IMG/VR virus record: IMGVR_UViG_3300044644_001125 | Span: 62,001 to 126,000 of that record | Length of the DNA: 64,000 bases | Direction: 5' to 3' (one strand) | In this document: positions 1 through 64,000 of the stretch, piece after piece | How positions within the stretch are numbered: the stretch's first letter is position 1 | Layout: every line of letters begins with the position of its first letter | Notes under the pieces: model-generated | Databases searched by the model: none | What the model saw: the letters and a program-made list of their open reading frames with translations, nothing else | What the model was told of the DNA's origin: nothing | Position numbers and translations under genes: made by a program

Positions 1-939
1 AAAGATTTGGTACTACAAACCGAAGAAGATTACAAAAACGTAGGACTTGATGTTGGTGTTTATTACGGTGATAGAAAAGAACTTGGCAAAACCCACACCA
101 TTTGTACATGGCAAAGTTTAGAAGCACTCGATAAGAAAGACCCAGACCAAGCGATTTTATCACTTGCTGAGTTTATTGACGGTGTAACTGCTGTTATCGT
201 GGACGAGTGTCACGCGGCCTCCGCTTCAATTCTAACCAAACTTCTTACCCAGAATTTCAAGCACTGTCCTATTAGATGGGGATTAACTGGTACCGTACCA
301 AAAGAACCGCATGAATTCCAAGGGATTCTTGCGAGTCTTGGTTCCGTTATTAATACTGTTACAGCTAAAGATTTACAGGATCTAGGTATTCTTGCTGACT
401 TGCATATCAATATTCTACAAACCAATGATGTGCAATCATTTAAAAACTACCAAGCGGAGTATGATTTTTTGGTAACTGATACACGTAGACTTACTTGGAT
501 GGCAAGTAAAATCGTTGAAATGACGGCTACTGGTAACACATTAGTGCTTGTTAACAGAATTGAAACTGGTAAGGTGTTAACTGATTTGATCCCCAACAGC
601 ACATTCATTAATGGTAGTGTTAAGTCTAAAAACCGTAAAACTGAATACGATGAAATCAAAACCAGTGATGATAAAGTTATTATCGCAACGTTTGGCGTAG
701 CCAGTACCGGTATTAACTTACCACGTATCTTTAACCTAGTATTAGTCGAGCCTGGTAAGAGTTTCACCCGAGTTATTCAGTCAATTGGTCGTGGTATTCG
801 TAAAGCCGATGACAAAGATTATGTTGATGTGTATGATATCACCAGTGCTTGTAAGTATGCTAAAAAACATTTGACTGAACGTAAACGGTATTACAAAGAG
901 GCTCAATATCCATTCACTGTTACTAAAGTAAATCTGTAA
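1..939 (+). CDS. uvsW: UvsW-like SF2 helicase (5'-truncated by window)
   Basis: DECH Walker B, LTGT motif III, GINLP, QSIGRGIR motif VI, C-terminal HLTERKRYY as in T4 UvsW. Confidence 0.9.
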   Translation, partial: KDLVLQTEEDYKNVGLDVGVYYGDRKELGKTHTICTWQSLEALDKKDPDQAILSLAEFIDGVTAVIVDECHAASASILTKLLTQNFKHCPIRWGLTGTVPKEPHEFQGILASLGSVINTVTAKDLQDLGILADLHINILQTNDVQSFKNYQAEYDFLVTDTRRLTWMASKIVEMTATGNTLVLVNRIETGKVLTDLIPNSTFINGSVKSKNRKTEYDEIKTSDDKVIIATFGVASTGINLPRIFNLVLVEPGKSFTRVIQSIGRGIRKADDKDYVDVYDITSACKYAKKHLTERKRYYKEAQYPFTVTKVNL

Positions 940-970
940 TTGACAAATCACTACTGAAGATGTACAATTG
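940..970 (+). promoter_or_regulatory. Sigma70-type promoter
   Basis: TTGACA-17 nt-TACAAT upstream of ORF 1001. Confidence 0.7.
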
Positions 971-1000
971 GATATTAAACATTATTAATCAAGGACCCAC

Positions 1001-1507
1001 ATGCGAATTTTAACATTGAACAATAAGTCTTATAACTTGAATGATTTACCTGACGTGATTGAAGAAGATATCCGTTATAGTGTATTAGATAATTCAAACT
1101 CAGAAAACCCAGACTTCTTTTTCCATCCATTGATTTTCATGGAATCATTTAATAGTCCAGCTATTCAACTTAAAATCGATAGCTACACTATCCAAATGCC
1201 ACTTGATTGGCATATCCTAGTGGGTGATCAAGAGTGTGGATTAGATCCAGAAGCAATCCCATTGACTAGCTTGAATCAACGTAAGTTTGAAGCATTTACT
1301 TTCAACCCAATGACTGGCTTTGGTGCTGAATTCTCTGAGATTAAAATTGCAAATATCTTCCAAGATGTCAAATGGTTCTTTCCTAAGTTGAGAAATGGAC
1401 ATTACTTATCAGTCCCATTAGGTGATGACGAGAATCCAAGATGCGTCTTTTTCATTAAAGACGTAACTAAACAATGCGAATCTTTGAAAATCGACCAGAT
1501 CATGTGA
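1001..1507 (+). CDS. Hypothetical protein
   Basis: 168-aa ORF, AAGGA SD, sigma70-like promoter upstream. Confidence 0.75.
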   Translation: MRILTLNNKSYNLNDLPDVIEEDIRYSVLDNSNSENPDFFFHPLIFMESFNSPAIQLKIDSYTIQMPLDWHILVGDQECGLDPEAIPLTSLNQRKFEAFTFNPMTGFGAEFSEIKIANIFQDVKWFFPKLRNGHYLSVPLGDDENPRCVFFIKDVTKQCESLKIDQIM

Positions 1508-1513
1508 CGTTGT

Positions 1514-1741
1514 ATGGCATATCGATATAATACATTCACGCAATTCTTCGAATTGATGGCGTGGGAGTTAAAGTTATCTTGGCTTCCACGTCGATGTGCC
1601 AAAAGTGACGATCATATATGGTTAGAATTGGCATATCGAGGTCGAAGAAAAGTAAAGGTATTCAACGAAGATATAACAATCGAACATTGGATTTCACGTA
1701 AACATTTTGATATAGGAACTAATAATGATAATCGCAGGTAA
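1514..1741 (+). CDS. Hypothetical protein
   Basis: Tightly packed ORF in operon. Confidence 0.6.
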   Translation: MAYRYNTFTQFFELMAWELKLSWLPRRCAKSDDHIWLELAYRGRRKVKVFNEDITIEHWISRKHFDIGTNNDNRR

Positions 1742-2078
1742 AGTATGGGGTCAAACCGAGCTACTAGAAGCAAATGGAGTACTTGAATTCCATCGTATAC
1801 AAGCTATTGCTGGTGGTACTTGTTCTAAACACAAGCACAAATACAAATGGAATGGGTTCTTTGTTGAATCTGGTAAGATGATAATCCGTGTTTGGAAGAA
1901 CAACTACGACTTAGTAGATACCACTGTATTAACCGCAGGTCAGTATACTAAAGTCGCACCAGGCGAATATCATCAGTTCGAAGCGGTTGAAGATACAGTT
2001 GCTTTTGAGTTATACTGGGCAGAGTTCGATCATACCGATATCGAACGCGAATCTGTAGGATATGTACATGGCAACTAA
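1725..2078 (+). CDS. Cupin-domain protein
   Basis: Cupin motifs CSKHKH...NGFFVESG and GQYTKVAPGEYHQF. Confidence 0.8.
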   Translation: MIIAGKVWGQTELLEANGVLEFHRIQAIAGGTCSKHKHKYKWNGFFVESGKMIIRVWKNNYDLVDTTVLTAGQYTKVAPGEYHQFEAVEDTVAFELYWAEFDHTDIERESVGYVHGN

Positions 2079-2544
2079 AGCAAAGAAAGTTGATATTAAA
2101 GAAGTGCTAGCAGCCACCGATCTTAACGCAAAAGAAGCATGGGAAGAGTTTACAGAAGAAGAACAAAAGTCAGTTTCTCTTTTTGTGATGAATCGCTTCT
2201 TAAGTAGTGTTGTTAGTAAAGATAGGGAAGTTGTGGAGCATTATCTTTTAGCAACAAATGAGATTTACAATAAGAATCTTTATGCTATAATGGGTAAACA
2301 TCCTAAACTGACTTGGCAATTGGCATGTGCTTGTTCATATGACAATGAAACAATCCAGAATCATAAATGGATTAAAGTCGAGAAAACATCGTCTAAGAAG
2401 GAAAAGTTCCTTGCGGAACTTTTCCCAAACATGAAGATGGATGATATCACCGCGTTAGCGAACATTACAACTGATAAAGAGGTTAGAGAATACTGTGAAT
2501 GTCTTGGATGGGATAGAAAAAAAGCAAGTGCCCTTAAATTTTAA
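2062..2544 (+). CDS. Clamp-loader small subunit (gp62-like)
   Basis: FVMNRFLS, HPKL, KWIK and LAELFPNMK pattern typical of gp62-like proteins; replication context. Confidence 0.6.
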   Translation: MYMATKAKKVDIKEVLAATDLNAKEAWEEFTEEEQKSVSLFVMNRFLSSVVSKDREVVEHYLLATNEIYNKNLYAIMGKHPKLTWQLACACSYDNETIQNHKWIKVEKTSSKKEKFLAELFPNMKMDDITALANITTDKEVREYCECLGWDRKKASALKF

Positions 2545-3211
2545 TTGCGAGTTCTGTGGTAAAGGATTCGTTAGGGCATCTACATTTCAAGTTCATGTGT
2601 GTGAGAAGAAACGCAGACACTTCGCACGTGATGACAAGAATGTAAAGATTGCATACAGTGCATATGTACGTTTTTATGAACTAACAATGCCAAATTCAGC
2701 AAAACCAACCTACGAAGATTTTGCTAACGGTCCTTACTATACAGCATTTGTTAAGTTTGGTAGTTTCATGATTAACTCATCACCTATCTACCCAGAACGA
2801 TTCATTGACTACGTTATCAAGAGTGGTACTAGGTTAGATAAGTGGTGTAGAGATGACTTATATGAAAAGTATGTTTCCGAGTTGATTAAGATTGAACCAG
2901 CCGATAGTGCACTAGAACGTACTATTAAAACAATGATGGCTTGGGGTGATCTTAACAAAACGCCATGGGAACATTACTTCAAGTATGTTAATAACAACCG
3001 AGCAACCCATGATGTTTTAGAAGGGTTTATTTCACCATGGGTTATTCTTAATTGCAACGCTGGTAAAGAAATGGTTGGCAGGTTAACAGATGAACAACTG
3101 GATATCATTAGTGTCGTTATTGATCCTAATTTCTGGTTGAGAAGATTCAAAGAGTTGCCTGCCGATGTTGTCTTTATCAAAGAAGTTATCAAAGAGGCAA
3201 AATTGAGATGA
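2495..3211 (+). CDS. Zinc-finger protein (likely GTG start near 2528)
   Basis: CEFCGK...HVC zinc-finger at N-terminus. Confidence 0.65.
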   Translation: MNVLDGIEKKQVPLNFNCEFCGKGFVRASTFQVHVCEKKRRHFARDDKNVKIAYSAYVRFYELTMPNSAKPTYEDFANGPYYTAFVKFGSFMINSSPIYPERFIDYVIKSGTRLDKWCRDDLYEKYVSELIKIEPADSALERTIKTMMAWGDLNKTPWEHYFKYVNNNRATHDVLEGFISPWVILNCNAGKEMVGRLTDEQLDIISVVIDPNFWLRRFKELPADVVFIKEVIKEAKLR

Positions 3212-3774
3212 TGGACATTGATATCGATTTTCAAGACCGTGAAAAAGCACTTGCTCTTTTTAAACACATAAGAGCAAGTAGACTTGATAACGGTAAGCTC
3301 GTTAAACATAATTCAGGGGTGTATCTACACGAAGTACCGGTAGACGCACCTACCAATCTGTGTAGTGTTCAATACAAAGAAGCAACCGATTACTTTAAAA
3401 TCGACTTCTTGAATGTTGGGATTTACAATGGGATTAATTCGGAACAAGAACTCATCGAGTTAATGAATACAGAACCCATGTGGGAATTACTTGAAGACGA
3501 TATCTTTATCAGTAATCTTTATCACGTAGCAGATCATGGTGATTTACTACGAGCCATGAAACCAACCTCAATAGAACAGCTAGCTGCTGTTCTTGCATTG
3601 ATTAGACCAGCTAAAAGATACTTGGTTGGTAAAGATTGGAATGCTATTATGCAAGAGGTTTGGAAAGATACTGGTACTGAAACTGGTTACGCTTTTAAAC
3701 ATTCACATGGTATAGCGTATGCAACGGCTATTGTTGTGCAAATGAACTTTATATGTAACCAGCTACTTAGGTAG
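3208..3774 (+). CDS. Minimal DnaE (Pol III alpha)-like catalytic fragment
   Basis: DIDIDF, KHNSGV, KIDFL, ALIRP, YAFKHSHGIAYA motifs of the DnaE palm/fingers. Confidence 0.8.
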   Translation: MMDIDIDFQDREKALALFKHIRASRLDNGKLVKHNSGVYLHEVPVDAPTNLCSVQYKEATDYFKIDFLNVGIYNGINSEQELIELMNTEPMWELLEDDIFISNLYHVADHGDLLRAMKPTSIEQLAAVLALIRPAKRYLVGKDWNAIMQEVWKDTGTETGYAFKHSHGIAYATAIVVQMNFICNQLLR

Positions 3775-4137
3775 TTTTCTTATTAAGGTTATAGACTTTC
3801 TTTTTACTCGCTTCGTGATGATATCAGATAATTTAGTTACTGGACCAAATTCCACGACAACATCCTTAGTAGTAAAGTTCTTGATGGCATAATGAAATTC
3901 TTCAATTTCCGAGCCCAAGAATATACTAATGGGGATTTGTCTATTCGACTCCCACCACCATACCTCACCAAGCTCAATGAACTTCGCCTTTTCTGCATCA
4001 GTACGTATCGACCCGTAGTCATACATACTGGTGATCATGTTATCTTGGTTAATAATAATTCCAACGTACTCGTTCTTAACGTGCGTGATCACGGTTAAGA
4101 ATGGGAAGTTCTCTTGGATGTTGTCGGTTAAAATCAT
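3763..4137 (-). CDS. Hypothetical protein
   Basis: 124-aa ORF with WWWESNRQIPI motif. Confidence 0.7.
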   Translation of the reverse strand: MILTDNIQENFPFLTVITHVKNEYVGIIINQDNMITSMYDYGSIRTDAEKAKFIELGEVWWWESNRQIPISIFLGSEIEEFHYAIKNFTTKDVVVEFGPVTKLSDIITKRVKRKSITLIRKLPK

Positions 4138-4161
4138 AAATACTCAAAGGGTCCTTAAATT

Positions 4162-4968
4162 ATGCAATCTAATTCATTATATTTACTAGCAAACAAAATT
4201 GACGTATTCACAGATTCGTCAAGCACTTGGTCAACAGAGAGGTATCGCAGAGTGTATAACCGAAATCTAAAAATATATCAAAGTGTAGACAACAAGATTG
4301 ATCTACAAGTTCGCAACGCTGATCAGAAAGCTACCGATATATCCCAATCGGTGCTTGTATTTAACTTAATTTCAAGAACGGGTAAAGTCGTTCTTCAACG
4401 TGATTGCGACACGATAAATGCTGCTAAAGGCAGAGTGACGGTTACCATTAACCGTGAAGATATGCTTAACTTGGAAAATGGGTATTACAATTACACCGTA
4501 TTCCAGGAATTCCGCGAAACTATCGACAGTACAGAATACGTAGTTACGACCAAGAAACCCATGTTTATGGATGCCCAATACGGTATTAACGGCACTATTG
4601 AAATCGCAGGCGATGCGCTTGGCGAAGTAAAACCAGCACTGGTTGTTGATAAGTTCAACTATAATAATCCAATTACTACTGGCTCATTAGATCCAAAATT
4701 CTTCGTTAGTAGTATCATCGATGCACAACCAAGTGAATCAACACCACAAAGCCTACATACATTCCAGTTCTACTTCACTGATTACACTGGAACCGTAACC
4801 ATACAGGGCAGTATCGAGCAACAAGGCGGTACACCTTGTAAATGGGTTGATATCACCGACATAGACCCAACCTTAGATGTCTACAAAAACATCGTAGGTA
4901 AATGGTCTTGGTTTAGAATTAAACATATCCCATTAACAGGAACTCTTGACAAGGTGCTGTACGTGTAG
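4162..4968 (+). CDS. Probable virion structural protein (late)
   Basis: Beta-rich 268 aa, ATAAATA late-promoter motif just upstream. Confidence 0.5.
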   Translation: MQSNSLYLLANKIDVFTDSSSTWSTERYRRVYNRNLKIYQSVDNKIDLQVRNADQKATDISQSVLVFNLISRTGKVVLQRDCDTINAAKGRVTVTINREDMLNLENGYYNYTVFQEFRETIDSTEYVVTTKKPMFMDAQYGINGTIEIAGDALGEVKPALVVDKFNYNNPITTGSLDPKFFVSSIIDAQPSESTPQSLHTFQFYFTDYTGTVTIQGSIEQQGGTPCKWVDITDIDPTLDVYKNIVGKWSWFRIKHIPLTGTLDKVLYV

Positions 4969-4980
4969 TATCATCTAACC

Positions 4981-5994
4981 ATGAACTACGTAATAGATAC
5001 CTTTAGAGAACTACTTCCACCACTTAAATCCAGTGCTAGTAAATGGCAGAGTTTCAACTGCCCTTGCTGCCAGCATCTTGGTCACAACCGAGATACTCGT
5101 AAACGCGCTGGAGTTATGCTAGGTCCAGGAATTGTGTTCAATTGCTTTAATTGCAAATTCACTGCAGGGTGGCAACCCGGCCGTCCTATATCCGATAACA
5201 TGAAACGCCTGTGCGCTTGGCTAGGAGCAAGTGACGCCGAAATCAAACGAATTGTATTCGAATCTCTTAAGGCAGAATCATCCGACTATGAACCAGATGA
5301 GAACAGCTTAGTTACCTTTACTGAAAAAGACTTACCAGAAGGTTCACTTCCTTTAGCTGAATGGATCTTGGTACAAGATTTAGATGACAGCATAGCCAAT
5401 CATCTTTTAGGTGTAGTGGAATACGTGCTATCTCGTGGACTAGATCCAATGAGCGATACGTTCTACTGGAGTCCAAATCCTGCATTTTCTGATAGACTTA
5501 TCTTACCATTCTGGTATAATACCAAAATTGTTGGGTATACAGCACGACGTATTACCAACAATAGACCTAAGTATCTATCTGAACAACACCCTCATTTTGT
5601 GTTCAATTTGGATGCACAAGATCCAATGAATCGGTATGTGTTGGTAACAGAAGGACCATTTGATGCACTTAGTATCAATGGCGTTGCGTTGTTAACAAAT
5701 AACATTGCAGATCAACAAGCACGTATGATTAATCGATTAGGTAAAGAAGTCATCGTGATACCAGACCAAGACATGGCTGGCTTGGCAGTTATTAAACGAG
5801 CCATTGAGTATGGGTGGTCTGTTGCATTTCCTACTTGGGAGCCTGATATAAAGGATTGTGCAGATGCAGTATTGCGTTATGGTAAGTTGTTTGTTATAGT
5901 TGACGTTATTAAATCTGCTGAAAGACACGAAGCAACAATTCGAATTAAAATGAAACATTTAGAACAACAAATACGGAGTTTGCATGGCAATTAA
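4981..5994 (+). CDS. DNA primase (gp61-like)
   Basis: CPCC...CFNC zinc-binding domain; TEGPFDAL and DQD TOPRIM motifs. Confidence 0.9.
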   Translation: MNYVIDTFRELLPPLKSSASKWQSFNCPCCQHLGHNRDTRKRAGVMLGPGIVFNCFNCKFTAGWQPGRPISDNMKRLCAWLGASDAEIKRIVFESLKAESSDYEPDENSLVTFTEKDLPEGSLPLAEWILVQDLDDSIANHLLGVVEYVLSRGLDPMSDTFYWSPNPAFSDRLILPFWYNTKIVGYTARRITNNRPKYLSEQHPHFVFNLDAQDPMNRYVLVTEGPFDALSINGVALLTNNIADQQARMINRLGKEVIVIPDQDMAGLAVIKRAIEYGWSVAFPTWEPDIKDCADAVLRYGKLFVIVDVIKSAERHEATIRIKMKHLEQQIRSLHGN

Positions 5995-7822
5995 GAACTA
6001 TGATTATGATGTACAGAAAATGTACCTAGAACTAATGTTATCTGATGCAGAAACATTTGTACGTTGCCAAAGCATTTTTGACCATTCATTATTTGATAAA
6101 AAACTACAACCTGCTGCTGAATTCATCCTAGAATATGTAAAAGGTTATACCGTGTTACCCGATTACAATATGGTTAATACTTCATGCCGTGCTAATTTAA
6201 AACCACCAAGTGAACTAAAAGAAGGTCATACCGCATGGTTAATTGATGAGTTTGAACAATTCATACGACATAAGTCATTGGAACGTGCGATCATTGCTTC
6301 AGCTGATCTTTTAGACCAACATGATTATGGTTCAGTAGAAGCACTTATCAAAGAAGCAGTACAGATTGGTTTAGCACGTGATATGGGCATTGATTATTAT
6401 GAAGACCCGAGAACACGTTTGATGGGACTAAAAGATAAGAATGGCCAGGTGTCTACCGGTTGGGATTCATTAGATAAGATGTTATACGGTGGATTCAACC
6501 GAGGTGAACTAGAAATCTTCGCAGGTGGTTCTGGTTGTGTCATATATAGTACACCGGTTGAAGTTAGGGAAGTAGTAGACAGTATTTTTGGATTACCGAA
6601 GCATGTCCCAATTGGCTCATTATTAAACAACACTGGTAAATTCGTAGTAAACAGCCCAGATGGTTGGGTTCCAGTACTTGATTGTGTGGAAAAACTAAAA
6701 GATGAGTTATACACGTTTGTATTTGAATCTGGTGTAACCATTACTGCTAGTCATGACCACTTGTATCAGAAACCAGACTTATCATGGCACTATGCTAAAG
6801 ATTTGCAAATAGGTGATGTTCTTTTAGCAGAACGCGGTTCTGATAAGATTGTTTCATTATCTTTTAGTAAGGAACCAACTAAAGTATATGACTTATCAGT
6901 AGATCACGACAATCACAGATATTACACGGATACTATCTGCAGTCATAACACTGGTAAAAGTTTATTCTTAGCAAACCTAAGTGTTAACTTCTCATTTGCT
7001 GGGTTAAATGTTGTATATATCACATTAGAGTTAAGTGAACCATTAGTTGGTATGCGTATCGATTCTATGGTTACTGGTATTGGTACCCGTGATGTATTCA
7101 AACAACTAGATGAAGTTGAAATGAAAGTTAAGATGATTGGTAAAAAGTCAGGATCATTACAAATCAAATATCTCCCAAGCGGGAAAACGGTCAATGATAT
7201 TCGCAGTTATCTAAAAGAGTATGAAGTTAAAACTGGACTACGTGCAGACATTATCGTAATCGATTATATGGATTTGTTAATGCCAATTGGTAAGAAGATT
7301 TCAGCAGAAAACTTGTACATTAAGGATAAGTATGTTGCAGAAGAACTACGTAACTTGGCAGTAGAGAAGAATGCTGTTGGAATTAGCGCCGCACAATTAA
7401 ATCGAGGAAGTGTGGAGGAGGTAGAATTCGACCACAGTCATATCTCTGGTGGTATCAGTAAGATTCAAACAGCGGATAACGTGTTTGGTATCTTTACCTC
7501 GAGAGCCATGAGAGAACGCGGTAGGTATCAACTACAATTCATGAAAACTCGTAGTTCTAGTGGTGTTGGTCAAAAGATAGACTTAGATTTTAATATCGAT
7601 AGTTTACGCATAACTGACGTACCTGAAGTTGAACAAGAAGCCAGTGGCGTAAGAGTAATAAACTCAACTGATTCGTTGATTGACAACATCAAACGTAAAA
7701 CAAGTTTGGAAAATGCGAATGCTATTCCAGTAACCGTAATCAGCAGCAAAGGAACTGAAGTTGGGTCAACTAAACTACGTTCTATTATTAACAACCTAGG
7801 GACAGAAGAAGATGAATATTGA
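5984..7822 (+). CDS. Replicative DNA helicase (gp41/DnaB-like) containing an intein
   Basis: Walker A GGSG/TGKS split by insertion; ITLELSE, IDYMDL, AAQLNR, KTRS motifs. Confidence 0.92.
   Translation: MAIKNYDYDVQKMYLELMLSDAETFVRCQSIFDHSLFDKKLQPAAEFILEYVKGYTVLPDYNMVNTSCRANLKPPSELKEGHTAWLIDEFEQFIRHKSLERAIIASADLLDQHDYGSVEALIKEAVQIGLARDMGIDYYEDPRTRLMGLKDKNGQVSTGWDSLDKMLYGGFNRGELEIFAGGSGCVIYSTPVEVREVVDSIFGLPKHVPIGSLLNNTGKFVVNSPDGWVPVLDCVEKLKDELYTFVFESGVTITASHDHLYQKPDLSWHYAKDLQIGDVLLAERGSDKIVSLSFSKEPTKVYDLSVDHDNHRYYTDTICSHNTGKSLFLANLSVNFSFAGLNVVYITLELSEPLVGMRIDSMVTGIGTRDVFKQLDEVEMKVKMIGKKSGSLQIKYLPSGKTVNDIRSYLKEYEVKTGLRADIIVIDYMDLLMPIGKKISAENLYIKDKYVAEELRNLAVEKNAVGISAAQLNRGSVEEVEFDHSHISGGISKIQTADNVFGIFTSRAMRERGRYQLQFMKTRSSSGVGQKIDLDFNIDSLRITDVPEVEQEASGVRVINSTDSLIDNIKRKTSLENANAIPVTVISSKGTEVGSTKLRSIINNLGTEEDEY
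6536..6949 (+). mobile_element. Mini-intein (138 aa) in helicase P-loop
   Basis: Starts with Cys (CVIYST), TASHDH block B, VYDLSV block F, ends SHN followed by Thr; no endonuclease domain. Confidence 0.9.
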
Positions 7823-8048
7823 GTTTAAGAAAACCTTGTTTAAGTGGACAGAAGAACCAAAAGATAATATCGATATCGATTGGCCTAATGTACACAAAGC
7901 AGTTGGTAGTGACCAAATCAAGTGGTTAGAAGAGCAACCACTATCAACTTGCCAAATGGTACTAGAGATGGTTGGTAATGAGGTTAAGTTAGTTGCTGAG
8001 TTTTATAACAAAACCACAGCAAATACCTATATGTTATTGTGGGCATAA
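7812..8048 (+). CDS. Hypothetical protein
   Basis: ORF overlapping helicase stop. Confidence 0.6.
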   Translation: MNIEFKKTLFKWTEEPKDNIDIDWPNVHKAVGSDQIKWLEEQPLSTCQMVLEMVGNEVKLVAEFYNKTTANTYMLLWA

Positions 8049-8066
8049 TCTCGGCTAAATAGTTTC

Positions 8067-8978
8067 ATGTGTATAGTCATAGCCAAACATTTTGAAACTC
8101 ACGGCTGGGTTGCTTTTAAGAACCGAGATCGTAATTACATCCCCGAAATTTCTTTTAAAAAGAAACTGGTTAAGGGAGTAGAAATCCTTTACTTCTGGGA
8201 TAATGTCACCGCTTACTGCGAAGGTATGAACTCTCACGGTATTGGTGTATTGAGTGCTAGTCTTATGGTATTAGATGACGAAAAGGAAATTGAAATCCGT
8301 ACTAGAACACCATCTAAAGACGGTGCTAAAATTAAGAAAGCACTTGAGTTAACAAATGTACACGACGTAGCAAAGGAACTTATCGAGTTGAAACTCACTG
8401 GTTCTACTATCATTTTCAACCAAGAGACCTGTTATCTTTTAGAGGGTGCTTGGGAGAAAGGTGGTTATAAAGCAGAGAAGTTCAGGTACGTCATTAAAGA
8501 GATTCCAAAAGACCAAACCGTGGTTAGAACTAATCACGGCGTCTGGTTACCAGATGCTGGTTATCAGCGAGGTGTTAATGAATCACAAACTAAAAGCAGA
8601 ATCTCAAGTGAATGCCGTAAACTTATTGCAGAGATCGTAACATTAACAGCTAAAACTCCAATAGAAATCTTAAATGGGTTAACTAAAGACTTTACCCATG
8701 ATGGTCAAATGAACGCATTGAGAACGTCAACTGAAGACAAAAAGATGCGTACCACTAGTCAGATTATGATTATCCCCAAAGAACAAACCATGTTTGTACG
8801 TCCAGTGCAAAGTAATATGGAGTTTAACTTCTGGGAATTGAACAGACCTGACCAACGCACTTGGGTAGAATTGTTGAGTAATCGTGTACTATACGATAAC
8901 CTAAAAGATAATGATCCAAATAACGACCCACCATTTGATTATGATTTAAAACATACATTATTAGGAAACGCAGAATGA
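8067..8978 (+). CDS. Ntn-hydrolase (N-terminal Cys) family protein
   Basis: MC start, KNRDR, EGMNSHGI, RTNHG motifs; CTAAATA upstream. Confidence 0.7.
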   Translation: MCIVIAKHFETHGWVAFKNRDRNYIPEISFKKKLVKGVEILYFWDNVTAYCEGMNSHGIGVLSASLMVLDDEKEIEIRTRTPSKDGAKIKKALELTNVHDVAKELIELKLTGSTIIFNQETCYLLEGAWEKGGYKAEKFRYVIKEIPKDQTVVRTNHGVWLPDAGYQRGVNESQTKSRISSECRKLIAEIVTLTAKTPIEILNGLTKDFTHDGQMNALRTSTEDKKMRTTSQIMIIPKEQTMFVRPVQSNMEFNFWELNRPDQRTWVELLSNRVLYDNLKDNDPNNDPPFDYDLKHTLLGNAE

Positions 8979-9340
8979 GAATCCATGAAATCCTAAGTGA
9001 AGCAAGCACACCACTGAGTAAAAATGCAAAAGCTAGTCTCAAAGGTGCTGTAACGACTCCAGCAGCGAATAACAATGGTGGTGATGCGTACAAGCATTAT
9101 CGCATGGGATTGGCATTAGCAGGAGCTCCTGAGTATCCCACAAAGGCTACAAATGATATCGCTGGTGATCCATTAATCAGTACGTATACTGATGAAGAAT
9201 TGGAGATGGTTAACTTTGCAGCTAAACAATCAAATGCAGGTAAAATAAAACGCATTACGAAAAATCGTAGTGAAGAAAGACCAGATACGGACAAGTTCAG
9301 TCCAGTGGCAAAAACAAAGAAGAATAAGTACGGTGTTTAA
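8975..9340 (+). CDS. Putative head internal protein
   Basis: MRIHEILSE N-terminus; late operon. Confidence 0.55.
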   Translation: MRIHEILSEASTPLSKNAKASLKGAVTTPAANNNGGDAYKHYRMGLALAGAPEYPTKATNDIAGDPLISTYTDEELEMVNFAAKQSNAGKIKRITKNRSEERPDTDKFSPVAKTKKNKYGV

Positions 9341-9342
9341 AG

Positions 9343-10029
9343 ATGAAAGATCCATTAATAGTAACAGTAAACAAAAACTTAAACCCAAAACTATGGGACC
9401 AAGACGGTAACTTACATCCAGTTATCAAAGATAAGTTAATCGATATTGCCGATGCTTTCTATGAGTTCATTGGTGTAAAATTGAACATCATCGATTTAAC
9501 TATCACTGGCTCTAATGCCAACTTCACCTGGAATGCCCATTCTGATATCGACTTACATCTTATCATCAGTGGCGTTGCGAGTGAACAAGATAGAGAACTC
9601 TTTAATGCCAAGAAAGCTGTTTGGGGTGATCAACATAATATTACAATCAAAGGCATCCCTGTCGAAGTTTATGTTCAAGGTAATGCAGAAGTTCATTACT
9701 CAACCGGTGTGTATTCTATATTAGAAGATGAATGGGTAGTTGAACCAATGAAACAAAAACCTGCAATTGATGATGCGGCAGTTCATGCCAAAAAAGATAA
9801 CATCGTAGAACGAATCGAAGAAGCTCTTATGGAAAACGACTTAGAAAAACTAAAGTCTATCAAAGAGAAAGTTGTACAGATGCGTAAGGCTGGATTAGAA
9901 AGAGCAGGCGAATGGTCAACTGAAAACTTAGTTTTCAAGATACTAAGAAATACAGGTATGATCGAAGAACTTACCACAAAGATTCACGAGTTAGTAGATA
10001 AAGAACTTAGTTTGGAGAATTTACAATGA
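9343..10029 (+). CDS. Pol-beta-family nucleotidyltransferase
   Basis: TGS-x10-DIDLH motif and downstream VEVYV. Confidence 0.8.
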   Translation: MKDPLIVTVNKNLNPKLWDQDGNLHPVIKDKLIDIADAFYEFIGVKLNIIDLTITGSNANFTWNAHSDIDLHLIISGVASEQDRELFNAKKAVWGDQHNITIKGIPVEVYVQGNAEVHYSTGVYSILEDEWVVEPMKQKPAIDDAAVHAKKDNIVERIEEALMENDLEKLKSIKEKVVQMRKAGLERAGEWSTENLVFKILRNTGMIEELTTKIHELVDKELSLENLQ

Positions 10030-11219
10030 GAATGAGTGATTTGCTACTAGAAGACGCAAAACCCAAATTAACTGAAAGAACCTTGGGTGGTTTTCCAGTT
10101 ACAAAATCATATGGTGCTATTCCAGATGCACCGGAAGATGACGTCGATGAAGCATTGAAAATTGGTGATGCAAGAACTAAAACCATCCCAACCGATGTAA
10201 TGCAAGGTAGACTTAATAGAATCCACAATAGAAACAAAACACTAACAGATAAAAAGAAACCAATCATTCATCGGAGTAACTTGGTTGCTACTAAAAGTGA
10301 TGACCCAAATGATAGATGGGATCTTAATGATCTAGCACAACAAATCATGACTAGACCTAGACAACTCATCAGTTCAAATGCTAAGATGAAATCGAGTATC
10401 ATTAAAGGTCAAGAAAAGTTATATGATATTACACTACCTGCACTTAGTGGTATTGTAGTTGATGAACAAACACATGAATTCGTAGAAGTGAATACATGTC
10501 CAGCTGCAGGTGTTTGTCAGAAGTATTGCTTTGCAAGAAAGGGTGGATATGTTCAATTCCCAGCTAGTAGTATGAATGCAGCTAAAACACTCAACTTCTT
10601 AGTTAATGATCCAGATGGCTATTTTGCTAGAATAGCAAGAGACTTAGCATCACTTGGTACTGGTAGAGTTACCAAGAAGCTACAGATTATTGTAAGATGG
10701 CATGATTCTGGTGACTTCTTCAGTATGGATTACTTCCAACGTGCAGTTGATTTAGCAAAACAATTTCCAAACATTGAATTCTATGCTTATACTAAATCAG
10801 CTAATGTAGCAACAAGTTCAGATACACCTGATAACTTCATCATCAACTTCAGTGATGGTGCAGCTAACAAATCTACTGAATTAGTTCAAAAACACATTGA
10901 TGCAGGTAACCACATCAAACACGCTAGGGTTATTCCAAAAGATGTTTTTGATGATCTAGTACTAAAAGATAATGAAGGTAAATTAGTTAAAGATAATCTA
11001 CACAGAACACAACTAAGATCACCAGCTGCTTGGGATATGCTAAAACAAAGATTGGCAAAAAGATTCAACGTTGATGTAGATACAATTATTTCCTATGATG
11101 AAATGCTCAAAATCCCAAAAGGTACAGAACCCAAATGGCGAGTAATTGTTCAAGCTGGTGCAGGTGACAGAGCAGCAAATCGCAGAGATGTTATCGATTC
11201 ATATCTTCTCATTCATTAA
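10026..11219 (+). CDS. Gp88-like Fe-S (radical-SAM-like) protein with capsid-targeting-like N-terminus
   Basis: TCPAAGVCQKYCFA, RWHDSGDF, FYAYTK; starts MRMSDLLLE. Confidence 0.7.
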   Translation: MRMSDLLLEDAKPKLTERTLGGFPVTKSYGAIPDAPEDDVDEALKIGDARTKTIPTDVMQGRLNRIHNRNKTLTDKKKPIIHRSNLVATKSDDPNDRWDLNDLAQQIMTRPRQLISSNAKMKSSIIKGQEKLYDITLPALSGIVVDEQTHEFVEVNTCPAAGVCQKYCFARKGGYVQFPASSMNAAKTLNFLVNDPDGYFARIARDLASLGTGRVTKKLQIIVRWHDSGDFFSMDYFQRAVDLAKQFPNIEFYAYTKSANVATSSDTPDNFIINFSDGAANKSTELVQKHIDAGNHIKHARVIPKDVFDDLVLKDNEGKLVKDNLHRTQLRSPAAWDMLKQRLAKRFNVDVDTIISYDEMLKIPKGTEPKWRVIVQAGAGDRAANRRDVIDSYLLIH

Positions 11220-11331
11220 TATGACAGACGAACAATTCAAGACCTTCCTGATAGTAGCAGTGGTTTGGTTCATGATATTATTTGGTCAAAAAGCAGTCTA
11301 GTATGCGCAGGACGGCAGTCCTGTGCAACAG

Positions 11332-11355
11332 TAGGGGAGACGAGTCTCCCTTTTA
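11332..11355 (+). terminator. Intrinsic terminator
   Basis: GGGAGAC-GA-GTCTCCC followed by T-run. Confidence 0.55.
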
Positions 11356-11447
11356 ATTTCCACTGTATTTTGTTCTTGTTTCACCACGCACACTAAAAGA
11401 TGAGCATCCAGCATGCTCCTACAACCGTATCTACCGTATAAAGCTAA

Positions 11448-12209
11448 TCAAACTATAGTGAATAAGTTTGCAAACATGTTTCCTGTCGAGCCAACCGCTC
11501 CTGTCCAAACTGCAGAACTATTGTGCGATTCGATCCTATCGGCTATCACAGCAGCACGCTGTGCTGACGTCGCTGGTTTGTACATACCAAACCTTGACAA
11601 ACTCCCAGCGTTCACTGCAGCGTTTGTACTGTCAGCTGACGATAACGGTAATTTGGTAAACACTGCTGTATTTAACATTCGCAAACCATGCAGTTTACAC
11701 CTAGGCCTACCTTGAGAATCACAAGCAACCGCCATCGCTTCATCCATTCTGTCCCACCACTTATCAGTATTTGGAGTGGCATACTCACCAGAACTTCCTA
11801 ATGCAACAATCTCAAAATTCTCAACTAACCACTCAAGATATTCTAAAGATTCATGCAAATGCCAAACTGGAACACCCTTTGCCCTTGTCCCCGTTCTAAT
11901 CCATTGTAATACCCAGGCTTTGTTGTCAGCCTCAGTCCCATCAATGATATCTGGAATCAATGCCCAATCAAATCCAGGGTGACGATACAACGTATGCACC
12001 CAATTCAAATAAGCATCAAAATCTATTCTACCAGATCCCTTCTTCCAATGGGAAAATGCACCGTTGTCTAAACAAAATGTCTGACAAAACTCAAGCACCG
12101 GTCCTACATCGTCCTGACGACCAAATGGGATCAACGCATGTCGTCCTACTAAAAACCTAGCAACATCCTGCCTGCTACCTCCAACTGGGGTACCATGATA
12201 ATGTATCAT
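11448..12209 (-). CDS. TGT/queuine-tRNA-ribosyltransferase-like TIM-barrel protein
   Basis: HYHGTP, LDNGAFS, PDII, PVWH, LHGL, SADST motifs. Confidence 0.6.
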   Translation of the reverse strand: MIHYHGTPVGGSRQDVARFLVGRHALIPFGRQDDVGPVLEFCQTFCLDNGAFSHWKKGSGRIDFDAYLNWVHTLYRHPGFDWALIPDIIDGTEADNKAWVLQWIRTGTRAKGVPVWHLHESLEYLEWLVENFEIVALGSSGEYATPNTDKWWDRMDEAMAVACDSQGRPRCKLHGLRMLNTAVFTKLPLSSADSTNAAVNAGSLSRFGMYKPATSAQRAAVIADRIESHNSSAVWTGAVGSTGNMFANLFTIV

Positions 12210-12710
12210 TCTTATTCTCTCGTTTGTAATTATGCCGTATTTATGAACACGCTCCTACTACCCTAAAACACGATAAAATTCTATTTTTCATCACAATCCC
12301 GGCGGACAATTGGCAGGGTTCAGGCCTCAGATGTTCTGATATTCACGGCCGTGAACGGCCTAAAAGATAATGCTGCGCGGTTCAGGCCGTGCCCAATCTA
12401 GTTTATGGTTACTCACAGTGAAAAGGTACAGCCTCTGCATTTTCTGGGCGGCCAGAATTTTTCAATTTGGATTCTACAGTAGAGTGCATTGGTTTCTACG
12501 GTCTCCAATATGCAAAACCCACTAAGGGTACTCTATATTGTTTACCGTGAAGTCGATTGTAGAGTTTATGGTAAAGTTCACCATTGACACTGTCAAGAGC
12601 AGTTGGCAGGGTCTGATTCAATTGGGTATAGAAGGTTCAGGCCTCAGCGGTTCTGTATTCTAAAGGCGAATTGATCTAGGGTTTAGGCGCGAGGTGTTCG
12701 GATTGTTGGT

Positions 12711-12780
12711 TTATTGTAGGTTTATTGTAGAGTCGATTGTAGAGTCGATTGTAGAGTCGATTGTAGAGTCTATTGTAGGT
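12711..12780. repeat. Tandem 12-bp repeat (ATTGTAGAGTCG and variants)
   Basis: About 3 exact plus degenerate ATTGTAG units, read directly. Confidence 0.85.
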
Positions 12781-13097
12781 TAATTATCTTTTAGGATAGA
12801 TCTATTGTAGATCTATTATCTTTTAGGGTGCAGGCCCGAAAAAGGGTACGGTTTCTCAAAAATCGAGCCGCGTAAAAAATACAGGGTAGGTACTTATGAA
12901 ATAGGGGGTACCGTTTTCCAACCCCCGCACCCGTATATACACCCGTATATTATACCACACCTTTTTGCACCTTGTCAACCTTTTTTTCTTTTATTTTCGA
13001 GTCGAAAGTGCTTGACATTTTGCGCGAGCTGTGCTAACCCTTTTTTGCCCGAACGAGCTGCTACCACGTTTTGCCGTGCTTGTCAAGTCTTACCCAC

Positions 13098-13129
13098 ATA
13101 AAAAAAGACTTGACATAATGTCAAGTCTA
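13098..13129 (-). terminator. Intrinsic terminator closing the early array
   Basis: AGACTTGACA/TGTCAAGTCT inverted repeat with A7 on + strand. Confidence 0.6.
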
Positions 13130-13265
13130 TGAGTTTAACCCTTTAGTGGTTATCTGTTTTAACTGGTAGCCTATACCGTTTCAATGTATAGGCTTAAATC
13201 GTTCATAATTGCCTTTTAAGGCGTGATAGACTGATAAGTAATACCAGTCTATCACTCTATGCGGT

Positions 13266-13832
13266 TTAGGCGTGTAACGCGGTTTTAGCGTTCAAATTCA
13301 ATTCCATTTTATTTGCTTTAATCGCTGTAATGTTTTCGATTTTGATAGTACGAACAATGGTAGAATGAATCACGTCATTTGTTTTATTATATACAAGGCT
13401 ATTATCGTTCAATAGCTTTTCACGTTCACTAGGTGTTAAGTATTGTGAAACAGTCATTTTGTCTACTTCAATACCGTCTATTGTATAGACTGATTTACTG
13501 GCATTGTTAAAGATAGCGTACAGGTAAGCCGTGCCATTAGTTTTATGATTAACGATTGAAAAGCAAGTTTTATCATGTTCAAAATATGTATCGCTTACTT
13601 CAAAATTATTGATTGATTGCCCGTCAATTTTGTTTGCTGATTTAATCACGGCACGTTGATAAACTTCAAAATCTTTGAGTGTACCGAATAGCGTTACATT
13701 GGCTTTAGACTGTTTCATGATTTTAATATCTTTGAATTTAGCCGCTGTTTTAACTTGCGTAGTGTATTCAATGCTAGCAAACGTGCTACCATTAGCGATT
13801 AAAGATTTTACTGTTTCGATGATTGCTTTCAT
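13266..13832 (-). CDS. Early hypothetical protein
   Basis: 188-aa ORF with own promoter. Confidence 0.75.
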   Translation of the reverse strand: MKAIIETVKSLIANGSTFASIEYTTQVKTAAKFKDIKIMKQSKANVTLFGTLKDFEVYQRAVIKSANKIDGQSINNFEVSDTYFEHDKTCFSIVNHKTNGTAYLYAIFNNASKSVYTIDGIEVDKMTVSQYLTPSEREKLLNDNSLVYNKTNDVIHSTIVRTIKIENITAIKANKMELNLNAKTALHA

Positions 13833-13980
13833 GATAAGTTACCTATTTTTAGTGATTAAGTGATTTTGCCCGTTAAGCGTTTTGCTTAACTTGTGGCATA
13901 TTCTACAGCAATTCACGGCAATGTCAAATTATTTTGAGCGAGCTGGTATTCAATCCATTGAATACCAGTAAATTCGCGGT

Positions 13981-14715
13981 TTAGGCTTTAGTTTGATATT
14001 TTCTGTTTGCATCAATTACGGCTTTAGATACTTTTGTTTTGCCCGTGCCATGCGCTGTAAAGCCAATAATGACGCGGTTTTGCGTTCTATCCTTTGCGCA
14101 TAACATACAGTTAATGCACTGGATTTTTTCGTTATATTCATTAGGGCATTGCACCACTTTAACGTCATCAATCTTTTGTACTTTAGGGCTATTCAATGGC
14201 ATAACTAAAACCGCGTTAATGCCATTATCTAAAGCCGTTTTTGCTTGTTCAATGCTTTCACAGCTCGCGTTAACGTGTAAGCCTTGTTTGAATGCTGATT
14301 GAAAAGCAATTAAATTGCTTTCAATGGTTAAATCATGATGACTGTAAAGTATTGTGTTTAATTGACGTTTAACGATAATATCAACTAATTGATTGAATAA
14401 ATCAACTAAAATAGTTTGGTCTTTATGTGGTAAATCACCCATAACATTTAGGCGTAATTTTGCGCTTTTATCCATGTGACGTATGTTAGATAACAAGGCT
14501 TTAAAGTCTAATCCTGTTTTATCCAATTTACGCCATTGGATACCAGTATAGCTATAATCAGCATAACACCCGTTTAATTGCATTTTAACCGCGTCTACGA
14601 TAACGGTTTTAATGAAAGGGCATGAAGTAGGGCATGAATCACTTGACGTGCTAGTAACTGCAATGTTACCTGTTTTTGAATTTTGAGATACCGCTGTAAA
14701 TGAATAATTAAACAT
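13981..14715 (-). CDS. Gp88-like Fe-S protein
   Basis: NSKTG, CPTSCP...GCYA, RLNVMGD, CP...CINCMLC, GFTAHG. Confidence 0.65.
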   Translation of the reverse strand: MFNYSFTAVSQNSKTGNIAVTSTSSDSCPTSCPFIKTVIVDAVKMQLNGCYADYSYTGIQWRKLDKTGLDFKALLSNIRHMDKSAKLRLNVMGDLPHKDQTILVDLFNQLVDIIVKRQLNTILYSHHDLTIESNLIAFQSAFKQGLHVNASCESIEQAKTALDNGINAVLVMPLNSPKVQKIDDVKVVQCPNEYNEKIQCINCMLCAKDRTQNRVIIGFTAHGTGKTKVSKAVIDANRKYQTKA

Positions 14716-14883
14716 GGTTTGAATCCTGTAGTGCTTTTGTTAAGGTGGGTATAGTTTAACGGTTTGTTGCTACCATGTCAAATTTATTTTTGCATAACGC
14801 ATTATACGCGTATAGGCGTATATCATTACAGCGGGTAACGGGCGTTTTATGCTGATTTAACGCCCGTCACAGCTCGTTCGAGC

Positions 14884-15204
14884 TTAGATACCGTACTCGC
14901 GTATTGTGTACAATTCTGATTTTGTTTCGATTGCCTTGTAATCACCAAACGCAATGCTAGGATTAGCAAAGGATTCGCTGGCATCGTCATAAGCGGCTTT
15001 AGCACGTTCTACATTCGACCAAAATGACGATGATTCGAGTTTGATTGACGCGGTTACGATACCGTCTGTTTCACTGATTGCATCAGCATCATAGAACGAC
15101 CAATCGCCTAGATTAAAAGACAATTCTACATTGTCCCATAAATCAGCAGGTACTTCTACAACAAAGTTTACAACGTAGGTTAAGTTTTGATTATTCGCGT
15201 TCAT
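14884..15204 (-). CDS. Early hypothetical protein
   Basis: Start moved to MNANNQ after AGGA SD. Confidence 0.7.
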   Translation of the reverse strand: MNANNQNLTYVVNFVVEVPADLWDNVELSFNLGDWSFYDADAISETDGIVTASIKLESSSFWSNVERAKAAYDDASESFANPSIAFGDYKAIETKSELYTIREYGI

Positions 15205-15292
15205 GGTATGAATCCTATAAAGTGTAGTGAAAAGAGCAAGCCGTTTGACTTGGTGCATATTCTACACGAATTACACACCAAGTCAAATCTTT

Positions 15293-15586
15293 TTACGCTG
15301 GTAGGCGATAACGTGGAACGTCCGTGTATTCGCTTAGGACAGACCACCCATATTGCAGGACAGGCTCTTCACGTTCTGATACTTCGCCACTGTAGGCATT
15401 GGTAACGGTGGTAGACCAAACAGGCTCGAAAGCCTGCCATTTTGTCCATGCTTTTGCATAACCATTGTAGGCATAGGCACGTTGAAACCATGCGCCTGTA
15501 GCAGATAGCGCGACTTCTACGTTTACGCCAAAAGTGTTTGAGCCACCAAATGCGCGTACTGCTTTCACTGTTTTTGATGTTGCCAT
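15293..15586 (-). CDS. Early hypothetical protein
   Basis: Cassette promoter and GGAG SD. Confidence 0.75.
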   Translation of the reverse strand: MATSKTVKAVRAFGGSNTFGVNVEVALSATGAWFQRAYAYNGYAKAWTKWQAFEPVWSTTVTNAYSGEVSEREEPVLQYGWSVLSEYTDVPRYRLPA

Positions 15587-16020
15587 GATGTTTACTCCGT
15601 AGTGCTTTGTTAAGGTGGGTATATTCTAAAAGATAATTAAACTATTGTCAACCTCTAAATTCATATACGCGTATACACGTATAGGCGTGTATACTCACAG
15701 CGGGTACTGGTAGACTTCACGCCTACCAGCTCCCTCGGATTGGTTAACTATCGCTGTTGATGTATACCCATTCAGCGTATAACTCTTCTATTGTTGTGCC
15801 GTACTTCAATTCTAGTTTTTCTTCTTTGTTTAGTTTTTTCGCATACTCTTCGATTGTTTTGATTTCAGTTGGCACTGCGTATATTTTACCTTGGAATTCA
15901 ACAGATGTAGGTTTATTAGAATTGTCGTAGTGTAGGATTGGTTTCATTGTCTTGTTTCCTGTAGTGCTGTTTAGTGAGGTTATAGTCTAATGGATTATAA
16001 CCTCACTGTCAAATTTATTT

Positions 16021-16368
16021 TTAATCTAGTCTACTGCAAGCATAAGCGTCGATACCGTTATCGCGTAAGACTTTGGCGTATGCTTGTGCGCCTGCTTCGA
16101 GTGTATCCACGTTTTGAACGTGAAGTCTGCTAGGATTCCATAACTCAAAGCATTTTGAGGTATAACCTTTATCGAATCCTAGACTTTCCAATTGTTTACC
16201 TAGTTTGCTATTGGCACGAATGCGTTGTTCAATGCGAACCCAAGCGAAACCGCAGGCGAATCTATCAACACCACCTAGTTTGTTGATAAAGTATTCGCGT
16301 GCCGCAGTTTCAGCGGCTAATGATGCTTGTGTGTGGATTGCTGTTAAGTCTAAAGTTGTAGTAGTCAT
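16021..16368 (-). CDS. Early hypothetical protein
   Basis: CGFAWV...SRLD phage-type small protein; cassette promoter. Confidence 0.75.
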   Translation of the reverse strand: MTTTTLDLTAIHTQASLAAETAAREYFINKLGGVDRFACGFAWVRIEQRIRANSKLGKQLESLGFDKGYTSKCFELWNPSRLHVQNVDTLEAGAQAYAKVLRDNGIDAYACSRLD

Positions 16369-17024
16369 TTTAAATGTCCTGTAGTGCTGTTGTTTAGTGA
16401 GGTTATAGTCTAATGGATTATAACCTCGATGTCAAATTATTTTTATTCGAAAGATAAAGCAATCGTAATACCGTTTTTGGTAGCTTTGCCAGCAGTGCGT
16501 ACTTTGCTTTGTAATTGCATTGCTTGTGCTGTTTGGCTTGCTGTATAGCCACCACCGCAGACTTGTAGGCAGACTGCCGCGAGTGCATCGATTGGGTGTT
16601 GTGTTTTGAAGTTAGGTTTTTTAGTAACTGTGATGTAGGTTGTCATTGCTTTGTTTCCTGTAGTGCTTTGTTAAGGTGGTGATAGTTTAGTTGATAACTA
16701 TCACCTTGTCAACCATTATCTTTTAATTAAGTTTATAGTAATGTTCCACGGCTAACCCATTACCAGCACCGCAATCGAATAATTCGGTACGGCATGATAG
16801 TACATTATCTTTGAGTAATTCGTGAAACGCGGCGGTTATTTGCTTATCTAATTGAACCCATTTATTGAAATCAGTTCTGAATGCGTGATGATATTCTGCT
16901 AAAGTCCAGCAGAATTTTGACGCAGATACTTCTGTTTGTTTGGTTAATGCGTCAATGATTAGTGCTTTCATGGTGTTTACTCCGTAGTGCTTGTTAAGTT
17001 GGGTATAGTCTAAAAGATAATCGT

Positions 17025-17291
17025 TTAGCTGTCAACACTTTTATTTTGTCGTTCACGGCTTGCCATAGCCATCAGTGAGAAGTTGCTACATTTATCTTCC
17101 CAGCGTAGTAAATCCGCCACTGCGTAGCGTATGTGTTCTTTTTTGTACACTCTAATTTCTTGGTTTACCGCACCATTAGCAAATACTCTAACGTTCCAAC
17201 CTTTACCGATTCGTCTAACGGTGATTTCATGATGACACCAACCTAGACCTATTCGAGCTGGTGTTATGATTTGTTCTAATTTTATTTTCAT
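17025..17291 (-). CDS. Early hypothetical protein
   Basis: Cassette promoter and SD. Confidence 0.7.
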   Translation of the reverse strand: MKIKLEQIITPARIGLGWCHHEITVRRIGKGWNVRVFANGAVNQEIRVYKKEHIRYAVADLLRWEDKCSNFSLMAMASRERQNKSVDS

Positions 17292-17424
17292 AATGTTTAC
17301 TCCGTAGTGATGTTAAGTTGGGTACATTATAAAGGCGAATGTACCTAATGTCAACTCTATTTTTGCCTATACGTGCGTATATGGGTATAATGCGCGTATA
17401 GGCTTGCGTACTCACAGCGGGTAC

Positions 17425-17637
17425 TCAGTATCTGTGACGTCTTGCGTATCGTCTTTTATCGTAGTAGCCTCTGCGATAGTCGCCATATCGATAATGCGGG
17501 ACATAGTTATACTCTTTGAGGTATACTGGATGGCCCGGAATGTAGGTGGTGTCTGTTTCATAGATTGGATAGGTTGCCTCATAGACAGGGCCAGCAGTAC
17601 AACCAGTGAGCAATAAGATTAAGATATATTTTAGCAT
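17425..17637 (-). CDS. Small putative lipoprotein
   Basis: MLKYILILLLTGC lipobox. Confidence 0.55.
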   Translation of the reverse strand: MLKYILILLLTGCTAGPVYEATYPIYETDTTYIPGHPVYLKEYNYVPHYRYGDYRRGYYDKRRYARRHRY

Positions 17638-17904
17638 GATAGTCTGATGTGGTCGATGGTTTCGTGGACTGTTAAGGTTTCAGTAATTAAGTTAATCACG
17701 GTGCCGTTTTCCAGTGGTTTAAGTGATACGATGTATTTTGTGTTAATATAGATCGTTTCGTGTTGTTCGTTGGTAACTGGTAGTAGCATAAGGATCCTTT
17801 TGATTATGGCTCGTCACTAACGTGACTCGCTAGGTTATATGTGTATGTATATGTGTATAATTACCCGCGTGAATGGCGTACACTCACAGCGGGTAATGTG
17901 GATT

Positions 17905-18327
17905 CTAAAGTAAATCGTGGATATGGTAGCAATTTTGGTAGAAGTAAGGTAGTTTAGTTTTACCTACTGATTCGTTTTCTACACGAAACTCGTAGAAGTA
18001 ATCGTCATAATCGTCTGTGTTAGATTCTTTAGTTGGTTCGTACTCCCAGAATGTCACGATGCCGCTACCAGATACGGTTAGGTAGTTTGCCCATGATGGT
18101 GCTGGTGAGTCGGTTATATCGGCTAGTGCTAGTGGCAATTCGATGACTGTTGGTTTGGTCACAGGTGTGAATGATTCGCCTAGATACGTTGAACTTGACA
18201 TACTGAACACGTCATCACTGATAATCCATGTTTCACCGTAGTGTGCATTGACTTGATTGTCTTTGATGCTAATGAATAACGCGCCAGTTGGGATTGTGCT
18301 TGTGTCGATTACTTCGTATGCTTTCAT
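17905..18327 (-). CDS. Early hypothetical protein
   Basis: Cassette promoter and SD. Confidence 0.7.
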   Translation of the reverse strand: MKAYEVIDTSTIPTGALFISIKDNQVNAHYGETWIISDDVFSMSSSTYLGESFTPVTKPTVIELPLALADITDSPAPSWANYLTVSGSGIVTFWEYEPTKESNTDDYDDYFYEFRVENESVGKTKLPYFYQNCYHIHDLL

Positions 18328-18408
18328 GGTCTTTGCTCCGGTAGTGCTTGTTAAGTTGGGTATAGTTTAATCGTAAATTGACGAACTGTCAAGCATTATC
18401 TTTTAGAA

Positions 18409-18540
18409 AAAGAAAAACCTAACAGAGCACTACTTCTGTTAGGTTGTTTCAGTGGTGGTATACTAGGGTCACTACTCCCACATTGACCACCTTGTTACTG
18501 GGCGTTGGTTAGGTTTCCATGCCCAGTGGATTTGCACTAC
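18409..18540 (-). ncRNA. Candidate sRNA/3'-UTR RNA with AGUAGUG loops ending in a terminator
   Basis: Hairpin 18416-18445 (loop AGTAGTGC, U-tail); hairpin 18454-18491 (loop AGTAGTGA); further GTAGTGC at 18534-18540. Confidence 0.55.
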
Positions 18541-18987
18541 ACTTTGAATTTTGGGTTTGTTTTGCCAATGGTTGCCGCGCTTAGTAGCTGGATTGTTTTG
18601 TTGTCGAATCCGAGCTGTTTGGCTAGGTCTTTGACTGTTTCTTTTGGTTTAGTGGGTTTGTTCATTTGGCAGTGCCTATTTGTGTTTTAAGGGGTGTACA
18701 AGGCTCGCGCGTTGCGCTCGCGAGCCTAATGTTTATAAACCTTTTAATAACTGGTTTACTACTGGTTTTAAATCGTCTTGTAGGTTATCTAGTTCTAATT
18801 GGTATTCTAAACTTTCGCTGTATTGTTCTAAATCTCTTACTACATAGTCAAGTAATCTCATTCTACCTTCTAGGGTTAGGACTTCGTACATATCAATGGT
18901 AATTGGACTGTAGTTACTCATGGGTAGTGCCTCTTTGTTTTGTTAAGGTGGTGCTATTCTAAAAGATAATTAACGCACTGTCAAGTA

Positions 18988-19599
18988 TTATCTTTTAGTT
19001 AGAATCAATCTAATGTCTTTCTTTTCTGGGGTATAAGCCCAAACTCGTTGGTCGAAGTCGTAGTCTTCTTCACCGTGGTGTAGTTTAACATTGGTTTCTA
19101 GTATGGTGTTAGTTGCAATGTCTACGATGTCTACTTGGTATTCTTCTAGGTTGCTAAACATTTTCCAAAGTTTTCTCGCGCCATAGTATTGTTCTTCGCC
19201 ACCCATTAGCGTATAACCTGCGTCAATTAGGCTCATATAGCTACCTGATGCAATGCCACGTCCATATTGGTTATCGACAACCTTGACTGCTTTAACGCTT
19301 AGTATGTTACTATAGTGTTCAAAGTTTGGCATTTTTTCAAGGCTAATTTCACCAGATACTTTAAACTTATCCTTTATAGTTTTGTAGTTCTTATCGATGT
19401 CTTCAGCAAAGAACCCGACAACAAACTCATAAGAGTTGTTTAGTTGATAGCGTTCCATTACGCTATCAGTCGTGTTTACAGTTCCAACAAAGGTATATTT
19501 GCTTTTCATTACACCCATTGTTATATCTGAATAGGCTAGTTGGGTATTCCATTCACCGTATCGTGCGATTGACATTTCTGTTAAGTCTTTTATTCTCAT
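18988..19599 (-). CDS. GNAT-like acetyltransferase
   Basis: VKVVDNQYGRGIA acetyl-CoA motif, ARKLW; N-terminus MRIKDLTE. Confidence 0.6.
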   Translation of the reverse strand: MRIKDLTEMSIARYGEWNTQLAYSDITMGVMKSKYTFVGTVNTTDSVMERYQLNNSYEFVVGFFAEDIDKNYKTIKDKFKVSGEISLEKMPNFEHYSNILSVKAVKVVDNQYGRGIASGSYMSLIDAGYTLMGGEEQYYGARKLWKMFSNLEEYQVDIVDIATNTILETNVKLHHGEEDYDFDQRVWAYTPEKKDIRLILTKR

Positions 19600-20924
19600 G
19601 GTCGTTCTCTTGGTTACAAGGCTCGCCTACGGCTCGCAAGCCTTGTATTGAGTTATCTTTTAGTTATCTATCGCCAACTGCTTCGTTATGTAGTTGTTTA
19701 ATGCGTTCGTCTGTTTCGATGGCAAAGTAACTTTGTAAAATGCTTTTTAAGTATCCAACGTCTTCTAAACAGGTATCTAGTGCATCATCGACTAATTCGT
19801 CTATTAGTTGTTCAATATTCATGGGTAGTGCCTCTTTGTTTTGTTAAGGTGCGAGTAGTATATAACTACTCGCTGGGTTTGTCAATTGTTTTTTATTGGT
19901 CTTCTAGCATTAAGTCTTCAAGGTTTGTAACTAAGCCGTCAAAGTCTTCATCTGGGCCGAGTGTACTTGCGTAGAAGAAGACTGTTTCGCGGTCGATGCC
20001 GAAGTCATCTGCTAGGTTGTTCAAGTAGTCTTTGCGGTTTTTGTAACCTTCTTCAGTGTAAATGCTCATAGGTAGTGCCTCTTTGGTTATCTTGTAGCGG
20101 TATTGCTACAAGGTGGTTATATTCTAAAAGATAATTGATTTACTGTCAACTGTTTTATTGTACTGGTTTGCCATTTTCGTCATAGATACCAGTACGGTTG
20201 TGCATTTCGTCATAGTTGTCTAGGCATTCATTGATTTTGTCGTTGTTGCCTTTGTAGAGTGTTTTACAGAAACCCACTTGATAGCCTACTGTTGGTTCTA
20301 CTGCTCTATAGATAAAGTAAGCACTTGTTAAGGTGATTACTGATAATATGATTGATGTTATGATTTCTTTCATTGTTTTTCTCTGTTCGGTTAAGGTGGT
20401 GATAGTTTAATCGTTTATCACCACCGTGTCAAATCTTTTTTATGCGAAGTCTTTAACTAATTCTACTTCGGTTGCGTATGGGAAGAACTGCTCGAATAAC
20501 TCGTTTGCTTTGGTCGATGACTCTGCGTTGATTACCAAGGTTTCTTCAGTGCCGTACATACCAATGTAGTGGTATTGATATGGGAATAGTTCTTTCATTT
20601 GTAGTGCCTCTTGGTTTTGTTAAGGTGGGTACAGTATAGTTGTTCTGTACCCAGTTGTCAACTATTATTTTGATTGGCAGGTTGCCGCGTATCCGATTAA
20701 ACCTTCTTCTAGTGCGTGGTTTAATGCTGGTGTAATTTGTGCTTTGTAGGTTTCGCATTCAGCAGTGGTTGTGAAGTTACGCGCCACATTAGTTGGTGTG
20801 TCGTTGTTCATGTCAACTGGTGTGAAGTAAAGTGATACGAGTAAGATAATCATTTTGTTTGTCCTGTAGTGCTTTGTTAAGGTGGGTACATTGTATTCTC
20901 AATGTACCCAGTTGTCAACTCTTT

Positions 20925-21119
20925 TTATCCTATTGCTTGCACTAAGTATGCGTAGGTGATTTCTTTCTTCGTGCCTTTTGGTAATCCTAGTAGCTGGCAA
21001 GCTACTGTGTTTGCTGATTTTCCACGACCTTTCAATCCTTTGATTTCTAATCCAAGTGCTGATTTCAAGGTTAATAATTGGAATCTGCTGATTTGTTCTG
21101 GTGTAGTTAATGCGCTCAT
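20925..21119 (-). CDS. Small early protein (copy 1)
   Basis: Near-identical to 38032-38226. Confidence 0.8.
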   Translation of the reverse strand: MSALTTPEQISRFQLLTLKSALGLEIKGLKGRGKSANTVACQLLGLPKGTKKEITYAYLVQAIG

Positions 21120-22088
21120 CTTTGTATCTCCGGTAGTGCTTTGTTAAGGTGGGTATAGTTTAGTCGTTTATGCCTACATTGTCAACAACTTTCGTTAAAC
21201 AATCTACAGGATAATAACAACAGTCGCCAAAAGATACTGAATACGAGTACCACGTAGTCATTACACCGTCTATGAGGTTATTCCATTCGCTTTGCTTGGT
21301 ATTGACTACGTCACCAATGATAGGCTTTGAACCTCCTAAGTCTAGGCTAAGTGTTAAGCCTATCACTGAGTTGATGTCTGTTTTCATGCGATCTAGTACG
21401 TTCATGGTTTGTCCTTTGACAGCTCGCGCTAACGCGCTCGCATAATATAATCTTTAGTCTGCTGGTTTAACATGGATTATGTTTATATCACTACCGTGTT
21501 TATAATGTGCCATCTTTCTTGCGTTTTCTGCATCTGATATAGTAATATAGTCATACTGGGTAATGGTACGTTTAGTGAAGTTGTAATCGTACTTCTCGAA
21601 GTAGACTTCAAACTGGGTTAGTCCATCGGTTCTTCTACACATGGGTTGCCTCTATGTTGGATAGATAGTTGTGCCGTAGACTTCTACGGGTTCGAGTAGA
21701 ATAGTATCATACTCGACTGTCACTGTCAATAAGGCGACCAGTACTATTATTGCGATTGATTGTAGTATAATTATAGTTCGCATTGCTTATCTCTTGAACA
21801 GGTAATAACCGACAGCTAACATGACTAGGTATCCCGCGCCACCACTGCCAATGATTCCAGCAGTGCCAAAGATAAGCAATCCAACCATAACAAACCAGAA
21901 AGCAACCTTAATGAATAAGGTTAGCACTGTTGCGAATATAGATAGCATTATCAATGCAAAAATGATAGTGGCGGCTAGTTCGGGTGCGTTTTCCATTGGT
22001 TGCTCTCGTATGTGCGTATAGGTGTGTTATGTCACAGCGGGTAAAGAGGCTAAAAGATGATTGAGTTATCTTTTAGCCTTGTTGATAT

Positions 22089-22391
22089 TTACCCTTGTAG
22101 TTCTTCTAGGGTAACTCTGGTTACTCGTTCAATGATGAGTTGGTCTGGTGTAACCGCAGTGAGTTCGAGATACCAAGCGTCAAAATCTTCATCCTGTGTA
22201 AACGTTTTAACTGTTACTTCATCGGTATCTGAATCAAACTCGAATTCATCAACTAGGTGTGGGTATCCCTCGTGTTCTACTTTGATTTGAAAACCTGTGT
22301 TAAGGTTATAATACGTTACGGTTTCTTGCCATTCTGCTTGATTGGCTGTTAATACGTTTACTGCTGTTAATGCGTCTAGGTATGCTTTCAT
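22089..22391 (-). CDS. Early acidic hypothetical protein
   Basis: Cassette promoter and SD. Confidence 0.7.
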   Translation of the reverse strand: MKAYLDALTAVNVLTANQAEWQETVTYYNLNTGFQIKVEHEGYPHLVDEFEFDSDTDEVTVKTFTQDEDFDAWYLELTAVTPDQLIIERVTRVTLEELQG

Positions 22392-22461
22392 CTTGTTTAC
22401 TCCGGTAGTGCTTTGTTAAGGTGGTGATAGTTTATTTGAAAACTATCACCGTGTCAAGTTG

Positions 22462-23388
22462 TTAGTGTAATATTTTTGAACCTTTGGTTCTGTTACATCT
22501 CCAACATAATGTTTGTAAGTTACTTTCTACAGTAAAACCGCCTTTCGATAATGGTATAATATGGTCGATTTCTAATAGTAGATTCTTTTCATCATTAGTT
22601 GATAGATTACACATTTGGCAAGTATGGCTATCTCTGTTCTTTATCTTAGTTCTAAGTGCCGATGTCATCAATGCGCGTTGTCCAGCGATACTCTTTTTGA
22701 ATTTGATGTTATCATTCAAGTAAGCAATAAATCTGTTTAAGTTTGATATATCGAATTGAATGTCATTTTTCATAAAACTGTTACCACCAGCCGACACGTA
22801 TTGAAACGAATAAACTGGAAAATACAACTCGCTCAAGTCAACATAATTCAAACCCAACTTCTGTTTCAACAATTCTGAATCAAAACGCATAATCAATGGT
22901 GGTATGCAATTTGATATACTTGCAATAATCTCATCTCTTTCAGTGGTTAGTAATCTTTTACCCTCTTGAACCGACCCGTAATCATTTAACATACTTTCAA
23001 AGTTCGATAATGCGTCTTCATCAATTCCAATATTGAAATACTTACACAGGTACTTGAATGGTTGATTGTTTGAGTTTTTCAGCACAGAAGACGAACAGCG
23101 ATGAACAAATGTATTACTTTTTCTGATATTTGCCCAGTTTGGTCTTTTGAAATTATAATTGCTACTATCACGCAACGTACTTACACCCATATTGTTAGCT
23201 GGTATATGAACGTGAGATTGTTTTAACTTCTCTATGTACTCGTTTAATTCGTTGCAATTGTTAACATGATAATATACGGTATCGCGTATATTCAAGAAAA
23301 TCTGACTTTTAAAATATCTATTTCTATATACTACATATACAATCCACATCACACATAACAATCCAATCACAGCAATTGCCAATTTCAT
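22462..23388 (-). CDS. Membrane-anchored HNH endonuclease
   Basis: N-terminal TM helix; RD..TCQMC, EIDHIIP, NLQTLCWRCN. Confidence 0.85.
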   Translation of the reverse strand: MKLAIAVIGLLCVMWIVYVVYRNRYFKSQIFLNIRDTVYYHVNNCNELNEYIEKLKQSHVHIPANNMGVSTLRDSSNYNFKRPNWANIRKSNTFVHRCSSSVLKNSNNQPFKYLCKYFNIGIDEDALSNFESMLNDYGSVQEGKRLLTTERDEIIASISNCIPPLIMRFDSELLKQKLGLNYVDLSELYFPVYSFQYVSAGGNSFMKNDIQFDISNLNRFIAYLNDNIKFKKSIAGQRALMTSALRTKIKNRDSHTCQMCNLSTNDEKNLLLEIDHIIPLSKGGFTVESNLQTLCWRCNRTKGSKILH

Positions 23389-23461
23389 CTTGTTTACTCC
23401 GTAGTGCTTTGTTAAGGTGGGTACATTATAGTTGCAATGTACCCAGTTGTCAAGTTATCTT

Positions 23462-23788
23462 TTAGATGAGTTCACCATCTTCGTCAAATTCTGAATCAAA
23501 GTCAACGACTTTGTATTCGTCATCTGCTGGTATTTCAGTAACAACATAGTTCAAACGGTCACAGTAATGCCAACCACTTAAGATTGGGTTGTTGCCATAG
23601 CACATAATTGTCCAAACACGTTTAGGGTCTGTTACTTTCATCTGGTTGATATATTCTTCTTCCTCACCGTATGTTTCGTATGAGATGCCACCAAAGCTCG
23701 CAAATTCTACATCTTCATCTTCTGGTAAGAAGTGGTTGATTTGTGGTTTGAATTGTTCTTCGAATTGTTCCCAAGATATTGTTTTCAT
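23462..23788 (-). CDS. Early hypothetical protein
   Basis: Cassette promoter and SD. Confidence 0.75.
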   Translation of the reverse strand: MKTISWEQFEEQFKPQINHFLPEDEDVEFASFGGISYETYGEEEEYINQMKVTDPKRVWTIMCYGNNPILSGWHYCDRLNYVVTEIPADDEYKVVDFDSEFDEDGELI

Positions 23789-24679
23789 GTTTTGTTACTC
23801 CGTAGTGCTTTGTTAAGGTGGGTACAGTATAGTTGTTCTGTACCCAGTTGTCAACGATTATCTTTTAGGTTATAGTTCTAGTATGAGTTCGTTATTATCG
23901 TACTTAGACTTCCAAACCAGTTTTGCGGTGTACATATTAACGTCTAGTTCTGGTTCAAGCCATGTTAGTTCACTGTTTGACATATCGAATACATCGTCAA
24001 CTTCTTCCGATGCAAGGAAAGTTCCAGTGGGAATGATCGACCAATAAGTAACTTGGTTGATGTCATTACTTGATATAATCTCACGACCTTTCTCGATTTT
24101 TTCATTAAGAAAGTCTAAGTTGCCATAGTAAAACAACGGTGTGTCTGAGTATTCTTCGGTGGTTGAAAGTTCGTATAGTTTCATTGTAGTGCCTCGTTGT
24201 TGTTTAAAGTGGGTGTATTCTAAAAGATAACTGCTTTACTGTCAAGTGTTATATACTAATGGAATTGGTCTAATACCTAGTTGTTTTCTCATTAGAATCG
24301 CAATATCTTCTGTTTTTCTTACAAGCACTTTACCCTTTTTATTAAGAAGATTCGTTGATGCAACAATTCTGTTGTTGACTACATAAAACGTGTTTATTTT
24401 ATGCTCGGTGCGTGCATGAATATTGAATGCTATTATCTCGTACCCAGCATCTATTTTGTAAGCGTACACACTAGGTGGGCATACCAGTTCTTTTGTCAAA
24501 AGTCCAGTAGCAACTCTTTTATCTAGTATTGCTATAATTCTGCTTGATTCTTTCTTTAACCATCTTTGTTTAATTTTACCTTTTTTCATCTTGTTTACTC
24601 CGTAGTGCTTTGTTAAGGTGGGTATATTCTAAAAGATAACTGCCTCAAAGTCAACAGTTATCTTTTAGGTTAATCTAGG

Positions 24680-24979
24680 TTAAATGTGATAGAATTCTTT
24701 AGCCTCTTGGATAATTGCATCGATGTCCACTTGGCTATGTTGGGTTTCTACTACTTTAGAAGTGGTACGTTTATGTTTAACATAGCGTAAGGTTTTGAAG
24801 AAGTCTTGGTACATTGCGTGTGATACAAAGTTACCTTCTACTCTGCCTACCGATGCGCAGGTGTGTAACGCTCCATCTGACGCTTTACTTGTTCTGATAC
24901 TAAGTTGAAGTTTACCGTTAAGCATGGTTACTGTTTCTGCTCTCCATGCGTTGCCATATTTATTGATTAGTGTTTGCAT
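24680..24979 (-). CDS. Early hypothetical protein
   Basis: Cassette promoter and SD. Confidence 0.7.
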   Translation of the reverse strand: MQTLINKYGNAWRAETVTMLNGKLQLSIRTSKASDGALHTCASVGRVEGNFVSHAMYQDFFKTLRYVKHKRTTSKVVETQHSQVDIDAIIQEAKEFYHI

Positions 24980-25321
24980 TGCTGTTTTCCTGTAGTGCTT
25001 TGTTAAGGTGCGAGTAGTATATAACTACTCGCTTTATATGTCAACAGTTTATCTCAAATGTTCTTCTAGTAATTTCAACTGTTTTTTAGATAGGTTAAGT
25101 TCAGCTAATACGTTTCTAAAAGATGATGTAAGATAACCTGTAACAAAGGCATAGTTCACCTCTCCTTTGTTAAAATCTGCCGATGCTTGTTCTGCTGTTG
25201 TTTTCATATGGTCGATTACTGTTTCTAATAGGATTGGGTTTGTCATCGTCTTTACTCCGGTAGTGCTTGTTAAGGTGGGTACAGTATAGTTGTTCTGTAC
25301 CCATTTGTCAACAGTTATCTT

Positions 25322-25906
25322 TTAGTCTTCGAGTTCTTCTTCGCGTTCCCATTCTGCCATGTTTTCATATATAGCAAATGCCTCGTTAATGGCTTGTGGT
25401 ATATGCTTTTTAACCCATGCACTATCACCATCAATGCTATATTCATCAACGTCTGTGTATTCTTCATTGCCTTCGTAATAACCACAGAATGCGCAACCAC
25501 CCTCATAGAAGTAAGCCTCGATTTCAAATCCCAATGCGGCTAATGCGTTATAACCTTCTACTGGTGGACTCCATGCACTATCGAAATCTAATGTTAATGT
25601 ATCGCCTTCTAGTGTGCTTTCTGTATCAGTTCCGCCAATATCCCACTTCGTACCCCATTTGGCATTGGCAAACTCGTACCAATCAACGTATCCGTATTTT
25701 TCTTTATTTGCTTTTTGCTTTGCCTCTAATTCGAGTTGTTGCTCTGTACCCTCACCATAGAATCCACTGGTTGTGTTTCTTAGTTCTTCTGGGATTGGTA
25801 TAAACTCGTTAAGTAGTTTGCCATTGTCAAACGCCTCTTGAGCGCGGACAAGCATTGCAGGGTCTTTGTGTTTTAAAGTTGCTTTGTTATTGCACCAGTT
25901 TGGCAT
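25322..25906 (-). CDS. DUF1281/YubB (Api92-like ferredoxin-fold) protein
   Basis: MPNWCNN, DWY...WGTKWD, FDSAWSPP, YEGG. Confidence 0.8.
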   Translation of the reverse strand: MPNWCNNKATLKHKDPAMLVRAQEAFDNGKLLNEFIPIPEELRNTTSGFYGEGTEQQLELEAKQKANKEKYGYVDWYEFANAKWGTKWDIGGTDTESTLEGDTLTLDFDSAWSPPVEGYNALAALGFEIEAYFYEGGCAFCGYYEGNEEYTDVDEYSIDGDSAWVKKHIPQAINEAFAIYENMAEWEREEELED

Positions 25907-25991
25907 GGTCGTATCCTCGTTGTAGTGTTTAATGTAGTGCCTTGTTTCAAGGTGGTGATAGTATATTCTTTTATCACCACCTTGTCAATCT

Positions 25992-26402
25992 TTATTTTGC
26001 TAATAATCCAATAACTACTGGTGTTAATTCTTTTACATCATAGCCGTTGCAATACCACCATTGTTTGCCTTGTAGCAGGTAGAAGTATTCGCCACCCTTA
26101 CGGAATCTAAGCCATTCTTCTACATTGGCATGGTTACGACTTTCAATACCAGTTTCGCCTCTATCACGTCCATAGAACGTGGTGCTTTTGACTTTAGTAG
26201 CACGGTCAAAGTTGTGTTTATGACCTACAAAATCTTTCAGTGAACTAACGTCACCGTTGGCTAGTAGTTGGACTGTTTTTCTTTTGTTGTAGTGTTCTGC
26301 TAAGGTTTGTCCTACGCCTTCTAGGTAGCCGTCCCAGTGGCAGTAAATTGATTGAATTGTTCCGTTTGGTAATACCATTGCGATTGTGCTTCTTGTTGCC
26401 AT
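25992..26402 (-). CDS. Conserved phage early protein (IYCHWDGY type)
   Basis: MATRSTI...IYCHWDGY..GVG..L; diverged paralog at 31659-32162. Confidence 0.75.
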   Translation of the reverse strand: MATRSTIAMVLPNGTIQSIYCHWDGYLEGVGQTLAEHYNKRKTVQLLANGDVSSLKDFVGHKHNFDRATKVKSTTFYGRDRGETGIESRNHANVEEWLRFRKGGEYFYLLQGKQWWYCNGYDVKELTPVVIGLLAK

Positions 26403-26473
26403 TGTCTTTACTCCGTAGTGCTTTGTTAAGGTGGGTATATTCTAAAAGATAATACCCACCGTGTCAATACTTT

Positions 26474-27409
26474 TTATTCAATAATGCTATCAACCCATCG
26501 CGCAAAAGCATTTATTGGGTGTTCAAAGTCGGGTGGGATATACCAGAATGATCCTTGTGGTTCCCATCGTGCTCCTAATACCTTCACCATATCTTTTTCA
26601 CTATATGGAACTTTAAGTTTTATCGTCATGCCATTAGTGTATATTAGTTGGTGCTTTGCTAATATACTATCATCACAATTTCCGGTAATATCTGAATTAT
26701 TAACGGTCTCAAAGAATTTACTATGTTTAAACTGCAATTTAATCATGGTTAATCGTAGATCATTCAGTTCTAATTGTTGTTTATCTATATCTGCCTGTAG
26801 CTTTTCCAATCGTGTTTTACGCCGGTGCATCTCTAGTTGACGCATGTTAATGGATTTAAAATACAATTGAATCAAAAATTCTTTCATATCAACCGATGAT
26901 TTAAAACCAACTCTATAATGTTGACCAGCATATTCTAACTCATTGAATTCGCCTACGTCTTTACATTCTACTACTCGATAGCTAACAATTTCAGAATACG
27001 CCCATCTTGGCAATGATGATTTGTCGGTGGTGTTAGCAATCCACAATATGTTTCGATAAGCAGTTGTCCGTGATTCCACGTCCTCATCAGATATAGACGA
27101 CTGTTGCAATTCAACCACCAAGTAACCATCAGGAAGTCTTGGGTCTCTGATACAAATATCAGCAATGTTATTTGGCCACAATGGGTCTCTAACTTCCACT
27201 TCTGATACATCTAGCATATTTTGCCATTTATAGTGCCATTCGCCTTTTCCCTTGGCATATGCACACGAATTCGCAGAATGCGCCCAATGCCATGTCTTAA
27301 TCATTCCGGTTTTAGCGATTACTACTTCATTACAGCATTGGCAAAGTGCTTTTCTAATTTCCTTATCTGGTCTTACACGGTACCCTTCTTCAGTCACTGC
27401 TATATACAT
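26474..27409 (-). CDS. CoiA-like nuclease with C-terminal DUF5710-like domain
   Basis: CQCC..HWAH, ADI..VELQQS (PD-D/ExK-like), LKVPYSEKDMVKVLGARW. Confidence 0.75.
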   Translation of the reverse strand: MYIAVTEEGYRVRPDKEIRKALCQCCNEVVIAKTGMIKTWHWAHSANSCAYAKGKGEWHYKWQNMLDVSEVEVRDPLWPNNIADICIRDPRLPDGYLVVELQQSSISDEDVESRTTAYRNILWIANTTDKSSLPRWAYSEIVSYRVVECKDVGEFNELEYAGQHYRVGFKSSVDMKEFLIQLYFKSINMRQLEMHRRKTRLEKLQADIDKQQLELNDLRLTMIKLQFKHSKFFETVNNSDITGNCDDSILAKHQLIYTNGMTIKLKVPYSEKDMVKVLGARWEPQGSFWYIPPDFEHPINAFARWVDSIIE

Positions 27410-27485
27410 GATTATTCCTCGTAACTAAAATCAATTATTATACGACATTATCTTTTAGTTTTTACCCATTGTCAATACCCTAGAC

Positions 27486-27514
27486 AAAAAAATGCCCAGC
27501 TACAAGAACTGGGC
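27486..27514 (-). terminator. Intrinsic terminator
   Basis: GCCCAG stem with U7 tail on minus strand. Confidence 0.75.
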
Positions 27515-27680
27515 GAGGTGAGTGTACATCAGGTGCTAATATCAGGCACTACTCCGATACTAGCCTCCTTTGGGTGGTAGATCCGCAAGGCACTACTCCT
27601 GCAAATCTATCTGGGTTGCCAATACAAGGCACTACTCCTGCATTGACGGGTACTACCTTAACACAACGAATTGTCTGTTT
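27486..27680 (-). ncRNA. Candidate three-hairpin sRNA with identical GGAGUAGUGCCU loops
   Basis: Hairpins 27618-27647, 27578-27609, 27535-27564 with different stems, fully paired only on the minus strand (G-U), and an identical 12-nt loop. Confidence 0.7.
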
Positions 27681-27693
27681 CATGTCTATTCTC

Positions 27694-27834
27694 CTAAGAG
27701 TAAAACTGTTTGATTACTTTCTTTGACTGGGTTCTATTCAACGCAATGCCAGTGGATAGAAAGTATCTTATATAATCTTCAACGAATTGTTCACGTTTTG
27801 CTTGTCTAATTTGTAATTTGCTTTTTGCTTTCAT
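27694..27834 (-). CDS. Small basic protein
   Basis: True start MKAKSK downstream of tRNA, AAGGT SD. Confidence 0.55.
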   Translation of the reverse strand: MKAKSKLQIRQAKREQFVEDYIRYFLSTGIALNRTQSKKVIKQFYS

Positions 27835-27855
27835 TGTCTTTACCTTTATGTTTGT

Positions 27856-27931
27856 TGGTGCCATTACAGGGATTCGAACCCCGATCTTACGCATTATGAG
27901 TACGCGGCATTAACCGTTATGCTATAATGGC
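27856..27931 (-). tRNA. tRNA with CAU anticodon (elongator Met or Ile2)
   Basis: GCCATTA/TAATGGC acceptor, GCAT/ATGC D stem, CT-CAT-AA loop, GTTCGAATC T loop, encoded CCA; lacks initiator features. Confidence 0.92.
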
Positions 27932-28325
27932 ATTTGTATATTCTAAAAGATAATTGAATCATTGTCAAGCATTATCTTTTAGGGTTGCCGTCCTTGGCAG
28001 TGAGTGTTTTATTGGTTTGTTAATTGTTCATCTAATGCACGTTTTGCAATTACTGCCCATAAGTAAGGGTGGCTAAATTCAGTATCATTCAATGCTTGTT
28101 CAACACGTTCATTGTCATCAGCATTCAAAGGTATTTCCAATTCAGTTACAGTTTCATCAATGAATGCTAGATACTCTGTGCCTCTAACATGACTGATAAG
28201 GTCAAATATTCTTTCTACTGCATTTTCTGTTAATGTTATTGTATAGGTTTTCATATGTAGTGCCTCTTTGTTTTATTAATGTGGTGATAGTCTAAAAGAT
28301 AATCACCACATTGTCAAGTTATATA

Positions 28326-28709
28326 TTAAGCCGCTAATGCGTATGCTTTGTTCCACTGTCCGATATTGATGTCAACATAAAAGCCTCTATCGTGATAATC
28401 TGACATAATGTCCGAATTATCATAGTTGCCTTCATTCATGATTTCAAGTGCTTTAGTCAAGAACTCGTGTGCAACACCTTTGTTAAACTGGTCGTCTAAC
28501 CAATAAGGATTGACTTGTATATAATCTTTGCTGTAGTTACTGTCTACTTCTTTTAACGCGCCATAGAAGTCGATTTTACCACCTTGTATATTAAGAACGA
28601 TGGTGTAGCAATGTTTACGCGCCACAGTTGCTTTGATACCGTATTCTTTTGCTAATGCTCTTAATCTTACTGCTTTCAACTCTTTTTGTTCTTTACTAAT
28701 GTATGGCAT
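28326..28709 (-). CDS. Early protein resembling polyvalent-protein LPD-type domain
   Basis: NYDNSDIMSDYHDRGFY..INIG.W motif. Confidence 0.55.
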   Translation of the reverse strand: MPYISKEQKELKAVRLRALAKEYGIKATVARKHCYTIVLNIQGGKIDFYGALKEVDSNYSKDYIQVNPYWLDDQFNKGVAHEFLTKALEIMNEGNYDNSDIMSDYHDRGFYVDINIGQWNKAYALAA

Positions 28710-30209
28710 GATTTTTACTCCGTAGTGCTTTGTTAAGGTGGGTACATTCTAGTTTAAAATGCACCCAAAGTCAAGCATTATCTTTTAGATATATTCACGT
28801 CCTGTTTCTTCAATCAACGCAGGTGTGAACCAATCACGGTATCTGGTGGCATTCTCACGACCAGCACCCCAGCCAAAATCTTCTACCCAGTATAACTGTT
28901 CACCATCAAACTCATCTATCTTACCTAAGATAACAAACTGTTTACCAAATACGTCATCATCACTAAAGCCTTGATTGGCTACTGCATCATCTTGAATGAA
29001 GTCTAAGAAGTGTGCCAAACCCATTGCGTGGTCTGAACCATTGTTCAGTAACCATTCTTTTTGTTCTCTAAGTAACGCCCAGTCTATGTTTTTAAGTGTA
29101 ATCATTTTCTATTCTCCGTAGTGCTTTGTTAAAGTGGCTCTAGTATCTCATATAAGAACCACCTTGTCAACTTTAATATTCTTCGTGTGTGATAATTCTT
29201 TCTACATCGTCTGGGACTGTTTCAATCGTATAATCTAAGATTTCTTCATCACCAGTCAATCTTTCGTTGATTTCTTCGGGTAACCAGTAGTCTAGTTTGT
29301 GGTCATCGTTTACTGTCAATAAGAATGTTACTTTTACTGTTTTCATTTGTAGTGCCTCTTTAGATTGTTTGATATATTTCTCGCTGTACTGTTTCTTCGT
29401 ATGCGTCTGCGCAGTCCTCTTGATTTGCATCGCATTCGCTACACGCTAATTGTGATTTCGGTCTGACGTAATTGTCATTGCATTCACATTCCCAATAAGA
29501 ATGGTTTAGCGTAATCAAACCGTAGTTTTCAATCACATCACCTTGTGCGTTTGTGTCTAACATGGTTATTGCTCCGTAGTGCTTTGTTGAGGTGGGTACA
29601 TTCTAAAAGATGATGTACCCAAAGTCAAGCATTATCTTTTAGTCAAACGCTTTGACTATTGAATCAATAAGATTGTCCATATATTCCACCACTTCACTGA
29701 TAGTATCATCTTCAAATTTTTCCCATATCGTAGCATAATCAATACAGTCAAAACTATCTGCTAATTCATTTGATAACATTTCATACGTTTTAACGGCATC
29801 ATTATCATATTCAGATAAGAATGTGTTAATTGCGATTTCAATTGCTTTTTCTTTTGTAGTCATGTCTATTACTCCGTAGTGCTTTGTTAAGGTGCGAGTA
29901 GTTTAATCTATCTCACACCAGTTGTCAACTATTATCTTTTAGTTTGCGGTTAACAAATCTAAAAATTCTTGGTATGGAATCATTACTTCAAATCCCATGT
30001 TGTTATCATAAACTACCCATGTTGAATTTTTAGATGACAGGCTTATGAACTTAATGAGTGCCGTGTTTAGTATTACTAATGTTTCATGCGTTGCAGTTGA
30101 ACCGCGTAGTTTTTCTGTTTTAGTTGCTTTAATGAACATGGTCTTTACTCCGTAGTGCTTTGTTAAGGTGCGAGTAGTATATTACTACTCGCTTTAGTTG
30201 TCAACTGTT

Positions 30210-30710
30210 TTATATAATCATTGTTTTTGGTATTCTGTAAACAATACCACTTGCAACACCTAATAGCGGTTTAACGCTTACCACTTTCACTACTGCGACA
30301 TATGAATTCCTCAACTGGATAATGTCACCAATCATCAAGTTAGCGGCACGTTTGCGTGTTTTACTAGCATTTTCGTGAAACTTAACTACATTATCGCGCC
30401 ATTCTTGGCAAGTAACTGTTGCCTCTTTTAAAAACTTTAGTGGGCAGTTATATTGATAAGGGTGCATACTTTCACACATATCTTTGTAACCATAGCCTTT
30501 ATCGTTTTTAAAGTATTCAAGTCTGAATAGCAGAATAACCTTTTGACCTAACACATTGTTAGGATTATAATCAACGTCTTTTTGTGATACTGTGTACAAA
30601 CCCCATAGGTTATTGCCAACCAACGACCATTGAGTTATTGCATCATTGTCTAATTTAATTTGTCTAACTAATGCTTGTTTGCCAGTGTTGCTATAAGATA
30701 ACCAACCCAT
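30210..30710 (-). CDS. Conserved phage early protein (GYKDMCESMHP type)
   Basis: MGW..., GYKDM.E.M.P..Y.CP..., EWR motifs. Confidence 0.7.
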   Translation of the reverse strand: MGWLSYSNTGKQALVRQIKLDNDAITQWSLVGNNLWGLYTVSQKDVDYNPNNVLGQKVILLFRLEYFKNDKGYGYKDMCESMHPYQYNCPLKFLKEATVTCQEWRDNVVKFHENASKTRKRAANLMIGDIIQLRNSYVAVVKVVSVKPLLGVASGIVYRIPKTMII

Positions 30711-30789
30711 TGTCTTTACTCCGTAGTGCTTTGTTAAGGTGGGTACAGTATAGTTGTTCTGTACCCAGTTGTCAACTCTTTTTTTTCAA

Positions 30790-30901
30790 CTATCAGTAAG
30801 TAAGTCTACCATTATTAAGATTTAACGTATTAACGAAAAATGTACTGGCTCAAGCCTTGTATTGGGTGCTTGAGGACACCCGCAGACCCACTTACTGATA
30901 G
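30790..30901 (-). ncRNA. Candidate structured ncRNA in a cassette slot
   Basis: 20-bp closing stem (30790-30809 with 30882-30901, G-U on minus strand) and inner CTCAAGC/GCTTGAG hairpin; promoter at about 30935-30972 with no SD or ORF. Confidence 0.55.
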
Positions 30902-31658
30902 CTCTTAGGCTCGTGCCTATCGGCACTCGCTAAGTTGGGTACATTATCTTTTAGAATGTACCCATTGTCAAGTATTATTTTAAACTACCTTACCTACGAA
31001 AACGTAATTATGTCTACTCATATCAGCTAGATTACCAATCGAGTTAATCCAAAAAGGATCTGTATTTTGTGAATCAAGTATAACCTTATTGGCAACTTCT
31101 TCTAGGTGGTGTACCTTGTTTACTTGAGTTTTACCTAGTAAGATACTATTGTCTAAATTATCTTTTAGTGCTTTAGCCACTTGCGCTAAGTCACTTTCGT
31201 GTCTGGTAAAACTACCAGCAATGGATATTGGGTTTATGTTCATATTAGCACCTATCACTTTGATGTGGCAAACAATGCCGTAAATGCCCACAGCATACTC
31301 TTAATGCCGCGCCATTGAGCGGCGCGTATTGCTGTAATAGATACTGTGGTGACCTGTGTTCTTCGTATGGTGGTGGCATCATTACTGTTGGTGACATTTG
31401 GCAACCATACAAAGAAACTAAAAGTATATAGGCTATTTTACGCATGACTGAGTACCTAACAAAACAAAACCGAAACAGATTAACCCAAAGCCAACTGCTA
31501 TTGCAATAATTGCCGTTAACCACTGGCTAGTCATTAAACCTAAGTCACCAATCGAACCTAGTGCCATACCTGTTGCGATTGAAGTCATCGCTTTACTTAA
31601 ATTTGTCATAGAGTGCCTCGTGTGCGTAGGTGTACCCGCCTTCACAGCGGGTAATCTG

Positions 31659-32162
31659 TTAGTGTCTTGTTGCTGGCTTGATACCAAAGATGGTATACAT
31701 CCGTTCATCAAACTTATCTAAGATAACGTCTGGTAGGATTTCCATAAGTTCATCTATGATTTCTGCCTTGAGTTGTTCAACATCAATCATTTCAACTTCG
31801 GTTTGTTTAGTTGTAAACTCGTTCTCTTGGCTTAATTGCAAGAGTACCGTTTCAAGGTTATGCAATGTTTTATCCTGTCGAGTGGCAACTTCCCAAAAAC
31901 CAATTCGATTATAGATAAAGATATAATCAGCATTAGTTTCATCTAAAAGATGATTGAGTGTCTTGTGTATCTCACTTTCATCTAGGTCACCAGTATCATC
32001 CGTTATTTCTGCTCTATCTCCTATCAACATCAATTTAGAGATGTTACTTTGGTCGATGTTAGCTAAAAGATAACGTCCAACATCTTTTAGAGTTCCTTCG
32101 TGGATATAGACGGATTCAACGACACCACCTTCTCTTACCCATGCAACTGTACTACTAGGCAT
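31659..32162 (-). CDS. Diverged paralog of 25992-26402
   Basis: SVYIHEGTLKDVGRYL, LMLIGD, DYIFIY pattern. Confidence 0.6.
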   Translation of the reverse strand: MPSSTVAWVREGGVVESVYIHEGTLKDVGRYLLANIDQSNISKLMLIGDRAEITDDTGDLDESEIHKTLNHLLDETNADYIFIYNRIGFWEVATRQDKTLHNLETVLLQLSQENEFTTKQTEVEMIDVEQLKAEIIDELMEILPDVILDKFDERMYTIFGIKPATRH

Positions 32163-33738
32163 TTTCTACCTCTCTTGCGATTATATCTGCTATTGTTTCG
32201 TCAGTGGCTTTATAGATAAGCCAGTTACCAATCTGTACCTTATGCTTTGCGTTCATGTACTTTAAACCAAAGTTACCCTCAAAGATTCGTTGTTTAGCGG
32301 CTGGGATGATGATAACATCCTCGCCAATGTACAAGTGGGTTCTGTCGGTATTATCAGTCAACAACGCCTTAAAGGTTGTTTCACTGGTATGGTTATCAAC
32401 GTACTGTTGGAACAAATCCGCCATTGGACTTGTTACTACTTCTTCAAACTTCATGTTATCGTTCCTTGTTAGCTCACCGCTAACGCGGTTCGCACGTTAA
32501 CGGTGAAGTTGTTAGTTAAGCTGGGTTAAGTATCTGTAATCCGTAGATTAAATCTTCGTCTGTAATCTCATCGTATGAGAGTATGTATTGTTCGCCATCA
32601 TCAACTGTATGTACATGAATCATCTTATCCTCTGGTGATAAGCCATCAATCACATAATCAACGTCATCTTTTACAATTAAGAATGCTTGTTCGATTAAGG
32701 TATTAAGTTGTTCTCTTGTTCTCATTGGTAGTGCCTCTTTGTTAGTGTAGTGGTATGGTATCAATTATCTTTTAGGTTGTCAACTTATTTCTTACTGTCC
32801 ATTAAGTCTTGCATACCGTCTAAGTGGTAGATTCGATTCTTATGGAATACAAACCCACCTATGTTTGTAAAGTAAATTTTGCAGTAGTTAGTTGCAATGT
32901 CTTTTTGGAAGTGGGTGAATACTGCAATACCCGCAATCAACGCGCCAATCGCAATACCACTAACAAATGCTCTTAATCCCCTAAAGTTATCTGATACTTC
33001 TACTAATCTTGGTTTCTGTTCGTAAGTTGCCATCTGTAGTGCCTCTTTGTTAAGTTGTGGCTATTCTAAAAGATAATCGAACTGCTGTCAACAACTTTCT
33101 GTAACAAGGTTCTCATGTCTTGGCATTCGCTGTCATCTTCTTCTGAAAACTCATAACCAAACGCAATAATATATTCTAAGGCAGTTTTAATCAAGTCTAC
33201 TTCATTTGCGTCAAAGTTCATGTTACTGTACTCTATAGTTATGTTTAAGGTCAATGTCTGGTGTCAATGGCATTGGTTTAGCTTTCGTATCAGTTCTTGG
33301 TAAGTGGATTTGTTTATGGTTAACGATAACATACTCTACCGTAAACTTATCTGGGCAAATCTGATACAAGGTTTCACCACTGCAATGTACATGGTCATAG
33401 AATCCTGTTTCATCTGGGAAGTCTGGTACATCAATAACCGCGTGTGCATTGGTGGTAAAAATGGCTAGTGCTAGTAGTAATTTCTTCATTGTCTTTTCTC
33501 GATTGTTGCTATTGTTCCAACTAAGTTTTGTGCAAATGTTGCTTTGAATTCTTGGTTATTCAGTGAAGTTGTTTTAACCCATTCATCGATAAAGTAACTT
33601 ACTGGTGTTAACTTTCTTACTTGGGACTTAGCCACTCCTGTATGGGTTGCTAAGGTTTGTTCTATTGTGGTCATGTCGCTATCCTCTGTTAAGTTGCAGG
33701 TATCTTACCCTAAAATACCTGCATTTGTCAACAACTCG

Positions 33739-34197
33739 TTAGTAAAATTCCGGCATGAATTCTTCTTCAAAGTCATCGATAAAATCGAGTTCATTAAAGT
33801 CATTATCTGCAAACTGTTCCATGTCTACATCACTTGGTGTATAATTGCCTTTCTTTGCCGCTACATAGCTTGTAACTCTATCAACCAGTCTTTCCATTGG
33901 CTTGTCTAAGTTCTTCCCAGTGACGGTGCCTGTGTTGCATTCTAACTTGATGTCAAATAACACATCCGCCAAGCCTACTGAATATTTAATGTCGCAATCG
34001 AATAAGAAGTTTACCGCGCCACTGGTGTTAGATTTTAAACCGTTTTGATAGTAATCATAGTATACGCGTCCAATGGCTCTCATCATCTCACCTTCAACAC
34101 TTCCAGCATTACCTGCTTTTGGTACGATTTCTTTTAATGCGTTATATTCGTTTTGCATTTTGCCTAGATTGTTCCAGTATATGTTTTTCATTTTCAT
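33739..34197 (-). CDS. Conserved phage early protein
   Basis: YWN..GK.Q, GEMMRA...YYDYYQNG. Confidence 0.7.
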   Translation of the reverse strand: MKMKNIYWNNLGKMQNEYNALKEIVPKAGNAGSVEGEMMRAIGRVYYDYYQNGLKSNTSGAVNFLFDCDIKYSVGLADVLFDIKLECNTGTVTGKNLDKPMERLVDRVTSYVAAKKGNYTPSDVDMEQFADNDFNELDFIDDFEEEFMPEFY

Positions 34198-35573
34198 TTA
34201 CTCCGTAGTGCTTGTTAAGGTGGTGATAGTTTAATTGGAAACTATCACCGTGTCAAGTTATCTTTTAGTCTTCAGATTCTCTGCGGTCTAATTCAATGGC
34301 TAGTAACTCTTGCATAACTTCAGTAAAGGCATCTCTTGATTCTAATTCTGAATACAACTCAAACTTGAGTTCCAGTTCATCGTATGTCATTTCACTGATT
34401 TGGTTTTTGATTTCATTTATGTTCATTGGTAGTGCCTCTGGGTTGGTTAGGTTAGGCTCGCGCGTTGCGCTCGCGAGCCATGTATGTTGTTTAGATGATA
34501 CAATCGTTATCTGCATCAATTTCCAATGTTACGCATTCGGTGGAAATATCGTCACCATTATCAATCCATGCCAATCCAACACGATTTTTATCTATTGTGA
34601 ATTGTTCATCTGCGTATGCAACCGATACCACTACCGGTAAGTCTGCATCGAATGTGGATAATACTGCAATTAGTTCTTTGATTGTCATTATCTTTACTCC
34701 GTAGTGCTTGTTAAGGTGGTGATAGTTTAATTGGAAACTATCACCTTGTCAAGTTATCTTTTAGGTTAGGCTCGCGCGTTGCGCTCGCAAGCCTTGTATG
34801 TTTAGGTTGACACCTACTTGATTAGAGTAGTTAGAAGGTGCAGTTTCCTTCCATGCCAAGTATCACTTGCACTGCACCCTTATGTCATTATCTTTTAGGT
34901 TATTGGTCTTCGTATGCTCTGGCTAGTAACTCTGCCGTTTTAAAGATATGGTGAACTCTATCATCTTTTAGTGCGATTTCAAGAGCCTCCTCGTCATCAA
35001 TCGAGAAGTCATTGTCAAAGTGTTCTACCATGTACTCCTCGAAACTATCTGCCTCAGATTCTAGCAAGTAGTCTAAGATACTAGACAAACGGTTTAAGTT
35101 GGTTTCTGTTAAGGTGATTGTTCTGTATTGTTCGCTCATTGTCTATTACTCCGTAGTGCTTTGTTAAGGTGCGAGTAGTATATTACTACTCGCTAAGTTT
35201 GTCAACTTCTATTCATGGTACATTTTACCGTTAAATTCTACTGCTTGTGGTTCATCGTCAGAATCTGCCCAATCAGTCCAGTAAATCGCGTCATCCGCGT
35301 AAGCATCTTCGTAAGTGGCATATCCAGCCGCAATACTCCATTCAACTGCATCTTTGATATTCTTAAAGTATTGGTCTGCCTCGCTGGTAACCCATCCTGC
35401 GTTCATACCTTCACCAGTGATTGAACAAACTCGCATCCAAGTTTTAAATTCTGTAGTCATTGTCTTTACTCCGTAGTGCTTTGTTAAGGTGCGAGTAGTA
35501 TATTACTACTCGCTTTAAATGTCAACTATTTTTTTCTTCGTACTGGCTCGTGCCTATCGGCACTCGCAGAAAT

Positions 35574-35867
35574 TTAATCGATGGTTCTAACTGCTCTGAC
35601 GTATCCGTCACCGTAACTCTTACCGTAGTAACTCTGAATCCCGATTGACATATGATTACTCCATGCGTTGACATCATTATACTCAGTAGATGACCAGTAG
35701 TAATCTTCCTCAAACTCATTTTCCGATTCATAAATCTGCGTTAGTTCGTCTGTGGTTGGTAAACGCCATCCTGTTTTCTCGTTGATATTAAGCGAAAAGC
35801 AGTATTGGCTGGCATCATACCAGTTGGCTTGAATCTCTGTTTCTTTTGGTGCGATTTCAATGTTCAT
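35574..35867 (-). CDS. Mini DUF1566/C-lectin-fold protein
   Basis: W.DA..YC...GWRLPT..EL...YWSSTE...VRAVR. Confidence 0.8.
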   Translation of the reverse strand: MNIEIAPKETEIQANWYDASQYCFSLNINEKTGWRLPTTDELTQIYESENEFEEDYYWSSTEYNDVNAWSNHMSIGIQSYYGKSYGDGYVRAVRTID

Positions 35868-35941
35868 ATCTTTTACTCCGTAGTGCTTGTTAAGGTGGGT
35901 ACATTCTAGTTGAAATATACCCAGTTGTCAACTATTTGTTT

Positions 35942-36202
35942 TTAGATTATTCTGGTTTGTTTTATTACTGCACATTCGATTCTATCTGCTGAAATTTCTT
36001 CACCAAACTCGCCATCCGTGCCTTTGAATAGTACAGTGCTACCAGCTACTTCAACTAAAGCAACCTCGACCACTTCGCCACAATCTTTAACATATATTTG
36101 ATAGTCTTTGGCAACCTCGTAATCGATTGAATCCGCATAATCCGAGTATTCTACCAAGTATGGCATGATTTCAGCTAAGGTGGTTTCTGTCATTGTGTAC
36201 AT
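35942..36202 (-). CDS. Early protein (paralog A)
   Basis: MYTMTETT...IECAV shared with 36916-37179. Confidence 0.75.
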   Translation of the reverse strand: MYTMTETTLAEIMPYLVEYSDYADSIDYEVAKDYQIYVKDCGEVVEVALVEVAGSTVLFKGTDGEFGEEISADRIECAVIKQTRII

Positions 36203-36915
36203 GGATATTCTCCGTAGTGCTTTGTTAAGGTGGGTATATTCTAGTTGAAATATACCCAGTTGTCAAGTTATCTTTTAGGTTAAATCGTGTTCTAATTTAG
36301 GGTATGTTGCGCGTAAGGTTTCAATCTTTGCTATTAAGGCAGTTATATCTGCTACTATCTCGTCCCTAGCAGTGACTTCACTCTCTGTCAGTGACTTTAA
36401 GTAATCAGTGTCATAGATGTCAAACATAGCTTTAATGTCACGTCTGTATGACTGTACCATGCTATAAAGGTCTGACCGTTTTTGAATGCCGTTCCAGTAT
36501 AAACTACTCATTGGCTTTACTCCGTAGTGCTTTGATAAGGTGGTGATAGTTTAATTGAAAACTATCACATTGTCAATCTTTTTTACCCGTGAGTTAGTTC
36601 TGCCTCAGCATCTTCTAGTGCATCAGCGACTTCTTCTTTAAAGTTGATATTATGACAATCACAGTAACGAATAATATCTACTAACAAATCTGCTACGGTT
36701 GTTTCATAACCATAATCTTCTAATTTTAATATTGCCGCAATCTTTTCAACACCAGTGTAAAAAGAAAACTTTTTAAATACTTCTTCTCCTTCTGGCATTT
36801 CCTGTAGTTCTGCTAACACAAGTTTAATCGAATTGTTCATGTTGTTTACTCCGTAGTGCTTTGTTAAGGTGGGTATATTCTAGTTGAAATATACCCAGTT
36901 GTCAACTATTTGTTT

Positions 36916-37179
36916 TTAGATTAGTCTGTTTTGTTTCATTACAGCGCATTCAATACTATTGACTTTGGCAGTACCGCATTTACCACCACCAATGTTTCTG
37001 AATGTCACGCTATCACCTAAGACTTCTACTGTTCCTACTTCTACCACATCACCAAACTCTTTTACATAGAGTTGAATATGACGTGCTGGTTCGTATTGGA
37101 AGAATCCATTGTCCTCCTCGTCAAACAATTCCAAGTAAGGTAATAAATCAGCAAAGGTGGTTTCTGTCATTGTGTACAT
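36916..37179 (-). CDS. Early protein (paralog B)
   Basis: Paralog of 35942-36202. Confidence 0.75.
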   Translation of the reverse strand: MYTMTETTFADLLPYLELFDEEDNGFFQYEPARHIQLYVKEFGDVVEVGTVEVLGDSVTFRNIGGGKCGTAKVNSIECAVMKQNRLI

Positions 37180-37246
37180 GGATATTCTCCGTAGTGCTTT
37201 GTTAAGGTGGGTACATTCTAAAAGAAAATACCCACCATGTCAATCT

Positions 37247-37960
37247 TTATTTTGTGCGAATAACGAATCCGCTAGTATCTTTTTTCGCGCGTCCTTTGGC
37301 TTTCAATCCAATAACCAAGTCTAGGTTAGTATTATTGAATCTTAAGTCATCCAAGTCACCATCAACTACAGGAACACCATTCCAAGTGGCGGGTACTTCA
37401 TCGAATACCACTGCAATAGAGTAACCTTGTTCCAATGCTTTCATTACGTCTGCATCGTTTGATTCTGCTCTACTGAATGTTAAATGGTAGTTACCTAGGT
37501 GCTTAACCTTACGATTAAGAATCTTACTGTAGTCGTAGAATTGTACTGTAGGGAAGTGTTCAAACACGTTCTTACCACCAACGTAAATGTTTTCCCATAG
37601 AATGTCACTTGTACCATTTAAACGGAATACAGGTGTCATACCTTTACGCTCTGCTTGTTTAATGGCTTTTGTTATATCAGTGATTAAGGTTTCCATGAAA
37701 ACCTCTCTGTTTGTTTTAAAGAACACGGTTCTACGTTTACGAGCCTCTTGTACCGCGTTAGTGGTTTCACCTGCTTTAAACATACCACCATGTCCAGCAG
37801 TATTCAAACAAGCCGCTCTGCATCCAGCAGTAGCCTTTGGGCAAGTGTTCATTACACCAGATAAGTCACTTGGTGCTAGGTGAAGAATGTAGGATTTATA
37901 ACCTTGTGATTCACCTTTAATGATTTTAAGGTTTGAAGTAGTGAGAAGTGAAAATGCCAT
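37247..37960 (-). CDS. Gp88-like Fe-S protein
   Basis: CPKATAGCRAACL, RLNGTSD, QFYDYSK, YHLTFS, GDLDDLRF, GLKAKG. Confidence 0.75.
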   Translation of the reverse strand: MAFSLLTTSNLKIIKGESQGYKSYILHLAPSDLSGVMNTCPKATAGCRAACLNTAGHGGMFKAGETTNAVQEARKRRTVFFKTNREVFMETLITDITKAIKQAERKGMTPVFRLNGTSDILWENIYVGGKNVFEHFPTVQFYDYSKILNRKVKHLGNYHLTFSRAESNDADVMKALEQGYSIAVVFDEVPATWNGVPVVDGDLDDLRFNNTNLDLVIGLKAKGRAKKDTSGFVIRTK

Positions 37961-38031
37961 TGTAGTAACTCCGTAGTGCTTTGTTAAGGTGGGTACATTG
38001 TATTCTCAATGTACCCATTTGTCAAATCTTT

Positions 38032-38226
38032 TTATCCGATTGCTTGTAACAAGTACGCGTATGTGATTTCTTTCTTCGTTCCTTTTGGTAAACCTAGCAA
38101 CTGGCAAGCCATTGTATTAGCCGATTTTCCACGACCTTTCAATCCTTTGATTTCTAATCCAAGTGCTGATTTCAAGGTTAATAACTGGAATCTGTTGATT
38201 TGTTCTGGTGTAGTTAATACGCTCAT
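38032..38226 (-). CDS. Small early protein (copy 2)
   Basis: Near-identical to 20925-21119. Confidence 0.8.
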   Translation of the reverse strand: MSVLTTPEQINRFQLLTLKSALGLEIKGLKGRGKSANTMACQLLGLPKGTKKEITYAYLLQAIG

Positions 38227-39149
38227 CTTTGTAACTCCGTAGTGCTTTGTTAAGGTGGGTATAGTTTAGTGGATCTTTACCCTGTTGTCAACTCTTTTTT
38301 TTCTTCTTATTGGCTCGTGCCTATCGGCACTCGCAAACAAGTGGGTACATCCTACTCGAAAATACCCACCTTGTCAAATCTTCTTTTAGTGTGATGCAAT
38401 TATCGAATCATTGGACAATGAAAACCAATAACCACGTCGCTTATAGTCTGCAATGATTGCAAAGGCCTCCTCCTCTGGCATAGCTTGCAGCTCGTCCAAG
38501 TCTAGTTTAATCGAATCATTACGTGGTTTTGTGCCTAGTATAAATGTCGGTTCGTTCATTTTGTTTGCTCCTGTATGTTTATGTTTCGGCGTATAGCCTA
38601 CCAGTAGTTAGCCGAGTTGTCAACAACCCACTAACTCATCATACAGTTCTTGGTAAACACTGCCTTGGTATGCACCATCATCAAAGTCCATGACAGCACA
38701 TCTCTCAATAAAATCCAGATTGGATTCACCCTCATATTGCTCGTACAGCACAGAATACTTCTCATAAGCCTCTGGGATTTGTTTAACTTTCTCAATATAT
38801 GAATCTATCATCGTAGTATCCTCTTGGGTTTAAGTTGGCATTAGTCTACCAAGTTACTGGTTACTTGTCAACTCTGTATACCAAACTCCCTATCAATCCA
38901 CTCCTGCTCATCTGGATACACATAAGTGAAGATGACTTCCCCATCTTTTAGGGATCTCAAATCCTCCATGAAGTCATGGGGATACAGGATGTCTGCGCCT
39001 TCAGGCAGAACTGATGAGTCGATGATGGTTACGCCAGTTGCTGTTGTTGCTTGTAAGTAGTTTGCCATGCGGTTTCTCTGGGTTGTGGTTATTTGTGGGT
39101 ACAGTCTAAAAGATAATTAACCCAATGTCAAGCATTATCTTTTAGGCAT

Positions 39150-39180
39150 AAAAAAGCCATCGTTTTTCGATGGCGTTTTT
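39150..39180. terminator. Bidirectional intrinsic terminator
   Basis: A-run, GCCATCG/CGATGGC stem, T-run. Confidence 0.7.
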
Positions 39181-39820
39181 GATTTTATTTAGCACCAGCC
39201 CTTACTAAAAGATCATTGACTATCTCTTCACAGCGTGGTGAATGGCATTCAACCCTTTTGATCCGCTCTACCATCGCAGGATCTGGTATGTATGCAGCGG
39301 GTACGAAGTACCATACCTGCATTAATATAACCCCTACCTGCATTCCAAGGATCGCACATATCCCAAGTGTATTCCACGGACTTTCCCTCCATAGCTCAAT
39401 GAACTTAAGTTTACCTACATGGATTAACGTAACAATCCATACAAACCCACCTATCCATAGTGCGGTTATTACGAATGACTCTAATGACATTTTCTTCTCC
39501 TATACGTGTATATGCATGATGCTCACAGCGGGTAACCTGACTCTACCATACGTGCACACTCAATAGCTTCCAGTGCACTAGCACGGATAGTCTTGAAATC
39601 TATCTGATCAGCATCCCAAGTGGCCTGCCAAACAAACTGCCACCAGAACTTCCAATGCTTCCGGTATACATGAATCTCTACTGCATTCTTACCTGCATAG
39701 AAAATCCGGGCCTGGTAGATACCATCATCAACTTTTAACATGTGTGCTCTCCTATATGTGTGAATGCAGGTATATTATCATATATCCTTCAGCGGGTAAA
39801 GTAGAATTTAAAGGTAAGTG

Positions 39821-39989
39821 AATCAATAACTTACAAGCGTTCGTTTCATTTTTTGTGTATTGTAGATTATTGACCCTGTAGGGTAACCAGGGTAAGATAC
39901 TGTTTAAAGGTACTGTTTGTAAGTCATTGATTTATATCATTATTATTTTAAGGGTCTAAAAGATAATAGCTTTATAATTCAATGACTTA
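39821..39989. promoter_or_regulatory. Cluster of IHF-consensus sites
   Basis: WATCAANNNNTTR at 39821-39833 (+) and 39920-39932 (-), near-match at 39977-39989; another at 46662-46674 (-). Confidence 0.55.
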
Positions 39990-40061
39990 CAAGAAAGTAG
40001 TTGAAAATTGAATGAAAACACGTGTATATTAGCACGAGCTACTAACACGCACAGCGGGTAA

Positions 40062-40394
40062 CTAGGATTTGATCAACCATACAAACGATTGATTGGCAGC
40101 ACAACCAAGCACGAGTCCAGGGTTATTCACTATCATTTCGATTCTACCATCAGCGGTATTCTCCTGAGTTACATGTGGATAGTTCATCTCTTTAATCATA
40201 GAGTTGGTATAGAGATCACATTGATAACGACTCATCCCACGCTTCCAAGCTACTATGATATGTGAATTCTGTTTCATTGCATCATAGTCAACTAAGAACC
40301 CGGCGTTCAACATGTTCTGTTTGATATCATCCAAGGTATATGCATTGGCGTTTAACGATGCTAGTAATGCGATTACTGCTAATAACTTTTTCAT
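40062..40394 (-). CDS. Secreted hypothetical protein
   Basis: Signal peptide MKKLLAVIALLASLNANA. Confidence 0.65.
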   Translation of the reverse strand: MKKLLAVIALLASLNANAYTLDDIKQNMLNAGFLVDYDAMKQNSHIIVAWKRGMSRYQCDLYTNSMIKEMNYPHVTQENTADGRIEMIVNNPGLVLGCAANQSFVWLIKS

Positions 40395-40503
40395 TTTGAT
40401 TTACTCGGTTAGTTAGAAAGTTACTATTATACATGTATATGTACAGATGTCAAGTACCTGCACAGCGGGTAGATAGGTATAGCGAGGCACGCTAGTGCCG
40501 AGC

Positions 40504-42285
40504 CTAGTCTTCGTCATCCTCGTCGTCATATTCATACAAGTACTCTTCATCCCCATACTGAACACTATCGTATCTATGATCAGAACCATCGAAGTAATCT
40601 GTACCCCAAGAGTCACGATGGCGTTTAGCATAACGTTCGCGTTCCTCCTTAATGGCTCGCATCTCTGGTTCAATTAATGAATCATCAATATCCGATTCAA
40701 TGATCCGAGTAGTATTACCACGTGACAATTCATATTCCTGTTCACGTATGACTAATCTATGAATGGCAACCTTACGGTCATTATCCTCAACTCTAGGACC
40801 AACCATCGCAGTATACCCAGTAAGTTTCTCACCCACTAACTTCCAATATGGCATACCAAACGCTGTTTTGATACGCAACTCGATCTCCTGCAGATCATCA
40901 AATGCAATCTTATTTCGCACAATGAACGCGTCATGCACACCGATTAGTATCTCATGTCCCATAGTTTCCGCAATCGATGTAGCACTAGTCATGATCGCAG
41001 TCTCAGCATGCTGGTACAAGTAAGCCATCTCTTTGGCCTTATTACGACACCCTTTGTCTGTTTTAGTACAGGTTAACGGAGCCAATATACTTTTATTCTT
41101 CTCTAGGATAAACTCAGCTAACTCCATATGCTCATGGATAAATCCACTAATCAAATCATGATTCAAAAATGCATCACGAATTTCATTATCTTTTAGGATA
41201 ACACCTAACGAATTAACCAATGGATTGTCTGGATCTTTTGGGTTGGGTATGACAATCCCGAATACCTTCGCACCAAAAGATATGGCATTCATCATAGCCT
41301 TGATCTTTTTACGACACCACTCAGGATCATACCGGTGAACATTACCCGCTTTGTCTTTGTAAGTACGGCATAAGAACACGTGCTTCAAACAGTCCTGTAT
41401 AAAGTCTTCCTTATCTGTCAGGTAATGATTAGTATACTGGAACCTTTCTGGTTTTACTTCTCGGTTATACGCAGCTGCATAACTATACTTCCAGGCAATG
41501 GATGAAGAACTGATATCATACTGCCATGAATCACCCAATACATTCTTACGCATTTCCCTTGGGATGTTATGCATCGATAACCCAACATAATACAATCGGC
41601 CAAATACACTCTGCTTCTTCCGCTGGAACCAATACCCATCACCTTTATGTGCTAGGGCCAAGATCATCTTAGCCTTACGTATATAACTCTTGCGTTGGTC
41701 CTCATCCAACTTAGTACTGTCATAGATAAGCCAATTCAAGTAATTAGTTAACGTTGTAGTATTAACTTCAATTGGGTGAAACATCGCTAAACAATCATCA
41801 GCTGACATTAATCCCTGACTTGCATATAAAACCTCTGGATATTCCCTGTAGAATAAATCATCATACATTTCATTATCAAGGAAATCATCAGTCTGGATGT
41901 TAAGTTGTTTTTCTTCGTATTCTTCTAGGCTCATGTCAAATAGATCTGTGTAAGTACAACGGTTGTCAATTAGGGAGATAGTAGATTTTACCTTCTGTAA
42001 ACTATTACCCATGTTTAGAACTTTTATGATTGGCTTATTATCTTTTAGCCAGGAATGAACTCGTACCTTCTTACCTTTCGAATCGGTAATTCTCCCACCG
42101 GTATCATGTAATACCTTCATTGGGATCTGATACTGACTATACGCAGTACATGCGTAATCGTTTGTAATTGATATATGTATCAAGTTAGACAAGACCTTAG
42201 AATACTTCTCAAGTGCTTTATCTACTGATTTTTTAGAAAACTCCGCATACATTGCTTCGTACACAGACTCGTGGATTTCGATCAT
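40504..42285 (-). CDS. Family-A (right-hand) polymerase-fold protein
   Basis: GRLY, motif A YDISSS, motif B KIKAMMNAISFG, YQHAE, motif C VHDAF. Confidence 0.65.
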   Translation of the reverse strand: MIEIHESVYEAMYAEFSKKSVDKALEKYSKVLSNLIHISITNDYACTAYSQYQIPMKVLHDTGGRITDSKGKKVRVHSWLKDNKPIIKVLNMGNSLQKVKSTISLIDNRCTYTDLFDMSLEEYEEKQLNIQTDDFLDNEMYDDLFYREYPEVLYASQGLMSADDCLAMFHPIEVNTTTLTNYLNWLIYDSTKLDEDQRKSYIRKAKMILALAHKGDGYWFQRKKQSVFGRLYYVGLSMHNIPREMRKNVLGDSWQYDISSSSIAWKYSYAAAYNREVKPERFQYTNHYLTDKEDFIQDCLKHVFLCRTYKDKAGNVHRYDPEWCRKKIKAMMNAISFGAKVFGIVIPNPKDPDNPLVNSLGVILKDNEIRDAFLNHDLISGFIHEHMELAEFILEKNKSILAPLTCTKTDKGCRNKAKEMAYLYQHAETAIMTSATSIAETMGHEILIGVHDAFIVRNKIAFDDLQEIELRIKTAFGMPYWKLVGEKLTGYTAMVGPRVEDNDRKVAIHRLVIREQEYELSRGNTTRIIESDIDDSLIEPEMRAIKEERERYAKRHRDSWGTDYFDGSDHRYDSVQYGDEEYLYEYDDEDDED

Positions 42286-42500
42286 CTTATTCTTCCTATG
42301 GTTTGTGTTACCAGTTCTCTGATCAAACCACCCCTAATTCGGTTGGCCAACCTAGCTAGGGGTTTAAGAAAAATGATTATGATCAATCGAACTTTTAACT
42401 CATGTATTTAGTACAGGACCTCCATTATCTTTTAGTCGAATTAATACTATCACAGCCATAACCAATCAGTCAACTAATATATCTAAAAGATAACTTCATT

Positions 42501-42562
42501 AATAGTTCAATTATCTTTTAGTGATATAGACCATCAATAGTTCAATTATCTTTTAGTGATAT
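42501..42562. repeat. 27-bp direct repeat x2
   Basis: AATAGTTCAATTATCTTTTAGTGATAT at 42501 and 42536. Confidence 0.85.
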
Positions 42563-42875
42563 CTCCAATTGCTCGATGGATTTCTTGTGCAATTACTAGA
42601 GGGATTCTGAGGAGAATCCAGGAGAAGAAGCAAAGACCAAGGAAGCCACCAAAGGCATAAGGAGAAGATCAACAAATCTCTTCTCCCTTAGGGAGACACT
42701 TTTTCGGTCTGCAGGCCGCATTCTATATATACCTGATTATGACAGTTATGTTACAAGCTCGTGCCTACCGGCACTCGCAATCGAAAAAATTCACACACTA
42801 GTCAACCCAGGGAACTTTTCAGGCAATAAAAAGGCAGAACTAAGTCTGCCTGTGTATGAGTCAAATACATCATTG

Positions 42876-43367
42876 TTATAGGTATGAATCCACCTTAACT
42901 ACTTTAATACAATTACCTTCATCTTCGGTAACGGTAAAATCAGAAACAAATGCATCTGGTCTTAGCAAATACGCTTCGGAGATTGGTTCTTTGTACCAAA
43001 CAGCCAACCCATTAAATATAGAATACGATCTATGAATTGCTTTACATGACCAGCATCTATTACCATACTTATTTTCCCATCCATGATCTTCCGTACCTTT
43101 TAAAACTTCACCATACAATTCTATCTCATAGGTTGGAATAACTCGTTTAATAAGATTAACATTGTTTATGGCAGTCCAACGATTAAACAACTGTGGATTA
43201 GTATGAAACTTTGGTATATACCACGATTTCTGCTCGGGTGACCAACAGGCACCAAGTTTCTTCGCTATGGGTTTATGTGTAAATGGTACATCAATTATTA
43301 TACCACCCGAAAAATGTAACGATTGCTTTTTCCTTTTTTCCTCACGGAATTTTTCAAGAATATTCAT
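42876..43367 (-). CDS. DUF5710-like domain protein
   Basis: IDVPFTHKPIAKKLGACW....KSWYIP. Confidence 0.7.
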   Translation of the reverse strand: MNILEKFREEKRKKQSLHFSGGIIIDVPFTHKPIAKKLGACWSPEQKSWYIPKFHTNPQLFNRWTAINNVNLIKRVIPTYEIELYGEVLKGTEDHGWENKYGNRCWSCKAIHRSYSIFNGLAVWYKEPISEAYLLRPDAFVSDFTVTEDEGNCIKVVKVDSYL

Positions 43368-43770
43368 AATTCACACCTAAAAGATAATTGCCAACTATTA
43401 ACTCTATACACACATATACACACGTATATACACCAACATGCACAGCGGGTATACTACAAGCTATTACCAAACTTATCCACTGGCTTACCTATTCGATCAC
43501 ACTCAACCAGAGGTACCGTCACTGTTATACGGATTGACAACACCATTACTATCAACAAAAACACTATACACAAAATTACATTATCTCTACTCATAAAACT
43601 CTCCTATACGTATGGGTACATAACGCTACAGCGGGTATATTACCCTAAAAGATAATGGGCATACAGCATCTCCCAATACTGTACACCCAACTGTTGTAAA
43701 ACTATTCTTTATTATATCCAACTATATACCTATAGTCAAGATATATTGCGAGCACCGCTAGGTGCGAGCC

Positions 43771-44373
43771 TTAGTCAAAAACAAACAACTGCTTAACGGT
43801 TTTAGCTCTAGTTAAGGCTGGGTAATCACCATACCAGTTCTTATAACAAATTCTGAAACTAGTCGCATTGGCATATCCACACTTACTAGCAATGTCATCT
43901 ACTGAAGCATATCGACCACTATCCAACAACGACTTAGCCAATGTCATACGCACATCTCTACTTACCATAGAAAACGTGTTATCAAAGAAGGCACTAAACA
44001 AAGCATCTACCTTATGCACAGGTAACCCAGCTGCCAAGTATACCCCTTCCTTATCCACACCAGCCTCAATCTTAGCTACTAACTTCTGAATCAATGCCAA
44101 GTCACTCATCTGATAACCAGCAGCTGCCACTCTCTCAGTTAAATCAGCAGCAGTTGGCTTGTATCGCATGTTAGTATATAGGGTCTGCAACGCAGTATTC
44201 ACTAATAATGAATTACCAGACATCAACCCACTACGCAATTCCGCTACCGGTAAAGTTTTACCTAGGGCTAAACCCAACTCCACATGAAACGCACTTGCCT
44301 CTTCTTCAGTCAACCCTTCTGCCGCTGCCCAACTAAATGTTTTAACTGCTTCGATTTTAATCATTGTATACAC
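43771..44373 (-). CDS. AraC-type HTH protein
   Basis: RMTLAKSLL..SVDDIASKCGYANATSFRICYKNWYGDYP. Confidence 0.75.
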   Translation of the reverse strand: MYTMIKIEAVKTFSWAAAEGLTEEEASAFHVELGLALGKTLPVAELRSGLMSGNSLLVNTALQTLYTNMRYKPTAADLTERVAAAGYQMSDLALIQKLVAKIEAGVDKEGVYLAAGLPVHKVDALFSAFFDNTFSMVSRDVRMTLAKSLLDSGRYASVDDIASKCGYANATSFRICYKNWYGDYPALTRAKTVKQLFVFD

Positions 44374-44790
44374 CTATCTGTAATTGTTAATCTGTTGAGA
44401 AATGTTATTCTGTAAGTTAGATAACTGATAATTAAACATACTGTTCATTGCACCAAGTACCGCAACACCAATTCCTTCCTGTACTACCTTCTGGATAGTC
44501 GCATTAACCTCTTCCGTATGACTACCAATGTACTCCCGAACAGCCGCTTGAACATTAGCCTCCATTACCTCCTTTACTAACTCATGCAACAACGGTGGTA
44601 TCGTCGCTGGCTCACCAGCATTATAATAGGATGCATGTTTTGGATTCGAACGAGGTTTAAAGAATACCTCCTCCAAGGATCTATCCACCATCTTAGTCAA
44701 ATCCTCATCAGAGATCAAATCACCTATCGAATCCCTAATACGTTCCTTCATCCGCTGCTCAAACGTCTTACTTTCTACTATGTCTGTCAT
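44374..44790 (-). CDS. Hypothetical protein
   Basis: 138-aa helical ORF between AraC paralogs. Confidence 0.65.
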   Translation of the reverse strand: MTDIVESKTFEQRMKERIRDSIGDLISDEDLTKMVDRSLEEVFFKPRSNPKHASYYNAGEPATIPPLLHELVKEVMEANVQAAVREYIGSHTEEVNATIQKVVQEGIGVAVLGAMNSMFNYQLSNLQNNISQQINNYR

Positions 44791-44900
44791 TCTATCACCT
44801 TCAAAGGTTTATGTCAAGTATTTTTTACTTGGTTGTTACTCGTGGGTTGCGAGTGCCGATAGGCACGAGCCATTGACTCGCACCTATCGGTGCTCGTAAC

Positions 44901-45605
44901 TTATGCGTGTACTAACTCTGCCAACGCTTTCTTACCCTTCTCACGCTGCGCATTCTGTCTGTACTCCAATGGCGAAACACCCATCAACTGCCCAAAAGCA
45001 CTGCGGAACCCGGCTTTAGAAAATGCCAATGATTTTGCCACATCCGAGATCTTAGCAATTGACCCATCTTCTAACATCTTAGCACCACGCATCAAGGTAA
45101 TCTCACGATGCGTAGATGCAAACGTACCCTCAAAGAATACTTCGAATAACTTCTCAAACTGGAATGGTCTCAATCCCAAGTCTCGTTGCATCTTATCCTG
45201 CTTTAAGTTAACATAGGTAGATAACATAGTCACTACGTTCTTTGCTACTGATAACTCTTCACCAGTAAATCCTGCAGCAGCAATACGACCTGCCAAGTCA
45301 GATTCTTCTGGGGTATACTTCGTACCAGTATAAAGTTCACCTAGGGCCTGTTTAGCCAACTTGATGTCACTGCTAGATGGTGCAGCCTTAGCTACCACCT
45401 TCTTTACGTCAGGTTGTACCACTGGGTCTACTACCTCAGCACTAGCCTTTAACTCAGCCACCGGTAACTTCGTATGGGTTTGTCCCAGTGCAATTGTAAA
45501 GTCTTTAAGGAACTGCTCCGCTTCTTCCCTACTAGCATTTACTCCTGCCTTCCAATTGTATGTTTCTACGGTAATAGTGTGCTTTGATACTTGAACTAAA
45601 CTCAT
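44901..45605 (-). CDS. AraC-type HTH protein
   Basis: KISDVAKSLAFSKAGFRSAFGQLMGVSPLEYR. Confidence 0.8.
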   Translation of the reverse strand: MSLVQVSKHTITVETYNWKAGVNASREEAEQFLKDFTIALGQTHTKLPVAELKASAEVVDPVVQPDVKKVVAKAAPSSSDIKLAKQALGELYTGTKYTPEESDLAGRIAAAGFTGEELSVAKNVVTMLSTYVNLKQDKMQRDLGLRPFQFEKLFEVFFEGTFASTHREITLMRGAKMLEDGSIAKISDVAKSLAFSKAGFRSAFGQLMGVSPLEYRQNAQREKGKKALAELVHA

Positions 45606-46180
45606 GGTTTATCCTTGTTGTGGTTGTGAAAGATTGTATGTTACTCTGTTTTCTACTTGCTGTCAACTTCTTTTTGCGATTTTCTCCCTGGGAAAACTTT
45701 GAAATCTTCCTAAAAGATAACTTTTCTACAATACCCAACATAACCAAATCCTCTACAGGCCTTGAATTTACTGGGTTCCTTATTTCTTCCATCTTCAAAA
45801 CATTTTCAACTTTTTACAGGGAGAAAAACAGTACCTAAAAGATGATTTTCGTTCTAGTAATAATGCGGCCTGTAGCCCAGGGAACTCGGCTTCAACTTTC
45901 TCTAGGGGAGAAAGTCATCTTTTTTACTAATACCAACATCCTCTTTATGTTAGGTCTAGTAACAGATAAGGCAATCTGCACTGCATCGTCCTCTATCCAC
46001 AAGTTAACATACGGATTATCGTAGTACATATCATTAACATCCGCTATAGTCAAAGGTCTCCAGTGTTCAGCTTGGGCGAATGCGTATAGCTTCGCTTCCG
46101 TGTATGTCAACGGTATTGGTGCTATATGGGTTGTTTCTTGAGTTTCTTGGGTCGCGAGCACCGATAGGTGCGAGCCATTG

Positions 46181-46468
46181 TCAGTTGACATCTCGCACCG
46201 CCCGTATACTTGCTACCCTAGTCTTAACTATTCTACTAGTACTATTGTCACTGAAACTATGTGCTAACGCAAAGTTCTCCGCTTCATCCGAACTCCAGTA
46301 GTTAGATAGCGTAAAGTCGTTATCTTGCTTGTATATGTCGATAAGTTCCGCTAACGTCGGCAATCTCCAGTTATCGTGCTCATTTACTCGCATACTCTTT
46401 ATTATAAGGGTGGCCTCGTACCAATCTCCAAACATTTCAGCCTCCCTAGGTGATACTTCTATACTCAT
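46181..46468 (-). CDS. Mini DUF1566/C-lectin-fold protein
   Basis: NWRLPTLAEL, YWSS, IRAVRD. Confidence 0.75.
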   Translation of the reverse strand: MSIEVSPREAEMFGDWYEATLIIKSMRVNEHDNWRLPTLAELIDIYKQDNDFTLSNYWSSDEAENFALAHSFSDNSTSRIVKTRVASIRAVRDVN

Positions 46469-46868
46469 TGTGAATTCTCCTAGTGGTTTGTCTCAATATA
46501 GCCCATTTTGAGGGTGCTGTCAAGTGATCTTTTAGCGTAAGATAGCGTACTTTAGAAAAAAGTTTTCGACTTTTAAAAACACTTCATCGATGTCGATCGA
46601 GTATAAACAATATGGGATAAAGGGAAAAAACACACACGAAAATACTCCAGATTTATAAACGTAAGTCATTGATTTATAAGGGTTAAATACGTGTATTTTT
46701 GGTTATTTTCATGCTAAATACTGGTTTTAGGCTCCTTCGCATTCGCTCAGTCGCAAGTCAAATATCGACTAAAAATCAGTAATATTCGAACAAATGCTCG
46801 TGCCTAGCGGCACTCGCAACTGTATTATGTAAGGTATTATATAGGGTATTATGTAAGTCAATTATCTT

Positions 46869-47156
46869 TTAGAGGTCTCTGACTGCTCTTACATAGCCGT
46901 CATTGTTCTTACTGTATTGATACTGGCAGCCATTACCGAAGTTCAGACCTGCTACTCGGAAGTCATCCCATACATCAGATGACCAGTAGTAGGCAGGAGC
47001 GAAATCGTTTTTTGATCTTCCTATTATAATGAGTTCTTCCTCGGTAGGTAAACGCCATCCAGTTTTGTTGTTTGTATTGAGTGCGAAGCAGTAGAGTTTT
47101 GCATCTTCCCACGTGAGTTTTGCTACAGTTTCTTTAGGTGCTATTTCGAATTTCAT
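46869..47156 (-). CDS. Mini DUF1566/C-lectin-fold protein
   Basis: GWRLPT, YWSS, YVRAVRDL. Confidence 0.8.
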   Translation of the reverse strand: MKFEIAPKETVAKLTWEDAKLYCFALNTNNKTGWRLPTEEELIIIGRSKNDFAPAYYWSSDVWDDFRVAGLNFGNGCQYQYSKNNDGYVRAVRDL

Positions 47157-47470
47157 GTTAAGTCTCTTACTGCACGCACGTAGCTGATGTAATTCTTGCC
47201 GTAGTTACTGAGCTGAACACCATTCGATAAATTCTGACACCAGGCGTAGTTAGCATTGTACTCAGAAGACGACCAGTAGAAGGAATCAACAAAGTCCCAG
47301 TAGTAGGTACAGCCAAAGTCATTTTTGTATTCATAGATATGATTTAATTCATCTTTAGTGGGTAATCGCCATCCAGTCTTACCATCGATATTAAGAGAAA
47401 AGCAGTAGAGCTTGGCATCAAACCAATTGAGAAATGCCTCTGTTTCTTTTGGACTTATTTCGAATTTCAT
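47153..47470 (-). CDS. Mini DUF1566/C-lectin-fold protein
   Basis: GWRLPT, YWSSSEYNANYAW, YVRAVRD. Confidence 0.8.
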   Translation of the reverse strand: MKFEISPKETEAFLNWFDAKLYCFSLNIDGKTGWRLPTKDELNHIYEYKNDFGCTYYWDFVDSFYWSSSEYNANYAWCQNLSNGVQLSNYGKNYISYVRAVRDLT

Positions 47471-47760
47471 TGTAAATCCCTGATTGCTCTTACGTAGTTG
47501 TAGTCATAATCTTTAGCCCCATCAAATTGACCACCAGTACCAAACGACTGAAACCATGCTTTTGAGCCATCGACCTCGGTAGAGGACCAATATCCCCATT
47601 TTTCAAAATCATGTTTTGTATCGAATATTTTATCTAGTTCTTCAAATGTTGGTAATCTCCAACCGGTTTTACCATTTATACGAAGAGCAAAGCAATACAA
47701 CTTGGCATCATCCCAATTGGCTTGGATCTCTGTTTCCTTGGGTGCTATTTCGATGTTCAT
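47467..47760 (-). CDS. Mini DUF1566/C-lectin-fold protein
   Basis: GWRLPT, YWSSTE, YVRAIRD. Confidence 0.8.
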   Translation of the reverse strand: MNIEIAPKETEIQANWDDAKLYCFALRINGKTGWRLPTFEELDKIFDTKHDFEKWGYWSSTEVDGSKAWFQSFGTGGQFDGAKDYDYNYVRAIRDLQ

Positions 47761-48335
47761 GATGGTTTCCTAAAAGATAATGGAACCATGCGCGTAGGTT
47801 AGTACGCGCGATTGTCTGGTTGACTATCTGAATAGTCGTTTAATGTCTGGTATAATATCTTTAAATGAAAGTACTAACAGTCCAATTACAATACATGGTA
47901 GTATTGTTGGCCATGCGATTACTGCTATAAGTTTTGTTATAACTCGTAATAGTCGGTTTGTAATCCAATCAAATAATCCATCGTAATCCATGTTTATGAT
48001 CCAAAACATTCCCATAAACAGCCAAAAAATTCCTATTAGTACAAGATCTATCATAGTAATCTCCTAGTCAAATAAGTACTGCCAAAATCAATCCGATTGT
48101 CCAGAATGCTTGCGAAGTTGTTTGAGTTCTGGGTTTCTGTATAGAATCCATTTAAGCCGCAACTTGTTAAAACATACTTTTATCCAATCAACGGCTTCCA
48201 TGAGGTAATATATTGGAATCATCCAAAGACAATGGTATCCAAACTTGTTATGCATGTTGTTCTCCTGTTTAGGTTTAAGATGTGGTTAGTATACTGGATT
48301 AATTATGAATGTCAAGCAAATTATGGGTTGGTGTT

Positions 48336-48821
48336 TCAATCTATATATTCAGTTACTCCACGACTTACTGTTAACTGATTGATAATTTGATCATCAGTTT
48401 TAGCTTCACACAATTTTTCATTTACTTTACCCCAGTGAAAAGTAGAATTATACTGCCTATTAAAAATGGGGTTTAGTTGACTAATTAACGATATTTCTAA
48501 TATCTCAGCATTAGTGATGTTTTTGGTAATGCATACATCAACATTATCCATCAAAGGAGTAACCTTTTGTAAATCAGTTAAATTGTATTTTAACAAGTTG
48601 CTAACGTTAGATAACGTTAAATGCGTTGACAGTCTAGTTCGTAAATTAGCAGCCTTGCCAATGTAGAGTAACTCTGATTGTTTAGTATATATCAAGTATA
48701 CTCCGCAATTATCAGGTCGGTTAATTTCAACTGGTACATCAATGTTATATTTGAACCAGTTCTTTATATTAACTCTATCATATTCAATGCTAATATTGGT
48801 AGTTTCTTTCATCTGTTTCAC
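48336..48821 (-). CDS. GIY-YIG (UvrC N-terminal-like) nuclease
   Basis: GVY...LYIGKA.NLR.RL..H, E..LI....P.FN. Confidence 0.85.
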   Translation of the reverse strand: MKQMKETTNISIEYDRVNIKNWFKYNIDVPVEINRPDNCGVYLIYTKQSELLYIGKAANLRTRLSTHLTLSNVSNLLKYNLTDLQKVTPLMDNVDVCITKNITNAEILEISLISQLNPIFNRQYNSTFHWGKVNEKLCEAKTDDQIINQLTVSRGVTEYID

Positions 48822-48891
48822 TCAGGAAGTTGACTCTATGGCTCGCCACTAGCGTGGCTCGCAAGATTGTATAATTACATGTAAGAAGGTT

Positions 48892-49308
48892 TTAGTCAAG
48901 GCTATTGATGAAATCGGTATATTTGGTTTTGTATTTTGGGTTAAGTTGAATCGCTGGTTCGCCTAGTTCGAAACGCCCTTTAATAACTTCTGAAGCATAC
49001 CAGTAAGAGTATGATGCACCAGTTGCAATCGCTGGTTCGCCTAGTTCGAAACGTCCATTAATAAAATCAGCATATTCATAAGATGTTTCTGCGTCGGTTG
49101 CAATGGCAGGTTCGCCTAGTTCAAAACGTCCATTGAGTATACTACACGCATAACAGTAAGCACTTCTCGGATCTGATGCAATAATCTCTACAAGTTCTGG
49201 AATGCGAGTATGCGTTTCCTCGTCGGTGTAAGCCTGGCGAATAGTGTCTAAAATATCGAGTGCTGCAAGCGGTGTTGGTTTAGAAGGTAAGGTGAGTTGA
49301 AAAGTCAT
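48892..49308 (-). CDS. Internal-repeat protein
   Basis: Three GRFELGEPAI repeats. Confidence 0.75.
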   Translation of the reverse strand: MTFQLTLPSKPTPLAALDILDTIRQAYTDEETHTRIPELVEIIASDPRSAYCYACSILNGRFELGEPAIATDAETSYEYADFINGRFELGEPAIATGASYSYWYASEVIKGRFELGEPAIQLNPKYKTKYTDFINSLD

Positions 49309-49356
49309 GATTGTTCTCCGAGGTTGTTTAAGTTGTGGTTAGTATACTGAATTAAT

Positions 49357-49608
49357 TTAGGATGTCAAGTGTTTTTCATTATCTTTTAGATCTCTTACTG
49401 GTATGCAGGTTGCTGTATTATGATCAAAGTAATTGCAATTTTGAAAAAGTACATTGTACCGGTCTGGTAGTTCAAAGACGTATTCTTTATCTGTCGGTAA
49501 TCGCCATCCAATTTTACCATCAATATTAAGTGAGAAGCAATAGACCAATGCTTCCGAGTAGGTTATTTCTTCTTTGTGATATTCTTCTGGTGCTATTTCG
49601 ATGGCCAT
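49357..49608 (-). CDS. Mini DUF1566-like protein
   Basis: YCFSLNIDGKIGWRLPT...IPVRDL. Confidence 0.75.
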   Translation of the reverse strand: MAIEIAPEEYHKEEITYSEALVYCFSLNIDGKIGWRLPTDKEYVFELPDRYNVLFQNCNYFDHNTATCIPVRDLKDNEKHLTS

Positions 49609-49672
49609 GCGATTCTCTAAAAGATAATTGAGTTACCGTGTATTATACCGAAACAATCAATTATGTCAATAA

Positions 49673-49700
49673 CAAAAAAGGGTATCTTTCGATACCCTTG
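49673..49700 (-). terminator. Intrinsic terminator
   Basis: AAGGGTATC/GATACCCTT stem with A-run on + strand. Confidence 0.7.
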
Positions 49701-49704
49701 TAGA

Positions 49705-50424
49705 TTAGCAGTTCCACTTTCTCAGTGCCAGTGCTTTTCTGGTTGGCTTGCCATGTTCATCCTTCATTGGTCCTTTCATACCACTCATTCTAGCACAGAA
49801 ACTTTTACGTCGTTTGGCTGCTTTGCTACCTGGTTTGAGTTTACTTGGTTTAGTAGTGACTGCTGTTTGAAGTTTACTTCCAGGGTGTTCTCTGCGATAG
49901 CTAGCTACACCTTTCTTGTTCAAACCACCTCGTTTGTTCTTGCCTTCTTTACGTTGCCAAGCAGCTGTTTCAAAGAGTTCACGATCACTGACTGATTCAA
50001 AGTCTTCCCAAATGACGTCACTATCAACGTTATGTTGTATGGCTAAACTTTCTACCATGTCTTCGATCATGTCGAACATCTCGTCAACAGTTGGGTTGAC
50101 TCCTTGGTCTTCTTGACTTTGTAGGTAATCCCAAACAGAAACCAGCATGCTTTCTGCTTTTGCGATTTTCTCTTGAGCCCATTCTGGTAGGTTTTCATTG
50201 TCGTCAATTGTATCGAGAAGCCCATCAACTGCTCTTCGAAGCGTATGAAGATTGCTGTGAGCCATCCCAGCTTCGTCATCATATTCTGCATTGAAGTTTT
50301 CGTTTGGTACACAGTTATTGACTCGGATACCACCTTTCATCTTAGTACCTTCTTTGTGTTTGCCCTTCCAACAACTTGGGTCTAGGCGTTGTTTTGATTC
50401 TGTAATTAGTTCACTGATGCGCAT
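49705..50424 (-). CDS. Modular putative head internal protein with DUF6321-like C-terminus
   Basis: MRISELITE start; AAWQRKEGK..GGLN..G...RKSFCARM...W.C; TAAATA upstream. Confidence 0.7.
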   Translation of the reverse strand: MRISELITESKQRLDPSCWKGKHKEGTKMKGGIRVNNCVPNENFNAEYDDEAGMAHSNLHTLRRAVDGLLDTIDDNENLPEWAQEKIAKAESMLVSVWDYLQSQEDQGVNPTVDEMFDMIEDMVESLAIQHNVDSDVIWEDFESVSDRELFETAAWQRKEGKNKRGGLNKKGVASYRREHPGSKLQTAVTTKPSKLKPGSKAAKRRKSFCARMSGMKGPMKDEHGKPTRKALALRKWNC

Positions 50425-50493
50425 TTTGGTAATCCTCTTAGTTTTGTGTATTTATTTGGTGCTGGTAAGTTAAATACATGTTTAAGGTGTATT

Positions 50494-51210
50494 ATGAGAA
50501 TCGAAGAAATACTAAGTGAAGTAAAACTAAAGCCACGCATATCAAATAAGTCTACAAGTGGCGTTTTGAAATCACCGAACTTACAGTTTATCGCAACTGG
50601 TACCCAAGCTATTGCGTATTATCACAAAACGCATCCGAATACTGTTGTTAAAGTTGCTGCGGTATCTGGTGAAGGAGACCCCATTTGGCAGTTCTTGCGT
50701 ATTTGCATCAATAATCAAAAGAATCCGTATTTTCCAAAAATCTTTAACTACAAGATATTCAATTTAAAATCGATAACCGATGAAGAAGAAGCGTACTTGG
50801 AAAACAATCCAGAGTTTGAATACTTACCTATTCATGATAATAGAAAGATGCAAATACTAATGGTAACTGAACGGCTTGATGAAATCACTGCACCTGAGTT
50901 TGAACAAGCATTGAGTAAACTAGGATTAGACAAATTGATCAACTATACTAAAAGAAAATGGCAACCTGGTTACAGCTATCCATTAACAACAGAACTAATA
51001 TGGAAAATGTTAATGGATAAAGAAGTTGGTAGACGGTATTTACGGTCTGAATCAACTGACAAGCACTTTTCGGATGCCATTAGGCTATTGAGTCCATTGA
51101 TAGCAACCGGTAGAATGTATGCTGATGTTCATCTTGGGAATATGATGTTGAGAAAAGATGGGCATTTGGTATTTAATGATCCACTAGCTATTACCCTTTC
51201 AGATGAATAG
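50494..51210 (+). CDS. Protein-kinase-like protein, putative internal protein
   Basis: GTQAIAY Gly-loop, VVK, MVTERL, DVHLGN, VFNDP; starts MRIEEILSE; TAAATA upstream. Confidence 0.7.
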   Translation: MRIEEILSEVKLKPRISNKSTSGVLKSPNLQFIATGTQAIAYYHKTHPNTVVKVAAVSGEGDPIWQFLRICINNQKNPYFPKIFNYKIFNLKSITDEEEAYLENNPEFEYLPIHDNRKMQILMVTERLDEITAPEFEQALSKLGLDKLINYTKRKWQPGYSYPLTTELIWKMLMDKEVGRRYLRSESTDKHFSDAIRLLSPLIATGRMYADVHLGNMMLRKDGHLVFNDPLAITLSDE

Positions 51211-51234
51211 CAAACTCACATTCTCGGCAGGGAA

Positions 51235-51480
51235 CTAATCGACATCTCGCACTGGATAGCAAAAGTACTTTACGGTATCCAGTTCCGAATCCATCAATGA
51301 TGGTTTGTCTTCTTGCACCCAACCAATAGACAGCACTGGTTTGCTATTGCTATCGCGGAAGTCTTTATACGATGGTATTCTCCAACCAATCTTACCATCG
51401 ATGTTTAATGAAAAGCAATATAGTATTGATTCGTTCCACGTTATTTTTTTGTGGTATTCTTCTGGTGCTATTTCGATCAT
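51235..51480 (-). CDS. Mini DUF1566-like protein
   Basis: YCFSLNIDGKIGWRIPS...YPVRD. Confidence 0.75.
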   Translation of the reverse strand: MIEIAPEEYHKKITWNESILYCFSLNIDGKIGWRIPSYKDFRDSNSKPVLSIGWVQEDKPSLMDSELDTVKYFCYPVRDVD

Positions 51481-51534
51481 TGGTTTTCTCTAAAAGATAA
51501 TAAACAAACAGTCTACATTATCTTTTAGTTTCGG

Positions 51535-52341
51535 TCAACTTAAACTTGATTGATAATCAGTAAGATGTTGGTAGATTGATTTCAAGTATCTGCGGTATAC
51601 TTTCTCGTAGCCTGGTTCTTGTCTATTCTTAAAATCAGAATAGGTAGTTGCTTGCTTTGGAATTTCTTTTAGGAATACAGTAATAGCAGTGGCTTGTTCA
51701 GCTACAGGTAACTTGTGTATCTTATTGATTAGATCCGATGCAGCTTCTTGTGCGTATGCTGCTATTTCATCAGGTTGAGATTTGTAGATTTCGTGTGCTC
51801 TTACTTTCTCTTCTTCTGATTTGAATTCATCTTGAATCAAGGCTGTAAAGAATTTGATTTTGTCTTTTTCAATATAGCCACGTTTGTATTTGTATCGTTG
51901 TCCGTGACTTACTTGCGTAGCATGAGTAACTTCATGCAGGAATACTGAAGTCAAGTAACCAATGATAGTATCTAGTTCAGTAGAAACGTCAATCTTTTCT
52001 GTCAACTGTTTATATAGCAGTGTGATAAGTTTTGAAAGTACTTTAGGTGAAATAGTTATCGTGTTGGTGTCTTCGAGGTACTGGCCGGTTCCATTGGGTA
52101 GGGATTTAAACTGAATAGTAACCTCACTGTTTGTTATTTGTTTTGCGTAATCTGTTAGAATAGGTTTGATCGCATTAACAAACGCAGTATTGTACTTGAC
52201 CATAAACTGCATATCCATTTTCGCTGGCGGTTGCGTTGGCGTTTTGAATATCGTTGCAACAGCGGTGTGTAATGCTCGGTTAATCGTTGGTGTGTAGTTT
52301 GATAACGATATACGTTCACTTAAGATTTCTGCGATTCTCAT
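51535..52341 (-). CDS. Zincin-like metallopeptidase, putative internal protein
   Basis: HEVTHATQ (HExxH) and downstream PDEIAAYA; starts MRIAEILSE. Confidence 0.7.
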   Translation of the reverse strand: MRIAEILSERISLSNYTPTINRALHTAVATIFKTPTQPPAKMDMQFMVKYNTAFVNAIKPILTDYAKQITNSEVTIQFKSLPNGTGQYLEDTNTITISPKVLSKLITLLYKQLTEKIDVSTELDTIIGYLTSVFLHEVTHATQVSHGQRYKYKRGYIEKDKIKFFTALIQDEFKSEEEKVRAHEIYKSQPDEIAAYAQEAASDLINKIHKLPVAEQATAITVFLKEIPKQATTYSDFKNRQEPGYEKVYRRYLKSIYQHLTDYQSSLS

Positions 52342-53150
52342 ACTGATGCCTTTCTTGTAAGGATGAAGCTATCACCGTAGGTTTCGATATTCCAAGTATT
52401 AGAAAAGAACTTGTTAAGGATTTTAGAATAGACTGCGAATCTACGATTTTGTCTAACGTGTACGCCTTCTGGTGAGTAACTAGTGATCACTGACATGAAT
52501 CGTTCTAGTTGTTTGAAGGCTTCGTTCATCTCTGGATATTTGCTGAGTTTCATGTCAGCAGCTTTGCGTATTTGCCAGTATAGTTTATCAAACTCACTTG
52601 AACTATATTTTTCAACTGGCTGGGTAAGATATTGTTTGATTGCCTCGATTGTTTCTAATACCAGGTTGTACTTATTCTTTCTAATCTCATCTTCTTCAGT
52701 TTTTAGTAACTCGTTTGTCACTGAACTTAAACCTTGCAATGATGCGAGTAATTCTCTTTTAGGTCTTTCTACTGGTATATTGAATTTGTGTTTGGTATCA
52801 CTAGGAGTTGAATGCGCAGAGAAAGTGCACCGGTCGATTTTGGCTTTGTCGAGATAGGTTTTAACGATGTAGCCAACCCCAGATAGAATATCAAAATCAT
52901 TATCAATATCTTTTCCTTCAGTCGATGCGGTATCATACATTGTACCATTAACATAGAAAACAACATCGGTTGTTTTCTCATCGCCATCGGTTGTTGTTTT
53001 GAATTGAATGTCTACTTGATTACCTTTGTTTGTGGTAAAAGTACGTTGTGCTATTTTGTTCTTAGAACCTTGCATACCGGCTTTTGATACAGTTGAACTT
53101 TTAACTGTAGTTAAAGGTTTCTTTGGTTCTAGTAGTTCGTGAATTCGCAT
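52338..53150 (-). CDS. Putative internal protein
   Basis: MRIHELLE start; ATAAATA upstream. Confidence 0.55.
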   Translation of the reverse strand: MRIHELLEPKKPLTTVKSSTVSKAGMQGSKNKIAQRTFTTNKGNQVDIQFKTTTDGDEKTTDVVFYVNGTMYDTASTEGKDIDNDFDILSGVGYIVKTYLDKAKIDRCTFSAHSTPSDTKHKFNIPVERPKRELLASLQGLSSVTNELLKTEEDEIRKNKYNLVLETIEAIKQYLTQPVEKYSSSEFDKLYWQIRKAADMKLSKYPEMNEAFKQLERFMSVITSYSPEGVHVRQNRRFAVYSKILNKFFSNTWNIETYGDSFILTRKASV

Positions 53151-53211
53151 TGGATAATGTCCTCTTTTGGTATTGAAGTATTTATGGAGGACATTATCTT
53201 TTAGGTTGTGG

Positions 53212-54000
53212 TTACTTCGACATCGAGAACATAGTCATGTCGTGGGGGATAAGAATAGTTTGAACTTTTCCATCTCTTACTGCTTCAGCAATAGTTACCT
53301 GAGCAGTTGCTAACATATAGTCAATAGCACCTTTATTCGCATTTAACACTGCAATTCGTTCTGCTTCTTGTTTAGCAGTTTGTACTTCAATCTCTTTTTG
53401 TTTGTATGCGTTTTTAGCACGAACTAGAGAGTTTGCAGAATCTACCACCGTATCAGCTGGAGTAATACTACGTACTAGAACTTGGCTAATAGTCAAAGCA
53501 GTATCTAATTTTTCATCCCTTAAGGTTTGAACAATAGTATCTTTGACTTCTTGTTCGATGGCTTGTCTTGCATCACTCATGTCCAACGCATCATACTTTC
53601 TTGCCGACTTGTAAACTGCATTACGTGCGGCTGCTGTGATGTAATTGTACATTAGATACGTATCACCATGAGTGTCAGTGGTATTGAATGAACGATTCTT
53701 AGTTGAGTAAAGTTCAGCCACTGAATCTGGATTAACATTGTAGATGACTACAAGATCAAAGTCTTTCATGGTTGAGTTGTCTTTTGCTACTGGCGTTAAA
53801 TCATCAATTGAAACACCAACATCCTTGACTGGGATAGTAATCACATCACCAAGTAGAACTTGATTGAATGAGCCTGGTTGTAACTCATCAAGTTCAACTT
53901 GTTTGGATACATTGACACGAACACCTCGATGCCCAGATTCGATACGTGTACAACCAGTGGCTAAGATAGTTGCGAGTAATACTAATAGTAGTTTGTTCAT
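53212..54000 (-). CDS. SPFH/prohibitin (band 7) lipoprotein
   Basis: LATGC lipobox, RIESGHRGV, coiled-coil C-terminus. Confidence 0.8.
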   Translation of the reverse strand: MNKLLLVLLATILATGCTRIESGHRGVRVNVSKQVELDELQPGSFNQVLLGDVITIPVKDVGVSIDDLTPVAKDNSTMKDFDLVVIYNVNPDSVAELYSTKNRSFNTTDTHGDTYLMYNYITAAARNAVYKSARKYDALDMSDARQAIEQEVKDTIVQTLRDEKLDTALTISQVLVRSITPADTVVDSANSLVRAKNAYKQKEIEVQTAKQEAERIAVLNANKGAIDYMLATAQVTIAEAVRDGKVQTILIPHDMTMFSMSK

Positions 54001-54183
54001 TTTGTTTTCCTTAGAATAAGAATACAACTGTCATAAGAACAGTAATGGTTAAAATTGCGCATTGTGCTACCAATGCGAGTAGATATTTTGCAAGTTTGAT
54101 CTGATCATCAGTCATTTGCCTTAATACTAAAGTACCCAAGAAAAATGCGATGAATACAATTAAGAATATTAACGTGGTTTTGA

Positions 54184-54492
54184 TCATGTTAGATCCTTAG
54201 AAGATAATATCAGTTGTTGAATAGCTTTGCCAAACTCTTCTTTAGTTTGTGGTAGCGGAATACTTTCACCAGAACTGTTAGCCCAACGATCAAAATGTTC
54301 CAATGGACAAGAAACTTGGAATCTGAGTTCTCCGTTTTCTGGTACCAAGAAACGCCATCTGCGATCATTGCCAATAAAGTAAGGTGGGTACTTTGAGAAT
54401 ATCTGTCTCCATAATTTTGATTTTCTCGTACCTTCTGGTTTTAAACCGTTTGAATTAAGCCAGCGTTTAAAGTCTCTGTGAAGTTTTTGCAT
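54184..54492 (-). CDS. Hypothetical protein
   Basis: AGGAG SD and promoter. Confidence 0.65.
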   Translation of the reverse strand: MQKLHRDFKRWLNSNGLKPEGTRKSKLWRQIFSKYPPYFIGNDRRWRFLVPENGELRFQVSCPLEHFDRWANSSGESIPLPQTKEEFGKAIQQLILSSKDLT

Positions 54493-54850
54493 GTTGTACT
54501 CCTGTGTTAAGTTAAGAGTATTATACCTGTAGTTGACTGGATGTCAACTACTATTCGTCGAGGTCGTCCATGTATTCCATGTCTTGCTGAATCATATCGT
54601 ACATACTACTGTAGCAGGTTGGACAAAATGCAACTGGAAGTATTCCAAAGTATCCTTGAATTCCGCCCTCGTCATCCGAAAATTCGCAAGAACAAACATT
54701 GCAAATATGGTCGGTACCTATATGTGAAAATTGTTCAATCATGTGTAACTCCATTGTGTTCATTGTTAAGGAGTGGTTATTATACATAAGGGCGACTGGA
54801 TGTCAAGAGTTTTTGGTGTGGATATAACGAGAACAGGGGGCTCACCTACT

Positions 54851-55722
54851 TCAATCATCTTTTAGATCTCTTACTGGCGTTACGTACCACTTACCCTTAC
54901 CAGAAGTTCTTCCAATGCACCAGCACATAGAATTGGTAATTCCCTTAGTATTCATGTATTCGTCGATGGTTGGTAATCTCCAACCGATTTTACCATCGAT
55001 GATTAACGAAAAGCAATACATCAATGCTTCCTCATACGTCATTTCGAATTTTGTTCGTTCACCTATTTCAATCATCTTTTAGATCTCTTACTGGAGTAAC
55101 ATACCACACAATATTCGCTGTAGGTCTACCAACGTACCACGAGCCGTATATATACTTATTGCCGTAATATTCCTCTTGCGTTGGCAATCTCCAACCTATC
55201 TTACCATCAATATTAAGTGAGAAGCAATACATAACGGCTTCTTCATGCGACAGTTCGACTTCTGTTCTTATGGCTACTTCAATCATTTCAAATCTCTTAC
55301 TGGAGTTACGTACCATTTAAGACCCATATTTCTACTAAGATGCCAAGACTCGGTAATCTTCGAATTCTGCATGTATTCGTTACTTGTTGGCATTCTCCAA
55401 CCAATCTTACCATCTACGTTTAATGAAAAGCAATACATCCTTGCTTCGTCGTATGTCATTAGAAATTTAGTTCGTTCACCTATTTCAATCATCGCAAATC
55501 CCTCACTGGCGTAACTCGTCGTGGAAAAGTACTATCACTTGCCAACTTGTTTTCGTACCATCCGGCAATAGGTGGAATGATTTCCCATTCATCGTAGCTT
55601 GGTAATCTCCAACCAATCTTACAATCATAAGATAAGGTAAAGCAATACAGTTTTGCTTCGGAATATGACATGGCGGATTCTGACAGTGGTGCTAGTTCAA
55701 TCCCAAATTCTTCAATTATCAT
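54851..55722 (-). CDS. Four tandem mini DUF1566-like genes (55489-55722, 55283-55492, 55068-55286, 54851-55075)
   Basis: Each has EA..YCF.L...GWR.P...TPVRDL, with overlapping stop/start junctions. Confidence 0.8.
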
Positions 55723-55726
55723 AGCT

Positions 55727-56095
55727 TCACCACTTCAATGCAGTTTTTAATTCAAATTCTTTGTATGCGATATCAGCAATTGGAATTTCATATCGCATGG
55801 CTTTTGCTGCTATAACTGCTAAGTCTCCATTGCAAGAAATAAACTTAAACAACTTGTCTTCACACTCATAGAAGATATCAGCATCTTGTAGTTTCTCTAG
55901 GGTAGAAGTATGAATCAAGTATTTCAAACAGTTGTTACCAAACTCATATTCTAGTTTGCCAATGATTTTGTTTGGTACAAGTTTATGAACTACGCCTTTG
56001 TTTGTTTCTAGTGTTAATAGTTTTACAGTATCGAATTCCACATGGGTTCTTTGTACTGTATACCAATCGTGATAATGCCATTTGTTTTCTGCCAT
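55727..56095 (-). CDS. Hypothetical protein
   Basis: AAGGA SD, 122 aa. Confidence 0.6.
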   Translation of the reverse strand: MAENKWHYHDWYTVQRTHVEFDTVKLLTLETNKGVVHKLVPNKIIGKLEYEFGNNCLKYLIHTSTLEKLQDADIFYECEDKLFKFISCNGDLAVIAAKAMRYEIPIADIAYKEFELKTALKW

Positions 56096-56142
56096 TTGAT
56101 TTTCCTTTGGTTATTTTCTAAAAGATAATAGCTTACTTTGGT

Positions 56143-57256
56143 TTAATTGTCAATGCTTCGTACTGGGATAATTGTATGCGTTTCTGTAGTCCAATTGTCA
56201 TTGATGTCTTCATCATACCAATAACCGTCTTCATTTGTCATTATAACAAGCGACGTCAGGCATTCTTCACATGTGGGTAATCTCCAACCATCACCTAAAC
56301 AAAAACAATACAAGACTGCTTCTGTGATGGTACCCTCTTTCCACAATACTCTAGGTGCTATTTCAATCATCTTTTAGATCTCGTACTGGGGCAAGCAACC
56401 AGTTACCTTTACTGGGTCTGGGTCTACCAATATACCAACAACCCATTAATTGATCGTTACCATACCATTCATCTTTGGTTGGTAATCTCCATCCAGTCTT
56501 ACCATCTATATTCAACAAAAAGCAATACATAATTGCTTCCTCGTAAGATAGTCTTAATTCACGGTCAATTGGTGCTATCTCAATCATCGTCAGGTACCTC
56601 GCGAACAGGTTGTAAAAAGTAAACGTCATCAGGATTGTACCACTGTTTACGGTCAACGTACAACCAATCACGGTCAACGTACCACCAATCACTGTACATT
56701 TCGTATAGTAAGCATTCATCCAAGGTTGGAAAACGCCAACCATCAGCTAGGCAAAACAGGTAGAATTTTGCATCTTCGTAAGTTACTCTTGTTGTGGTTG
56801 GCTTACCCATTTCTAATCTAATCATCTTTAATATCTCGCACTGGTCTAACAAAAAACGTACTAACTTGTGAGATTCTATCAACATACCAAGAACCTTGCA
56901 ATTCATACTCAATGTATTCGGCTTCAGTTGGCAATCTCCAACCATCACCCAAGCAAAAACAATATAAGATTGCCTCGTCATACGTGATTCGTTTGTTATA
57001 GTACTTCCCAATCTCAATCATCGTCAACATCTCTCACTGGTACAAGTGGGCATAACCCAACACTATGAATCGAGTCTTCAGCAACCCAGGCATGTATTAT
57101 GGTTGGCGATTCACCGTGGATAACAGCCATGATGTTGTTAAGTTCACGTCTAGTCGGTAGTCGCCATCCAATATCTAATTTTAATAGATGCAATTCTGCA
57201 TCGGATCGTGATATATTATGGGTTGGGCGTAATTCTATTGGCGATACTTCTATCAT
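56143..57256 (-). CDS. Five tandem mini DUF1566-like genes (57014-57256, 56818-57021, 56580-56825, 56363-56587, 56143-56370)
   Basis: Each has GWR(L/F)PT...W...PVR; starts corrected to MIE/MIR; GATGATTGA/GATGATTAG overlaps. Confidence 0.8.
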
Positions 57257-57588
57257 TGGTAGCCCTCGGTTGGTGGCTTACTAAACCTTAATAAGCCACC
57301 AGGTTATTAAAGGTTAGGTAATACCCAGTTGTTAATGATGAGTAATATCCCACCAAGAATCAACAATGGTCCTAAAACCAATCTTGTAACATAACCACAG
57401 ATTTCACTATCAACCACAGGTTCTTCTGATTGAACTTCTGGTTTGATACGATTTTTGTTTGATTCTTTTAAAGCCATGATTGTCTCCGTTTGTAATTTAG
57501 AAAGGGCTATTCTATCGAACAATCTATCGGTTGTCAACTACAAAACAGCACCTAAATATAACTAATCTTACCACAAAGGAAACCAAAC

Positions 57589-57813
57589 ATGAGAGCAGCA
57601 GAGTTTATGCGAACCCTGGCGGATTTAATCGACCAGCTAGAAAACAAAACCGATGATACTAAATCATCTGAATCAGAAACACCAATGGATTCTGGTGATA
57701 TAATGGTACCACCTCTACAGCAAAAGATCGAGTTGATGAAAAAGATGACAAACTCGGATGATGATAACTTTAATACAGCAGCGGCTGAAGAAGACGAACC
57801 ATTCGAAGGATAA
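57589..57813 (+). CDS. Small acidic late protein
   Basis: CTAAATA upstream, AAGGA SD, MRAAEF start. Confidence 0.65.
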   Translation: MRAAEFMRTLADLIDQLENKTDDTKSSESETPMDSGDIMVPPLQQKIELMKKMTNSDDDNFNTAAAEEDEPFEG

Positions 57814-57815
57814 CA

Positions 57816-59780
57816 ATGGGTTTTACTCAAGACTTTCTTACTAGTAGAAGAAACAACGACGATGGTAGTACCAGAATCGGTGAACATGATCGCCTCTGGT
57901 ATTCGAGCTCAGACAACACCATCAGGATTGGTGACAATGTTACGCCTGGTGGTATTATTGTCTGTGGTGGCGGTACAGGTGATGGAATTTATGTATTACC
58001 AACTGCCAGTACTACCGTAAAAGGTGGTGTTAAAATTGACGGAACTTCTATCACAATCAATAACGAAGTTATTAGTGGATTTGATGGTAACTACAATTCG
58101 TTGTCTAACAAACCAGTTCTGTTTAGTGGTAACTATAATGATCTAACGAATAAACCAGTTTTATTCAGTGGGTCATATAACGACTTAACTAATAAGCCTA
58201 CCATCCCAGCAGCACAGGTTCAATCGGATTGGTTGGCAACAAGTGGCGTTGCCGAAATCCTAAACAAACCAGCTATACCAGATATCACCGGTATAACAGA
58301 AGTGTTTGCGGCAACCGGTGAACCAATGGGCCATGCCGACAAAACCCATTCGTTGATTTCATTTGATGATGCAAGTAGAACTTTCACTATATCACCGGTG
58401 AATAGTTCATTTGATATCTGGGTAAAAGGAACTAAGTGGGTAATCACCAACTCAAGATCAGTAACTATACCAGATAATACTGGCCTGTATTACATTTATT
58501 TTGATGCCACTGGTACGTTGCATTATAAAACAACGTTCTTTGATTGGCCAAATGATTGTATGACAGCTTATGTTTATTGGAATAAACTAACCGGTAAAGC
58601 GCCATACGTTGCAGATGAAAGACATGGTATAACCTTAGATTGGCAAACCCATGAATACCTGCACAGAACACGTGGTGCAGCAATTGCAAGTGGTTTCACT
58701 GCCTCCAATTTTATAATAAACGGTGATGGTTCTCTCAATTCACATCTTCAATTAGATATAGAATCTGGTACGTTCTTTGATGAAGATTTACAAGTTGATG
58801 TTATTAGTACCAATACACCAGTAGCAAATTCTTGGCAACAAGACTTAGCTGGCCCTGCACGAATACCAATGTTCTATATTAACAGTGGCGGTGGTTGGGT
58901 AATGGATCCAGCTACTGACTTTCCAGTAAAACAAGGTTTGTTACCAAAGTATAACTTGTATAGCGGTGGTAACTGGACTACACCTGATATCGATAATAAC
59001 AAGTTTGGTGTTAGTTTCATCTTAGCAACCAATAACATCAATTATCCTGTTATTGGAATTATTGGTCAATCATCGCATGCCAACCAAGGCGATGCAGAAG
59101 CAGTTAATTTCACTGATTTGTCATTACCCGGATTCCCAGTTGTAGAATTAAGACAGCTATATAAACTGGTATTCCAATGCAAAACAAGTTATACCAATAC
59201 GGTACATGCTAGACTTACATCGATATTTGACTTAAGAAGTTTTAGTAGCACAACATCGGCAATGGCTACTTATACCGATCATGGATCTTTAAGTGGATTA
59301 CTAGATGATGATCATCCGCAATATCTACTAAGAACCGATGTGAGTGCACTTAATGGTCCCGCATTTAGTGTGTATCGAGATGCAGTGCAAACCATACCAA
59401 CTGATGTGTTAACCGCAATGACTTGGACTGTCGAAGAGTACGATACCCATAACTGCGTAACATCAACTAGATTCACACCAACCGTTGCAGGTTACTATGC
59501 CCTTGTTGCTACTGTTAGAATTGATGGTGGTATCGGTACAGGTGAACGTATGATTTGTATTAAGAAAAATGGTACAGAATATCGACGAGGTATGAACTCT
59601 AAAGGTACTGCTAGTGTTGGAGATAGTTGGTTTCAACTAGATATTTCATGCCAAGTACATGCTAATGGTACTGGTGATTACTTTGAAGTGTTTGTTCAAC
59701 AGGGTGCTGGTGCTGATAGAAATACGACAAGTGGACAACCATTCACTGCATTCCAAGGATGCATGTTGCGTGCTGCATAG
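57816..59780 (+). CDS. Tail fibre / receptor-binding-like protein
   Basis: IRIGDNVTPGG, LPTAS...GGVKI, repeated FSG.YNDL.NKP, DDHPQY, C1q/gp37-like C-terminal domain. Confidence 0.75.
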   Translation: MGFTQDFLTSRRNNDDGSTRIGEHDRLWYSSSDNTIRIGDNVTPGGIIVCGGGTGDGIYVLPTASTTVKGGVKIDGTSITINNEVISGFDGNYNSLSNKPVLFSGNYNDLTNKPVLFSGSYNDLTNKPTIPAAQVQSDWLATSGVAEILNKPAIPDITGITEVFAATGEPMGHADKTHSLISFDDASRTFTISPVNSSFDIWVKGTKWVITNSRSVTIPDNTGLYYIYFDATGTLHYKTTFFDWPNDCMTAYVYWNKLTGKAPYVADERHGITLDWQTHEYLHRTRGAAIASGFTASNFIINGDGSLNSHLQLDIESGTFFDEDLQVDVISTNTPVANSWQQDLAGPARIPMFYINSGGGWVMDPATDFPVKQGLLPKYNLYSGGNWTTPDIDNNKFGVSFILATNNINYPVIGIIGQSSHANQGDAEAVNFTDLSLPGFPVVELRQLYKLVFQCKTSYTNTVHARLTSIFDLRSFSSTTSAMATYTDHGSLSGLLDDDHPQYLLRTDVSALNGPAFSVYRDAVQTIPTDVLTAMTWTVEEYDTHNCVTSTRFTPTVAGYYALVATVRIDGGIGTGERMICIKKNGTEYRRGMNSKGTASVGDSWFQLDISCQVHANGTGDYFEVFVQQGAGADRNTTSGQPFTAFQGCMLRAA

Positions 59781-59816
59781 GACTAAAAGATAATTGAAGT
59801 TAGTTTCGATTATCTT

Positions 59817-60149
59817 TTAGCAATCCCGCACTGGTCTAACTAGGGTAGTATTCACGTATTTGTCATCCCAAGTGGTGTGCATGTCAACCAGCAGTGGCAT
59901 CGCAAGCCACGCACATCCTGAGTAATCAACATGCTCCTCGCTGGACCAGTATCTAGGATACTTCCGATAATTCATTGTCTGGGTATGTTCCGAAGTGATT
60001 AACCCTCTTGACCCAAGCCAATGCAATTCTCGCATCGTTGGTAATCTCCAACCAACCTTTCCATCGATGTTCAACGAAAAACAATACAAACGGGCTTCAT
60101 CCCATGCGAGTGCTTTGATGTATTCTAATGGTGCAAGTTCTATGTTCAT
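59817..60149 (-). CDS. Mini DUF1566/C-lectin-fold protein
   Basis: MNIELAP, GWRLPT, YWSSEE, VRPVRD. Confidence 0.8.
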   Translation of the reverse strand: MNIELAPLEYIKALAWDEARLYCFSLNIDGKVGWRLPTMRELHWLGSRGLITSEHTQTMNYRKYPRYWSSEEHVDYSGCAWLAMPLLVDMHTTWDDKYVNTTLVRPVRDC

Positions 60150-60178
60150 TGGATAAATATTAATAAAAGGAAAAGACA

Positions 60179-60436
60179 ATGTCACTAAACGGTATTTCAA
60201 CATTAGCAACTAGACAAGCTCGGCTTGAAGCTAAACTAAATTTGGCACAAGCAAAACGCCAAGGTAAAGTCGTAGCAGCTGATGGTACTATCACTGGTTC
60301 TATTGACCCAACCAAACCTTACTTTCGTGCGTTGAATGTATATGATGTAAATCTTTTACCAACTAAGTATAGTGGCAACACTTTGGTTCAAAACAGTCAT
60401 CCATTGTTGTTAAGTTTACATCACCCATGGGTATAG
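60179..60436 (+). CDS. Small late (possibly structural) protein
   Basis: ATAAATA and AAGGA upstream. Confidence 0.6.
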   Translation: MSLNGISTLATRQARLEAKLNLAQAKRQGKVVAADGTITGSIDPTKPYFRALNVYDVNLLPTKYSGNTLVQNSHPLLLSLHHPWV

Positions 60437-60454
60437 CCTCGCAATATCAATATA

Positions 60455-60982
60455 TTAGACATTCCTAACCGGAATAGTAACCCTGTTACTATCTAAATCC
60501 TCGAAGTCATATTCATCATCTTCGAATCCATAAGTGGTAACAGGCCCATCACTTGGCATTTCATAGGGACGAGAACCATACACGTGATTCTCCTCGTCGT
60601 AGAATGGTTCAGTAGATGTATACACCCAGTTTTCTTGTTTCAATGCTGTTAGTAAATTGGGTTCTGCTTGTTTACGAATAATCTCGCATTCATAAACAGT
60701 TGGTAATCGCCATCCAATCTTACCATCGATATTCAAAGAAAAGCAATACAACTTTGCATGCTCAAAAAGAAAGTCTTGACTCCAATAATCCCTCGGTGAA
60801 ATCTCAAGTTTAGCATAATCCAACTCGTCAGCTTTGTTATGTAACGCAATAGCAAATTCACGTGCAGTTGCTGTATCAACCTCACCAACTGATGCCCAAC
60901 TAATGGTAGATGGATTTACTGTTTCAAAATCAACAGAAGATATGTACGGTTCAGAAACCGTTATCAATTTTTTAACGTTCAT
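60455..60982 (-). CDS. DUF1566-like protein with N-terminal extension
   Basis: LEISP..YCFSLNIDGKIGWRLPT...IPVRN. Confidence 0.75.
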   Translation of the reverse strand: MNVKKLITVSEPYISSVDFETVNPSTISWASVGEVDTATAREFAIALHNKADELDYAKLEISPRDYWSQDFLFEHAKLYCFSLNIDGKIGWRLPTVYECEIIRKQAEPNLLTALKQENWVYTSTEPFYDEENHVYGSRPYEMPSDGPVTTYGFEDDEYDFEDLDSNRVTIPVRNV

Positions 60983-61332
60983 CGGATTGCTTCTAAGGTA
61001 ACTGAGGTTTCAGTAACAGACCAAACATGGACTGGTTTCTTTTTTGATTTAGCATATTCAATTGATTCTGATGTACTGTCAGATACTGAATCGCAAATGG
61101 CAATCAACATATCGGCTGAATCAATGATAGCATGATTTCTTTCTGGTGAATAATGTTCTGCAAATACTTGCGGTGGTCTTCTTAGATTCTTGTAAGCATA
61201 CATAACGGCATTACCATCAACACCAGATGAATGTGAAGTACTGATCTCATCCAACTGACTATAATCTTTTAGGATACGTTCGATGGTAGGATAACTAACG
61301 ATTGTGCGTGAACCAATTACTGCTGCTTTCAT
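60979..61332 (-). CDS. SLOG (YspA/DUF2493-like) protein
   Basis: AVIGSR, GVD, RN..IID.AD.LIA, ST..SIEYA....KPV. Confidence 0.7.
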   Translation of the reverse strand: MKAAVIGSRTIVSYPTIERILKDYSQLDEISTSHSSGVDGNAVMYAYKNLRRPPQVFAEHYSPERNHAIIDSADMLIAICDSVSDSTSESIEYAKSKKKPVHVWSVTETSVTLEAIR

Positions 61333-61374
61333 GTGAACACCTCTCTGTTAAAAGTTGGTAGTGTATACTGGTAT

Positions 61375-61904
61375 TTAAGGATTGTCAATAGTTCTTACTG
61401 CTCTGACTGACAAGTTCTGATCAACCAAGTAATCGTCATCAGATGACCAATACCAAGCCCAGTGCGAAGATTCGGAATTTTTAGAAAGTTCTTTAAGCTC
61501 GTCACTTGTTGGTAATCTCCAACCTATCTTACCATCAACACTAAGAGAAAAGCAATACAATTTTGCAGCATCTAATGAATTAGTGAATGTTTCGGTTTCG
61601 ATTGGTGACAACTCAATCATAGCGTTCTGACTGGTCTAGCCTGCGAAAGCATTGTGGGTAAGTGCTCTATTGTAGTGACTCCACCGTATTGGATATGGAA
61701 GATGCAACCATGATTGTTGTCTTTTGCATTGATCCAGCATGAGCCTGGAACTTCAATATCCATTCGTCCTAGTTCTTGCATTTCAGATATAGTAGGTAAA
61801 CGCCATCCAGTTTTACCGTCGATGTTTAATGAAAAACAATATACAATTGCTTCATCAATAGTTAAGGTCTTTTCGTATTCAGGTGGTGATAATTCAAAGT
61901 GCAT
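61375..61904 (-). CDS. Two tandem mini DUF1566-like genes (61617-61904, 61375-61620)
   Basis: YCFSL..DGK.GWRLPT...VRT. Confidence 0.8.
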
Positions 61905-62136
61905 ATAGTGCCCAATGTAACATTCAATTAAACTATAGGATATTAAATATCGCGAGGCACGTTAGTGCCGAGCCATTACTAATATCCGGGAGTGTGTTAA
62001 TATTATGGTTATGATTGCGAGGCACGTTAGTGCCGAGCTAATCTCTCTTTTTCTGTTATAAGGATAAATAAGTGTAGTCCACGGATTTGGCGATCCTGAC
62101 TACTTTAGAACTATTAACTTTAGAGGAGTTCCAACT

Positions 62137-63444
62137 ATGACTATTTATGCCAAAATTTTAGCAACAAAAGAACACAACGAACGTCAACTAAGAATCTACG
62201 TAAAATACATCGCAAAATGTGCAGTATTAAACGAGAATCTTTCAGAAGATACCTACACAGAGCTTCATCATATCTGCCCTAGAGTATTCTTTCCTGAATA
62301 CAAAAATCTAAAAGATCATCCTTGGAATGGGATACGATTAACACTAGGCCAACACTTCACAGCCCATTTGATTCTTTCAAACGCATATACGTTTAACGGT
62401 GCTATGTCTCAAGCATTTTACCTTATGTGCACACAGAATGGAAGTAAAGGTCAAGCAGTTGTTGATAGGTTCAAAAACTTGAAAACCTACTACGAAGATG
62501 CTCGTAACCTAGTCATCAACTCTCAACGCGGTTTAACTATGGTTAAAAACAAAGAAACCGGTGTGTTTGGTCTGATTCCGGTAGAAGAGTACACTGCAAA
62601 TCCTGATTTATACGAAACTGCCACTACTGGCATGGTAACAGTTCGCGATATTGAAACCGGTGAAATAATGAGTATGTCATGCGAAATTTACCACGCGAAT
62701 AAGGACAAGTTTACTGCCATGAATACTGGAATCGTGCACGTCACAGACAAATTGACTGGTGAGAAGAAACGCATACCATCAGAAGAATATCAAGCAAATA
62801 AAGAAAGCTACACAACTTCTGGGTCTGGAGTGACTACTGTTAGAGAATTAGCAACTGGTATTGTAATGAGTGTACCCGTCGATGAGTACTCAAACAATAA
62901 AGATCGATTCGAAAGCATTGTTACTGGAACTACAACTGCAAGATTAATAAGCACCGGTGAGATGGTTGTTATCCCAGTAGAAACATACCATGCAAATCGT
63001 GATTTATACGAAACTGCTACTACTGGTCTATTGACTGCAAAAAACAAATTAACAGGTGAATCTGTTAGATTGACCAGAGAGGAATATGAGGCAAATAAGG
63101 ATTTGTATCACTTCCACACATCTGGAGTGTCAGTTATATCGACTATTACCGGTAAGAAATCGCGCATATCATGGGATGAATTTGAAAACAATCCTACCTT
63201 GTATTATAGAGTAAGCAATGTACGGTCAATATACGAACTAGGGAGTTACTCAAAACCAATAGATTATGTAAAACTACCACACGAAGTCAGTAATAAGTCC
63301 AGTTGGGTTCATAACCCAACCACTGGTGAATGTAAAAAGATATCAAAACACGAATACGTTGAATTAGATTGGTTAGCTGGTATCACACCAGAATATAAAA
63401 AACAATTAGAACGTGAACGTTACCATGCTAACAAAGTAAAGTAA
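62137..63444 (+). CDS. HNH homing endonuclease with repeated C-terminal DNA-binding modules
   Basis: YTELHHICPR...N.I.LT..QHF.AH..L; about seven 33-aa repeats (G..TV....TGE.....EEY..N.D.Y). Confidence 0.85.
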   Translation: MTIYAKILATKEHNERQLRIYVKYIAKCAVLNENLSEDTYTELHHICPRVFFPEYKNLKDHPWNGIRLTLGQHFTAHLILSNAYTFNGAMSQAFYLMCTQNGSKGQAVVDRFKNLKTYYEDARNLVINSQRGLTMVKNKETGVFGLIPVEEYTANPDLYETATTGMVTVRDIETGEIMSMSCEIYHANKDKFTAMNTGIVHVTDKLTGEKKRIPSEEYQANKESYTTSGSGVTTVRELATGIVMSVPVDEYSNNKDRFESIVTGTTTARLISTGEMVVIPVETYHANRDLYETATTGLLTAKNKLTGESVRLTREEYEANKDLYHFHTSGVSVISTITGKKSRISWDEFENNPTLYYRVSNVRSIYELGSYSKPIDYVKLPHEVSNKSSWVHNPTTGECKKISKHEYVELDWLAGITPEYKKQLERERYHANKVK

Positions 63445-63451
63445 TTATCTT

Positions 63452-63802
63452 TTAGTACCCTGTCGTGTTGGAATCATTGCGTGGTTCCTGCACTTCAGGT
63501 TTTTGATGGAACTTCTTTCTATCAGGTTTTTCCGGTTGAAACTTTTGAAATTTACCAGAAGTTGATCTTACTGGTGGCGAAATTTTAAATTTTCCATCTC
63601 TTTGATCCGCTGCATTCTTTGCACAAGATTTAGAAAATGAAGGATGACCATTATTTGAAATGCAGTTGGATGGGTCCGTTATTTTGTGTTTTTTGGACCA
63701 GTCAAATCCACTTTTCGACCCGGAACAGTCTTTCGTGCACGGTAATCCGTTGTATGATAACCCTGAATAGGTCAACTCTGTTATAATTTCATGTATTCTC
63801 AT
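63452..63802 (-). CDS. Putative internal protein
   Basis: MRIHEIITE start, CTKDCSG motif, ATAAATA upstream. Confidence 0.6.
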   Translation of the reverse strand: MRIHEIITELTYSGLSYNGLPCTKDCSGSKSGFDWSKKHKITDPSNCISNNGHPSFSKSCAKNAADQRDGKFKISPPVRSTSGKFQKFQPEKPDRKKFHQKPEVQEPRNDSNTTGY

Positions 63803-64000
63803 GTTTGTATTTATTCACTAAAAGATAATCAACCCAACTAGCTCGAGCCTATCGGCTCTCGCAAATTCACATAACCCAACAAGCTCGGCACTAACGTGCC
63901 TCGCAATCAACAATTCAACCTATATTATATCACATCTAACATAACCACCCAATAAATACCTATAGGTACTAAAACTATGGAGGGTTTGTACGTGAAGAAA

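What the first reader, a model, noticed from the sequence alone, without database searches (positions are those of the whole stretch)
8975..63802. Shared N-terminal tag MRIx(E/D)(I/L)xxE on eight unrelated proteins: a packaged effector arsenal
Seen: MRIHEILSE (8975), MRMSDLLLE (10026), MRIKDLTE (19599), MRISELITE (50424), MRIEEILSE (50494), MRIAEILSE (52341), MRIHELLE (53150), MRIHEIITE (63802). Most follow a TAAATA late promoter. Established: T4 internal proteins carry a roughly 10-aa capsid-targeting sequence removed by gp21 after (I/L)xE. Inference: this tag loads a kinase-like protein, a GNAT, a zincin, an Fe-S protein and others into the head for injection. The GNAT gene is an exception, sitting in the early array with no visible late promoter.
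Basis: partly seen in the sequence, partly recalled or inferred. Interest (0 to 1): 0.7.

Follow-up and report, generated by a model that had tools for sequence, protein, structure and literature searches.

The report
Capsid-loading tag on jumbo-phage proteins
A giant phage puts the same 8-9-residue label (M-R-I-x-E-I/L-x-x-E) on the front of many unrelated enzymes; it is most likely a variant of phage T4's capsid-targeting leader, which loads proteins into the head and is then cut off, so the packaged (probably injected) proteins could be predicted from sequence alone.

Summary
All eight N-termini are at the stated coordinates. Genome-wide (327-kb jumbo phage, related to Pseudomonas phage PA5oct) 13 proteins carry the strict tag against 0.04-0.13 expected, and 26 carry a looser form. 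The proteins are unrelated beyond the tag, and the tag's codons vary synonymously.

The capsid-targeting reading is well supported, but only indirectly:
- The genome has a T4 gp21-type prohead protease.
- Its scaffold-like protein holds 19 (I/L)xE sites against 3.9 expected.
- TAAATA boxes are enriched upstream of tagged genes (p=1.6e-5).
- In PA5oct, 7 of 10 tag-bearing proteins are virion proteins by published mass spectrometry, against a 21% background.
- The "GNAT" exception belongs to a family of 807 clusters whose leaders differ by lineage. They include MKTFKEFIAE, one residue from the T4 IPII/IPIII CTS. Of 89 members, 77 have Glu just before the conserved core.
- T4 gp24's cleaved propeptide, MAKINELLRE, fits the tag consensus with a one-residue offset.

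No data exist for this phage itself. Packaging, cleavage and injection are inferred. It is a new variant of a known kind.

The parts
8975..9340 (+). Tagged gene, 121 aa, MRIHEILSE|A. No family hit. Basic, low-complexity mature part.
10026..11219 (+). Tagged gene, 397 aa, MRMSDLLLE|D. GP88 domain (PF17338, E=2e-33) with an invariant Cx5Cx3C.
   Evidence: Orthologues in other phages carry other leaders (MKIRTIVE, MRAHEF, MDIRNILKLITE, MNDIRNILDILTE).
18988..19599 (-). Tagged gene, 203 aa, MRIKDLTE|MSIA. Member of a large family (807 clusters) of leader-bearing phage proteins. The GNAT assignment is a weak lead only. It lies in the early-type small-gene array.
49705..50424 (-). Tagged gene, 239 aa, MRISELITE|S. 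C-terminal DUF6321 (PF19846, E=3e-22).
50494..51210 (+). Tagged gene, 238 aa, MRIEEILSE|V. Protein-kinase-like, of the T7 gp0.7 type.
   Evidence: phrog_15752, E=1.6e-7. Faint PF27024 hit on an orthologue. The AF2 model's Foldseek hits are all kinase or APH folds. The tag is conserved in 13 orthologues and E9 is invariant.
51535..52341 (-). Tagged gene, 268 aa, MRIAEILSE|R. Zincin-like (HEVTH motif). Its start overlaps the stop of gene 52338-53150.
   Evidence: DUF6782 and DUF4344, both weak; SprT-like and LPD leads.
52338..53150 (-). Tagged gene, 270 aa, MRIHELLE|P. No family assigned.
63452..63802 (-). Tagged gene, 116 aa, MRIHEIITE|L. Cys-containing small protein. A TAAATAC box lies 11 nt before the ATG and no SD is visible.
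57589..57813 (+). Loose-tag gene, 74 aa, MRAAEFMRTLADLIDQLE. Acidic small protein.
17905..18327 (-). Loose-tag gene (MKAYEVID) in the early-type array. Could be a chance match of the loose motif.
23870..24184 (-). Loose-tag gene (MKLYELSTTEE) in the early-type array. Uncertain member.
32155..32454 (-). Loose-tag gene (MKFEEVVTSP) in the early-type array. Uncertain member.
8056..8061 (+). TAAATA late-promoter-like box heading the operon 8067-11219, which holds tagged genes 8975 and 10026.
50449..50454 (-). TAAATA box 30 nt upstream of gene 50424(-).
50471..50476 (+). TAAATA(C) box 23 nt upstream of gene 50494(+). With the previous box it forms a divergent pair in a 69-bp spacer.
53179..53184 (-). 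TAAATA(C) box 34 nt upstream of gene 53150(-). It serves the two-gene operon 53150 and 52341.
57553..57558 (+). TAAATA box 36 nt upstream of gene 57589(+).
63808..63813 (-). TAAATA(C) box 11 nt upstream of gene 63802(-).

Best explanation
The tag M-[RK]-[IL]-x-E-[ILF]-[IL]-x-E is a short N-terminal propeptide. [quoted passage not shown]

Proposed sequence of events:
1. Tagged proteins are made mostly late.
2. The amphipathic leader gives them affinity for the scaffolding core of the assembling prohead, so they are built into it.
3. The phage's gp21-type serine protease then cuts after the Glu of the (I/L)-x-E that ends the tag, at the same time as it cuts the scaffold and the major capsid protein.
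4. The mature enzymes are left free inside the DNA-filled head and most likely leave with the DNA at infection.

The cargo includes a T7-0.7-like kinase, a zincin-like protein, a GP88-domain protein and a DUF6321 protein. Elsewhere in the genome it includes an ADP-ribosyltransferase-like protein and a protein with a ParB-type DGHHR motif that matches a PHROG annotated 'ParB C-terminal domain'.

Shown here: the tag, its statistics, the protease gene, the site-rich scaffold, the promoter association, the link between tag and virion in a relative, and the interchange of this tag with T4-type leaders on orthologous cargo.

Inferred: binding to the core, cleavage at that Glu, and ejection into the host.
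For: (1) The tag is real and acts at the peptide level. There are 13 strict matches against 0.04-0.13 expected, on proteins unrelated beyond the tag, with synonymous codon variation.

(2) The machinery is present. There is a Peptidase_S77 / phrog_207 prohead protease (82.7 bits). It is followed by a scaffold-position protein with 19 [IL]xE sites against 3.9 expected (p=3e-8, the top protein in the genome), which is comparable to T4 gp22 with 16 sites in 269 aa. The major capsid protein has a predicted cut at QLSE|SATAG, in a stretch conserved in PA5oct.

(3) TAAATA lies within 70 nt upstream of 14 of 26 tagged genes against 71 of 457 others (p=1.6e-5).

(4) In PA5oct (capsid protein 66% identical), the tag sits at 10 gene starts. 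Seven of these are ESI-MS/MS virion proteins, against 93 of 445 overall (p=0.001). Among ORFs of 125 aa or less, the figures are 4 of 7 against 9 of 236 (p=1.6e-4) (PMC7318152).

(5) The tag is clade-wide. A 137-kb relative has 16 tagged genes, 11 of them in one cluster. More distant relatives tag an SLT/PG-binding protein, an amidoligase and the kinase, behind TATAAATA boxes.

(6) Cargo orthology. In the family of the 19599 gene, 77 of 89 members have Glu at P1, directly before the conserved core, and 77 of 89 have L, I, V or M at P3. The leaders are lineage-specific. They include MKTFKEFIAE, MLSFKEFVLE and MKTFREW...LTE (T4 type) as well as MRIKDLTE, MKAKELLTE and MRLKELLQKINE (this type). 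Members with T4-type leaders lie in T4-like head modules, or in operons of 8-9 genes with similar leaders.

(7) T4 comparators, read from NC_000866: IPII/IPIII MKTYQEFIAE, IPI MKTFKEF...ITE and gp24 MAKINELLRE. Their roles follow PMC9026906 and PMC5694885.

(8) In the AF2 model of the kinase-like protein the tag is a short helix (residues 3-9) followed by a low-confidence linker.
Against: - There are no proteomic, N-terminal or injection data for this phage, which is an uncultivated IMG/VR genome.
- The PA5oct virion list contains some obvious non-structural contaminants, and no peptide-level data were available to show that the leader is removed.
- About a third of loose-tag proteins lack a second Phi-x-E at positions 7-14. 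They may be targeted without cleavage, cut at E5, or be false members.
- Four loose or strict tags, including the 19599 gene, lie in an early-type sigma70-promoter array with no TAAATA box. That fits late prohead loading poorly unless the proteins persist.
- The AI complex test of protease plus tag gave no verdict.
- Gene calls here are crude (ATG starts only).
Confidence: 0.78

Rival explanations
1. The leader is only a protease-removable pro-sequence. It keeps potentially harmful enzymes inactive until head maturation, or marks structural head proteins as in T4 gp24. It is not itself the address that brings them into the prohead, and the proteins are structural or internal-body components rather than injected effectors.
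For: T4 gp24, a structural vertex protein, carries a propeptide that fits the tag consensus. The small head-module protein g326727 and its homologue PA5oct EST35_0150 also carry the tag. Several tagged proteins have no enzyme-like features.
Against: In T4, the first 10 residues alone suffice to target foreign proteins (PMC9026906). Many cargo proteins here look like enzymes: kinase-like, ART-like, zincin-like. A leader of 8-9 residues followed by a disordered linker is unlikely to inhibit varied folds.
Confidence: 0.1
2. The tag is an N-terminal degradation or recognition signal. One candidate is the phage- or host-encoded Clp/FtsH proteases that this clade carries. Another is some other cellular destination. 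In this reading it has nothing to do with the capsid.
For: PA5oct encodes ClpX, ClpP, ClpA, ClpS and FtsH homologues, and this genome has a ClpP homologue. 'Met-basic-hydrophobic' resembles one published class of ClpX N-terminal motifs; this comes from my own memory and was not checked.
Against: This reading does not explain the conserved Glu, the Phi-x-E immediately before conserved cores across 77 of 89 family members, the interchange with canonical T4 leaders, the enrichment in PA5oct virions, or the late-promoter link.
Confidence: 0.04
3. The shared start is an mRNA or translation-initiation feature: A-rich, unstructured first codons of highly expressed late genes. It would not be a peptide signal.
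For: The codons used (AGA, ATA, GAA, AAA) are A-rich. Many of the genes sit behind late-promoter-like boxes.
Against: Synonymous codons vary freely while the residue classes are kept, for example AGA, CGC and CGA for Arg, and six codons for the hydrophobic residue at position 6. The residue pattern is kept in relatives of 53-97% identity. Internal occurrences of the peptide are about 300 times rarer than at N-termini.
Confidence: 0.03
4. The shared N-termini are chance matches, or remnants of recent duplication of a 5' gene segment.
For: None beyond the a-priori possibility.
Against: There are 13 observed against 0.13 or fewer expected. There is no DNA-level identity or protein similarity beyond the tag. 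The same tag is found in independent genomes.
Confidence: 0.01

Closest known systems
T4 capsid-targeting sequence (CTS) of internal proteins IPI, IPII and IPIII (Mullaney & Black 1996; reviewed in PMC9026906)
   Same: - A leader of 10-19 residues on otherwise unrelated proteins.
- It ends in (L/I)xE, which the gp21 protease cuts.
- The cargo is hypervariable and the leader conserved.
- The genes lie behind T4-type late promoters.
- The same cargo family carries either leader type.
   Different: - The consensus is M-[RK]-I-x-E-[IL]-[IL]-x-E rather than M-K-T-[YF]-[QK]-E-F-I-A-E. It is one residue shorter before the Glu-hydrophobic pair.
- The host clade is a 327-kb jumbo phage related to PA5oct.
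- The repertoire is larger: 13 strict and up to 26 loose members, against three IPs plus Alt in T4.
- Nothing has been shown experimentally for this tag.
T4 gp24 vertex-protein propeptide MAKINELLRE (cleaved by gp21)
   Same: It fits the tag consensus K-I-x-E-L-L-x-E residue for residue after a one-residue offset. It is a 10-residue propeptide removed at L-R-E (PMC5694885).
   Different: It sits on one structural protein, not on a family of unrelated enzymes. There is an extra Ala after the Met.
T4 Alt, a packaged and injected ADP-ribosyltransferase processed by gp21
   Same: It is an enzyme loaded into the head, processed by gp21 and delivered with the DNA. This genome has a tagged protein, MRISEFVTE (196 aa), whose nearest Atlas clusters are ART-PolyVal and AcrIF11-type ADP-ribosyltransferases.
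   Different: No sequence relation to Alt was shown. The ART assignment is a language-model lead plus a sub-threshold DUF3990 hit.
Propeptides of phiKZ, 201phi2-1 and SPN3US head and ejection proteins, cut by the gp175/gp245 protease
   Same: These are jumbo phages with many head-internal proteins processed after Glu by a protease of the T4 gp21 lineage (PMC5694885).
   Different: The cleavage motif there is S/A/G-x-E or A-x-E. The propeptides are mostly longer than 100 residues, and no common short leader exists. Here the motif is (I/L)-x-E and the leader is a shared 8-9-mer.
Polyvalent proteins of phages and conjugative elements (Iyer, Burroughs & Aravind 2017; from memory)
   Same: The domain repertoire proposed there to enter the host with the DNA overlaps with the leads for the cargo here: ART-PolyVal, zincin / LPD-type domains and ParB-like.
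   Different: In polyvalent proteins the domains are fused into one giant polypeptide. Here each domain is a separate gene with its own address tag.

Membership tests
T4-type capsid-targeting leader system | Short (about 10-19 aa) N-terminal leader shared by otherwise unrelated proteins | tested here: met
   There are 13 strict and 26 loose members, with no similarity beyond the first 12 residues.
T4-type capsid-targeting leader system | Leader ends in the gp21 cleavage motif (L/I)-x-E | tested here: met
   All 8 window tags and all 13 strict tags end Phi-x-E at residue 8 or 9. Across three genomes, 31 of 46 loose-tag proteins have such a site at positions 7-14, against 127 of 708 untagged (p=2e-12).
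T4-type capsid-targeting leader system | Genome encodes a gp21-type (Peptidase_S77) prohead protease and a cleavable scaffold core | tested here: met
   PF03420 at 82.7 bits and phrog_207 at E=9e-56. The scaffold-position protein has 19 [IL]xE against 3.9 expected.
T4-type capsid-targeting leader system | Late expression from T4-type late promoters (TATAAATA) | tested here: inconclusive
   TAAATA boxes are enriched upstream (p=1.6e-5), and 7 of the 8 window genes are covered directly or through an operon. No transcript data exist. The 19599 gene lies in an early-type array.
T4-type capsid-targeting leader system | Tagged proteins are present in purified virions | not testable with these tools
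   Not testable for this uncultivated phage. In the relative PA5oct, 7 of 10 tag-bearing proteins are ESI-MS/MS virion proteins.
T4-type capsid-targeting leader system | Leader is removed in the mature virion (semi-tryptic N-terminus after Glu) | not testable with these tools
   The peptide-level PA5oct data are not held. Indirect support: the Glu is invariant directly before conserved cores (A2; 77 of 89 members).
T4-type capsid-targeting leader system | Leader alone suffices to package a foreign protein | not testable with these tools
   This needs a tag-reporter fusion in a cultured relative.
T4-type capsid-targeting leader system | Sequence match to the T4 IP leader MKTYQEFIAE | tested here: inconclusive
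   The pattern is the same (Met, basic..., Glu, hydrophobic, hydrophobic, x, Glu) but the spacing and residues differ. The fit to the T4 gp24 propeptide MAKINELLRE is closer. Both types are found on one orthologous cargo family.
T7 gp0.7-like protein kinase (gene 50494-51210) | Profile match and kinase fold with catalytic-loop and Mg-binding motifs | tested here: inconclusive
   - phrog_15752 at E=1.6e-7, and a faint PF27024 hit on an orthologue.
- The Foldseek top 50 are all kinase or APH folds, but TM is only about 0.33 on a model with pLDDT 69.
- Invariant VVKVAA, DVHxxN and FNDP motifs.
- No Pfam hit above threshold.
GNAT acetyltransferase (gene 18988-19599) | Profile match to Acetyltransf families or a GNAT fold | tested here: not met
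   No Pfam hit for any of 18 family members. No PDB profile hit. The only support is Atlas neighbours at ranks 14 and 36 that carry Acetyltransf_1, plus a GxGIA-like motif.

The most novel reading that the evidence does not exclude
The tag is one dialect of a modular 'address label' system used across the whole T4 superfamily. Each lineage has its own leader, matched to its prohead core. Cargo genes move between lineages and swap leaders. Jumbo phages of the PA5oct-related clade use the M[RK]IxE[IL][IL]xE dialect to pack an unusually large set of enzymes that act on the host at the moment of DNA entry: at least 13, possibly more than 20, including kinases, an ADP-ribosyltransferase-like protein, a protein with a ParB-type motif, a zincin-like protein and an amidoligase. 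If so, the injected proteome of uncultivated phages can be read from genomes with a simple N-terminal rule.
Probability: 0.5. Interest if true: 0.72.

Novelty: new variant of a known kind. Interest (0 to 1): 0.62.

Why it matters
Proteins that a phage packs into its head and injects are its first weapons against host defences. T4 IPI*, which blocks a restriction enzyme, and T4 Alt are examples. Such proteins are hard to find because they are hypervariable and mostly unannotated.

A short, recognisable leader would turn their discovery into a sequence search. For this jumbo-phage clade it flags a dozen or more candidates per genome, several with enzyme-like folds. It also shows that whole protein families of unknown function, such as the 807-cluster family of the 19599 gene, are probably capsid cargo.

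The leader could also serve as a packaging tag for engineering cultured relatives such as PA5oct, as the T4 CTS already does for T4.

Tried and rejected
- Megablast of 8 kb of the window against GenBank phages found no match.
- tblastn of the kinase-like protein against GenBank phages, and a viral-contig scan with it, found nothing. Its relatives came only from the large protein collection.
- tblastn of the GP88 protein found only distant domain matches in Streptomyces and Synechococcus phages, without the leader region.
- The single-sequence AF2 model of the kinase-like protein was unusable (pLDDT 45), so it was redone with an alignment.
- Complex prediction of the prohead protease with the first 30 residues of the kinase-like protein gave no verdict (score 0.00). 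This is not evidence either way.
- A search for the protease on five related fragment contigs, meant to test co-variation of tag and head module, found none. Those contigs are 9-44% complete.
- The PA5oct supplementary peptide tables are not held, so removal of the leader could not be checked.
- Pfam on 18 members of the 'GNAT' family, and a profile search against PDB sequences, gave nothing.
- Cluster look-up of members with T4-type leaders returned no informative names.
- A scan for a second, T4-type leader class in this genome found none convincing.

Full report
**What the window is.** The window is bases 62,001-126,000 of a single 327,256-bp contig with 38% G+C. It is an uncultivated IMG/VR virus record estimated to be 92% complete. 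Its replicative helicase is about 50% identical to those of Pseudomonas phage PA5oct and Agrobacterium phage Atu_ph07. Its major capsid protein is 66% identical to that of PA5oct. It is therefore a jumbo myovirus of the distant T4-related group around PA5oct.

**Check of the observation.** All eight N-termini are present exactly as written. Each is the first ATG of its ORF.

I called genes crudely (ATG starts, greedy longest ORFs, 483 genes). The strict pattern MR[ILMV]x[ED][ILVM]x(0-3)E is found at 13 gene starts. The same peptide without the Met occurs only 8 times in 97,672 internal residues, which gives 0.04 expected at 483 starts. Column shuffles of residues 2-13 give a mean of 0.13 and a maximum of 3. 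A looser form, M[RK]-Phi-x-[ED]-Phi, is found at 26 starts against 0.8-2.5 expected.

After the first 12 residues are removed, the tagged proteins show no mutual BLASTP similarity, apart from a short motif shared by two small acidic proteins. The codons behind the tag vary synonymously. Arg is AGA 10 times, CGA twice and CGC once. Ile is ATA, ATC or ATT. Six different codons are used at hydrophobic position 6. The shared feature is thus a peptide under selection. It is not a repeated DNA segment, a duplication or chance.

Pooling 56 tagged starts from this genome, two related contigs and PA5oct gives the consensus M-[RK]-[IL]-x-E-[ILF]-[IL]-[TSE]-E.

**The promoter statement.** TAAATA (mostly TAAATAC) lies within 70 nt upstream of 14 of 26 tagged genes and of 71 of 457 others (Fisher p=1.6e-5).

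In the window, four genes have their own box: 50424, 50494, 53150 and 63802. The boxes of 50424 and 50494 form a divergent pair inside a 69-bp spacer. Gene 52341 overlaps the end of gene 53150. Genes 8975 and 10026 lie in an operon that starts behind a TAAATA box at 8056.

The 19599 gene has no TAAATA within 1.6 kb upstream. It sits among 65 minus-strand small genes, none of which has one. Most of those genes have TTGACA...TAnAAT-type promoters and a conserved leader.

**The machinery a T4-type leader would need.**
- The genome encodes a Peptidase_S77 prohead protease (PF03420 at 82.7 bits; phrog_207 at E=9e-56).
- Directly after it comes a 362-aa protein in the position of T4 gp22, and then the major capsid protein (phrog_138).
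- That scaffold-position protein has 19 [IL]xE motifs where 3.9 are expected (Poisson p=3e-8). It is the most enriched protein in the genome. T4 gp22, which gp21 chops at such sites, has 16 in 269 residues.
- The capsid protein has ...QLSE|SATAGATSAG..., and PA5oct has ...FLVE|NASAGATQAG... at the same place. This resembles the T4 gp23 arrangement ...LTE|AEIGG.
- A small protein homologous to PA5oct EST35_0150, which in PA5oct lies just after the portal gene like T4 gp67, also begins with the tag: MKLLEF here and MKINDIITE in PA5oct.

**Experimental evidence from a relative.** The GenBank record of PA5oct marks the 93 proteins found in purified particles by ESI-MS/MS (PMC7318152). Allowing GTG starts, the loose tag occurs at 10 annotated or near-annotated gene starts.

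Seven of these are virion proteins:
- EST35_0150, MKINDIITE
- EST35_0175, (V)KILEM
- EST35_0205, MKLFEV
- EST35_0230, MRLDEI
- EST35_0238, (V)KIKDILVE
- EST35_0380, (V)RLNEINLIE
- EST35_0381, MKILEFNLTE

Against the background of 93 in 445, this gives p=0.001. Small proteins are rarely detected by this method. Among ORFs of 125 aa or less, 4 of 7 tagged ones were detected against 9 of 236 untagged (p=1.6e-4).

There are two caveats. The list includes a few clear contaminants, such as ribonucleotide reductase. No peptide-level data were available to show whether the leader is missing from the mature proteins. Only the small head protein is conserved between the two phages; the other tagged cargo is lineage-specific. 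T4-related phages show the same pattern with their internal proteins (PMC9026906).

**Spread of the tag.**
- Orthologues of the GP88-domain protein in IMG/VR contigs (37-53% identity) begin MKIRTIVE or MRAHEF. In a more distant group they begin MDFRKILNIITE, MDIRNILKLITE or MNDIRNILDILTE. All have a Phi-x-E within the first 8-14 residues.
- A 137-kb fragment of a related phage has 16 tagged genes among 186. Eleven lie in one cluster, and they include proteins of 653-1569 aa.
- The kinase-like protein has orthologues at 53-97% identity on contigs of up to 372 kb. All begin M[KR]IxE[LI][LI]xE, with Glu-9 invariant.
- In two of those genomes the tag is also on an SLT/PG-binding protein (MRFIEFKPLIE), an amidoligase (MRYTEFKPLLNE) and others. 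The kinase and amidoligase genes lie behind full TATAAATA boxes.

**The strongest comparative evidence comes from the 'exception'.** The 19599 protein has homologues whose leaders differ but always end Phi-x-E directly before a conserved M/Q-S/A-I-A-x-x-G-D-W core. Glu-8 is one of four invariant columns in the N-terminal alignment.

A profile search of 1.8 billion representatives found 807 clusters. Of 89 full-length members with a recognisable core and a leader, 77 have Glu at P1 and 77 have L, I, V or M at P3. Leader length ranges from 5 to 27 residues.

The leaders fall into dialects:
- T4 type: MKTFKEFIAE, MLSFKEFVLE, MKPFKQFLDE and the long MKTFREWMESEDDALTE.
- The present type: MRIKDLTE, MKAKELLTE, MRLKELLQKINE and MKLKELFRENNLLE.

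MKTFKEFIAE differs from the T4 IPII/IPIII leader MKTYQEFIAE at two positions. That member lies next to the Peptidase_S77 gene in a T4-like head module with Portal_T4, T4_CASP and Gp23. Eight or more neighbouring genes there, including a SprT-like zincin, begin MK[TS]F/Y..[FY][IL].E. Another member (MLSFKEFVLE) lies in an operon of at least nine genes that all begin ML[ST]FKE[YF].LE. In Campylobacter T4-like phages the homologue begins MMKFSDFLEE|QAIA.

One orthologous cargo thus wears the canonical T4 label in T4-like phages and the M[RK]I label in this clade, with the cut site kept in register. The 10-residue T4 gp24 propeptide, MAKINELLRE, also fits the present consensus exactly after a one-residue offset (its cleavage is stated in PMC5694885).

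**What the cargo is.**

In the window:
- 50494 is kinase-like. The evidence is phrog_15752 (T7 0.7-type) at E=1.6e-7, a faint PF27024 hit on an orthologue, an alignment-based AF2 model (pLDDT 69) whose top 50 PDB matches are all protein-kinase or aminoglycoside-phosphotransferase folds at low TM (about 0.33), and invariant VVKVAA, DVHxxN and FNDP motifs.
- 52341 has an HEVTH motif and weak zincin hits.
- 10026 has a GP88 domain with an invariant Cx5Cx3C. This is compatible with a metal or Fe-S site but does not prove one.
- 50424 has a C-terminal DUF6321.
- 19599 is not demonstrably a GNAT.

Outside the window the strict or loose tag is also on:
- a second kinase-like protein by sequence motifs (VLKV and a DxxxxN...IDxG pattern);
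- a protein with a DGHHR motif that matches phrog_2579, which is annotated 'ParB C-terminal domain';
- a 196-aa protein whose nearest Atlas clusters are ART-PolyVal and AcrIF11-type ADP-ribosyltransferases (score 0.96). This recalls T4 Alt.

These assignments are leads of unequal strength. Together they fit a set of host-directed enzymes better than a set of structural proteins.

**Mechanism proposed, and what is inferred.**
- Shown: the tag and its statistics, the protease and the site-rich scaffold, the promoter association, the association between tag and virion in PA5oct, and the interchange with T4 leaders on orthologous cargo.
- Inferred from the T4 model (PMC9026906, PMC3012670): the leader binds the prohead core, the protease cuts after the terminal Glu, and the freed proteins leave with the DNA.
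- An alternative that keeps the cleavage but drops targeting or injection cannot be excluded for some members, because T4 gp24 is structural.
- The degron, mRNA-feature and chance explanations fit the data poorly (see the rival explanations).

**Novelty.** The T4 CTS has been known since 1996, and 'CTS-like' leaders in close T-even relatives are mentioned in the review. Four literature searches found no description of this leader in PA5oct-type or other non-phiKZ jumbo phages. The PA5oct paper does not mention propeptides or N-terminal motifs.

I rate the finding a new variant of a known kind. The mechanism is familiar, but three things appear new: a distinct consensus in a different clade, an unusually large repertoire, and direct comparative evidence that leaders are swapped on shared cargo.

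Noticed in passing
Whole genome; in the window e.g. 12785, 12817, 18397, 19654, 42512, 42547, 63827(-): The 10-mer TATCTTTTAG (usually ATTATCTTTTAG) occurs 172 times on both strands against about 2 expected. Of these, 119 lie in the 10% of the genome that is intergenic. It often sits directly before a -10-like TAGAAT/TATAAT or a TAAATAC box, and sometimes forms tandem clusters. It may be a phage-specific promoter upstream element or a binding site for a phage factor.
   Followed up: partly
window 13000-40500, minus strand: This is an array of about 65 small genes. Most are preceded by a repeated spacer with TTGACA, about 17 nt, then TAnAAT/TAAACT, and then a conserved leader CCACCTTAACAAAGCACTACGGAGTAAAC before the ATG. 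None has a TAAATA box. It looks like a sigma70-type early gene array with a shared 5' UTR.
   Followed up: partly
genome 250984-251232 (outside the window; window-relative 188984): An 82-aa tagged protein, MRLHELFEE|ASAGATSAGDIAAV..., would after the predicted cut begin with nearly the same sequence as the predicted mature N-terminus of the major capsid protein (SATAGATSAGNVAT). It may mimic or partner the capsid N-arm.
   Followed up: no
window 63803-63813: Gene 63802(-) has its TAAATAC box only 11 nt before the ATG and no Shine-Dalgarno sequence. The box at 8056 is also 11 nt before the ATG at 8067. These may give leaderless or near-leaderless late mRNAs.
   Followed up: no
window 10026-11219 and loci L004-L013, L046: The GP88 (PF17338) family has three invariant cysteines in a TCPxxGxCxxxC(Y/F)AxKG motif (Cx5Cx3C), plus conserved histidines. 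This suggests a metal or Fe-S site in a domain of unknown function.
   Followed up: partly
window 57589-57813 and genome 169893-170342: Two small acidic loose-tag proteins share the motif PPLQQ(K/Q)IE(L/I), the only similarity found among tagged proteins beyond the tag.
   Followed up: no
L050 (JGI 3300010935, T4-like contig) and L048 (Logan SRR14556255): Uncultivated T4-like phages carry runs of 8-9 or more consecutive genes with T4-type leaders. In L050 these lie inside the head module, between the portal and scaffold genes, next to a 585-aa Peptidase_S77 protein that is much longer than T4 gp21.
   Followed up: partly
window 8067-8978: The first gene of the operon that holds two tagged genes encodes a 303-aa protein beginning MCIVIAK. 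A Cys at position 2 recalls N-terminal-nucleophile hydrolases; this was not tested.
   Followed up: no

What the first reader, a model, noticed from the sequence alone, without database searches (positions are those of the whole stretch)
13000..38900. Regional GATC avoidance confined to the early array
Seen by manual scan: only about ten GATC sites in about 26 kb (none noticed from 13.0 to 17.7 kb), several of them in the CoiA gene and RNA elements, whereas GATC is common in 1-12.9 kb and after 39 kb. Established: the first-transferred DNA of T5 is depleted of restriction/Dam sites. Inference: this segment enters the cell first or is otherwise exposed before protection is established.
Basis: partly seen in the sequence, partly recalled or inferred. 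Interest (0 to 1): 0.6.

Follow-up and report, generated by a model that had tools for sequence, protein, structure and literature searches.

The report
Restriction-site-poor early gene array
A 26-kb block of about 60 small early genes in a 327-kb lake-water phage has lost nearly all GATC and many other short palindromes that restriction enzymes cut, probably because this DNA must survive in the cell before the phage can protect itself.

Summary
Window 12,811-38,952 holds 10 GATC sites (0.38/kb), against 2.33/kb in the rest of the 327-kb genome. No other 26-kb window has fewer than 35.

The GATC-poor zone coincides with an array of about 61 small minus-strand genes. About 45 of them have a conserved sigma70-type promoter and leader.

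Against a shuffle that keeps each gene's protein and codon usage, GATC O/E is 0.14 in the array and 0.69 elsewhere. GGCC, AGCT, CCGG, GCWGC, CGWCG and CCWGG are depleted too, and 6-bp palindromes as a class (0.48 vs 0.78). 29 of the 64 palindromic hexamers are absent.

Gene size, sigma70 promoters and codon usage do not explain it. A recently inserted CoiA-like gene inside the array is not depleted.

This is restriction-site avoidance concentrated on the early array. The entry-first idea is plausible but unproven:
- The closest cultured relative, PA5oct, keeps its early array in a 39-kb terminal repeat.
- A genome-unique 12-nt iteron cluster sits at that repeat's border, and a similar cluster borders this array.
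- Termini could not be measured here.

None of eight comparison phages shows a regional effect of this size.

The parts
12811..38952 (.). GATC-poor and palindrome-poor zone, bounded by the flanking GATC sites at 12,810 and 38,953
   Evidence: 10 GATC in 26,142 bp. 29 of 64 palindromic hexamers are absent, against 14.3 +/- 2.9 in other windows. A composite of 7 site types gives 2.56/kb, against 9.6 and 10.1/kb in the flanks.
13266..39068 (-). Array of about 62 small genes (median about 85 aa), all on the minus strand. Nearly all are of unknown function and few are paralogous.
   Evidence: ORF lists and my own gene calls. Only 5 weak or strong paralogue pairs. Pfam and PHROGs name only DUF7227, GP88, HNH, CoiA-like, DUF1281_C and Lcl_C. 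41% of the proteins have pI < 4.6, against 17% elsewhere.
14713..39141 (-). About 45-50 copies of a conserved early promoter plus leader. On the minus strand it reads TTGACA-N17-TA(G/T/A)A(A/C)T ... CACCTTAACAAAGCACTACGGAG-N7-ATG.
   Evidence: Repeat families D1-D19. The signature TAGTGCTTTGTTAAG occurs 21 times, all inside the array. 50 of the genome's 109 TTGACW-N17-TAnnnT matches lie here on the minus strand. 45 of 61 genes have a match within 120 nt.
12210..13265 (.). 1,056-nt non-coding, repeat-rich gap at the transcription-distal border of the array. It is a candidate packaging or terminal-repeat border, or an injection-stop-like region.
   Evidence: No ORF is called here. It contains GGTTCAGGCC three times, inverted CCTAAAAGATAAT copies, and a palindromic TTGACAT-AATGTCAA pair at about 13,101-13,125. 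Analogous non-coding, repeat-rich borders occur in T5 (iss, 9,140-10,149), PA5oct and XacN1.
12708..12827 (+). Tandem 12-nt iterons (GTCGATTGTAGA and variants, 5-6 copies), followed by two TCTATTGTAG..ATTATCTTTTAGG units that carry the GATC sites at 12,799 and 12,810
   Evidence: (family D20). The cluster is unique in the genome. PA5oct has a unique 12-nt iteron cluster at 39,110-39,240, next to its coverage-defined terminal-repeat border at 39,080.
39103..39174 (-). Upstream border of the array: an intrinsic terminator hairpin (39,174-39,156), then the first array-type promoter (39,131-39,103)
   Evidence: Upstream genes (39,185-40,394) are GATC-rich and are preceded by a different motif, TTACCCGCTG-N17-TATACA.
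26474..27409 (-). CoiA-like nuclease gene (CoiA_N plus DUF5710). It is a recent insertion and is not depleted.
   Evidence: Pfam. It is absent from the close relative G001. GATC+GGCC+CCGG+AGCT are 8 observed against 9.1 expected.
22151..25995 (-). Variable block containing an HNH endonuclease (22,462-23,388) and six small genes. It is absent from the close relative.
27856..27931 (-). tRNA-Met (CAT). It holds the GATC at 27,883.
25322..25906 (-). Acidic (net charge -26) DUF1281_C/Api92-like protein. It was examined as a possible anti-restriction candidate and no functional lead emerged.
   Evidence: The model has pLDDT 96. The only fold match is Api92, PDB 2IJR, of unknown function.

Best explanation
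The interval is the host-RNA-polymerase early-gene array of a 327-kb lake-water jumbo phage distantly related to Pseudomonas phage PA5oct.

The phage has no detectable DNA methyltransferase. It uses site avoidance as an anti-restriction strategy: about a dozen hexamers are almost eliminated genome-wide. Selection against Type II-like sites is much stronger on the array, where GATC, GGCC, AGCT, CCGG, GCWGC, CGWCG, CCWGG and about half of all palindromic hexamers are removed.

Most likely mechanism: this 26 kb (8% of the genome) lies at a physical end of the packaged DNA, within or ending a long direct terminal repeat as in PA5oct. It is the part of the genome that has to stay uncut and be transcribed by host RNA polymerase before array-encoded functions neutralise restriction or the rest of the DNA arrives. 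This is the logic of T5 first-step transfer and of the T7-like leading region.

Shown:
- the regional depletion and its specificity for palindromes;
- its coincidence with the early promoter array;
- its independence from gene size, promoter type and codon usage;
- its absence from a recently inserted gene.

Inferred:
- that restriction enzymes are the selective agent;
- that the array is terminal and enters first;
- that the array encodes the protective function.
For: Depletion:
- GATC 0.38/kb against 2.33/kb; the top three regionally depleted 4-mers of 136 are all palindromes.
- The codon-preserving shuffle gives O/E for GATC 0.14, GGCC 0.21, AGCT 0.44 and CCGG 0.44. Elsewhere the values are 0.69, 0.75, 0.68 and 0.84.
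- The sum of 6-bp palindromes is 135/282, against 3348/4270 elsewhere. GCWGC is 1/15.4 (rest 1.0), and CCWGG is 0/6.2.
- Palindromic hexamers have median z -1.79, non-palindromic ones -0.02 (Mann-Whitney P = 4e-10).
- CGWCG is 2/19.4.
- 29 palindromic hexamers are absent, against 14.3 +/- 2.9 in other windows.
- This is the only such region in the genome.

The early array:
- The promoter signature occurs only here.

Controls:
- 28 genes outside the array with sigma70-type promoters have GATC O/E 0.81.
- 198 small genes outside the array have 0.85.
- The CoiA-like gene, absent from the close relative, is not depleted (8/9.1).
- Both junctions of the array are supported by independent assemblies.

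Anti-restriction context:
- No Dam, N6/N4 or C5 methyltransferase was found.
- Genome-wide, TCTAGA is 0/58 and AAGCTT is 1/74.

Terminal position (indirect):
- 86 genes are syntenic with PA5oct, and the terminase is 39-47% identical, over its matched pieces, to that of Vibrio phage 2.275.O, which also matches PA5oct's terminase gene at 43%.
- PA5oct has a 39,080-bp terminal repeat holding 105 genes, mostly early, transcribed by host RNA polymerase on one strand (PMC7318152).
- The relatives XacN1 and Sharanji also have long terminal repeats.
- A genome-unique 12-nt iteron cluster lies at the PA5oct repeat border and at the distal border of this array.
- The contig assembles as a circle, as a collapsed terminal repeat would.

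Precedent:
- T5 and BF23 are restricted only through sites in the first-step-transfer DNA (PMC10644984).
- Murciavirus phages are restricted only through motifs in the first-injected region (PMC12455610).
Against: - No direct evidence on termini, coverage or entry order. Only Logan contigs were available.
- Their per-contig depth shows no two-fold step at the right border of the array. Array contigs have depth 24-33; a contig running out of the array has 23.7. This is weak, because depth of that kind is unreliable. A terminal repeat longer than the array would also hide a step.
- PA5oct, the model for the terminal-repeat analogy, shows no palindrome depletion at all.
- Atu_ph07, XaC1, Vibrio 2.275.O and two metagenomic early arrays show none either. 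The trait is therefore lineage-specific and not a general property of such arrays.
- There are no homologues of T5 A1, A2 or dmp.
- No known anti-restriction family is found in the array.
- The rest of the genome also avoids some sites strongly, so it is not fully protected.
- The array has a distinct codon usage (GC3 0.34 vs 0.29) and an outlying 4-mer signature. This leaves room for a separate evolutionary history.
- The host and its restriction enzymes are unknown.
Confidence: 0.55

Rival explanations
1. Early-fragment survival without ordered entry. The whole genome enters at once. A site-free early array survives as an intact, transcribable fragment. Its products (nuclease inhibitors, ligase or recombination helpers) then allow the cut remainder to be rescued or out-replicated. 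Selection therefore falls on the early transcription units wherever they lie in the molecule.
For: - The depletion follows the block of early-promoter genes, with sharp borders and no gradient along the 26 kb.
- No coverage step is seen at the right border.
- The rest of the genome is under weaker but real site avoidance.
Against: - With about 700 GATC sites elsewhere, removing about 40 from the array gives little benefit unless the rest is otherwise shielded or repaired.
- 28 genes outside the array with sigma70-type promoters are not depleted.
- The clade packages with long terminal repeats that hold the early genes.
Confidence: 0.17
2. Legacy of a separate history. The array, or most of its genes, came from or keeps exchanging with phages that avoid palindromes genome-wide (as XacN1 does). 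It still carries their composition. Position in this genome plays no part.
For: - The array's non-palindromic 4-mer signature is an outlier (r = 0.78-0.83, against 0.95 +/- 0.02), and its codon usage differs.
- Homologues of its DUF7227 gene sit in contigs almost free of GATC.
- XacN1 has no GATC in 385 kb.
- Gene content varies between close relatives.
Against: - About 55 unrelated genes share the depletion and one promoter/leader family, which points to long residence.
- GC content equals that of the genome.
- The most recent insertion is the one gene that is not depleted, the opposite of what import of depleted DNA predicts.
- Much of the signature shift is explained by codon usage.
- Without continuing selection the depletion would decay.
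Confidence: 0.12
3. Self-protection from phage nucleases. Early phage-encoded or phage-activated nucleases degrade host DNA while only the array is present, and the array lacks their target sites.
For: - The array encodes HNH, CoiA-like and endonuclease VII-like proteins.
- T5 degrades host DNA during first-step transfer, and how its own DNA escapes is unknown (PMC10644984).
Against: - The nuclease genes are the variable, recently inserted ones.
- The range of avoided motifs is too wide for one or two nucleases.
- This explanation still needs ordered entry.
Confidence: 0.06
4. A GATC-specific cause linked to host Dam: avoiding methylation, SeqA binding or MutH nicking on early promoters and genes.
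For: GATC is the single most depleted word. CCWGG, the Dcm site, is also absent.
Against: - The depletion extends to GGCC, AGCT, CCGG, GCWGC, CGWCG, ATTAAT, GATATC, ATGCAT and palindromic hexamers as a class.
- It lies in coding sequence rather than in promoters.
- The host is unknown.
- T5, which infects a Dam+ host, shows no GATC loss in its first-step-transfer DNA.
Confidence: 0.04
5. Artefact of composition, small genes, repeats or a chimeric assembly.
For: - Expected GATC from trinucleotides is somewhat lower in the region.
- Repeated promoters make up about 13% of it.
Against: - The Markov and codon-shuffle nulls both give O/E of 0.12-0.14.
- Small genes elsewhere are normal.
- The analysis was restricted to coding sequence.
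- Both junctions are confirmed by independent assemblies.
Confidence: 0.02

Closest known systems
First-step-transfer (FST) DNA in the terminal repeat of phage T5 and BF23 (Demerecviridae)
   Same: - About 8% of the genome.
- Pre-early genes are read by host RNA polymerase from strong sigma70 promoters, mostly towards the nearby end.
- It contains an HNH endonuclease.
- It is bordered by about 1 kb of non-coding, repeat-rich DNA.
- The phage is restricted only through sites inside it (PMC10644984).
- T5's FST lacks EcoRI, EcoRV, HindIII, BamHI, PstI and SalI sites.
   Different: - No A1, A2 or dmp homologues here.
- 26 kb and about 61 genes, against 9 kb and about 17.
- The depletion is far stronger and includes 4-5-bp sites.
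- T5's FST has normal GATC (O/E 0.83) and only mildly fewer 6-bp palindromes (0.69 vs 0.82).
- Two-step entry is not shown here.
Early-gene array in the 39-kb direct terminal repeat of Pseudomonas phage PA5oct (Arenbergviridae)
   Same: - Closest cultured relative: 86 syntenic genes, and a DnaB-like helicase 50% identical.
- Dozens of small genes of unknown function on one strand.
- TTGAC/TATAAT promoters, dependent on host RNA polymerase.
- The array ends at a non-coding gap with a genome-unique 12-nt iteron cluster (PMC7318152).
   Different: - PA5oct shows no palindrome or GATC depletion anywhere.
- No array gene is shared at E <= 1e-5.
- The array lies at a different place in the conserved backbone.
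- A terminal repeat is not demonstrated here.
[quoted passage not shown]
   Same: Restriction acts mainly on the DNA that enters first. That region is variable, is rich in anti-defence genes and is selected to lack target motifs (PMC12455610).
   Different: - Those cases concern a few kb and mostly Type I motifs.
- Entry is driven by transcription away from the leading end.
- Here Type II-like palindromes are avoided over 26 kb, and transcription runs towards the putative end.
Genome-wide restriction-site (palindrome) avoidance in phages, for example Xanthomonas phage XacN1
   Same: The same kinds of words are avoided. XacN1 has 0 GATC in 384,670 bp and a 6-bp palindrome O/E of 0.4-0.7 throughout.
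   Different: There the avoidance is uniform along the genome, terminal repeat included. Here it has two tiers, with a sharp regional maximum.

Membership tests
Restriction-site (short palindrome) avoidance | Recognition-type words are under-represented against a null that keeps protein sequence and codon usage | tested here: met
   GATC 6/41.7, GGCC 3/14.1, AGCT 26/59.7, GCWGC 1/15.4, and 6-bp palindromes 135/282.
Restriction-site (short palindrome) avoidance | The depletion is specific to palindromic words and does not apply to all words | tested here: met
   Hexamers: median z is -1.79 for palindromes and -0.02 for the others, P = 4e-10. Among 5-mers only particular sites are depleted, not the class.
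Restriction-site (short palindrome) avoidance | The avoided words match the specificities of the host's restriction enzymes | not testable with these tools
   The host is unknown. The phage is known only from lake-water metagenomes.
T5-type first-step-transfer segment | It lies at a physical end of virion DNA, inside a long direct terminal repeat | tested here: inconclusive
   - The contig assembles as a circle.
- Relatives have long terminal repeats.
- An iteron cluster like the one at the PA5oct border is present.
- Logan contigs show no depth step at the right border.
- The left border could not be tested.
T5-type first-step-transfer segment | It enters first, followed by a pause before the rest of the genome | not testable with these tools
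   This needs an isolated phage-host pair.
T5-type first-step-transfer segment | Pre-early genes are driven by host sigma70 promoters | tested here: met
   45 of 61 genes have TTGACW-N17-TAnnnT within 120 nt. This rests on sequence only; no RNA data were available.
T5-type first-step-transfer segment | It encodes A1/A2 DNA-transfer proteins | tested here: not met
   tblastn of 13 T5 FST proteins against the genome gave no hit at E <= 0.01. This is therefore not a homologue of the T5 module; at most it is an analogue.
T5-type first-step-transfer segment | A non-coding, repeat-rich border region (injection stop signal) | tested here: met
   A 1,056-nt gap with iterons and inverted repeats lies at 12,210-13,265. 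The T5 iss is at 9,140-10,149. The function is untested, and the gap here lies on the side the genes are transcribed towards.
PA5oct-type terminal-repeat early array | The phage belongs to the PA5oct-related jumbo-phage backbone | tested here: met
   86 proteins match in conserved order, including across the contig ends. Pieces of the terminase are 39-47% identical to that of Vibrio phage 2.275.O, which itself matches PA5oct's terminase at 43%.
PA5oct-type terminal-repeat early array | Double read coverage over the array | tested here: inconclusive
   Only per-contig k-mer depth of Logan contigs was available: 24-33 inside against 23.7 for a contig leaving the array on the right. No raw reads were available.

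The most novel reading that the evidence does not exclude
This jumbo phage delivers its DNA in two steps, like T5, but with an unrelated 26-kb, roughly 60-gene terminal segment. Evolution has stripped that segment of nearly every Type II target. The segment encodes a still unknown broad anti-restriction function that protects the roughly 300 kb that follow. This would be the first case of first-step transfer outside the T5 family and in a giant phage. Regional palindrome depletion could then be used as a sequence-only marker for finding the first-entering DNA, and new anti-defence genes, in uncultured phages.
Probability: 0.25. Interest if true: 0.8.

Novelty: new variant of a known kind. Interest (0 to 1): 0.58.

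Why it matters
Restriction avoidance in phages is usually scored per genome. Here selection is concentrated about five-fold on one 8% segment, which happens to be the early-gene array.

If the segment is the first-entering end, three things follow:
- The pattern gives a purely computational way to locate leading DNA and packaging ends in uncultured phages.
- The roughly 60 unknown genes become candidates for anti-defence functions, including inhibitors of Type II enzymes, which are hardly known.
- Stepwise DNA delivery would be more widespread than T5 and T7.

The list of avoided sites (GATC, GGCC, AGCT, GCWGC, CGWCG, CCWGG, plus TCTAGA and AAGCTT genome-wide) also predicts the restriction enzymes of the unknown freshwater host.

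Tried and rejected
- Nucleotide search of the phage collection with the array gave no match.
- IMG/VR searches with array and flanking proteins, and with the promoter signature, found only two near-identical relatives. More distant homologues of single genes are not syntenic.
- PA5oct, Atu_ph07, XaC1, Vibrio 2.275.O and two metagenomic jumbo-phage early arrays were scanned with the same method. None shows regional depletion.
- T5 shows only a weak effect on 6-bp palindromes and none for GATC.
- Searches for Dam, N6/N4 and C5 methyltransferases in the genome found none.
- Pfam and PHROGs on all 61 array proteins found no Ocr, ArdA or other anti-restriction family.
- The acidic DUF1281_C protein was modelled (pLDDT 96). 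It matched only Api92, of unknown function. The PDB profile search was blank.
- Reads: all 24 runs are kept as Logan contigs. Contigs break at the promoter repeats, the 'joints' lie at those repeats, and no molecule ends can be read.
- Cumulative GC skew only follows gene orientation, and no DnaA boxes lie in the border gap.
- Rfam finds only the tRNA in the array.
- The idea that sigma70-driven or small genes are depleted in general was tested and rejected.
- No gradient of depletion along the array was seen.

Full report
**What the window is.**
The window is G000:C1:62,001-126,000 of a 327,256-bp IMG/VR phage contig. The first and last 176 bp of the contig overlap at 98.9% identity. Gene order shared with Pseudomonas phage PA5oct runs straight across the contig ends. 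The assembly is therefore a closed circle that was labelled 'linear' only because of two mismatches.

The phage occurs in lake-water metagenomes from 24 listed runs, each filed under its own study code. PA5oct is its closest cultured relative: 86 proteins match in conserved order, and the helicase is 50% identical. More distant relatives are Atu_ph07, XaC1, SCTP-2 and the Rak2-like phages.

**The observation.**
There are exactly ten GATC sites in 13,000-38,900 and none between 12,810 and 17,751. The flanks carry 3.2 and 3.0 sites per kb.

Against the rest of the genome (2.33/kb), 60.9 sites are expected (Poisson P = 8e-16). The poorest of 551 other 26-kb windows still has 35. The maximal-order Markov O/E is 0.12 inside and 0.50 outside.

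I called genes with a simple codon-score ORF picker (453 genes, 88% coding). I then shuffled synonymous codons within each gene, which keeps every protein and each gene's codon usage. The 61 genes in the zone have 6 GATC where 41.7 +/- 4.8 are expected (O/E 0.14). The other 391 genes have O/E 0.69.

**It is more than GATC.**
- Of all 136 strand-symmetric 4-mers, the three most depleted in the region relative to the rest are GATC, GGCC and CCGG.
- By the shuffle test, O/E in the array and in the rest is 0.21 and 0.75 for GGCC, 0.44 and 0.68 for AGCT, and 0.44 and 0.84 for CCGG.
- GCWGC is 1 observed against 15.4 expected, while the rest of the genome is at 1.00. CGWCG is 2/19.4, CCWGG 0/6.2, CCNGG 0/7.4 and GGNCC 1/7.1.
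- Summed 6-bp palindromes are 135/282 (0.48), against 3348/4270 (0.78) elsewhere.
- Several hexamers that are at normal frequency elsewhere are absent: GATATC (0/6.9; rest 1.29), ATTAAT (0/9.7), ACTAGT, AGTACT, GCATGC and CAGCTG.
- Palindromic hexamers have median z -1.79, against -0.02 for non-palindromic ones (P = 4e-10).
- 29 of the 64 are missing from the 26.1 kb, against 14.3 +/- 2.9 (maximum 22) in 93 other windows.
- A sliding scan shows this is the only such region in the genome.
- The genome as a whole also avoids a smaller set almost completely: TCTAGA 0/58, AAGCTT 1/74, CGTACG 1/21, GTCGAC 1/20 and CCGCGG 0/9.5.
- No Dam-type, N6/N4-type or C5 DNA methyltransferase was found.

The picture is two-tiered. 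A short list of sites is avoided everywhere, and a much longer list is avoided only here.

**What the region is.**
It is an array of about 61-62 small genes, all on the minus strand. About 45 of them are preceded by one conserved element. On the minus strand it reads TTGACA, 17 nt, TA(G/T/A)A(A/C)T, then CACCTTAACAAAGCACTACGGAG and the ATG.

The leader signature occurs only between window 14,728 and 38,239. Fifty of the genome's 109 TTGACW-N17-TAnnnT matches lie here on the minus strand.

The proteins are almost all of unknown function and are not paralogues of one another. They are unusually acidic: 41% have pI < 4.6, against 17% elsewhere.

The upstream (right) border is a terminator at 39,174-39,156, followed by the first array promoter. 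Genes further upstream use a different motif and are GATC-rich.

The downstream (left) border is a 1,056-nt non-coding gap (12,210-13,265). It contains 12-nt tandem iterons, inverted repeats and a palindromic pair of TTGACA boxes.

**Controls that narrow the cause.**
- Outside the array, 28 genes with sigma70-type promoters have GATC O/E 0.81 and 6-bp palindrome O/E 0.71.
- 198 small genes outside the array have 0.85 and 0.81.
- Neither promoter type nor gene size explains the effect.
- A close relative (IMG/VR 3300044655_001269, 91-98% nucleotide identity) shares the array and its left border. It lacks the CoiA-like gene and a 3.8-kb block that includes the HNH endonuclease.
- The CoiA-like gene is the one array gene that is not depleted: 8 of the four 4-bp sites, against 9.1 expected.
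- A newcomer with normal site content, sitting in the middle of the array, argues against a local mutational bias. It argues for selection that has acted over time on resident genes.
- Both array junctions are covered by independent assemblies, so the array is not a chimera.
- The array does have a different codon usage (GC3 0.34 vs 0.29) and an outlying non-palindromic 4-mer signature (r = 0.83 vs 0.95).
- Recoding experiments show that codon usage accounts for much of that difference.
- This leaves some room for a partly separate history.

**Is it the first DNA to enter?**
This could not be measured. All public runs are kept as Logan contigs, which break at the promoter repeats and show no molecule ends.

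Per-contig depths show no two-fold step at the right border: 24-33 inside, against 23.7 for a 9-kb contig that leaves the array. That is weak evidence. A terminal repeat longer than the array would also hide a step.

The indirect evidence points to a terminal position:
- PA5oct has a 39,080-bp direct terminal repeat, found by double coverage. It holds 105 genes, most of them highly transcribed early, from one strand, by host RNA polymerase (PMC7318152).
- XacN1 has a 65,875-bp repeat, and the Rak2-like phage Sharanji a 20.7-kb one (PMC11895373).
- In PA5oct a cluster of 12-nt iterons, unique in that genome, lies at 39,110-39,240. This is directly at the repeat border and at the end towards which the early genes are transcribed.
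- Here a genome-unique cluster of 12-nt iterons lies at 12,555-12,810, at the corresponding end of the array.
- In a terminal-repeat genome each repeat border is a physical end of the packaged DNA. By analogy, the palindrome-poor 26 kb (8% of the genome) would be the terminal stretch of the molecule.
- T5's main pre-early operon is likewise transcribed towards the end, and its first-step-transfer DNA is bordered by 1 kb of non-coding repeats.

**How it most likely works.**
*Shown:* intensified, palindrome-specific site avoidance, confined to the early array.

*Inferred from established work:*
- T5 and BF23 are restricted only through sites in the first-step-transfer DNA (PMC10644984).
- Murciavirus phages are restricted only through motifs in the first-injected region (PMC12455610).
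- By the same logic, this DNA is exposed to host restriction enzymes while the rest is not yet present or is soon protected. Only here, then, does every encounter with a new enzyme select against its site.

The logic is also quantitative. With about 700 GATC sites elsewhere, clearing about 40 from the array helps only if the remainder is differently exposed.

*Speculative:* that the protective function is encoded in the array. No known anti-restriction family was found. The one acidic protein I modelled matches only Api92, of unknown function.

**Comparison with known systems.**
T5 is the closest analogue by logic but not a relative. There are no A1, A2 or dmp homologues.

The effect in T5 is much weaker. 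Its first-step-transfer genes have GATC O/E 0.83 (rest 0.84) and 6-bp palindrome O/E 0.69 (rest 0.82), although EcoRI, EcoRV, HindIII, BamHI, PstI and SalI sites are absent.

PA5oct shares the architecture but has no depletion at all. XacN1 avoids palindromes uniformly and has no GATC in 385 kb. Atu_ph07, XaC1, Vibrio 2.275.O and two other metagenomic early arrays show nothing comparable.

Searches of the held literature found the concept for T5, T7-like phages and plasmids. They found no report of such a regional pattern in a jumbo phage.

**Verdict.**
The restriction-avoidance reading is well supported. The 'enters first' reading is the best available explanation but rests on analogy.

I rate it a new variant of a known kind. 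It has moderate to good interest, because it is directly testable and could serve as a sequence-only marker of leading DNA.

Noticed in passing
G000:C1 32,647-41,040 (outside the window); repeat copies at G000:C1 34,266-35,486, 165,150-166,125, 232,621-233,563 and 310,695-311,707: The large terminase gene is split into at least three pieces by inserts of 3.9 kb and 1 kb. The first insert begins with a non-coding element of about 1 kb that is present four times in the genome (about 83% identity), each time in a large non-coding gap. This is probably an intron family.
   Followed up: partly
window 5984-7822 (+): The DnaB-like replicative helicase carries an insert with HINT/intein-splicing domain matches, at residues about 250-322.
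   Followed up: no
whole genome G000: Some hexamers are almost totally absent genome-wide: TCTAGA 0 (58 expected), AAGCTT 1 (74), CGTACG 1 (21), GTCGAC 1 (20), CCGCGG 0 (9.5) and GCGCGC 0. This probably reflects the restriction enzymes of the main host.
   Followed up: partly
G000:C1 1-176 and 327,081-327,256: The contig ends overlap by 176 bp with two mismatches. The record classed as 'linear, 92% complete' is in fact a closed circular assembly.
   Followed up: yes
window 14,700-39,150 (-), for example 30,137-30,211 and 24,600-24,668: Many early promoters carry either a hairpin across the -10 box (GCGAGTAGTA..TACTACTCGC, GGGTACAG..CTGTACCC) or an inverted repeat, CTAAAAGATAAT / ATTATCTTTTAG, bracketing the -35 box and spacer. 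These may be operators or terminator-promoter overlaps. The 13-mer CCTAAAAGATAAT occurs 32 times in the genome.
   Followed up: no
window 39,300-40,500 (-): Genes just upstream of the array are preceded by a second conserved motif, TTACCCGCTG-N17-TATACA. All 13 genome copies of TACCCGCTG lie on the minus strand at window about 10-46 kb. This may be a middle-promoter class.
   Followed up: no
window 20,866-21,132 and 37,973-38,239: A 267-nt duplication at 92% identity includes a 64-aa gene, giving two copies of one gene 17 kb apart in the array.
   Followed up: no
L076-L095 (Xanthomonas phage XacN1, AP018399.1): XacN1 has no GATC in 384,670 bp, where about 1,212 are expected in genes. It also shows uniform 6-bp palindrome avoidance (O/E 0.4-0.7). 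Its terminal repeat is exactly 65,875 bp.
   Followed up: partly
L011-L016 (IMG/VR contigs with DUF7227 homologues): Six unrelated-looking phage contigs of 7-17 kb have only 0-3 GATC each, including in large genes. They are apparently genome-wide GATC avoiders.
   Followed up: no
window 38,616-38,865 and promoter-to-promoter joints such as 36,889/39,120: In two lake runs a contig skips 248 nt, removing the gene at 38,620-38,811. Other joints link one promoter copy to another. These reflect either real gene-content variation through the promoter repeats or ambiguity in the assembly graph.
   Followed up: no

What the first reader, a model, noticed from the sequence alone, without database searches (positions are those of the whole stretch)
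14800..43640. Polar CAGCGGGTA motif preceded by alternating purine-pyrimidine tracts
Seen: (CA)CAGCGGGTA occurs about 12 times (near 14829, 15698, 17415, 17887, 22035, 31645, 39526, 39790, 40052, 40463, 43443, 43629), always on the + strand and mostly intergenic. It usually follows TATACGCGTATA/GTGTAT-type RY tracts. Inference: an orientation-dependent protein site (Chi/KOPS/Ter-like, or a signal for DNA entry or packaging), with RY tracts possibly Z-DNA-prone behind strong promoters.
Basis: partly seen in the sequence, partly recalled or inferred. Interest (0 to 1): 0.6.

Follow-up and report, generated by a model that had tools for sequence, protein, structure and literature searches.

The report
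Strand-locked intergenic control motif, jumbo phage
An invariant word (TACCCGCTGTR on the gene strand), followed by alternating purine-pyrimidine tracts, sits at the head of a dozen small gene units in the early-gene block of an uncultured 327-kb freshwater phage and its relatives; it behaves like a phage-specific gene-expression signal, most likely a promoter, and not like a Chi, KOPS, Ter or packaging site.

Summary
CAGCGGGTA occurs 13 times in the window, all on the + strand (0.18 expected). These are the only copies in the 327,256-bp phage genome. One-mismatch variants sit at background level on both strands.

The local genes run on the minus strand, so the word reads TACCCGCTG(T,R) on the coding strand. 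Twelve copies are intergenic, lying at the 5' edge of the spacer just after the upstream stop codon or hairpin. Each is followed within 60 nt by an alternating R/Y run of at least 10 nt (background 3-7%).

In relatives down to about 70% nucleotide identity, including one contig with unrelated head genes, every intergenic copy is exact and co-oriented (55 forward, 0 reverse in 194 kb). The flanks, upstream genes and hairpins differ. The 13th copy, inside a gene, is lost in the distant relative.

Restriction to 29 kb, intergenic placement and the lack of any polarity switch argue against Chi, KOPS, Ter or packaging roles. My best reading (about 0.4) is a phage-specific promoter that needs nothing upstream and heads delayed-early units. 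Rivals are an RNA processing or nut-like signal, and an operator for two adjacent AraC-type regulators. Transcript 5'-end mapping is needed to decide.

The parts
14803..14837 (-). Motif copy (14829-14837) with its R/Y tract (14803-14814, TATACGCGTATA). It directly follows a 12-bp-stem hairpin and lies 47 nt upstream of a sigma70-type cassette.
   Evidence: identical in G001 and G002
15662..15706 (-). Motif copy (15698-15706) with a 22-nt R/Y tract. It directly follows a hairpin. In G001 the upstream gene, the hairpin (with a compensatory change) and the R/Y tract all differ, yet the 9-mer is exact.
   Evidence: DNA-run joint at 15706
17368..17423 (-). Motif copy (17415-17423), 1 nt after the upstream stop codon, with a 16-nt R/Y tract. 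A sigma70-type cassette lies 60 nt downstream.
17836..17895 (-). Motif copy (17887-17895), 9 nt after a stop codon. TACCCGC pairs with GCGGGTA 20 nt on; a 24-nt R/Y tract follows. Two metatranscriptome contigs end at 17882 and 17883.
22007..22043 (-). Motif copy (22035-22043) after a 12-bp hairpin. The ATG of a four-gene unit with no sigma70-type promoter lies 38 nt on.
31619..31653 (-). Motif copy (31645-31653), 5 nt after a stop codon. It forms a hairpin with GCGGGTA. The next ATG is 35 nt on.
39295..39303 (-). Intragenic copy, coding V-P-A-A in the 101-aa ORF 39185-39490. It has no T-R extension and the weakest R/Y run. It is probably not under the same selection as the others.
   Evidence: kept in close variants but reads TACCGGAAG in L131, where all intergenic orthologues are exact
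39501..39534 (-). Motif copy (39526-39534) over the last codons of the 72-aa ORF. An 18-nt R/Y tract follows, then GGAG and an ATG 35 nt on.
39738..39798 (-). Motif copy (39790-39798) at the 3' end of a conserved ORF-free stretch, heading the 72-aa gene.
40018..40060 (-). Motif copy (40052-40060), 1 nt after the stop of the 110-aa gene, heading a conserved 260-nt ORF-free stretch.
   Evidence: exact in L113, L114, L115 and L131, where the protein is 46-66% identical
40428..40471 (-). Motif copy (40463-40471), 9 nt upstream of a consensus TTGACA-N16-TATAAT promoter whose spacer is the R/Y tract.
   Evidence: spacing of 9-10 nt kept in L113-L115 and L131; homology to L110 and L112 starts at the motif
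43405..43451 (-). Motif copy (43443-43451), 2 nt after the stop of a 46-aa ORF, with a 29-nt R/Y tract, the longest in the genome. It heads the DUF5710 gene. In L110, L130 and L131 the same unit runs straight into an intrinsic terminator.
43605..43637 (-). Motif copy (43629-43637), the first in transcription order. It lies downstream of a sigma70-type promoter and a terminator-like hairpin. GGAG and an ATG follow 33 nt on.
43771..45605 (-). Candidate trans-acting factors (inferred only). Two AraC-type HTH_18 proteins (43771-44364, 197 aa; 44901-45605, 234 aa) flank a MazG-like gene. They lie immediately upstream, in transcription order, of the first motif copy.
   Evidence: (E 1.8e-11 and 5.8e-7); the same gene-motif neighbourhood in L130 and L131

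Best explanation
General claim. TACCCGCTGTR is a cis-acting gene-expression signal. It is read on the sense strand and marks the start of transcription or regulatory units in the delayed-early part of the phage's small-gene block. I put confidence in this general statement at about 0.85. The confidence field of 0.4 refers to the specific mechanism below.

Specific mechanism I favour. It is the core of a phage-specific promoter class that needs nothing conserved upstream, comparable in logic to the -10-only late promoters of T4. TACCCG would occupy -12 to -7. CTGTRR would occupy the discriminator. Transcription would start at the next base or so. The R/Y tract would then be the initially transcribed leader: unstructured or forming a 5' hairpin, and variable in length.

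An unidentified phage factor would redirect the host RNA polymerase to these sites. Candidates are the adjacent AraC-type proteins or an undetected sigma-like protein. This would give a second wave of expression beside the sigma70-type early cassettes and before the TAAATAC late class.

Shown: the anatomy, invariance, polarity, placement and conservation. Inferred: the start site and the factor.
For: 1. Sharpness. There are 13 exact copies and no excess of near-copies. Across the window and its relatives there are 55 forward and 0 reverse copies in 194 kb, in 29 flank-distinct contexts. Conservation covers only the 9-mer plus T at +10 (26/29) and R at +11 (29/29).

2. Placement. The motif is co-oriented with genes, intergenic, and is the first element after the upstream stop codon or terminator-like hairpin. 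This is the stem-loop-then-promoter layout.

3. Independence from upstream DNA. Homology between genomes starts at the motif's 5' edge while upstream genes and hairpins differ. This is seen for G001 vs 15706, and for L110 and L112 vs 40471 and 43637. Any function must therefore lie in the motif and what follows it.

4. Units with no other promoter. Five units (22035, 31645, 39526, 39790, 43629) have no sigma70-type promoter between motif and gene. Their layout is constant: motif, then 33-48 nt including GGAG, then ATG. No copy lies closer than 33 nt to a start codon, which leaves room for a leader.

5. Geometry and RNA. With TACCCG as a -10 hexamer, the predicted +1 at site 17887 is base 17883. 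Two metatranscriptome contigs end at 17882 and 17883, while the upstream gene has no RNA contig.

6. Phage context. The phage has sigma70-type early promoters and a T4-like late system: a TAAATAC word and one gp55-like sigma. PA5oct, the closest cultured relative found (by helicase), depends on host RNA polymerase. The jumbo phage CBB, which the authors liken to GAP32, is reported with a distinct second promoter class (PMC5259590).

7. Selection. All 5 intergenic orthologues are exact at about 70% nucleotide identity, whereas the intragenic copy is lost.
Against: - No dedicated recognition factor was found. There is no T7-type RNA polymerase and no Sigma70_r2 domain. There is only one gp55-like sigma, presumably used for TAAATAC. 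None of the thirteen large ORFs scanned (600 aa or more) is an RNA polymerase; six others of that size were not scanned.
- The RNA evidence rests on assembled contigs at depth 2-4. These cannot prove a 5' end. DNA contigs also break near 17878-17907.
- One RNA contig reads through site 15698, and no RNA was seen downstream of 14829.
- In L110, L130 and L131 one motif + R/Y unit is followed after about 27 nt by an intrinsic terminator. A promoter there would make only a transcript of about 45 nt.
- Four copies sit upstream of good sigma70-type promoters at unrelated distances of 9, 46, 47 and 60 nt.
- TACCCG lacks the T at -7 that sigma70-family -10 elements have.
Confidence: 0.4

Rival explanations
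1. RNA-level signal. The word acts in the transcript, either as an endonucleolytic processing site that separates cistrons or as a boxA/nut-like site for an antitermination or RNA-binding factor. In the processing version, the upstream hairpin protects the new 3' end and the R/Y hairpin protects the new 5' end.
For: - The motif is strictly sense-strand and tolerant of position. It occurs in 3' UTRs, in 5' UTRs (43629 lies 65 nt downstream of a sigma70-type promoter) and between cistrons.
- Hairpins abut it upstream in about 10 contexts and often follow it.
- Hairpins without T-runs are common in this genome.
- The RNA contig ends at 17882/3 fit a processed 5' end equally well.
- From memory, CGCTGTGA resembles lambda boxA CGCTCTTA.
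- The motif + R/Y unit precedes an intrinsic terminator in L110, L130 and L131.
Against: - There is no common secondary structure. Folding z-scores of motif + 60 nt range from -4.0 to +1.9, and the minimal cassettes are unstructured. There is no Rfam hit.
- Several copies lie downstream of, not before, the nearest terminator-like hairpin (43629, 14829, 15698, 22035). That is the wrong order for antitermination.
- Four copies lie upstream of the local sigma70-type start, so they are absent from those transcripts.
- A 9-11-nt invariant word is far more specific than known phage RNase sites such as RegB's GGAG (from memory).
- No NusG-like protein was found.
- One RNA contig crosses site 15698 uncut.
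Confidence: 0.25
2. Double-stranded DNA operator. The asymmetric word is bound by one or both of the AraC-type HTH_18 proteins encoded just upstream. The protein would act as an activator or as a polar roadblock insulating neighbouring units. The TATAC-NN-GTATA palindromes would be secondary sites.
For: - Two AraC-type genes lie immediately before the first motif copy in transcription order.
- The same gene-motif neighbourhood is kept in L130 and L131, a phage with unrelated head genes.
- From memory, AraC/XylS monomers bind asymmetric sites in an orientation-dependent way.
- TATACNNGTATA occurs 6 times in the genome, 5 of them beside motif copies.
Against: - Operators normally show degeneracy between sites. 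Here there is none among the 12 intergenic copies or their orthologues.
- Only about 11 bp are conserved, short for a two-HTH AraC domain.
- Distances to sigma70-type promoters (9, 46, 47, 60 nt) have no common helical phase, and some sites have no such promoter.
- TACCCG-N17-TATAC is present at only 7 of 13 copies, which are probably paralogues. It is absent from the orthologue sets conserved in distant relatives.
- In the minimal cassettes, a start about 35 nt after the motif would fall on or past the GGAG.
- The spacing between motif and palindrome varies from 7 to 31 nt.
Confidence: 0.17
3. DNA-transaction site at cassette borders. The word would be a recombination or insertion junction for exchanging gene cassettes between phages, or a strand-specific nick site of the kind known (from memory) in T5- and phiKMV-type phages.
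For: - Mosaic breakpoints coincide with the motif's 5' edge in several independent comparisons.
- A DNA-run joint lies exactly at 15706, and DNA contigs break at 17878-17907.
- The module is shared with a phage with unrelated head genes.
- All copies are on one strand with exact sequence, as for known nick consensus words.
- R/Y tracts vary in length between strains: 4- and 8-nt indels.
Against: - No tyrosine recombinase was found.
- Breakpoints are equally common at the sigma70-type cassettes, as expected for any conserved regulatory sequence.
- Nine bases are too few for homologous exchange.
- The fixed relation to gene direction and to stop/start codons points to expression.
- Nothing testable here bears on nicks.
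Confidence: 0.1
4. One reading: a Chi, KOPS or Ter-like polar site, or a DNA entry or packaging signal, with Z-DNA-prone tracts.
For: Strong strand bias and over-representation. From memory, AGCGG within the + strand word is the Bacillus Chi core.
Against: - All copies lie in 9% of the genome, 12 of 13 are intergenic, and there is no polarity switch.
- Orientation follows genes.
- Copies are kept at orthologous gene borders in relatives, including one with different packaging genes.
- The single coding-region copy is the one that is not conserved.
Confidence: 0.03

Closest known systems
T4 late promoters (TATAAATA, read by gp55)
   Same: A short, nearly invariant word with no conserved upstream element. 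It is co-oriented with genes, and the start lies a few bases downstream. This phage has that system too: TAAATAC plus a gp55-like sigma.
   Different: The word is G+C-rich and lacks the -7 T. It is confined to 12-13 sites in the early block. No second gp55-like factor was found. The start site is not mapped.
PeSL cassettes (promoter-early stem-loops) of T4-type phages RB49 and phi1 (recalled from memory, Arbiol et al. 2010; not read here)
   Same: Small regulatory cassettes of stem-loop plus promoter flank tiny genes in a plastic region and coincide with mosaic junctions. The window's sigma70-type cassettes fit this directly. The hairpin + TACCCGCTG units have the same layout.
   Different: PeSL promoters are sigma70-type. 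The motif is not.
Second, divergent promoter class reported for jumbo phage CBB and also found in GAP32 (-35 TGAAACG with a TATA -10), PMC5259590
   Same: A jumbo phage of the size class of CBB and GAP32, carrying a lineage-specific promoter word besides sigma70-type early and ATAAATA late promoters.
   Different: TGAAACG is not used here. A -35 role for TACCCG fits only 7 of 13 copies and clashes with the ribosome-site distance in the minimal cassettes. CBB encodes its own sigma70-family factor; none was found here.
T4 middle promoters (MotA box plus sigma70 -10)
   Same: An activator box replaces the -35, and such promoters often sit in tandem with early promoters. The box-to-TATAC spacing of 12-14 nt in some copies recalls MotA geometry.
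   Different: There is no consistent TAnnnT at any fixed offset. MotA and AsiA homologues were not looked for. The nearby regulators are AraC-type.
Lambda nut sites (boxA + boxB) and RfaH ops elements
   Same: Polar, sense-strand, short conserved words in leaders or just after a stop codon, sometimes followed by a hairpin.
   Different: There are a dozen copies rather than one or two. There is no fixed hairpin. Several copies lie after the hairpin they would have to override. No NusG paralogue was found.
Chi, KOPS and Ter polar DNA words
   Same: Strand-biased, over-represented oligomers.
   Different: Those are genome-wide, occur in coding DNA, and are oriented by replication. This motif is regional, intergenic and oriented by transcription.

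Membership tests
Chi-like recombination hotspot | Copies spread along the genome, including coding DNA, oriented relative to the DNA ends or replication | tested here: not met
   All 13 copies lie in genome 76.8-105.6 kb of 327 kb; 12 of 13 are intergenic
KOPS/FtsK-orienting or Ter/Tus-type polar sites | Polarity switch or two opposed groups around a terminus or dif site | tested here: not met
   13 forward and 0 reverse in the genome; 55 and 0 including relatives
pac/cos packaging or DNA-entry signal | One locus tied to the terminase or the genome ends | tested here: not met
   A dozen dispersed copies at gene borders, kept in a contig with unrelated TerL, portal and capsid genes
sigma70-type promoter | TTGACA-like and TATAAT-like hexamers 16-18 nt apart | tested here: not met
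   The motif is neither hexamer. Separate sigma70-type promoters lie 9-60 nt downstream of four copies and upstream of one.
Bipartite promoter with an altered -35 (CBB/GAP32 class; MotA-type) | A -10 element at a fixed distance from the box at all sites | tested here: not met
   TATAC at +14 in 7 of 23 contexts only. There is no TAnnnT peak. In the minimal cassettes the implied start would fall on the GGAG.
-10-only promoter (T4 late type) | Invariant short word, no conserved upstream element, co-oriented with and upstream of genes | tested here: met
-10-only promoter (T4 late type) | Primary transcript 5' ends a few bases downstream of the word | tested here: inconclusive
   Two low-depth metatranscriptome contigs end at 17882 and 17883, the predicted +1. 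One contig reads through another site. Contigs cannot prove RNA ends.
-10-only promoter (T4 late type) | A dedicated sigma-like specificity factor | tested here: inconclusive
   Only one gp55-like gene and no Sigma70_r2. Divergent factors could escape these searches.
T7-type single-subunit RNA polymerase promoter | The phage encodes such a polymerase | tested here: not met
   No PF00940 match, although the control genomes were also silent. None of the thirteen large ORFs scanned (600 aa or more) is a polymerase; six others of that size were not scanned.
Lambda nut-type antitermination site | Conserved word plus a hairpin at a fixed distance, placed before the terminators it overrides | tested here: not met
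   Hairpins are absent from the minimal cassettes and variable elsewhere. Several copies follow the nearest hairpin.
Integron-like attC cassette site | Tyrosine recombinase in the element | tested here: not met
   No PF00589 match, and the control rang in all 14 of 14 genomes
Operator of AraC/XylS-type regulator | Binding by the adjacent HTH_18 proteins | not testable with these tools
   Only the gene neighbourhood and its conservation were shown
Described structured RNA family | Match to an Rfam covariance model | tested here: not met
   Only a tRNA-Met at 27856-27931 reached threshold in the window
Z-DNA-forming tract | Left-handed transition under supercoiling | not testable with these tools
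   Alternating R/Y composition is confirmed. The tracts are rich in TA steps and often palindromic, so cruciforms or hairpins are equally possible.

The most novel reading that the evidence does not exclude
The word is the border signal of a gene-cassette exchange system. Units of the form [TACCCGCTGTR, R/Y tract, small gene, stop or hairpin] would be moved between unrelated phages of the same host by a sequence- and strand-specific DNA transaction at the motif's 5' edge (a nick or a recombination step), carried out without a tyrosine recombinase. This would be integron-like logic in virulent phages.
Probability: 0.08. Interest if true: 0.85.

Novelty: new variant of a known kind. Interest (0 to 1): 0.5.

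Why it matters
How large host-polymerase-dependent jumbo phages time the expression of hundreds of tiny early genes is poorly known. This lineage offers a clean three-class picture. It has sigma70-type stem-loop cassettes, an invariant TACCCGCTGTR class and a T4-like TAAATAC late class.

The middle class has a sharply defined 11-base word that can be tested directly by reporter fusions, 5'-end mapping and pull-downs. If it is an upstream-independent promoter read by a new phage factor, that factor is a new way of retargeting bacterial RNA polymerase, and the motif is a compact orthogonal promoter. The motif also marks mosaic junctions, which bears on how phages swap small gene modules.

Tried and rejected
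- Coding explanation. TAC-CCG-CTG followed by a stop codon (Y-P-L-stop) fits a real ORF end at only 2 of 13 copies. The frequent TGA/TAA/TAG reflects a T-R-R preference.
- Common RNA fold. None was found.
- Bipartite -35/-10 model and MotA-like geometry. Rejected as the universal function.
- Phage RNA polymerase or extra sigma. PF00940, PF04542, phrog_234 and phrog_12791, plus scans of thirteen large ORFs (600 aa or more), gave only one gp55-like gene.
- NusG paralogue and tyrosine recombinase. Absent.
- Literature search for the word. It returned only unrelated primer hits.
- GenBank phages. A nucleotide search gave no match, and protein searches gave no close relative.
- IMG/VR. A 14-mer scan gave mostly chance hits plus two true relatives. 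The 593-aa protein found nothing there.
- The CBB word TGAAACG. Not used here.
- The 138-aa gene between the AraC genes. It looks MazG-like by source names, not sigma-like.
- The intragenic copy as an internal promoter. Dropped after L131 showed the copy is not conserved.
- Read evidence. Only one read-laying run was allowed (6,000 bases, 14200-20199), so the 39-44 kb sites were not examined at RNA level.

Full report
**What the window is**

The window is bases 62,001-126,000 of a 327,256-bp IMG/VR phage record, about 92% complete and 38% G+C. DNA runs holding it come from freshwater lakes.

By its helicase, the nearest cultured relatives are PA5oct-type and Atu_ph07-type jumbo phages, at about 50% amino-acid identity. 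PA5oct depends on the host RNA polymerase.

No T7-type polymerase, Sigma70_r2 domain or polymerase-like large ORF was found here. One gp55-like late sigma is present at genome 303,191-303,964. A T4-late-like word, (C/A)TAAATAC, precedes many genes.

**The observation**

- CAGCGGGTA occurs 13 times in the window, all on the + strand, against 0.18 expected. These are the only copies in the genome.
- One-mismatch variants are at background, equal on both strands, and lack the R/Y context. The set is therefore sharply bounded.
- From window 11 kb to beyond its end, genes run on the minus strand. The word is thus TACCCGCTG on the coding strand, and the R/Y tract follows it in the direction of transcription.
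- Twelve of 13 copies have an alternating R/Y run of at least 10 nt within 60 nt downstream (median 14). Random windows reach this in 3% of cases and intergenic windows in 7%. The upstream side is at background.
- The seven longest R/Y runs of the genome all adjoin a motif copy.
- The tracts are built from TATAC/GTATA units, often as palindromes or hairpins with variable spacing. They vary in length between strains, with 4- and 8-nt indels.

**Anatomy**

An anchored alignment shows conservation of the 9-mer, T at +10 and a purine at +11, and nothing upstream.

On an ORF map, 12 copies are intergenic.
- Seven lie 0-9 nt after the upstream stop codon or overlap it.
- Four sit 0-10 nt after a G+C-rich hairpin that lacks a T-run.
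- Copy 43629 follows a terminator-like hairpin by about 18 nt. Copy 39790 follows a weak hairpin by 15 nt, at the end of the long ORF-free spacer.

What follows the motif varies.
- At five sites the R/Y tract runs into GGAG and an ATG, 33-48 nt after the motif, with no sigma70-type promoter in between.
- At four sites a good sigma70-type promoter lies 9, 46, 47 or 60 nt downstream.
- One site (43629) lies 65 nt downstream of such a promoter, after a terminator-like hairpin.
- There is no common RNA fold and no Rfam match.

**Surroundings**

Between 14.7 and 38.3 kb nearly every small gene has its own TTGACA-N17-TAnAnT promoter. Each promoter carries a conserved leader and an inverted repeat that co-varies between cassettes. 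From memory, this resembles the promoter-early stem-loop cassettes of T4-type phages.

DNA runs from other lakes show many deletions and rearrangements with ends in these cassettes.

From 39 to 44 kb such cassettes are absent, and the TACCCGCTG unit is the usual intergenic element.

Immediately upstream, in transcription order, of the first copy lie two AraC-type HTH_18 genes with a MazG-like gene between them.

**Comparative evidence**

- G001 and G002 (IMG/VR, 89-98% identical) keep all six and two orthologous copies respectively. Substitutions fall in flanks and loops, never in the 9-mer. At site 15698, G001 has a different upstream gene, a hairpin with a compensatory change and a different R/Y tract, yet the same 9-mer.
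- In JGI contigs L107-L112, homology to the window begins 2-3 nt before the motif while the upstream DNA differs.
- Contigs whose 110-aa protein is only 46-66% identical keep both flanking copies exactly.
- ENA contigs L130 and L131 share the early module at about 70-83% nucleotide identity. L130 carries HK97-type head genes unrelated to this jumbo phage. L131 keeps all five intergenic orthologues exactly (four on the shorter L130), next to the same AraC-type gene.
- In total there are 55 forward and 0 reverse copies in 194 kb, in 29 flank-distinct contexts.
- The one intragenic copy (39295-39303, coding V-P-A-A) is retained in close variants but reads TACCGGAAG in L131. It is probably not a functional member.

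**RNA evidence (weak)**

Two metatranscriptome runs from one sample hold parts of the region as assembled contigs at depth 2-5.
- At site 17887 both runs have a contig ending at 17882 or 17883, which is 4-5 nt past the motif. There is no RNA contig on the upstream gene.
- At site 15698 a contig runs from the upstream gene through the hairpin and motif to 10 nt beyond.
- At 14829 the upstream gene's contig stops at the foot of the hairpin, and nothing lies downstream.
- Contigs cannot establish RNA ends, and DNA contigs also break near 17878-17907. I treat this only as a hint.

**Interpretation**

This excludes Chi, KOPS, Ter and packaging or entry signals.

The element is a gene-expression signal read in the sense direction, at about 0.85 confidence.

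Among mechanisms, I favour a phage-specific promoter that needs nothing upstream (0.4), for these reasons:
- The motif is the 5' limit of conserved modules.
- It follows terminator-like hairpins.
- It heads units that have no other promoter.
- It never lies closer than 33 nt to a start codon.
- With TACCCG as a -10-like hexamer, the predicted +1 coincides with the RNA contig ends.

A role as a -35 or activator box is not general. No -10 sits at a fixed offset, and in the minimal cassettes the implied start would fall on the ribosome site.

The main weaknesses are three: no recognition factor was identified, the motif + R/Y + terminator unit recurs in three relatives, and the RNA data are poor.

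The rivals are:
- an RNA processing or nut-like signal (0.25);
- an operator for the AraC-type proteins (0.17);
- a DNA-transaction site at cassette borders (0.1).

The R/Y tracts may serve as unstructured or hairpin-forming leaders, or as length-variable spacers. Z-DNA cannot be judged with these tools.

**Comparison and novelty**

The word matches no described promoter or site that I could find. A literature search gave only unrelated primer hits, and the jumbo phage CBB (like GAP32, per the authors) is reported with a different second-class word.

It works most like a lineage-specific middle or late-type phage promoter embedded in stem-loop cassettes. I file it as a new variant of a known kind, with the mechanism unproven.

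Noticed in passing
window 14,700-38,300, minus strand: About 30 near-identical early cassettes. Each has TTGACA-N17-TAnAnT, then a leader (A/G)TACCCACCTTAACAAAGCACTACGGAG and an ATG. An inverted repeat spans the spacer and the start region and co-varies between cassettes (GGGTAC/GTACCC, GGTGATAG/CTATCACC, GCGAGTAGT/ACTACTCGC). The layout is PeSL-like. Lake DNA runs show deletions and rearrangements ending in these cassettes. From memory, the leader's CTTAACAA resembles rrn boxA.
   Followed up: partly
whole genome; e.g. window 42,286-42,595 and 39,069-39,184: ATTATCTTTTAG / CTAAAAGATAAT is the most over-represented word of the genome: about 140 copies of the 12-mer and about 170 of the 11-mer core, on both strands. 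It appears inside promoter spacers, in tandem arrays, as hairpin arms and as T-rich tails of hairpins. Its function is unknown.
   Followed up: partly
many intergenic regions, e.g. window 38,300-38,330, 44,840-44,900, 17,800-17,830: A recurrent hairpin element GCGAG-[4-bp stem, 4-nt loop]-CGAGC occurs in both orientations. The stem co-varies, the flanks could form tandem G.A pairs, and there is no T-run. It is often next to the motif.
   Followed up: no
genome-wide; gp55-like gene at genome 303,191-303,964 (outside the window): A T4-late-like word (C/A)TAAATAC lies upstream of many genes. In eight cases it is only about 4 nt from the ATG, which suggests leaderless late mRNAs. A single gp55-like sigma is present (E 5e-81 to phrog_12791).
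   Followed up: partly
window 39,799-40,051, minus strand: A 260-nt ORF-free stretch is bracketed by two motif copies. It is highly conserved even where the neighbouring protein is 46% identical. It has a long-range hairpin GTAAGTCATTGA...TCAATGACTTAC around an ATTATCTTTTAG. It is a candidate non-coding RNA with no Rfam match.
   Followed up: partly
window 43,771-45,605, minus strand: Two AraC-type HTH_18 proteins (197 and 234 aa) lie in a virulent-type jumbo phage, with a MazG-like 138-aa gene between them. Their sigma70-type -10 hexamers overlap the called ATGs, so the start codons may be miscalled.
   Followed up: partly
genome 34.3-35.5 kb (-), 165.1-166.1, 232.4-233.5, 310.7-311.8 kb (outside the window): Four copies of a repeat of about 1.1 kb (about 80% identical). 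Each carries its own R/Y tracts (CACGCGCACATACAT, ATGCACACATACAT) and a one-mismatch relative of the motif (TACCGGCTG) about 265 nt upstream of them.
   Followed up: no
locus L130 (ENA contig, 19.5 kb), bases 1-7,700 vs 8,800-14,600: The same early module (AraC-type gene, 577-aa gene, motif copies) sits beside HK97-type TerL, portal and protease-capsid genes. Those genes have no counterpart in this jumbo phage. The regulatory module is therefore shared between different phage types.
   Followed up: partly
window 27,856-27,931 (-); 22,462-23,388 (-); 62,137-63,444 (+): A tRNA-Met gene lies inside the early small-gene block. Two HNH/homing-endonuclease genes are also present.
   Followed up: no
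genome 280,218-293,807 (-), outside the window: A 4,529-aa ORF matches a giant virion structural protein family (phrog_10938).
   Followed up: no

What the first reader, a model, noticed from the sequence alone, without database searches (positions are those of the whole stretch)
14720..38300. Cassette-like early region: one promoter-leader repeat per gene
Seen: about 45 near-identical 60-70 bp intergenic modules (TTGACA, -10, ACCTTAACAAAGCACTACGGAG) separate small, mostly unrelated ORFs, all on one strand. Established: this resembles the PeSL promoter/stem-loop cassettes described in T4-type phages that shuffle accessory genes by recombination. Inference: this is a plug-in platform for host-takeover and anti-defence genes, and the number of consensus promoters could also titrate host RNA polymerase.
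Basis: partly seen in the sequence, partly recalled or inferred. Interest (0 to 1): 0.65.

Follow-up and report, generated by a model that had tools for sequence, protein, structure and literature searches.

The report
Promoter-hairpin-leader gene cassette array
A 25-kb stretch of an uncultivated 327-kb freshwater phage is an array of about 50 near-identical "stop-promoter-hairpin-leader" units, one in front of almost every small gene. Related phages in other lakes have gained, lost, swapped and reordered the genes at these units, as in the PeSL cassettes of T4-type phages.

Summary
On the minus strand of window 13,981-39,145 there are 46 profile-detected modules (50 by promoter pattern). None occurs elsewhere in the 327-kb genome apart from marginal hits.

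Each module holds the upstream stop codon in an A-rich tract, TTGACA, a 17-nt spacer, a TAnnnT -10, a 6-nt discriminator, a roughly 30-nt unstructured leader with a GGAG ribosome-binding site, and ATG. About 40 of 50 also carry a 7-16 bp hairpin that encloses the -10 or the -35.

This is the published anatomy of PeSLs (promoter-early stem-loops). The phage has a T4-type capsid gene, no RNA polymerase of its own that I could detect, and no integrase.

In a 91-98% identical relative and in 25 lake-metagenome contigs, gene content differs cassette by cassette. About half of the deletions are seamless in-register module-to-module joins. Crossover points vary within the module, which fits homologous rather than site-specific recombination.

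Not shown: cargo function (57 of 64 ORFs have no Pfam hit and none is a known anti-defence family), early timing, hairpin function, excision circles and RNA polymerase titration.

Verdict: a new, unusually regular member of a known kind.

The parts
13981..39145 (-). The whole cassette array: about 50 modules and 64 small ORFs (43-311 aa) plus one tRNA, all co-oriented
36841..36920 (-). Exemplar module: upstream stop codon in an A-rich tract; -35 TTGACA at 36905-36900; 17-nt spacer; -10 TAGAAT at 36882-36877; discriminator at 36876-36871; predicted +1 at 36870; 30-nt leader with GGAG; ATG at 36840. An 11-bp hairpin pairs the spacer with the -10/discriminator.
24629..24668 (-). Exemplar of the second hairpin type: 16-bp arms (upstream A-rich tract against the spacer) enclosing the -35; dG -20 kcal/mol
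27856..27931 (-). tRNA-Met (CAT) carried as a cassette behind its own module promoter (-35 at 27968). It is cleanly absent in several relatives.
37970..38270 (-). Duplicated cassette (module, 64-aa ORF, next module), copy 1
   Evidence: 92.4% identical over 303 nt to copy 2; homology starts and ends inside the flanking modules
20862..21164 (-). Duplicated cassette, copy 2, 17 kb away in the same array
22151..25995 (-). 3.8-kb block of 7-8 cassettes, including the HNH endonuclease ORF 22462-23388. It is present in the window and absent in relatives L005 and L026.
   Evidence: run X3 joint 22460->26396
16679..17311 (-). Two cassettes deleted in L005 by a seamless in-register join between modules 17354 and 16712 (offsets 43 and 33, 11-nt overlap)
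15686..15942 (-). Slot where the window has a 67-aa ORF and L005 has an unrelated 100-aa ORF behind the same module
26474..27409 (-). CoiA_N/DUF5710 311-aa ORF. It is replaced by an unrelated 220-aa ORF in L005 and deleted in L008, L013, L024 and runs X2 and X3. It follows one of only two canonical terminators in the array (27494-27514).
38313..38334 (-). 22-nt structured motif behind an ORF-less module promoter (-35 at 38377). Further copies lie at 35546-35567 and 30909-30930.
54480..54810 (-). Two outlying, weakly module-like consensus promoters upstream of the array (-35 at 54806 and 54547)

Best explanation
The block is the hyperplastic early region of a T4-superfamily jumbo phage. Nearly every intergenic gap is filled by one copy of a portable expression module of about 80 nt of the PeSL type.

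Shown by sequence: each module supplies the upstream stop codon in an A-rich tract, a near-consensus sigma70 promoter with an exact 17-nt spacer, a constant-length unstructured CA-rich leader of about 30 nt, a GGAG ribosome-binding site and the start codon. Most modules also have a hairpin whose 3' arm ends at the predicted +1.

Inferred: host RNA polymerase fires every module immediately after infection, so each small gene is expressed on its own. The hairpin exists only in RNA that reads through from the gene upstream. There it would attenuate or insulate transcription, or protect the upstream mRNA's 3' end.

Shown by comparison: because the modules are alike, general homologous recombination between them deletes, duplicates, replaces and reorders whole ORFs without breaking expression signals. 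The phage encodes a RecA/UvsX-like protein that could carry this out. The natural population therefore carries an open pool of cassettes.
For: - Module anatomy, count and restriction to this block.
- Hairpins: 35 of 51 modules have a perfect stem of at least 7 bp around the -10, against 10% in shuffles. Mean dG is -12.8 kcal/mol and z is -3.6, while the leader from +1 to +45 is unstructured at -1.9.
- The two arms stay linked across at least 7 different stem sequences, while the upstream tract, hairpin class and leader type reassort freely.
- Phage type and enzymes: T4-type Gp23 capsid gene at E=3e-96; no RNA polymerase beta subunit and no sigma70 region 2 with working controls; RecA-like gene present; no tyrosine or serine recombinase with working controls.
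- Relative L005 (91-98% identity): 10 indels or replacements in 17 kb of array against about 7 in 55 kb outside it. On the window side 8 of 10 have a breakpoint in a module (18% coverage, permutation P=0.001); counting the L005 side as well, all 10 do.
- 15-16 of 29 deletions seen in relatives are in-register module-to-module joins. Their crossover intervals differ (offsets -1..6, 33..43, 66).
- The same junctions recur in independent assemblies and in runs X2 and X3.
- Other events: an intra-array cassette duplication bounded by modules, a permuted cassette order in L013 and L031, novel ORFs at the same slots with no homologue anywhere in this genome, and 20 of 58 module-led ORF clusters found only in relatives.
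- A 63%-identity relative has a looser promoter array at the same locus that shares two cassette ORFs.
Against: - There are no expression data. Early timing, the transcription start and promoter strength are inferred from consensus in an unknown host.
- The hairpins have no U-tract, and terminator-like sites are not enriched (16 found against 13.2 expected), so a terminator role rests on analogy with RB49.
- In a compact array any surviving whole-gene indel must break in an intergenic module, so part of the breakpoint enrichment could be survivorship.
- Short-read metagenome assemblies can mis-join at repeats. Against this, the longest exact match between two modules is 61 nt, shorter than typical reads, and junctions recur across samples.
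- About half of the deletions are not in register.
- Circles were not demonstrated.
- Orthologous modules are not much more conserved than the ORFs.
Confidence: 0.78

Rival explanations
1. The modules are only expression signals kept alike by selection for strong early expression. They play no causal part in shuffling, and indels merely survive when they fall between genes.
For: All intergenic space here is module, so whole-gene indels must break there. About half of the deletions are not in register. Orthologous modules evolve about as fast as the ORFs.
Against: 15-16 seamless in-register hybrid modules. A duplication whose homology begins and ends inside modules. Free reassortment of module sub-parts. 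Indel density about 4 times that of the flanks.
Confidence: 0.12
2. An integron-like system: the hairpins are attC-like sites cut by a dedicated site-specific recombinase, and cassettes move as circles.
For: Co-oriented cassettes, an imperfect palindrome at each junction, and an open cassette pool.
Against: No tyrosine or serine recombinase in a 92%-complete genome, with positive controls. Crossover intervals do not share a common point. The hairpin register and sequence vary between classes. Every cassette has its own promoter.
Confidence: 0.03
3. The apparent cassette variation is an artefact of metagenome assemblers mis-joining at the repeats.
For: In-register joins at repeats are what chimeras look like. 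Identity levels change across some junctions. Logan k=31 contigs break at every module.
Against: The longest exact inter-module match is 61 nt. The same junctions appear in independent samples and assemblies. Relatives hold novel ORFs that are absent from the whole reference genome. Contigs L014, L017 and L018 reproduce the window's order across 9 modules at 99.96-100% identity.
Confidence: 0.04
4. The main role of the array is to act as a sink that titrates host RNA polymerase or sigma70.
For: 50 near-consensus promoters in 25 kb. RB49 PeSL promoters are so strong that they are hard to clone (PMC2839356).
Against: Nothing was tested. Each promoter is precisely coupled to a leader, a ribosome-binding site and an ORF, which argues for expression rather than decoy. 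One infecting genome offers only 50 sites.
Confidence: 0.03

Closest known systems
PeSLs (promoter-early stem-loops) of T4-like phages RB49/phi1, T4/PST and KVP40/nt-1 (Arbiol et al. 2010, PMC2839356; Comeau et al. 2014, PMC4122927)
   Same: - The layout matches: stop codon in an AT-rich tract, near-consensus sigma70 promoter with N17 spacer, stem-loop between the boxes or overlapping the -10 or -35, ribosome-binding site and start codon.
- There are about 50 copies per genome, concentrated in a hyperplastic region in front of ORFans.
- Differences between close relatives map to the motifs.
- There is no dedicated recombinase.
   Different: - The host phage is a 327-kb uncultivated freshwater jumbo phage. 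Its helicase is only about 50% identical to the PA5oct and Atu_ph07 group, so it is not a classical T4-like phage.
- All copies sit in one contiguous co-oriented array rather than in several regions.
- The roughly 30-nt leader is conserved almost letter for letter, whereas the phi1/RB49 PeSLs were aligned mainly on their promoter and Shine-Dalgarno sequences.
- The stems are mixed sequences in several classes, not G-tract/C-tract.
- Promoter activity, terminator activity and mini-circles are unproven here.
Integron gene-cassette arrays
   Same: Co-oriented single-gene cassettes separated by structured repeats. The cassette pool is open, and gain, loss and reordering happen at the repeats.
   Different: No integrase. 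There are no attC-type sites and no fixed crossover point. Each cassette brings its own promoter instead of sharing one Pc.
Host-takeover module of Bacillus phage SPO1, and the early regions of T4 and T5 (from my own knowledge, not checked here)
   Same: Clusters of many small early genes, each with a strong host-type promoter and a strong ribosome-binding site.
   Different: Those promoters are not embedded in a near-identical 80-nt repeat that fills the whole intergenic gap, and cassette shuffling at them has not been described as it has for PeSLs.

Membership tests
PeSL regulatory cassettes | Near-consensus sigma70 -35/-10 with a 17-nt spacer | tested here: met
   50 sites of TTGAC[AT]-N17-TAnnnT; 21 match at least 11 of 12 consensus positions
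PeSL regulatory cassettes | AT-rich tract upstream of the -35 that contains the upstream gene's stop codon | tested here: met
   The -35 starts 3-10 nt after the stop codon; the stop lies in a recurring A-rich word or a poly-A run
PeSL regulatory cassettes | Stable stem-loop between the boxes or overlapping the -35 or -10 | tested here: met
   40 of 51 modules have a stem of at least 7 bp around the -10 or at least 8 bp around the -35; 39 of 49 fold with z<-2
PeSL regulatory cassettes | Shine-Dalgarno sequence and start codon at the 3' end | tested here: met
   GGAG (or AGGA/GAGG) lies 6-9 nt before the ATG; leader length is 28-31 nt in most modules
PeSL regulatory cassettes | Concentrated in a hyperplastic region, in front of ORFans | tested here: met
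   All copies lie in one 25-kb block. 57 of 64 ORFs have no Pfam hit. Indel density is about 4 times that of the flanks.
PeSL regulatory cassettes | Indels and replacements between close relatives have their breakpoints at the motifs | tested here: met
   (permutation P=0.001; 15-16 in-register joins)
PeSL regulatory cassettes | Measured promoter and terminator activity | not testable with these tools
The pattern scan shows no canonical terminators at the modules.
PeSL regulatory cassettes | Mini-circles formed by exchange between neighbouring motifs | tested here: inconclusive
   'Goes back' joints exist in runs X1 and X2, but with only 31-41 nt on one side, inside the repeat
PeSL regulatory cassettes | The host phage is a T4-type myovirus that uses host RNA polymerase for early genes | tested here: met
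   Gp23-type capsid gene at E=3e-96. No RNA polymerase beta subunit or sigma. However, it is only a distant member of the superfamily.
Integron | IntI-type tyrosine recombinase next to the array | tested here: not met
   PF00589 and PF00239 are absent from the whole genome, while the controls ring
Integron | Single fixed crossover point in the repeat | tested here: not met
   Crossover intervals at offsets -1..6, 33..43 and 66 do not intersect

The most novel reading that the evidence does not exclude
The 80-nt unit acts as a complete, recombinase-free "plug" that makes any ORF, or even a tRNA, expressible and exchangeable. Its letter-perfect 5' leader could also be a common handle through which one phage factor switches off the whole set of about 50 early genes at once. 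That factor might be a RegA-like repressor or a RegB-like nuclease acting at GGAG. The hairpin that ends exactly at +1 would mark or process read-through RNA so that both kinds of transcript share the same leader.
Probability: 0.2. Interest if true: 0.65.

Novelty: new member of a known kind. Interest (0 to 1): 0.45.

Why it matters
- It extends the PeSL mechanism, so far described in cultured T4-like phages, to an uncultivated freshwater jumbo phage that is only distantly related to them.
- Natural-population data support the model: many lakes, recurring junctions, about 20 extra cassettes in fragments alone.
- The array is the most regular example I know of. It could serve as a natural catalogue of insulated strong expression units and as a defined place to look for new early (takeover or counter-defence) genes once a host is found.
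- It also warns annotators and assemblers that such arrays fragment short-read assemblies.

Tried and rejected
- **Close cultured relatives:** megablast against the phage collection found none.
- **Spread of the leader:** as a 16-mer in IMG/VR it gave only the same lineage plus single chance hits. It has no match in prokaryote genomes, so there is no host clue.
- **Rfam:** only the tRNA matched. Neither the module nor the 22-nt motif matched a known RNA family.
- **Canonical terminators:** not enriched at the modules.
- **RegB and AsiA homologues:** none found, but the controls did not ring, so this is uninformative. The T7-like RNA polymerase search was uninformative for the same reason.
- **Which strand folds:** among interior single mismatches in the stems, G.T outnumbers A.C by 5 to 1. 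That is too few to decide between RNA and DNA structure. A first cruder count was confounded by base composition.
- **Reads:** the Logan contigs (k=31) end in every module, so their joints cannot prove circles. The metatranscriptome run X23 has contigs on 22.9-25.2 kb but cannot show transcription starts or exclude DNA carry-over.
- **Atlas look-ups of two unknown cassettes:** these gave only weak leads, DUF6927 and a widespread phage hypothetical family that may be GNAT-like.
- **N4-type hairpin promoters:** rejected because of the exact TTGACA-N17 geometry and the variable loop sizes of 3-10 nt.
- **Palindromic operator for a repressor:** rejected because the arms co-vary across unrelated sequences.
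- **Tools and limits:** the large protein searches, structure prediction and complex prediction were not needed. No other genetic code was used.
Full report
**1. Where the window lies**

The window is bases 62,001-126,000 of a single 327,256-bp virus record that CheckV rates 92% complete. It has about 38% G+C. It encodes a T4-type Gp23 major capsid protein (PF07068, E=3e-96), a DnaG-like primase and a DnaB-like helicase.

The helicase's best cultured matches are about 50% identical. They are Pseudomonas phage PA5oct, Agrobacterium phage Atu_ph07, Xanthomonas XaC1, Salicola SCTP-2 and Serratia BF. No cultured phage matches at the DNA level. All DNA relatives come from lake or freshwater metagenomes. 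This is therefore an uncultivated freshwater jumbo phage in the broad T4 superfamily.

I found no RNA polymerase beta subunit and no sigma70 region 2, with working controls. I found no tyrosine or serine recombinase, also with working controls. A RecA/UvsX-like gene is present.

**2. The observation**

A profile built from 31 copies finds 46 copies at E<1e-3 in the whole genome. All lie between window 14,788 and 39,141 on the minus strand, plus four weaker ones there and one marginal hit elsewhere.

A strict promoter pattern (TTGAC[AT], 17 nt, TAnnnT) gives 50 sites in the block. Genome-wide there are 91 TTGACA-N17-TAnnnT sites against about 3 per strand expected. Fifty lie in this 25 kb, and a looser second cluster without the leader lies at genome 130-150 kb.

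"About 45 near-identical modules, one strand, one per gene" is therefore correct, with these refinements:
- The strand is minus, and the array ends at 39,131.
- About 33 modules have the full leader and about 15 a variant one.
- 48 of 64 ORFs have their own module.

**3. Anatomy of a module**

Reading the minus strand, each module contains in order:
- the stop codon of the upstream ORF, embedded in a recurring A-rich word or a poly-A run;
- 3-10 nt further on, TTGACA;
- a spacer of exactly 17 nt;
- a -10 of the form TAnAaT;
- a 6-nt discriminator;
- an A that I take as +1 (inference from the usual 7-nt distance);
- the leader, which ends in GGAG;
- 6-9 nt later, ATG.

The leader is 28-31 nt long in most modules. 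The first 45 transcribed bases are essentially unstructured (mean dG -1.9 kcal/mol). The whole intergenic gap is thus one unit, and only the ORF varies.

One "ORF" is a tRNA-Met behind its own module promoter. Two module promoters (-35 at 38377 and 30971) have no ORF; a 22-nt structured motif follows them instead.

**4. Hairpins**

- 35 of 51 modules have a perfect stem of 7-13 bp that pairs the spacer with the end of the -10 plus the discriminator. Shuffled spacers give this in 10% of cases.
- Five more have 9-16 bp arms that pair the upstream A-rich word with the spacer and enclose the -35.
- RNAfold gives a mean of -12.8 kcal/mol and z=-3.6; 39 of 49 modules have z<-2.
- There are at least seven unrelated stem sequences, and the two arms always change together. 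The upstream tract, hairpin class and leader type otherwise combine freely. This argues for a nucleic-acid structure rather than a protein operator.
- The register and loop size differ between classes (3, 6 and 10 nt), but the 3' arm always ends at offset 33-39 from the -35, which is at the predicted +1.
- The promoter's own transcript therefore lacks the hairpin. Only RNA reading through from upstream, or single-stranded or extruded DNA, can form it.
- No U-tract follows the stem, and terminator-like sites are not enriched (16 found against 13.2 expected). Only two canonical terminators lie in the array on the minus strand.

**5. Cargo**

Only 7 of the 64 ORFs have a Pfam family: DUF7227, GP88, an HNH endonuclease, Lcl_C, CoiA_N with DUF5710, and DUF1281_C. 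PHROG hits are to families of unknown function or to HNH endonucleases. No known anti-defence or takeover family was seen, and two Atlas look-ups gave only weak leads.

There are only four paralogous pairs, so the array is not a tandem gene family. Only 2 of the 64 ORFs have homologues in 700 kb of helicase-neighbourhood loci from relatives with 55-67% helicase identity.

**6. The decisive comparison**

*A close relative.* An IMG/VR contig of 71.8 kb (G001; its first 20 kb is L005) is 91-98% identical to the window and starts inside the array. Over 17 kb of array it differs from the window by 10 indels or replacements. The 55 kb outside the array holds about 7.

On the window side, 8 of the 10 events have a breakpoint inside a module. 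Modules cover 18% of the block, and the permutation P is 0.001. Counting the L005 side as well, all 10 do. Examples:
- A 631-nt deletion joins modules 17354 and 16712 at the same offset.
- A 3.8-kb block of 7-8 cassettes is present only in the window.
- An extra 85-aa cassette with its own module is present only in L005.
- Unrelated ORFs (67 aa in the window, 100 aa in L005) occupy the same slot behind the same module.
- The novel L005 ORFs have no homologue anywhere in this genome.

*Metagenome contigs.* Twenty-five metagenome contigs at 75-100% identity add many more arrangements. Of 29 deletions relative to the window, 15-16 are seamless in-register module-to-module joins.

Their crossover intervals fall at different places in the module (offsets -1..6, 33..43, about 66). 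No single cut site fits all of them. Together with the absence of an integrase, this points to homologous recombination.

*Other events.*
- One lineage has three cassettes in a permuted order with unchanged orientation (L013, L031).
- Within the window itself, one cassette with both flanking modules is duplicated 17 kb apart (92% identity).
- Clustering all module-led ORFs gives 58 families, 20 of them absent from the window.

*A more distant relative.* A relative with 63% helicase identity (G004/L072) has five strong promoters about 500 bp apart at the same locus. Their leaders are looser but related, two cassette ORFs are shared, and the contig ends inside the array. A 347-kb relative with 57% identity has its consensus promoters dispersed. 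The array locus is therefore older than the extreme homogeneity of the modules.

**7. Caveats**

- *Mis-assembly.* Metagenome assemblers can mis-join at repeats, and a mis-join would look like an in-register deletion. Four points argue against this as the main cause:
  - The longest exact match between two modules is 61 nt, shorter than ordinary reads and large k-mers.
  - The same junctions recur in independent samples. Examples are 25995>25329 in L007 and L019, 25995>22151 in L005 and L026, 24583>23872 in L010 and L016, and 26453>27466 in three contigs and in runs X2 and X3.
  - Novel ORFs cannot be chimeras of the reference.
  - Three contigs reproduce the window's own order across 9 modules at 99.96-100% identity.
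- *Survivorship.* Because all intergenic space is module, survivorship of whole-gene indels explains part of the breakpoint enrichment. It does not explain the seamless hybrid modules.
- *Reads.* Laying reads gave only Logan contigs (k=31). These end in every module, so their "skip" and "go back" joints have 27-41 nt on one side and cannot prove circles. A lake metatranscriptome has contigs on 22.9-25.2 kb, but that shows neither transcription starts nor absence of DNA carry-over.
- *Conservation.* Orthologous modules are only slightly more conserved than the ORFs. Conservation is concentrated in the boxes and the leader.

**8. Comparison with what is known**

Arbiol et al. 2010 (PMC2839356) define PeSLs as follows: an upstream stop codon in an AT-rich tract; a near-consensus sigma70 promoter; and a stem-loop placed between the boxes, overlapping the -10 or -35, or beside them. 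A Shine-Dalgarno sequence and a start codon close the motif.

RB49 and phi1 have about 50 PeSLs per genome. They are concentrated in hyperplastic regions in front of ORFans and lie at the breakpoints between the two phages. Promoter and terminator activity were measured, and mini-circles were shown by inverse PCR.

Comeau et al. 2014 (PMC4122927) extend them to T4/PST and to the 245-kb KVP40/nt-1 pair, with lineage-specific stems and box consensus.

Every sequence-level and comparative feature is met here. The functional assays cannot be done with these tools. The differences are:
- The phage lineage is distant from the classical T4-like phages.
- There is one contiguous array rather than several regions.
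- The leader is almost invariant.
- The stems fall into several mixed-sequence classes.
- One cassette is a tRNA.

I therefore file this as a new, unusually regular member of a known kind.

**9.

"Plug-in platform" is supported. "Host-takeover and anti-defence genes" is a reasonable guess from position and size, but nothing here shows it. "Titrates RNA polymerase" is untested. I consider it unlikely as a main role, because each promoter is precisely coupled to translation signals and an ORF.

Noticed in passing
window 5984-7822 (+), insert about 6520-6961: The DnaB-like helicase carries a HINT/intein-like segment (Pfam PT-HINT and Intein_splicing at residues 251-322). The close relative G001 lacks about 440 nt there. 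This is probably a mini-intein that is present in one phage and absent in the other.
   Followed up: partly
window 35574-35867 (-) and genome about 109k, 149-151k, 230-240k, 308-325k: The 97-aa Lcl_C (PF07603) cassette ORF has 67 tblastn paralogue hits elsewhere in the 327-kb genome, a large expansion of a small-protein family.
   Followed up: partly
window 38313-38334, 35546-35567, 30909-30930 (-); also 44853 (+) and two sites outside the window: A 22-nt motif (a 5-bp stem with a GATA loop, flanked by possible G.A pairs) occurs 6 times in the genome. Two copies directly follow module promoters that have no ORF, so it may be a small RNA or a binding site. It has no Rfam match.
   Followed up: partly
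window 27856-27931 (-): The tRNA-Met (CAT) has its own module promoter and is cleanly missing, promoter included, in contigs L012, L013, L015 and L024. A tRNA is behaving as a cassette.
   Followed up: yes
window 43771-44373 and 44901-45605 (-): Two phage-encoded AraC-type helix-turn-helix proteins lie just upstream of the array. They are candidates for regulators of the next transcription class.
   Followed up: no
window 48336-48821 (-), 62137-63444 (+), 22462-23388 (-): GIY-YIG and HNH homing-endonuclease-like genes are scattered through the region. The HNH gene inside the array has an N-terminal hydrophobic segment.
   Followed up: no
genome 130-150 kb (beyond the window's end), minus strand: A second, looser cluster of 11 consensus sigma70 promoters lacks the conserved leader. 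It may be another early region.
   Followed up: no
L072 15300-18628 (contig IMGVR_UViG_3300033182_000769): A relative with 63% helicase identity has an analogous promoter array at the same locus, with its own leader consensus. Its contig ends inside the array, which suggests such arrays commonly break assemblies.
   Followed up: partly
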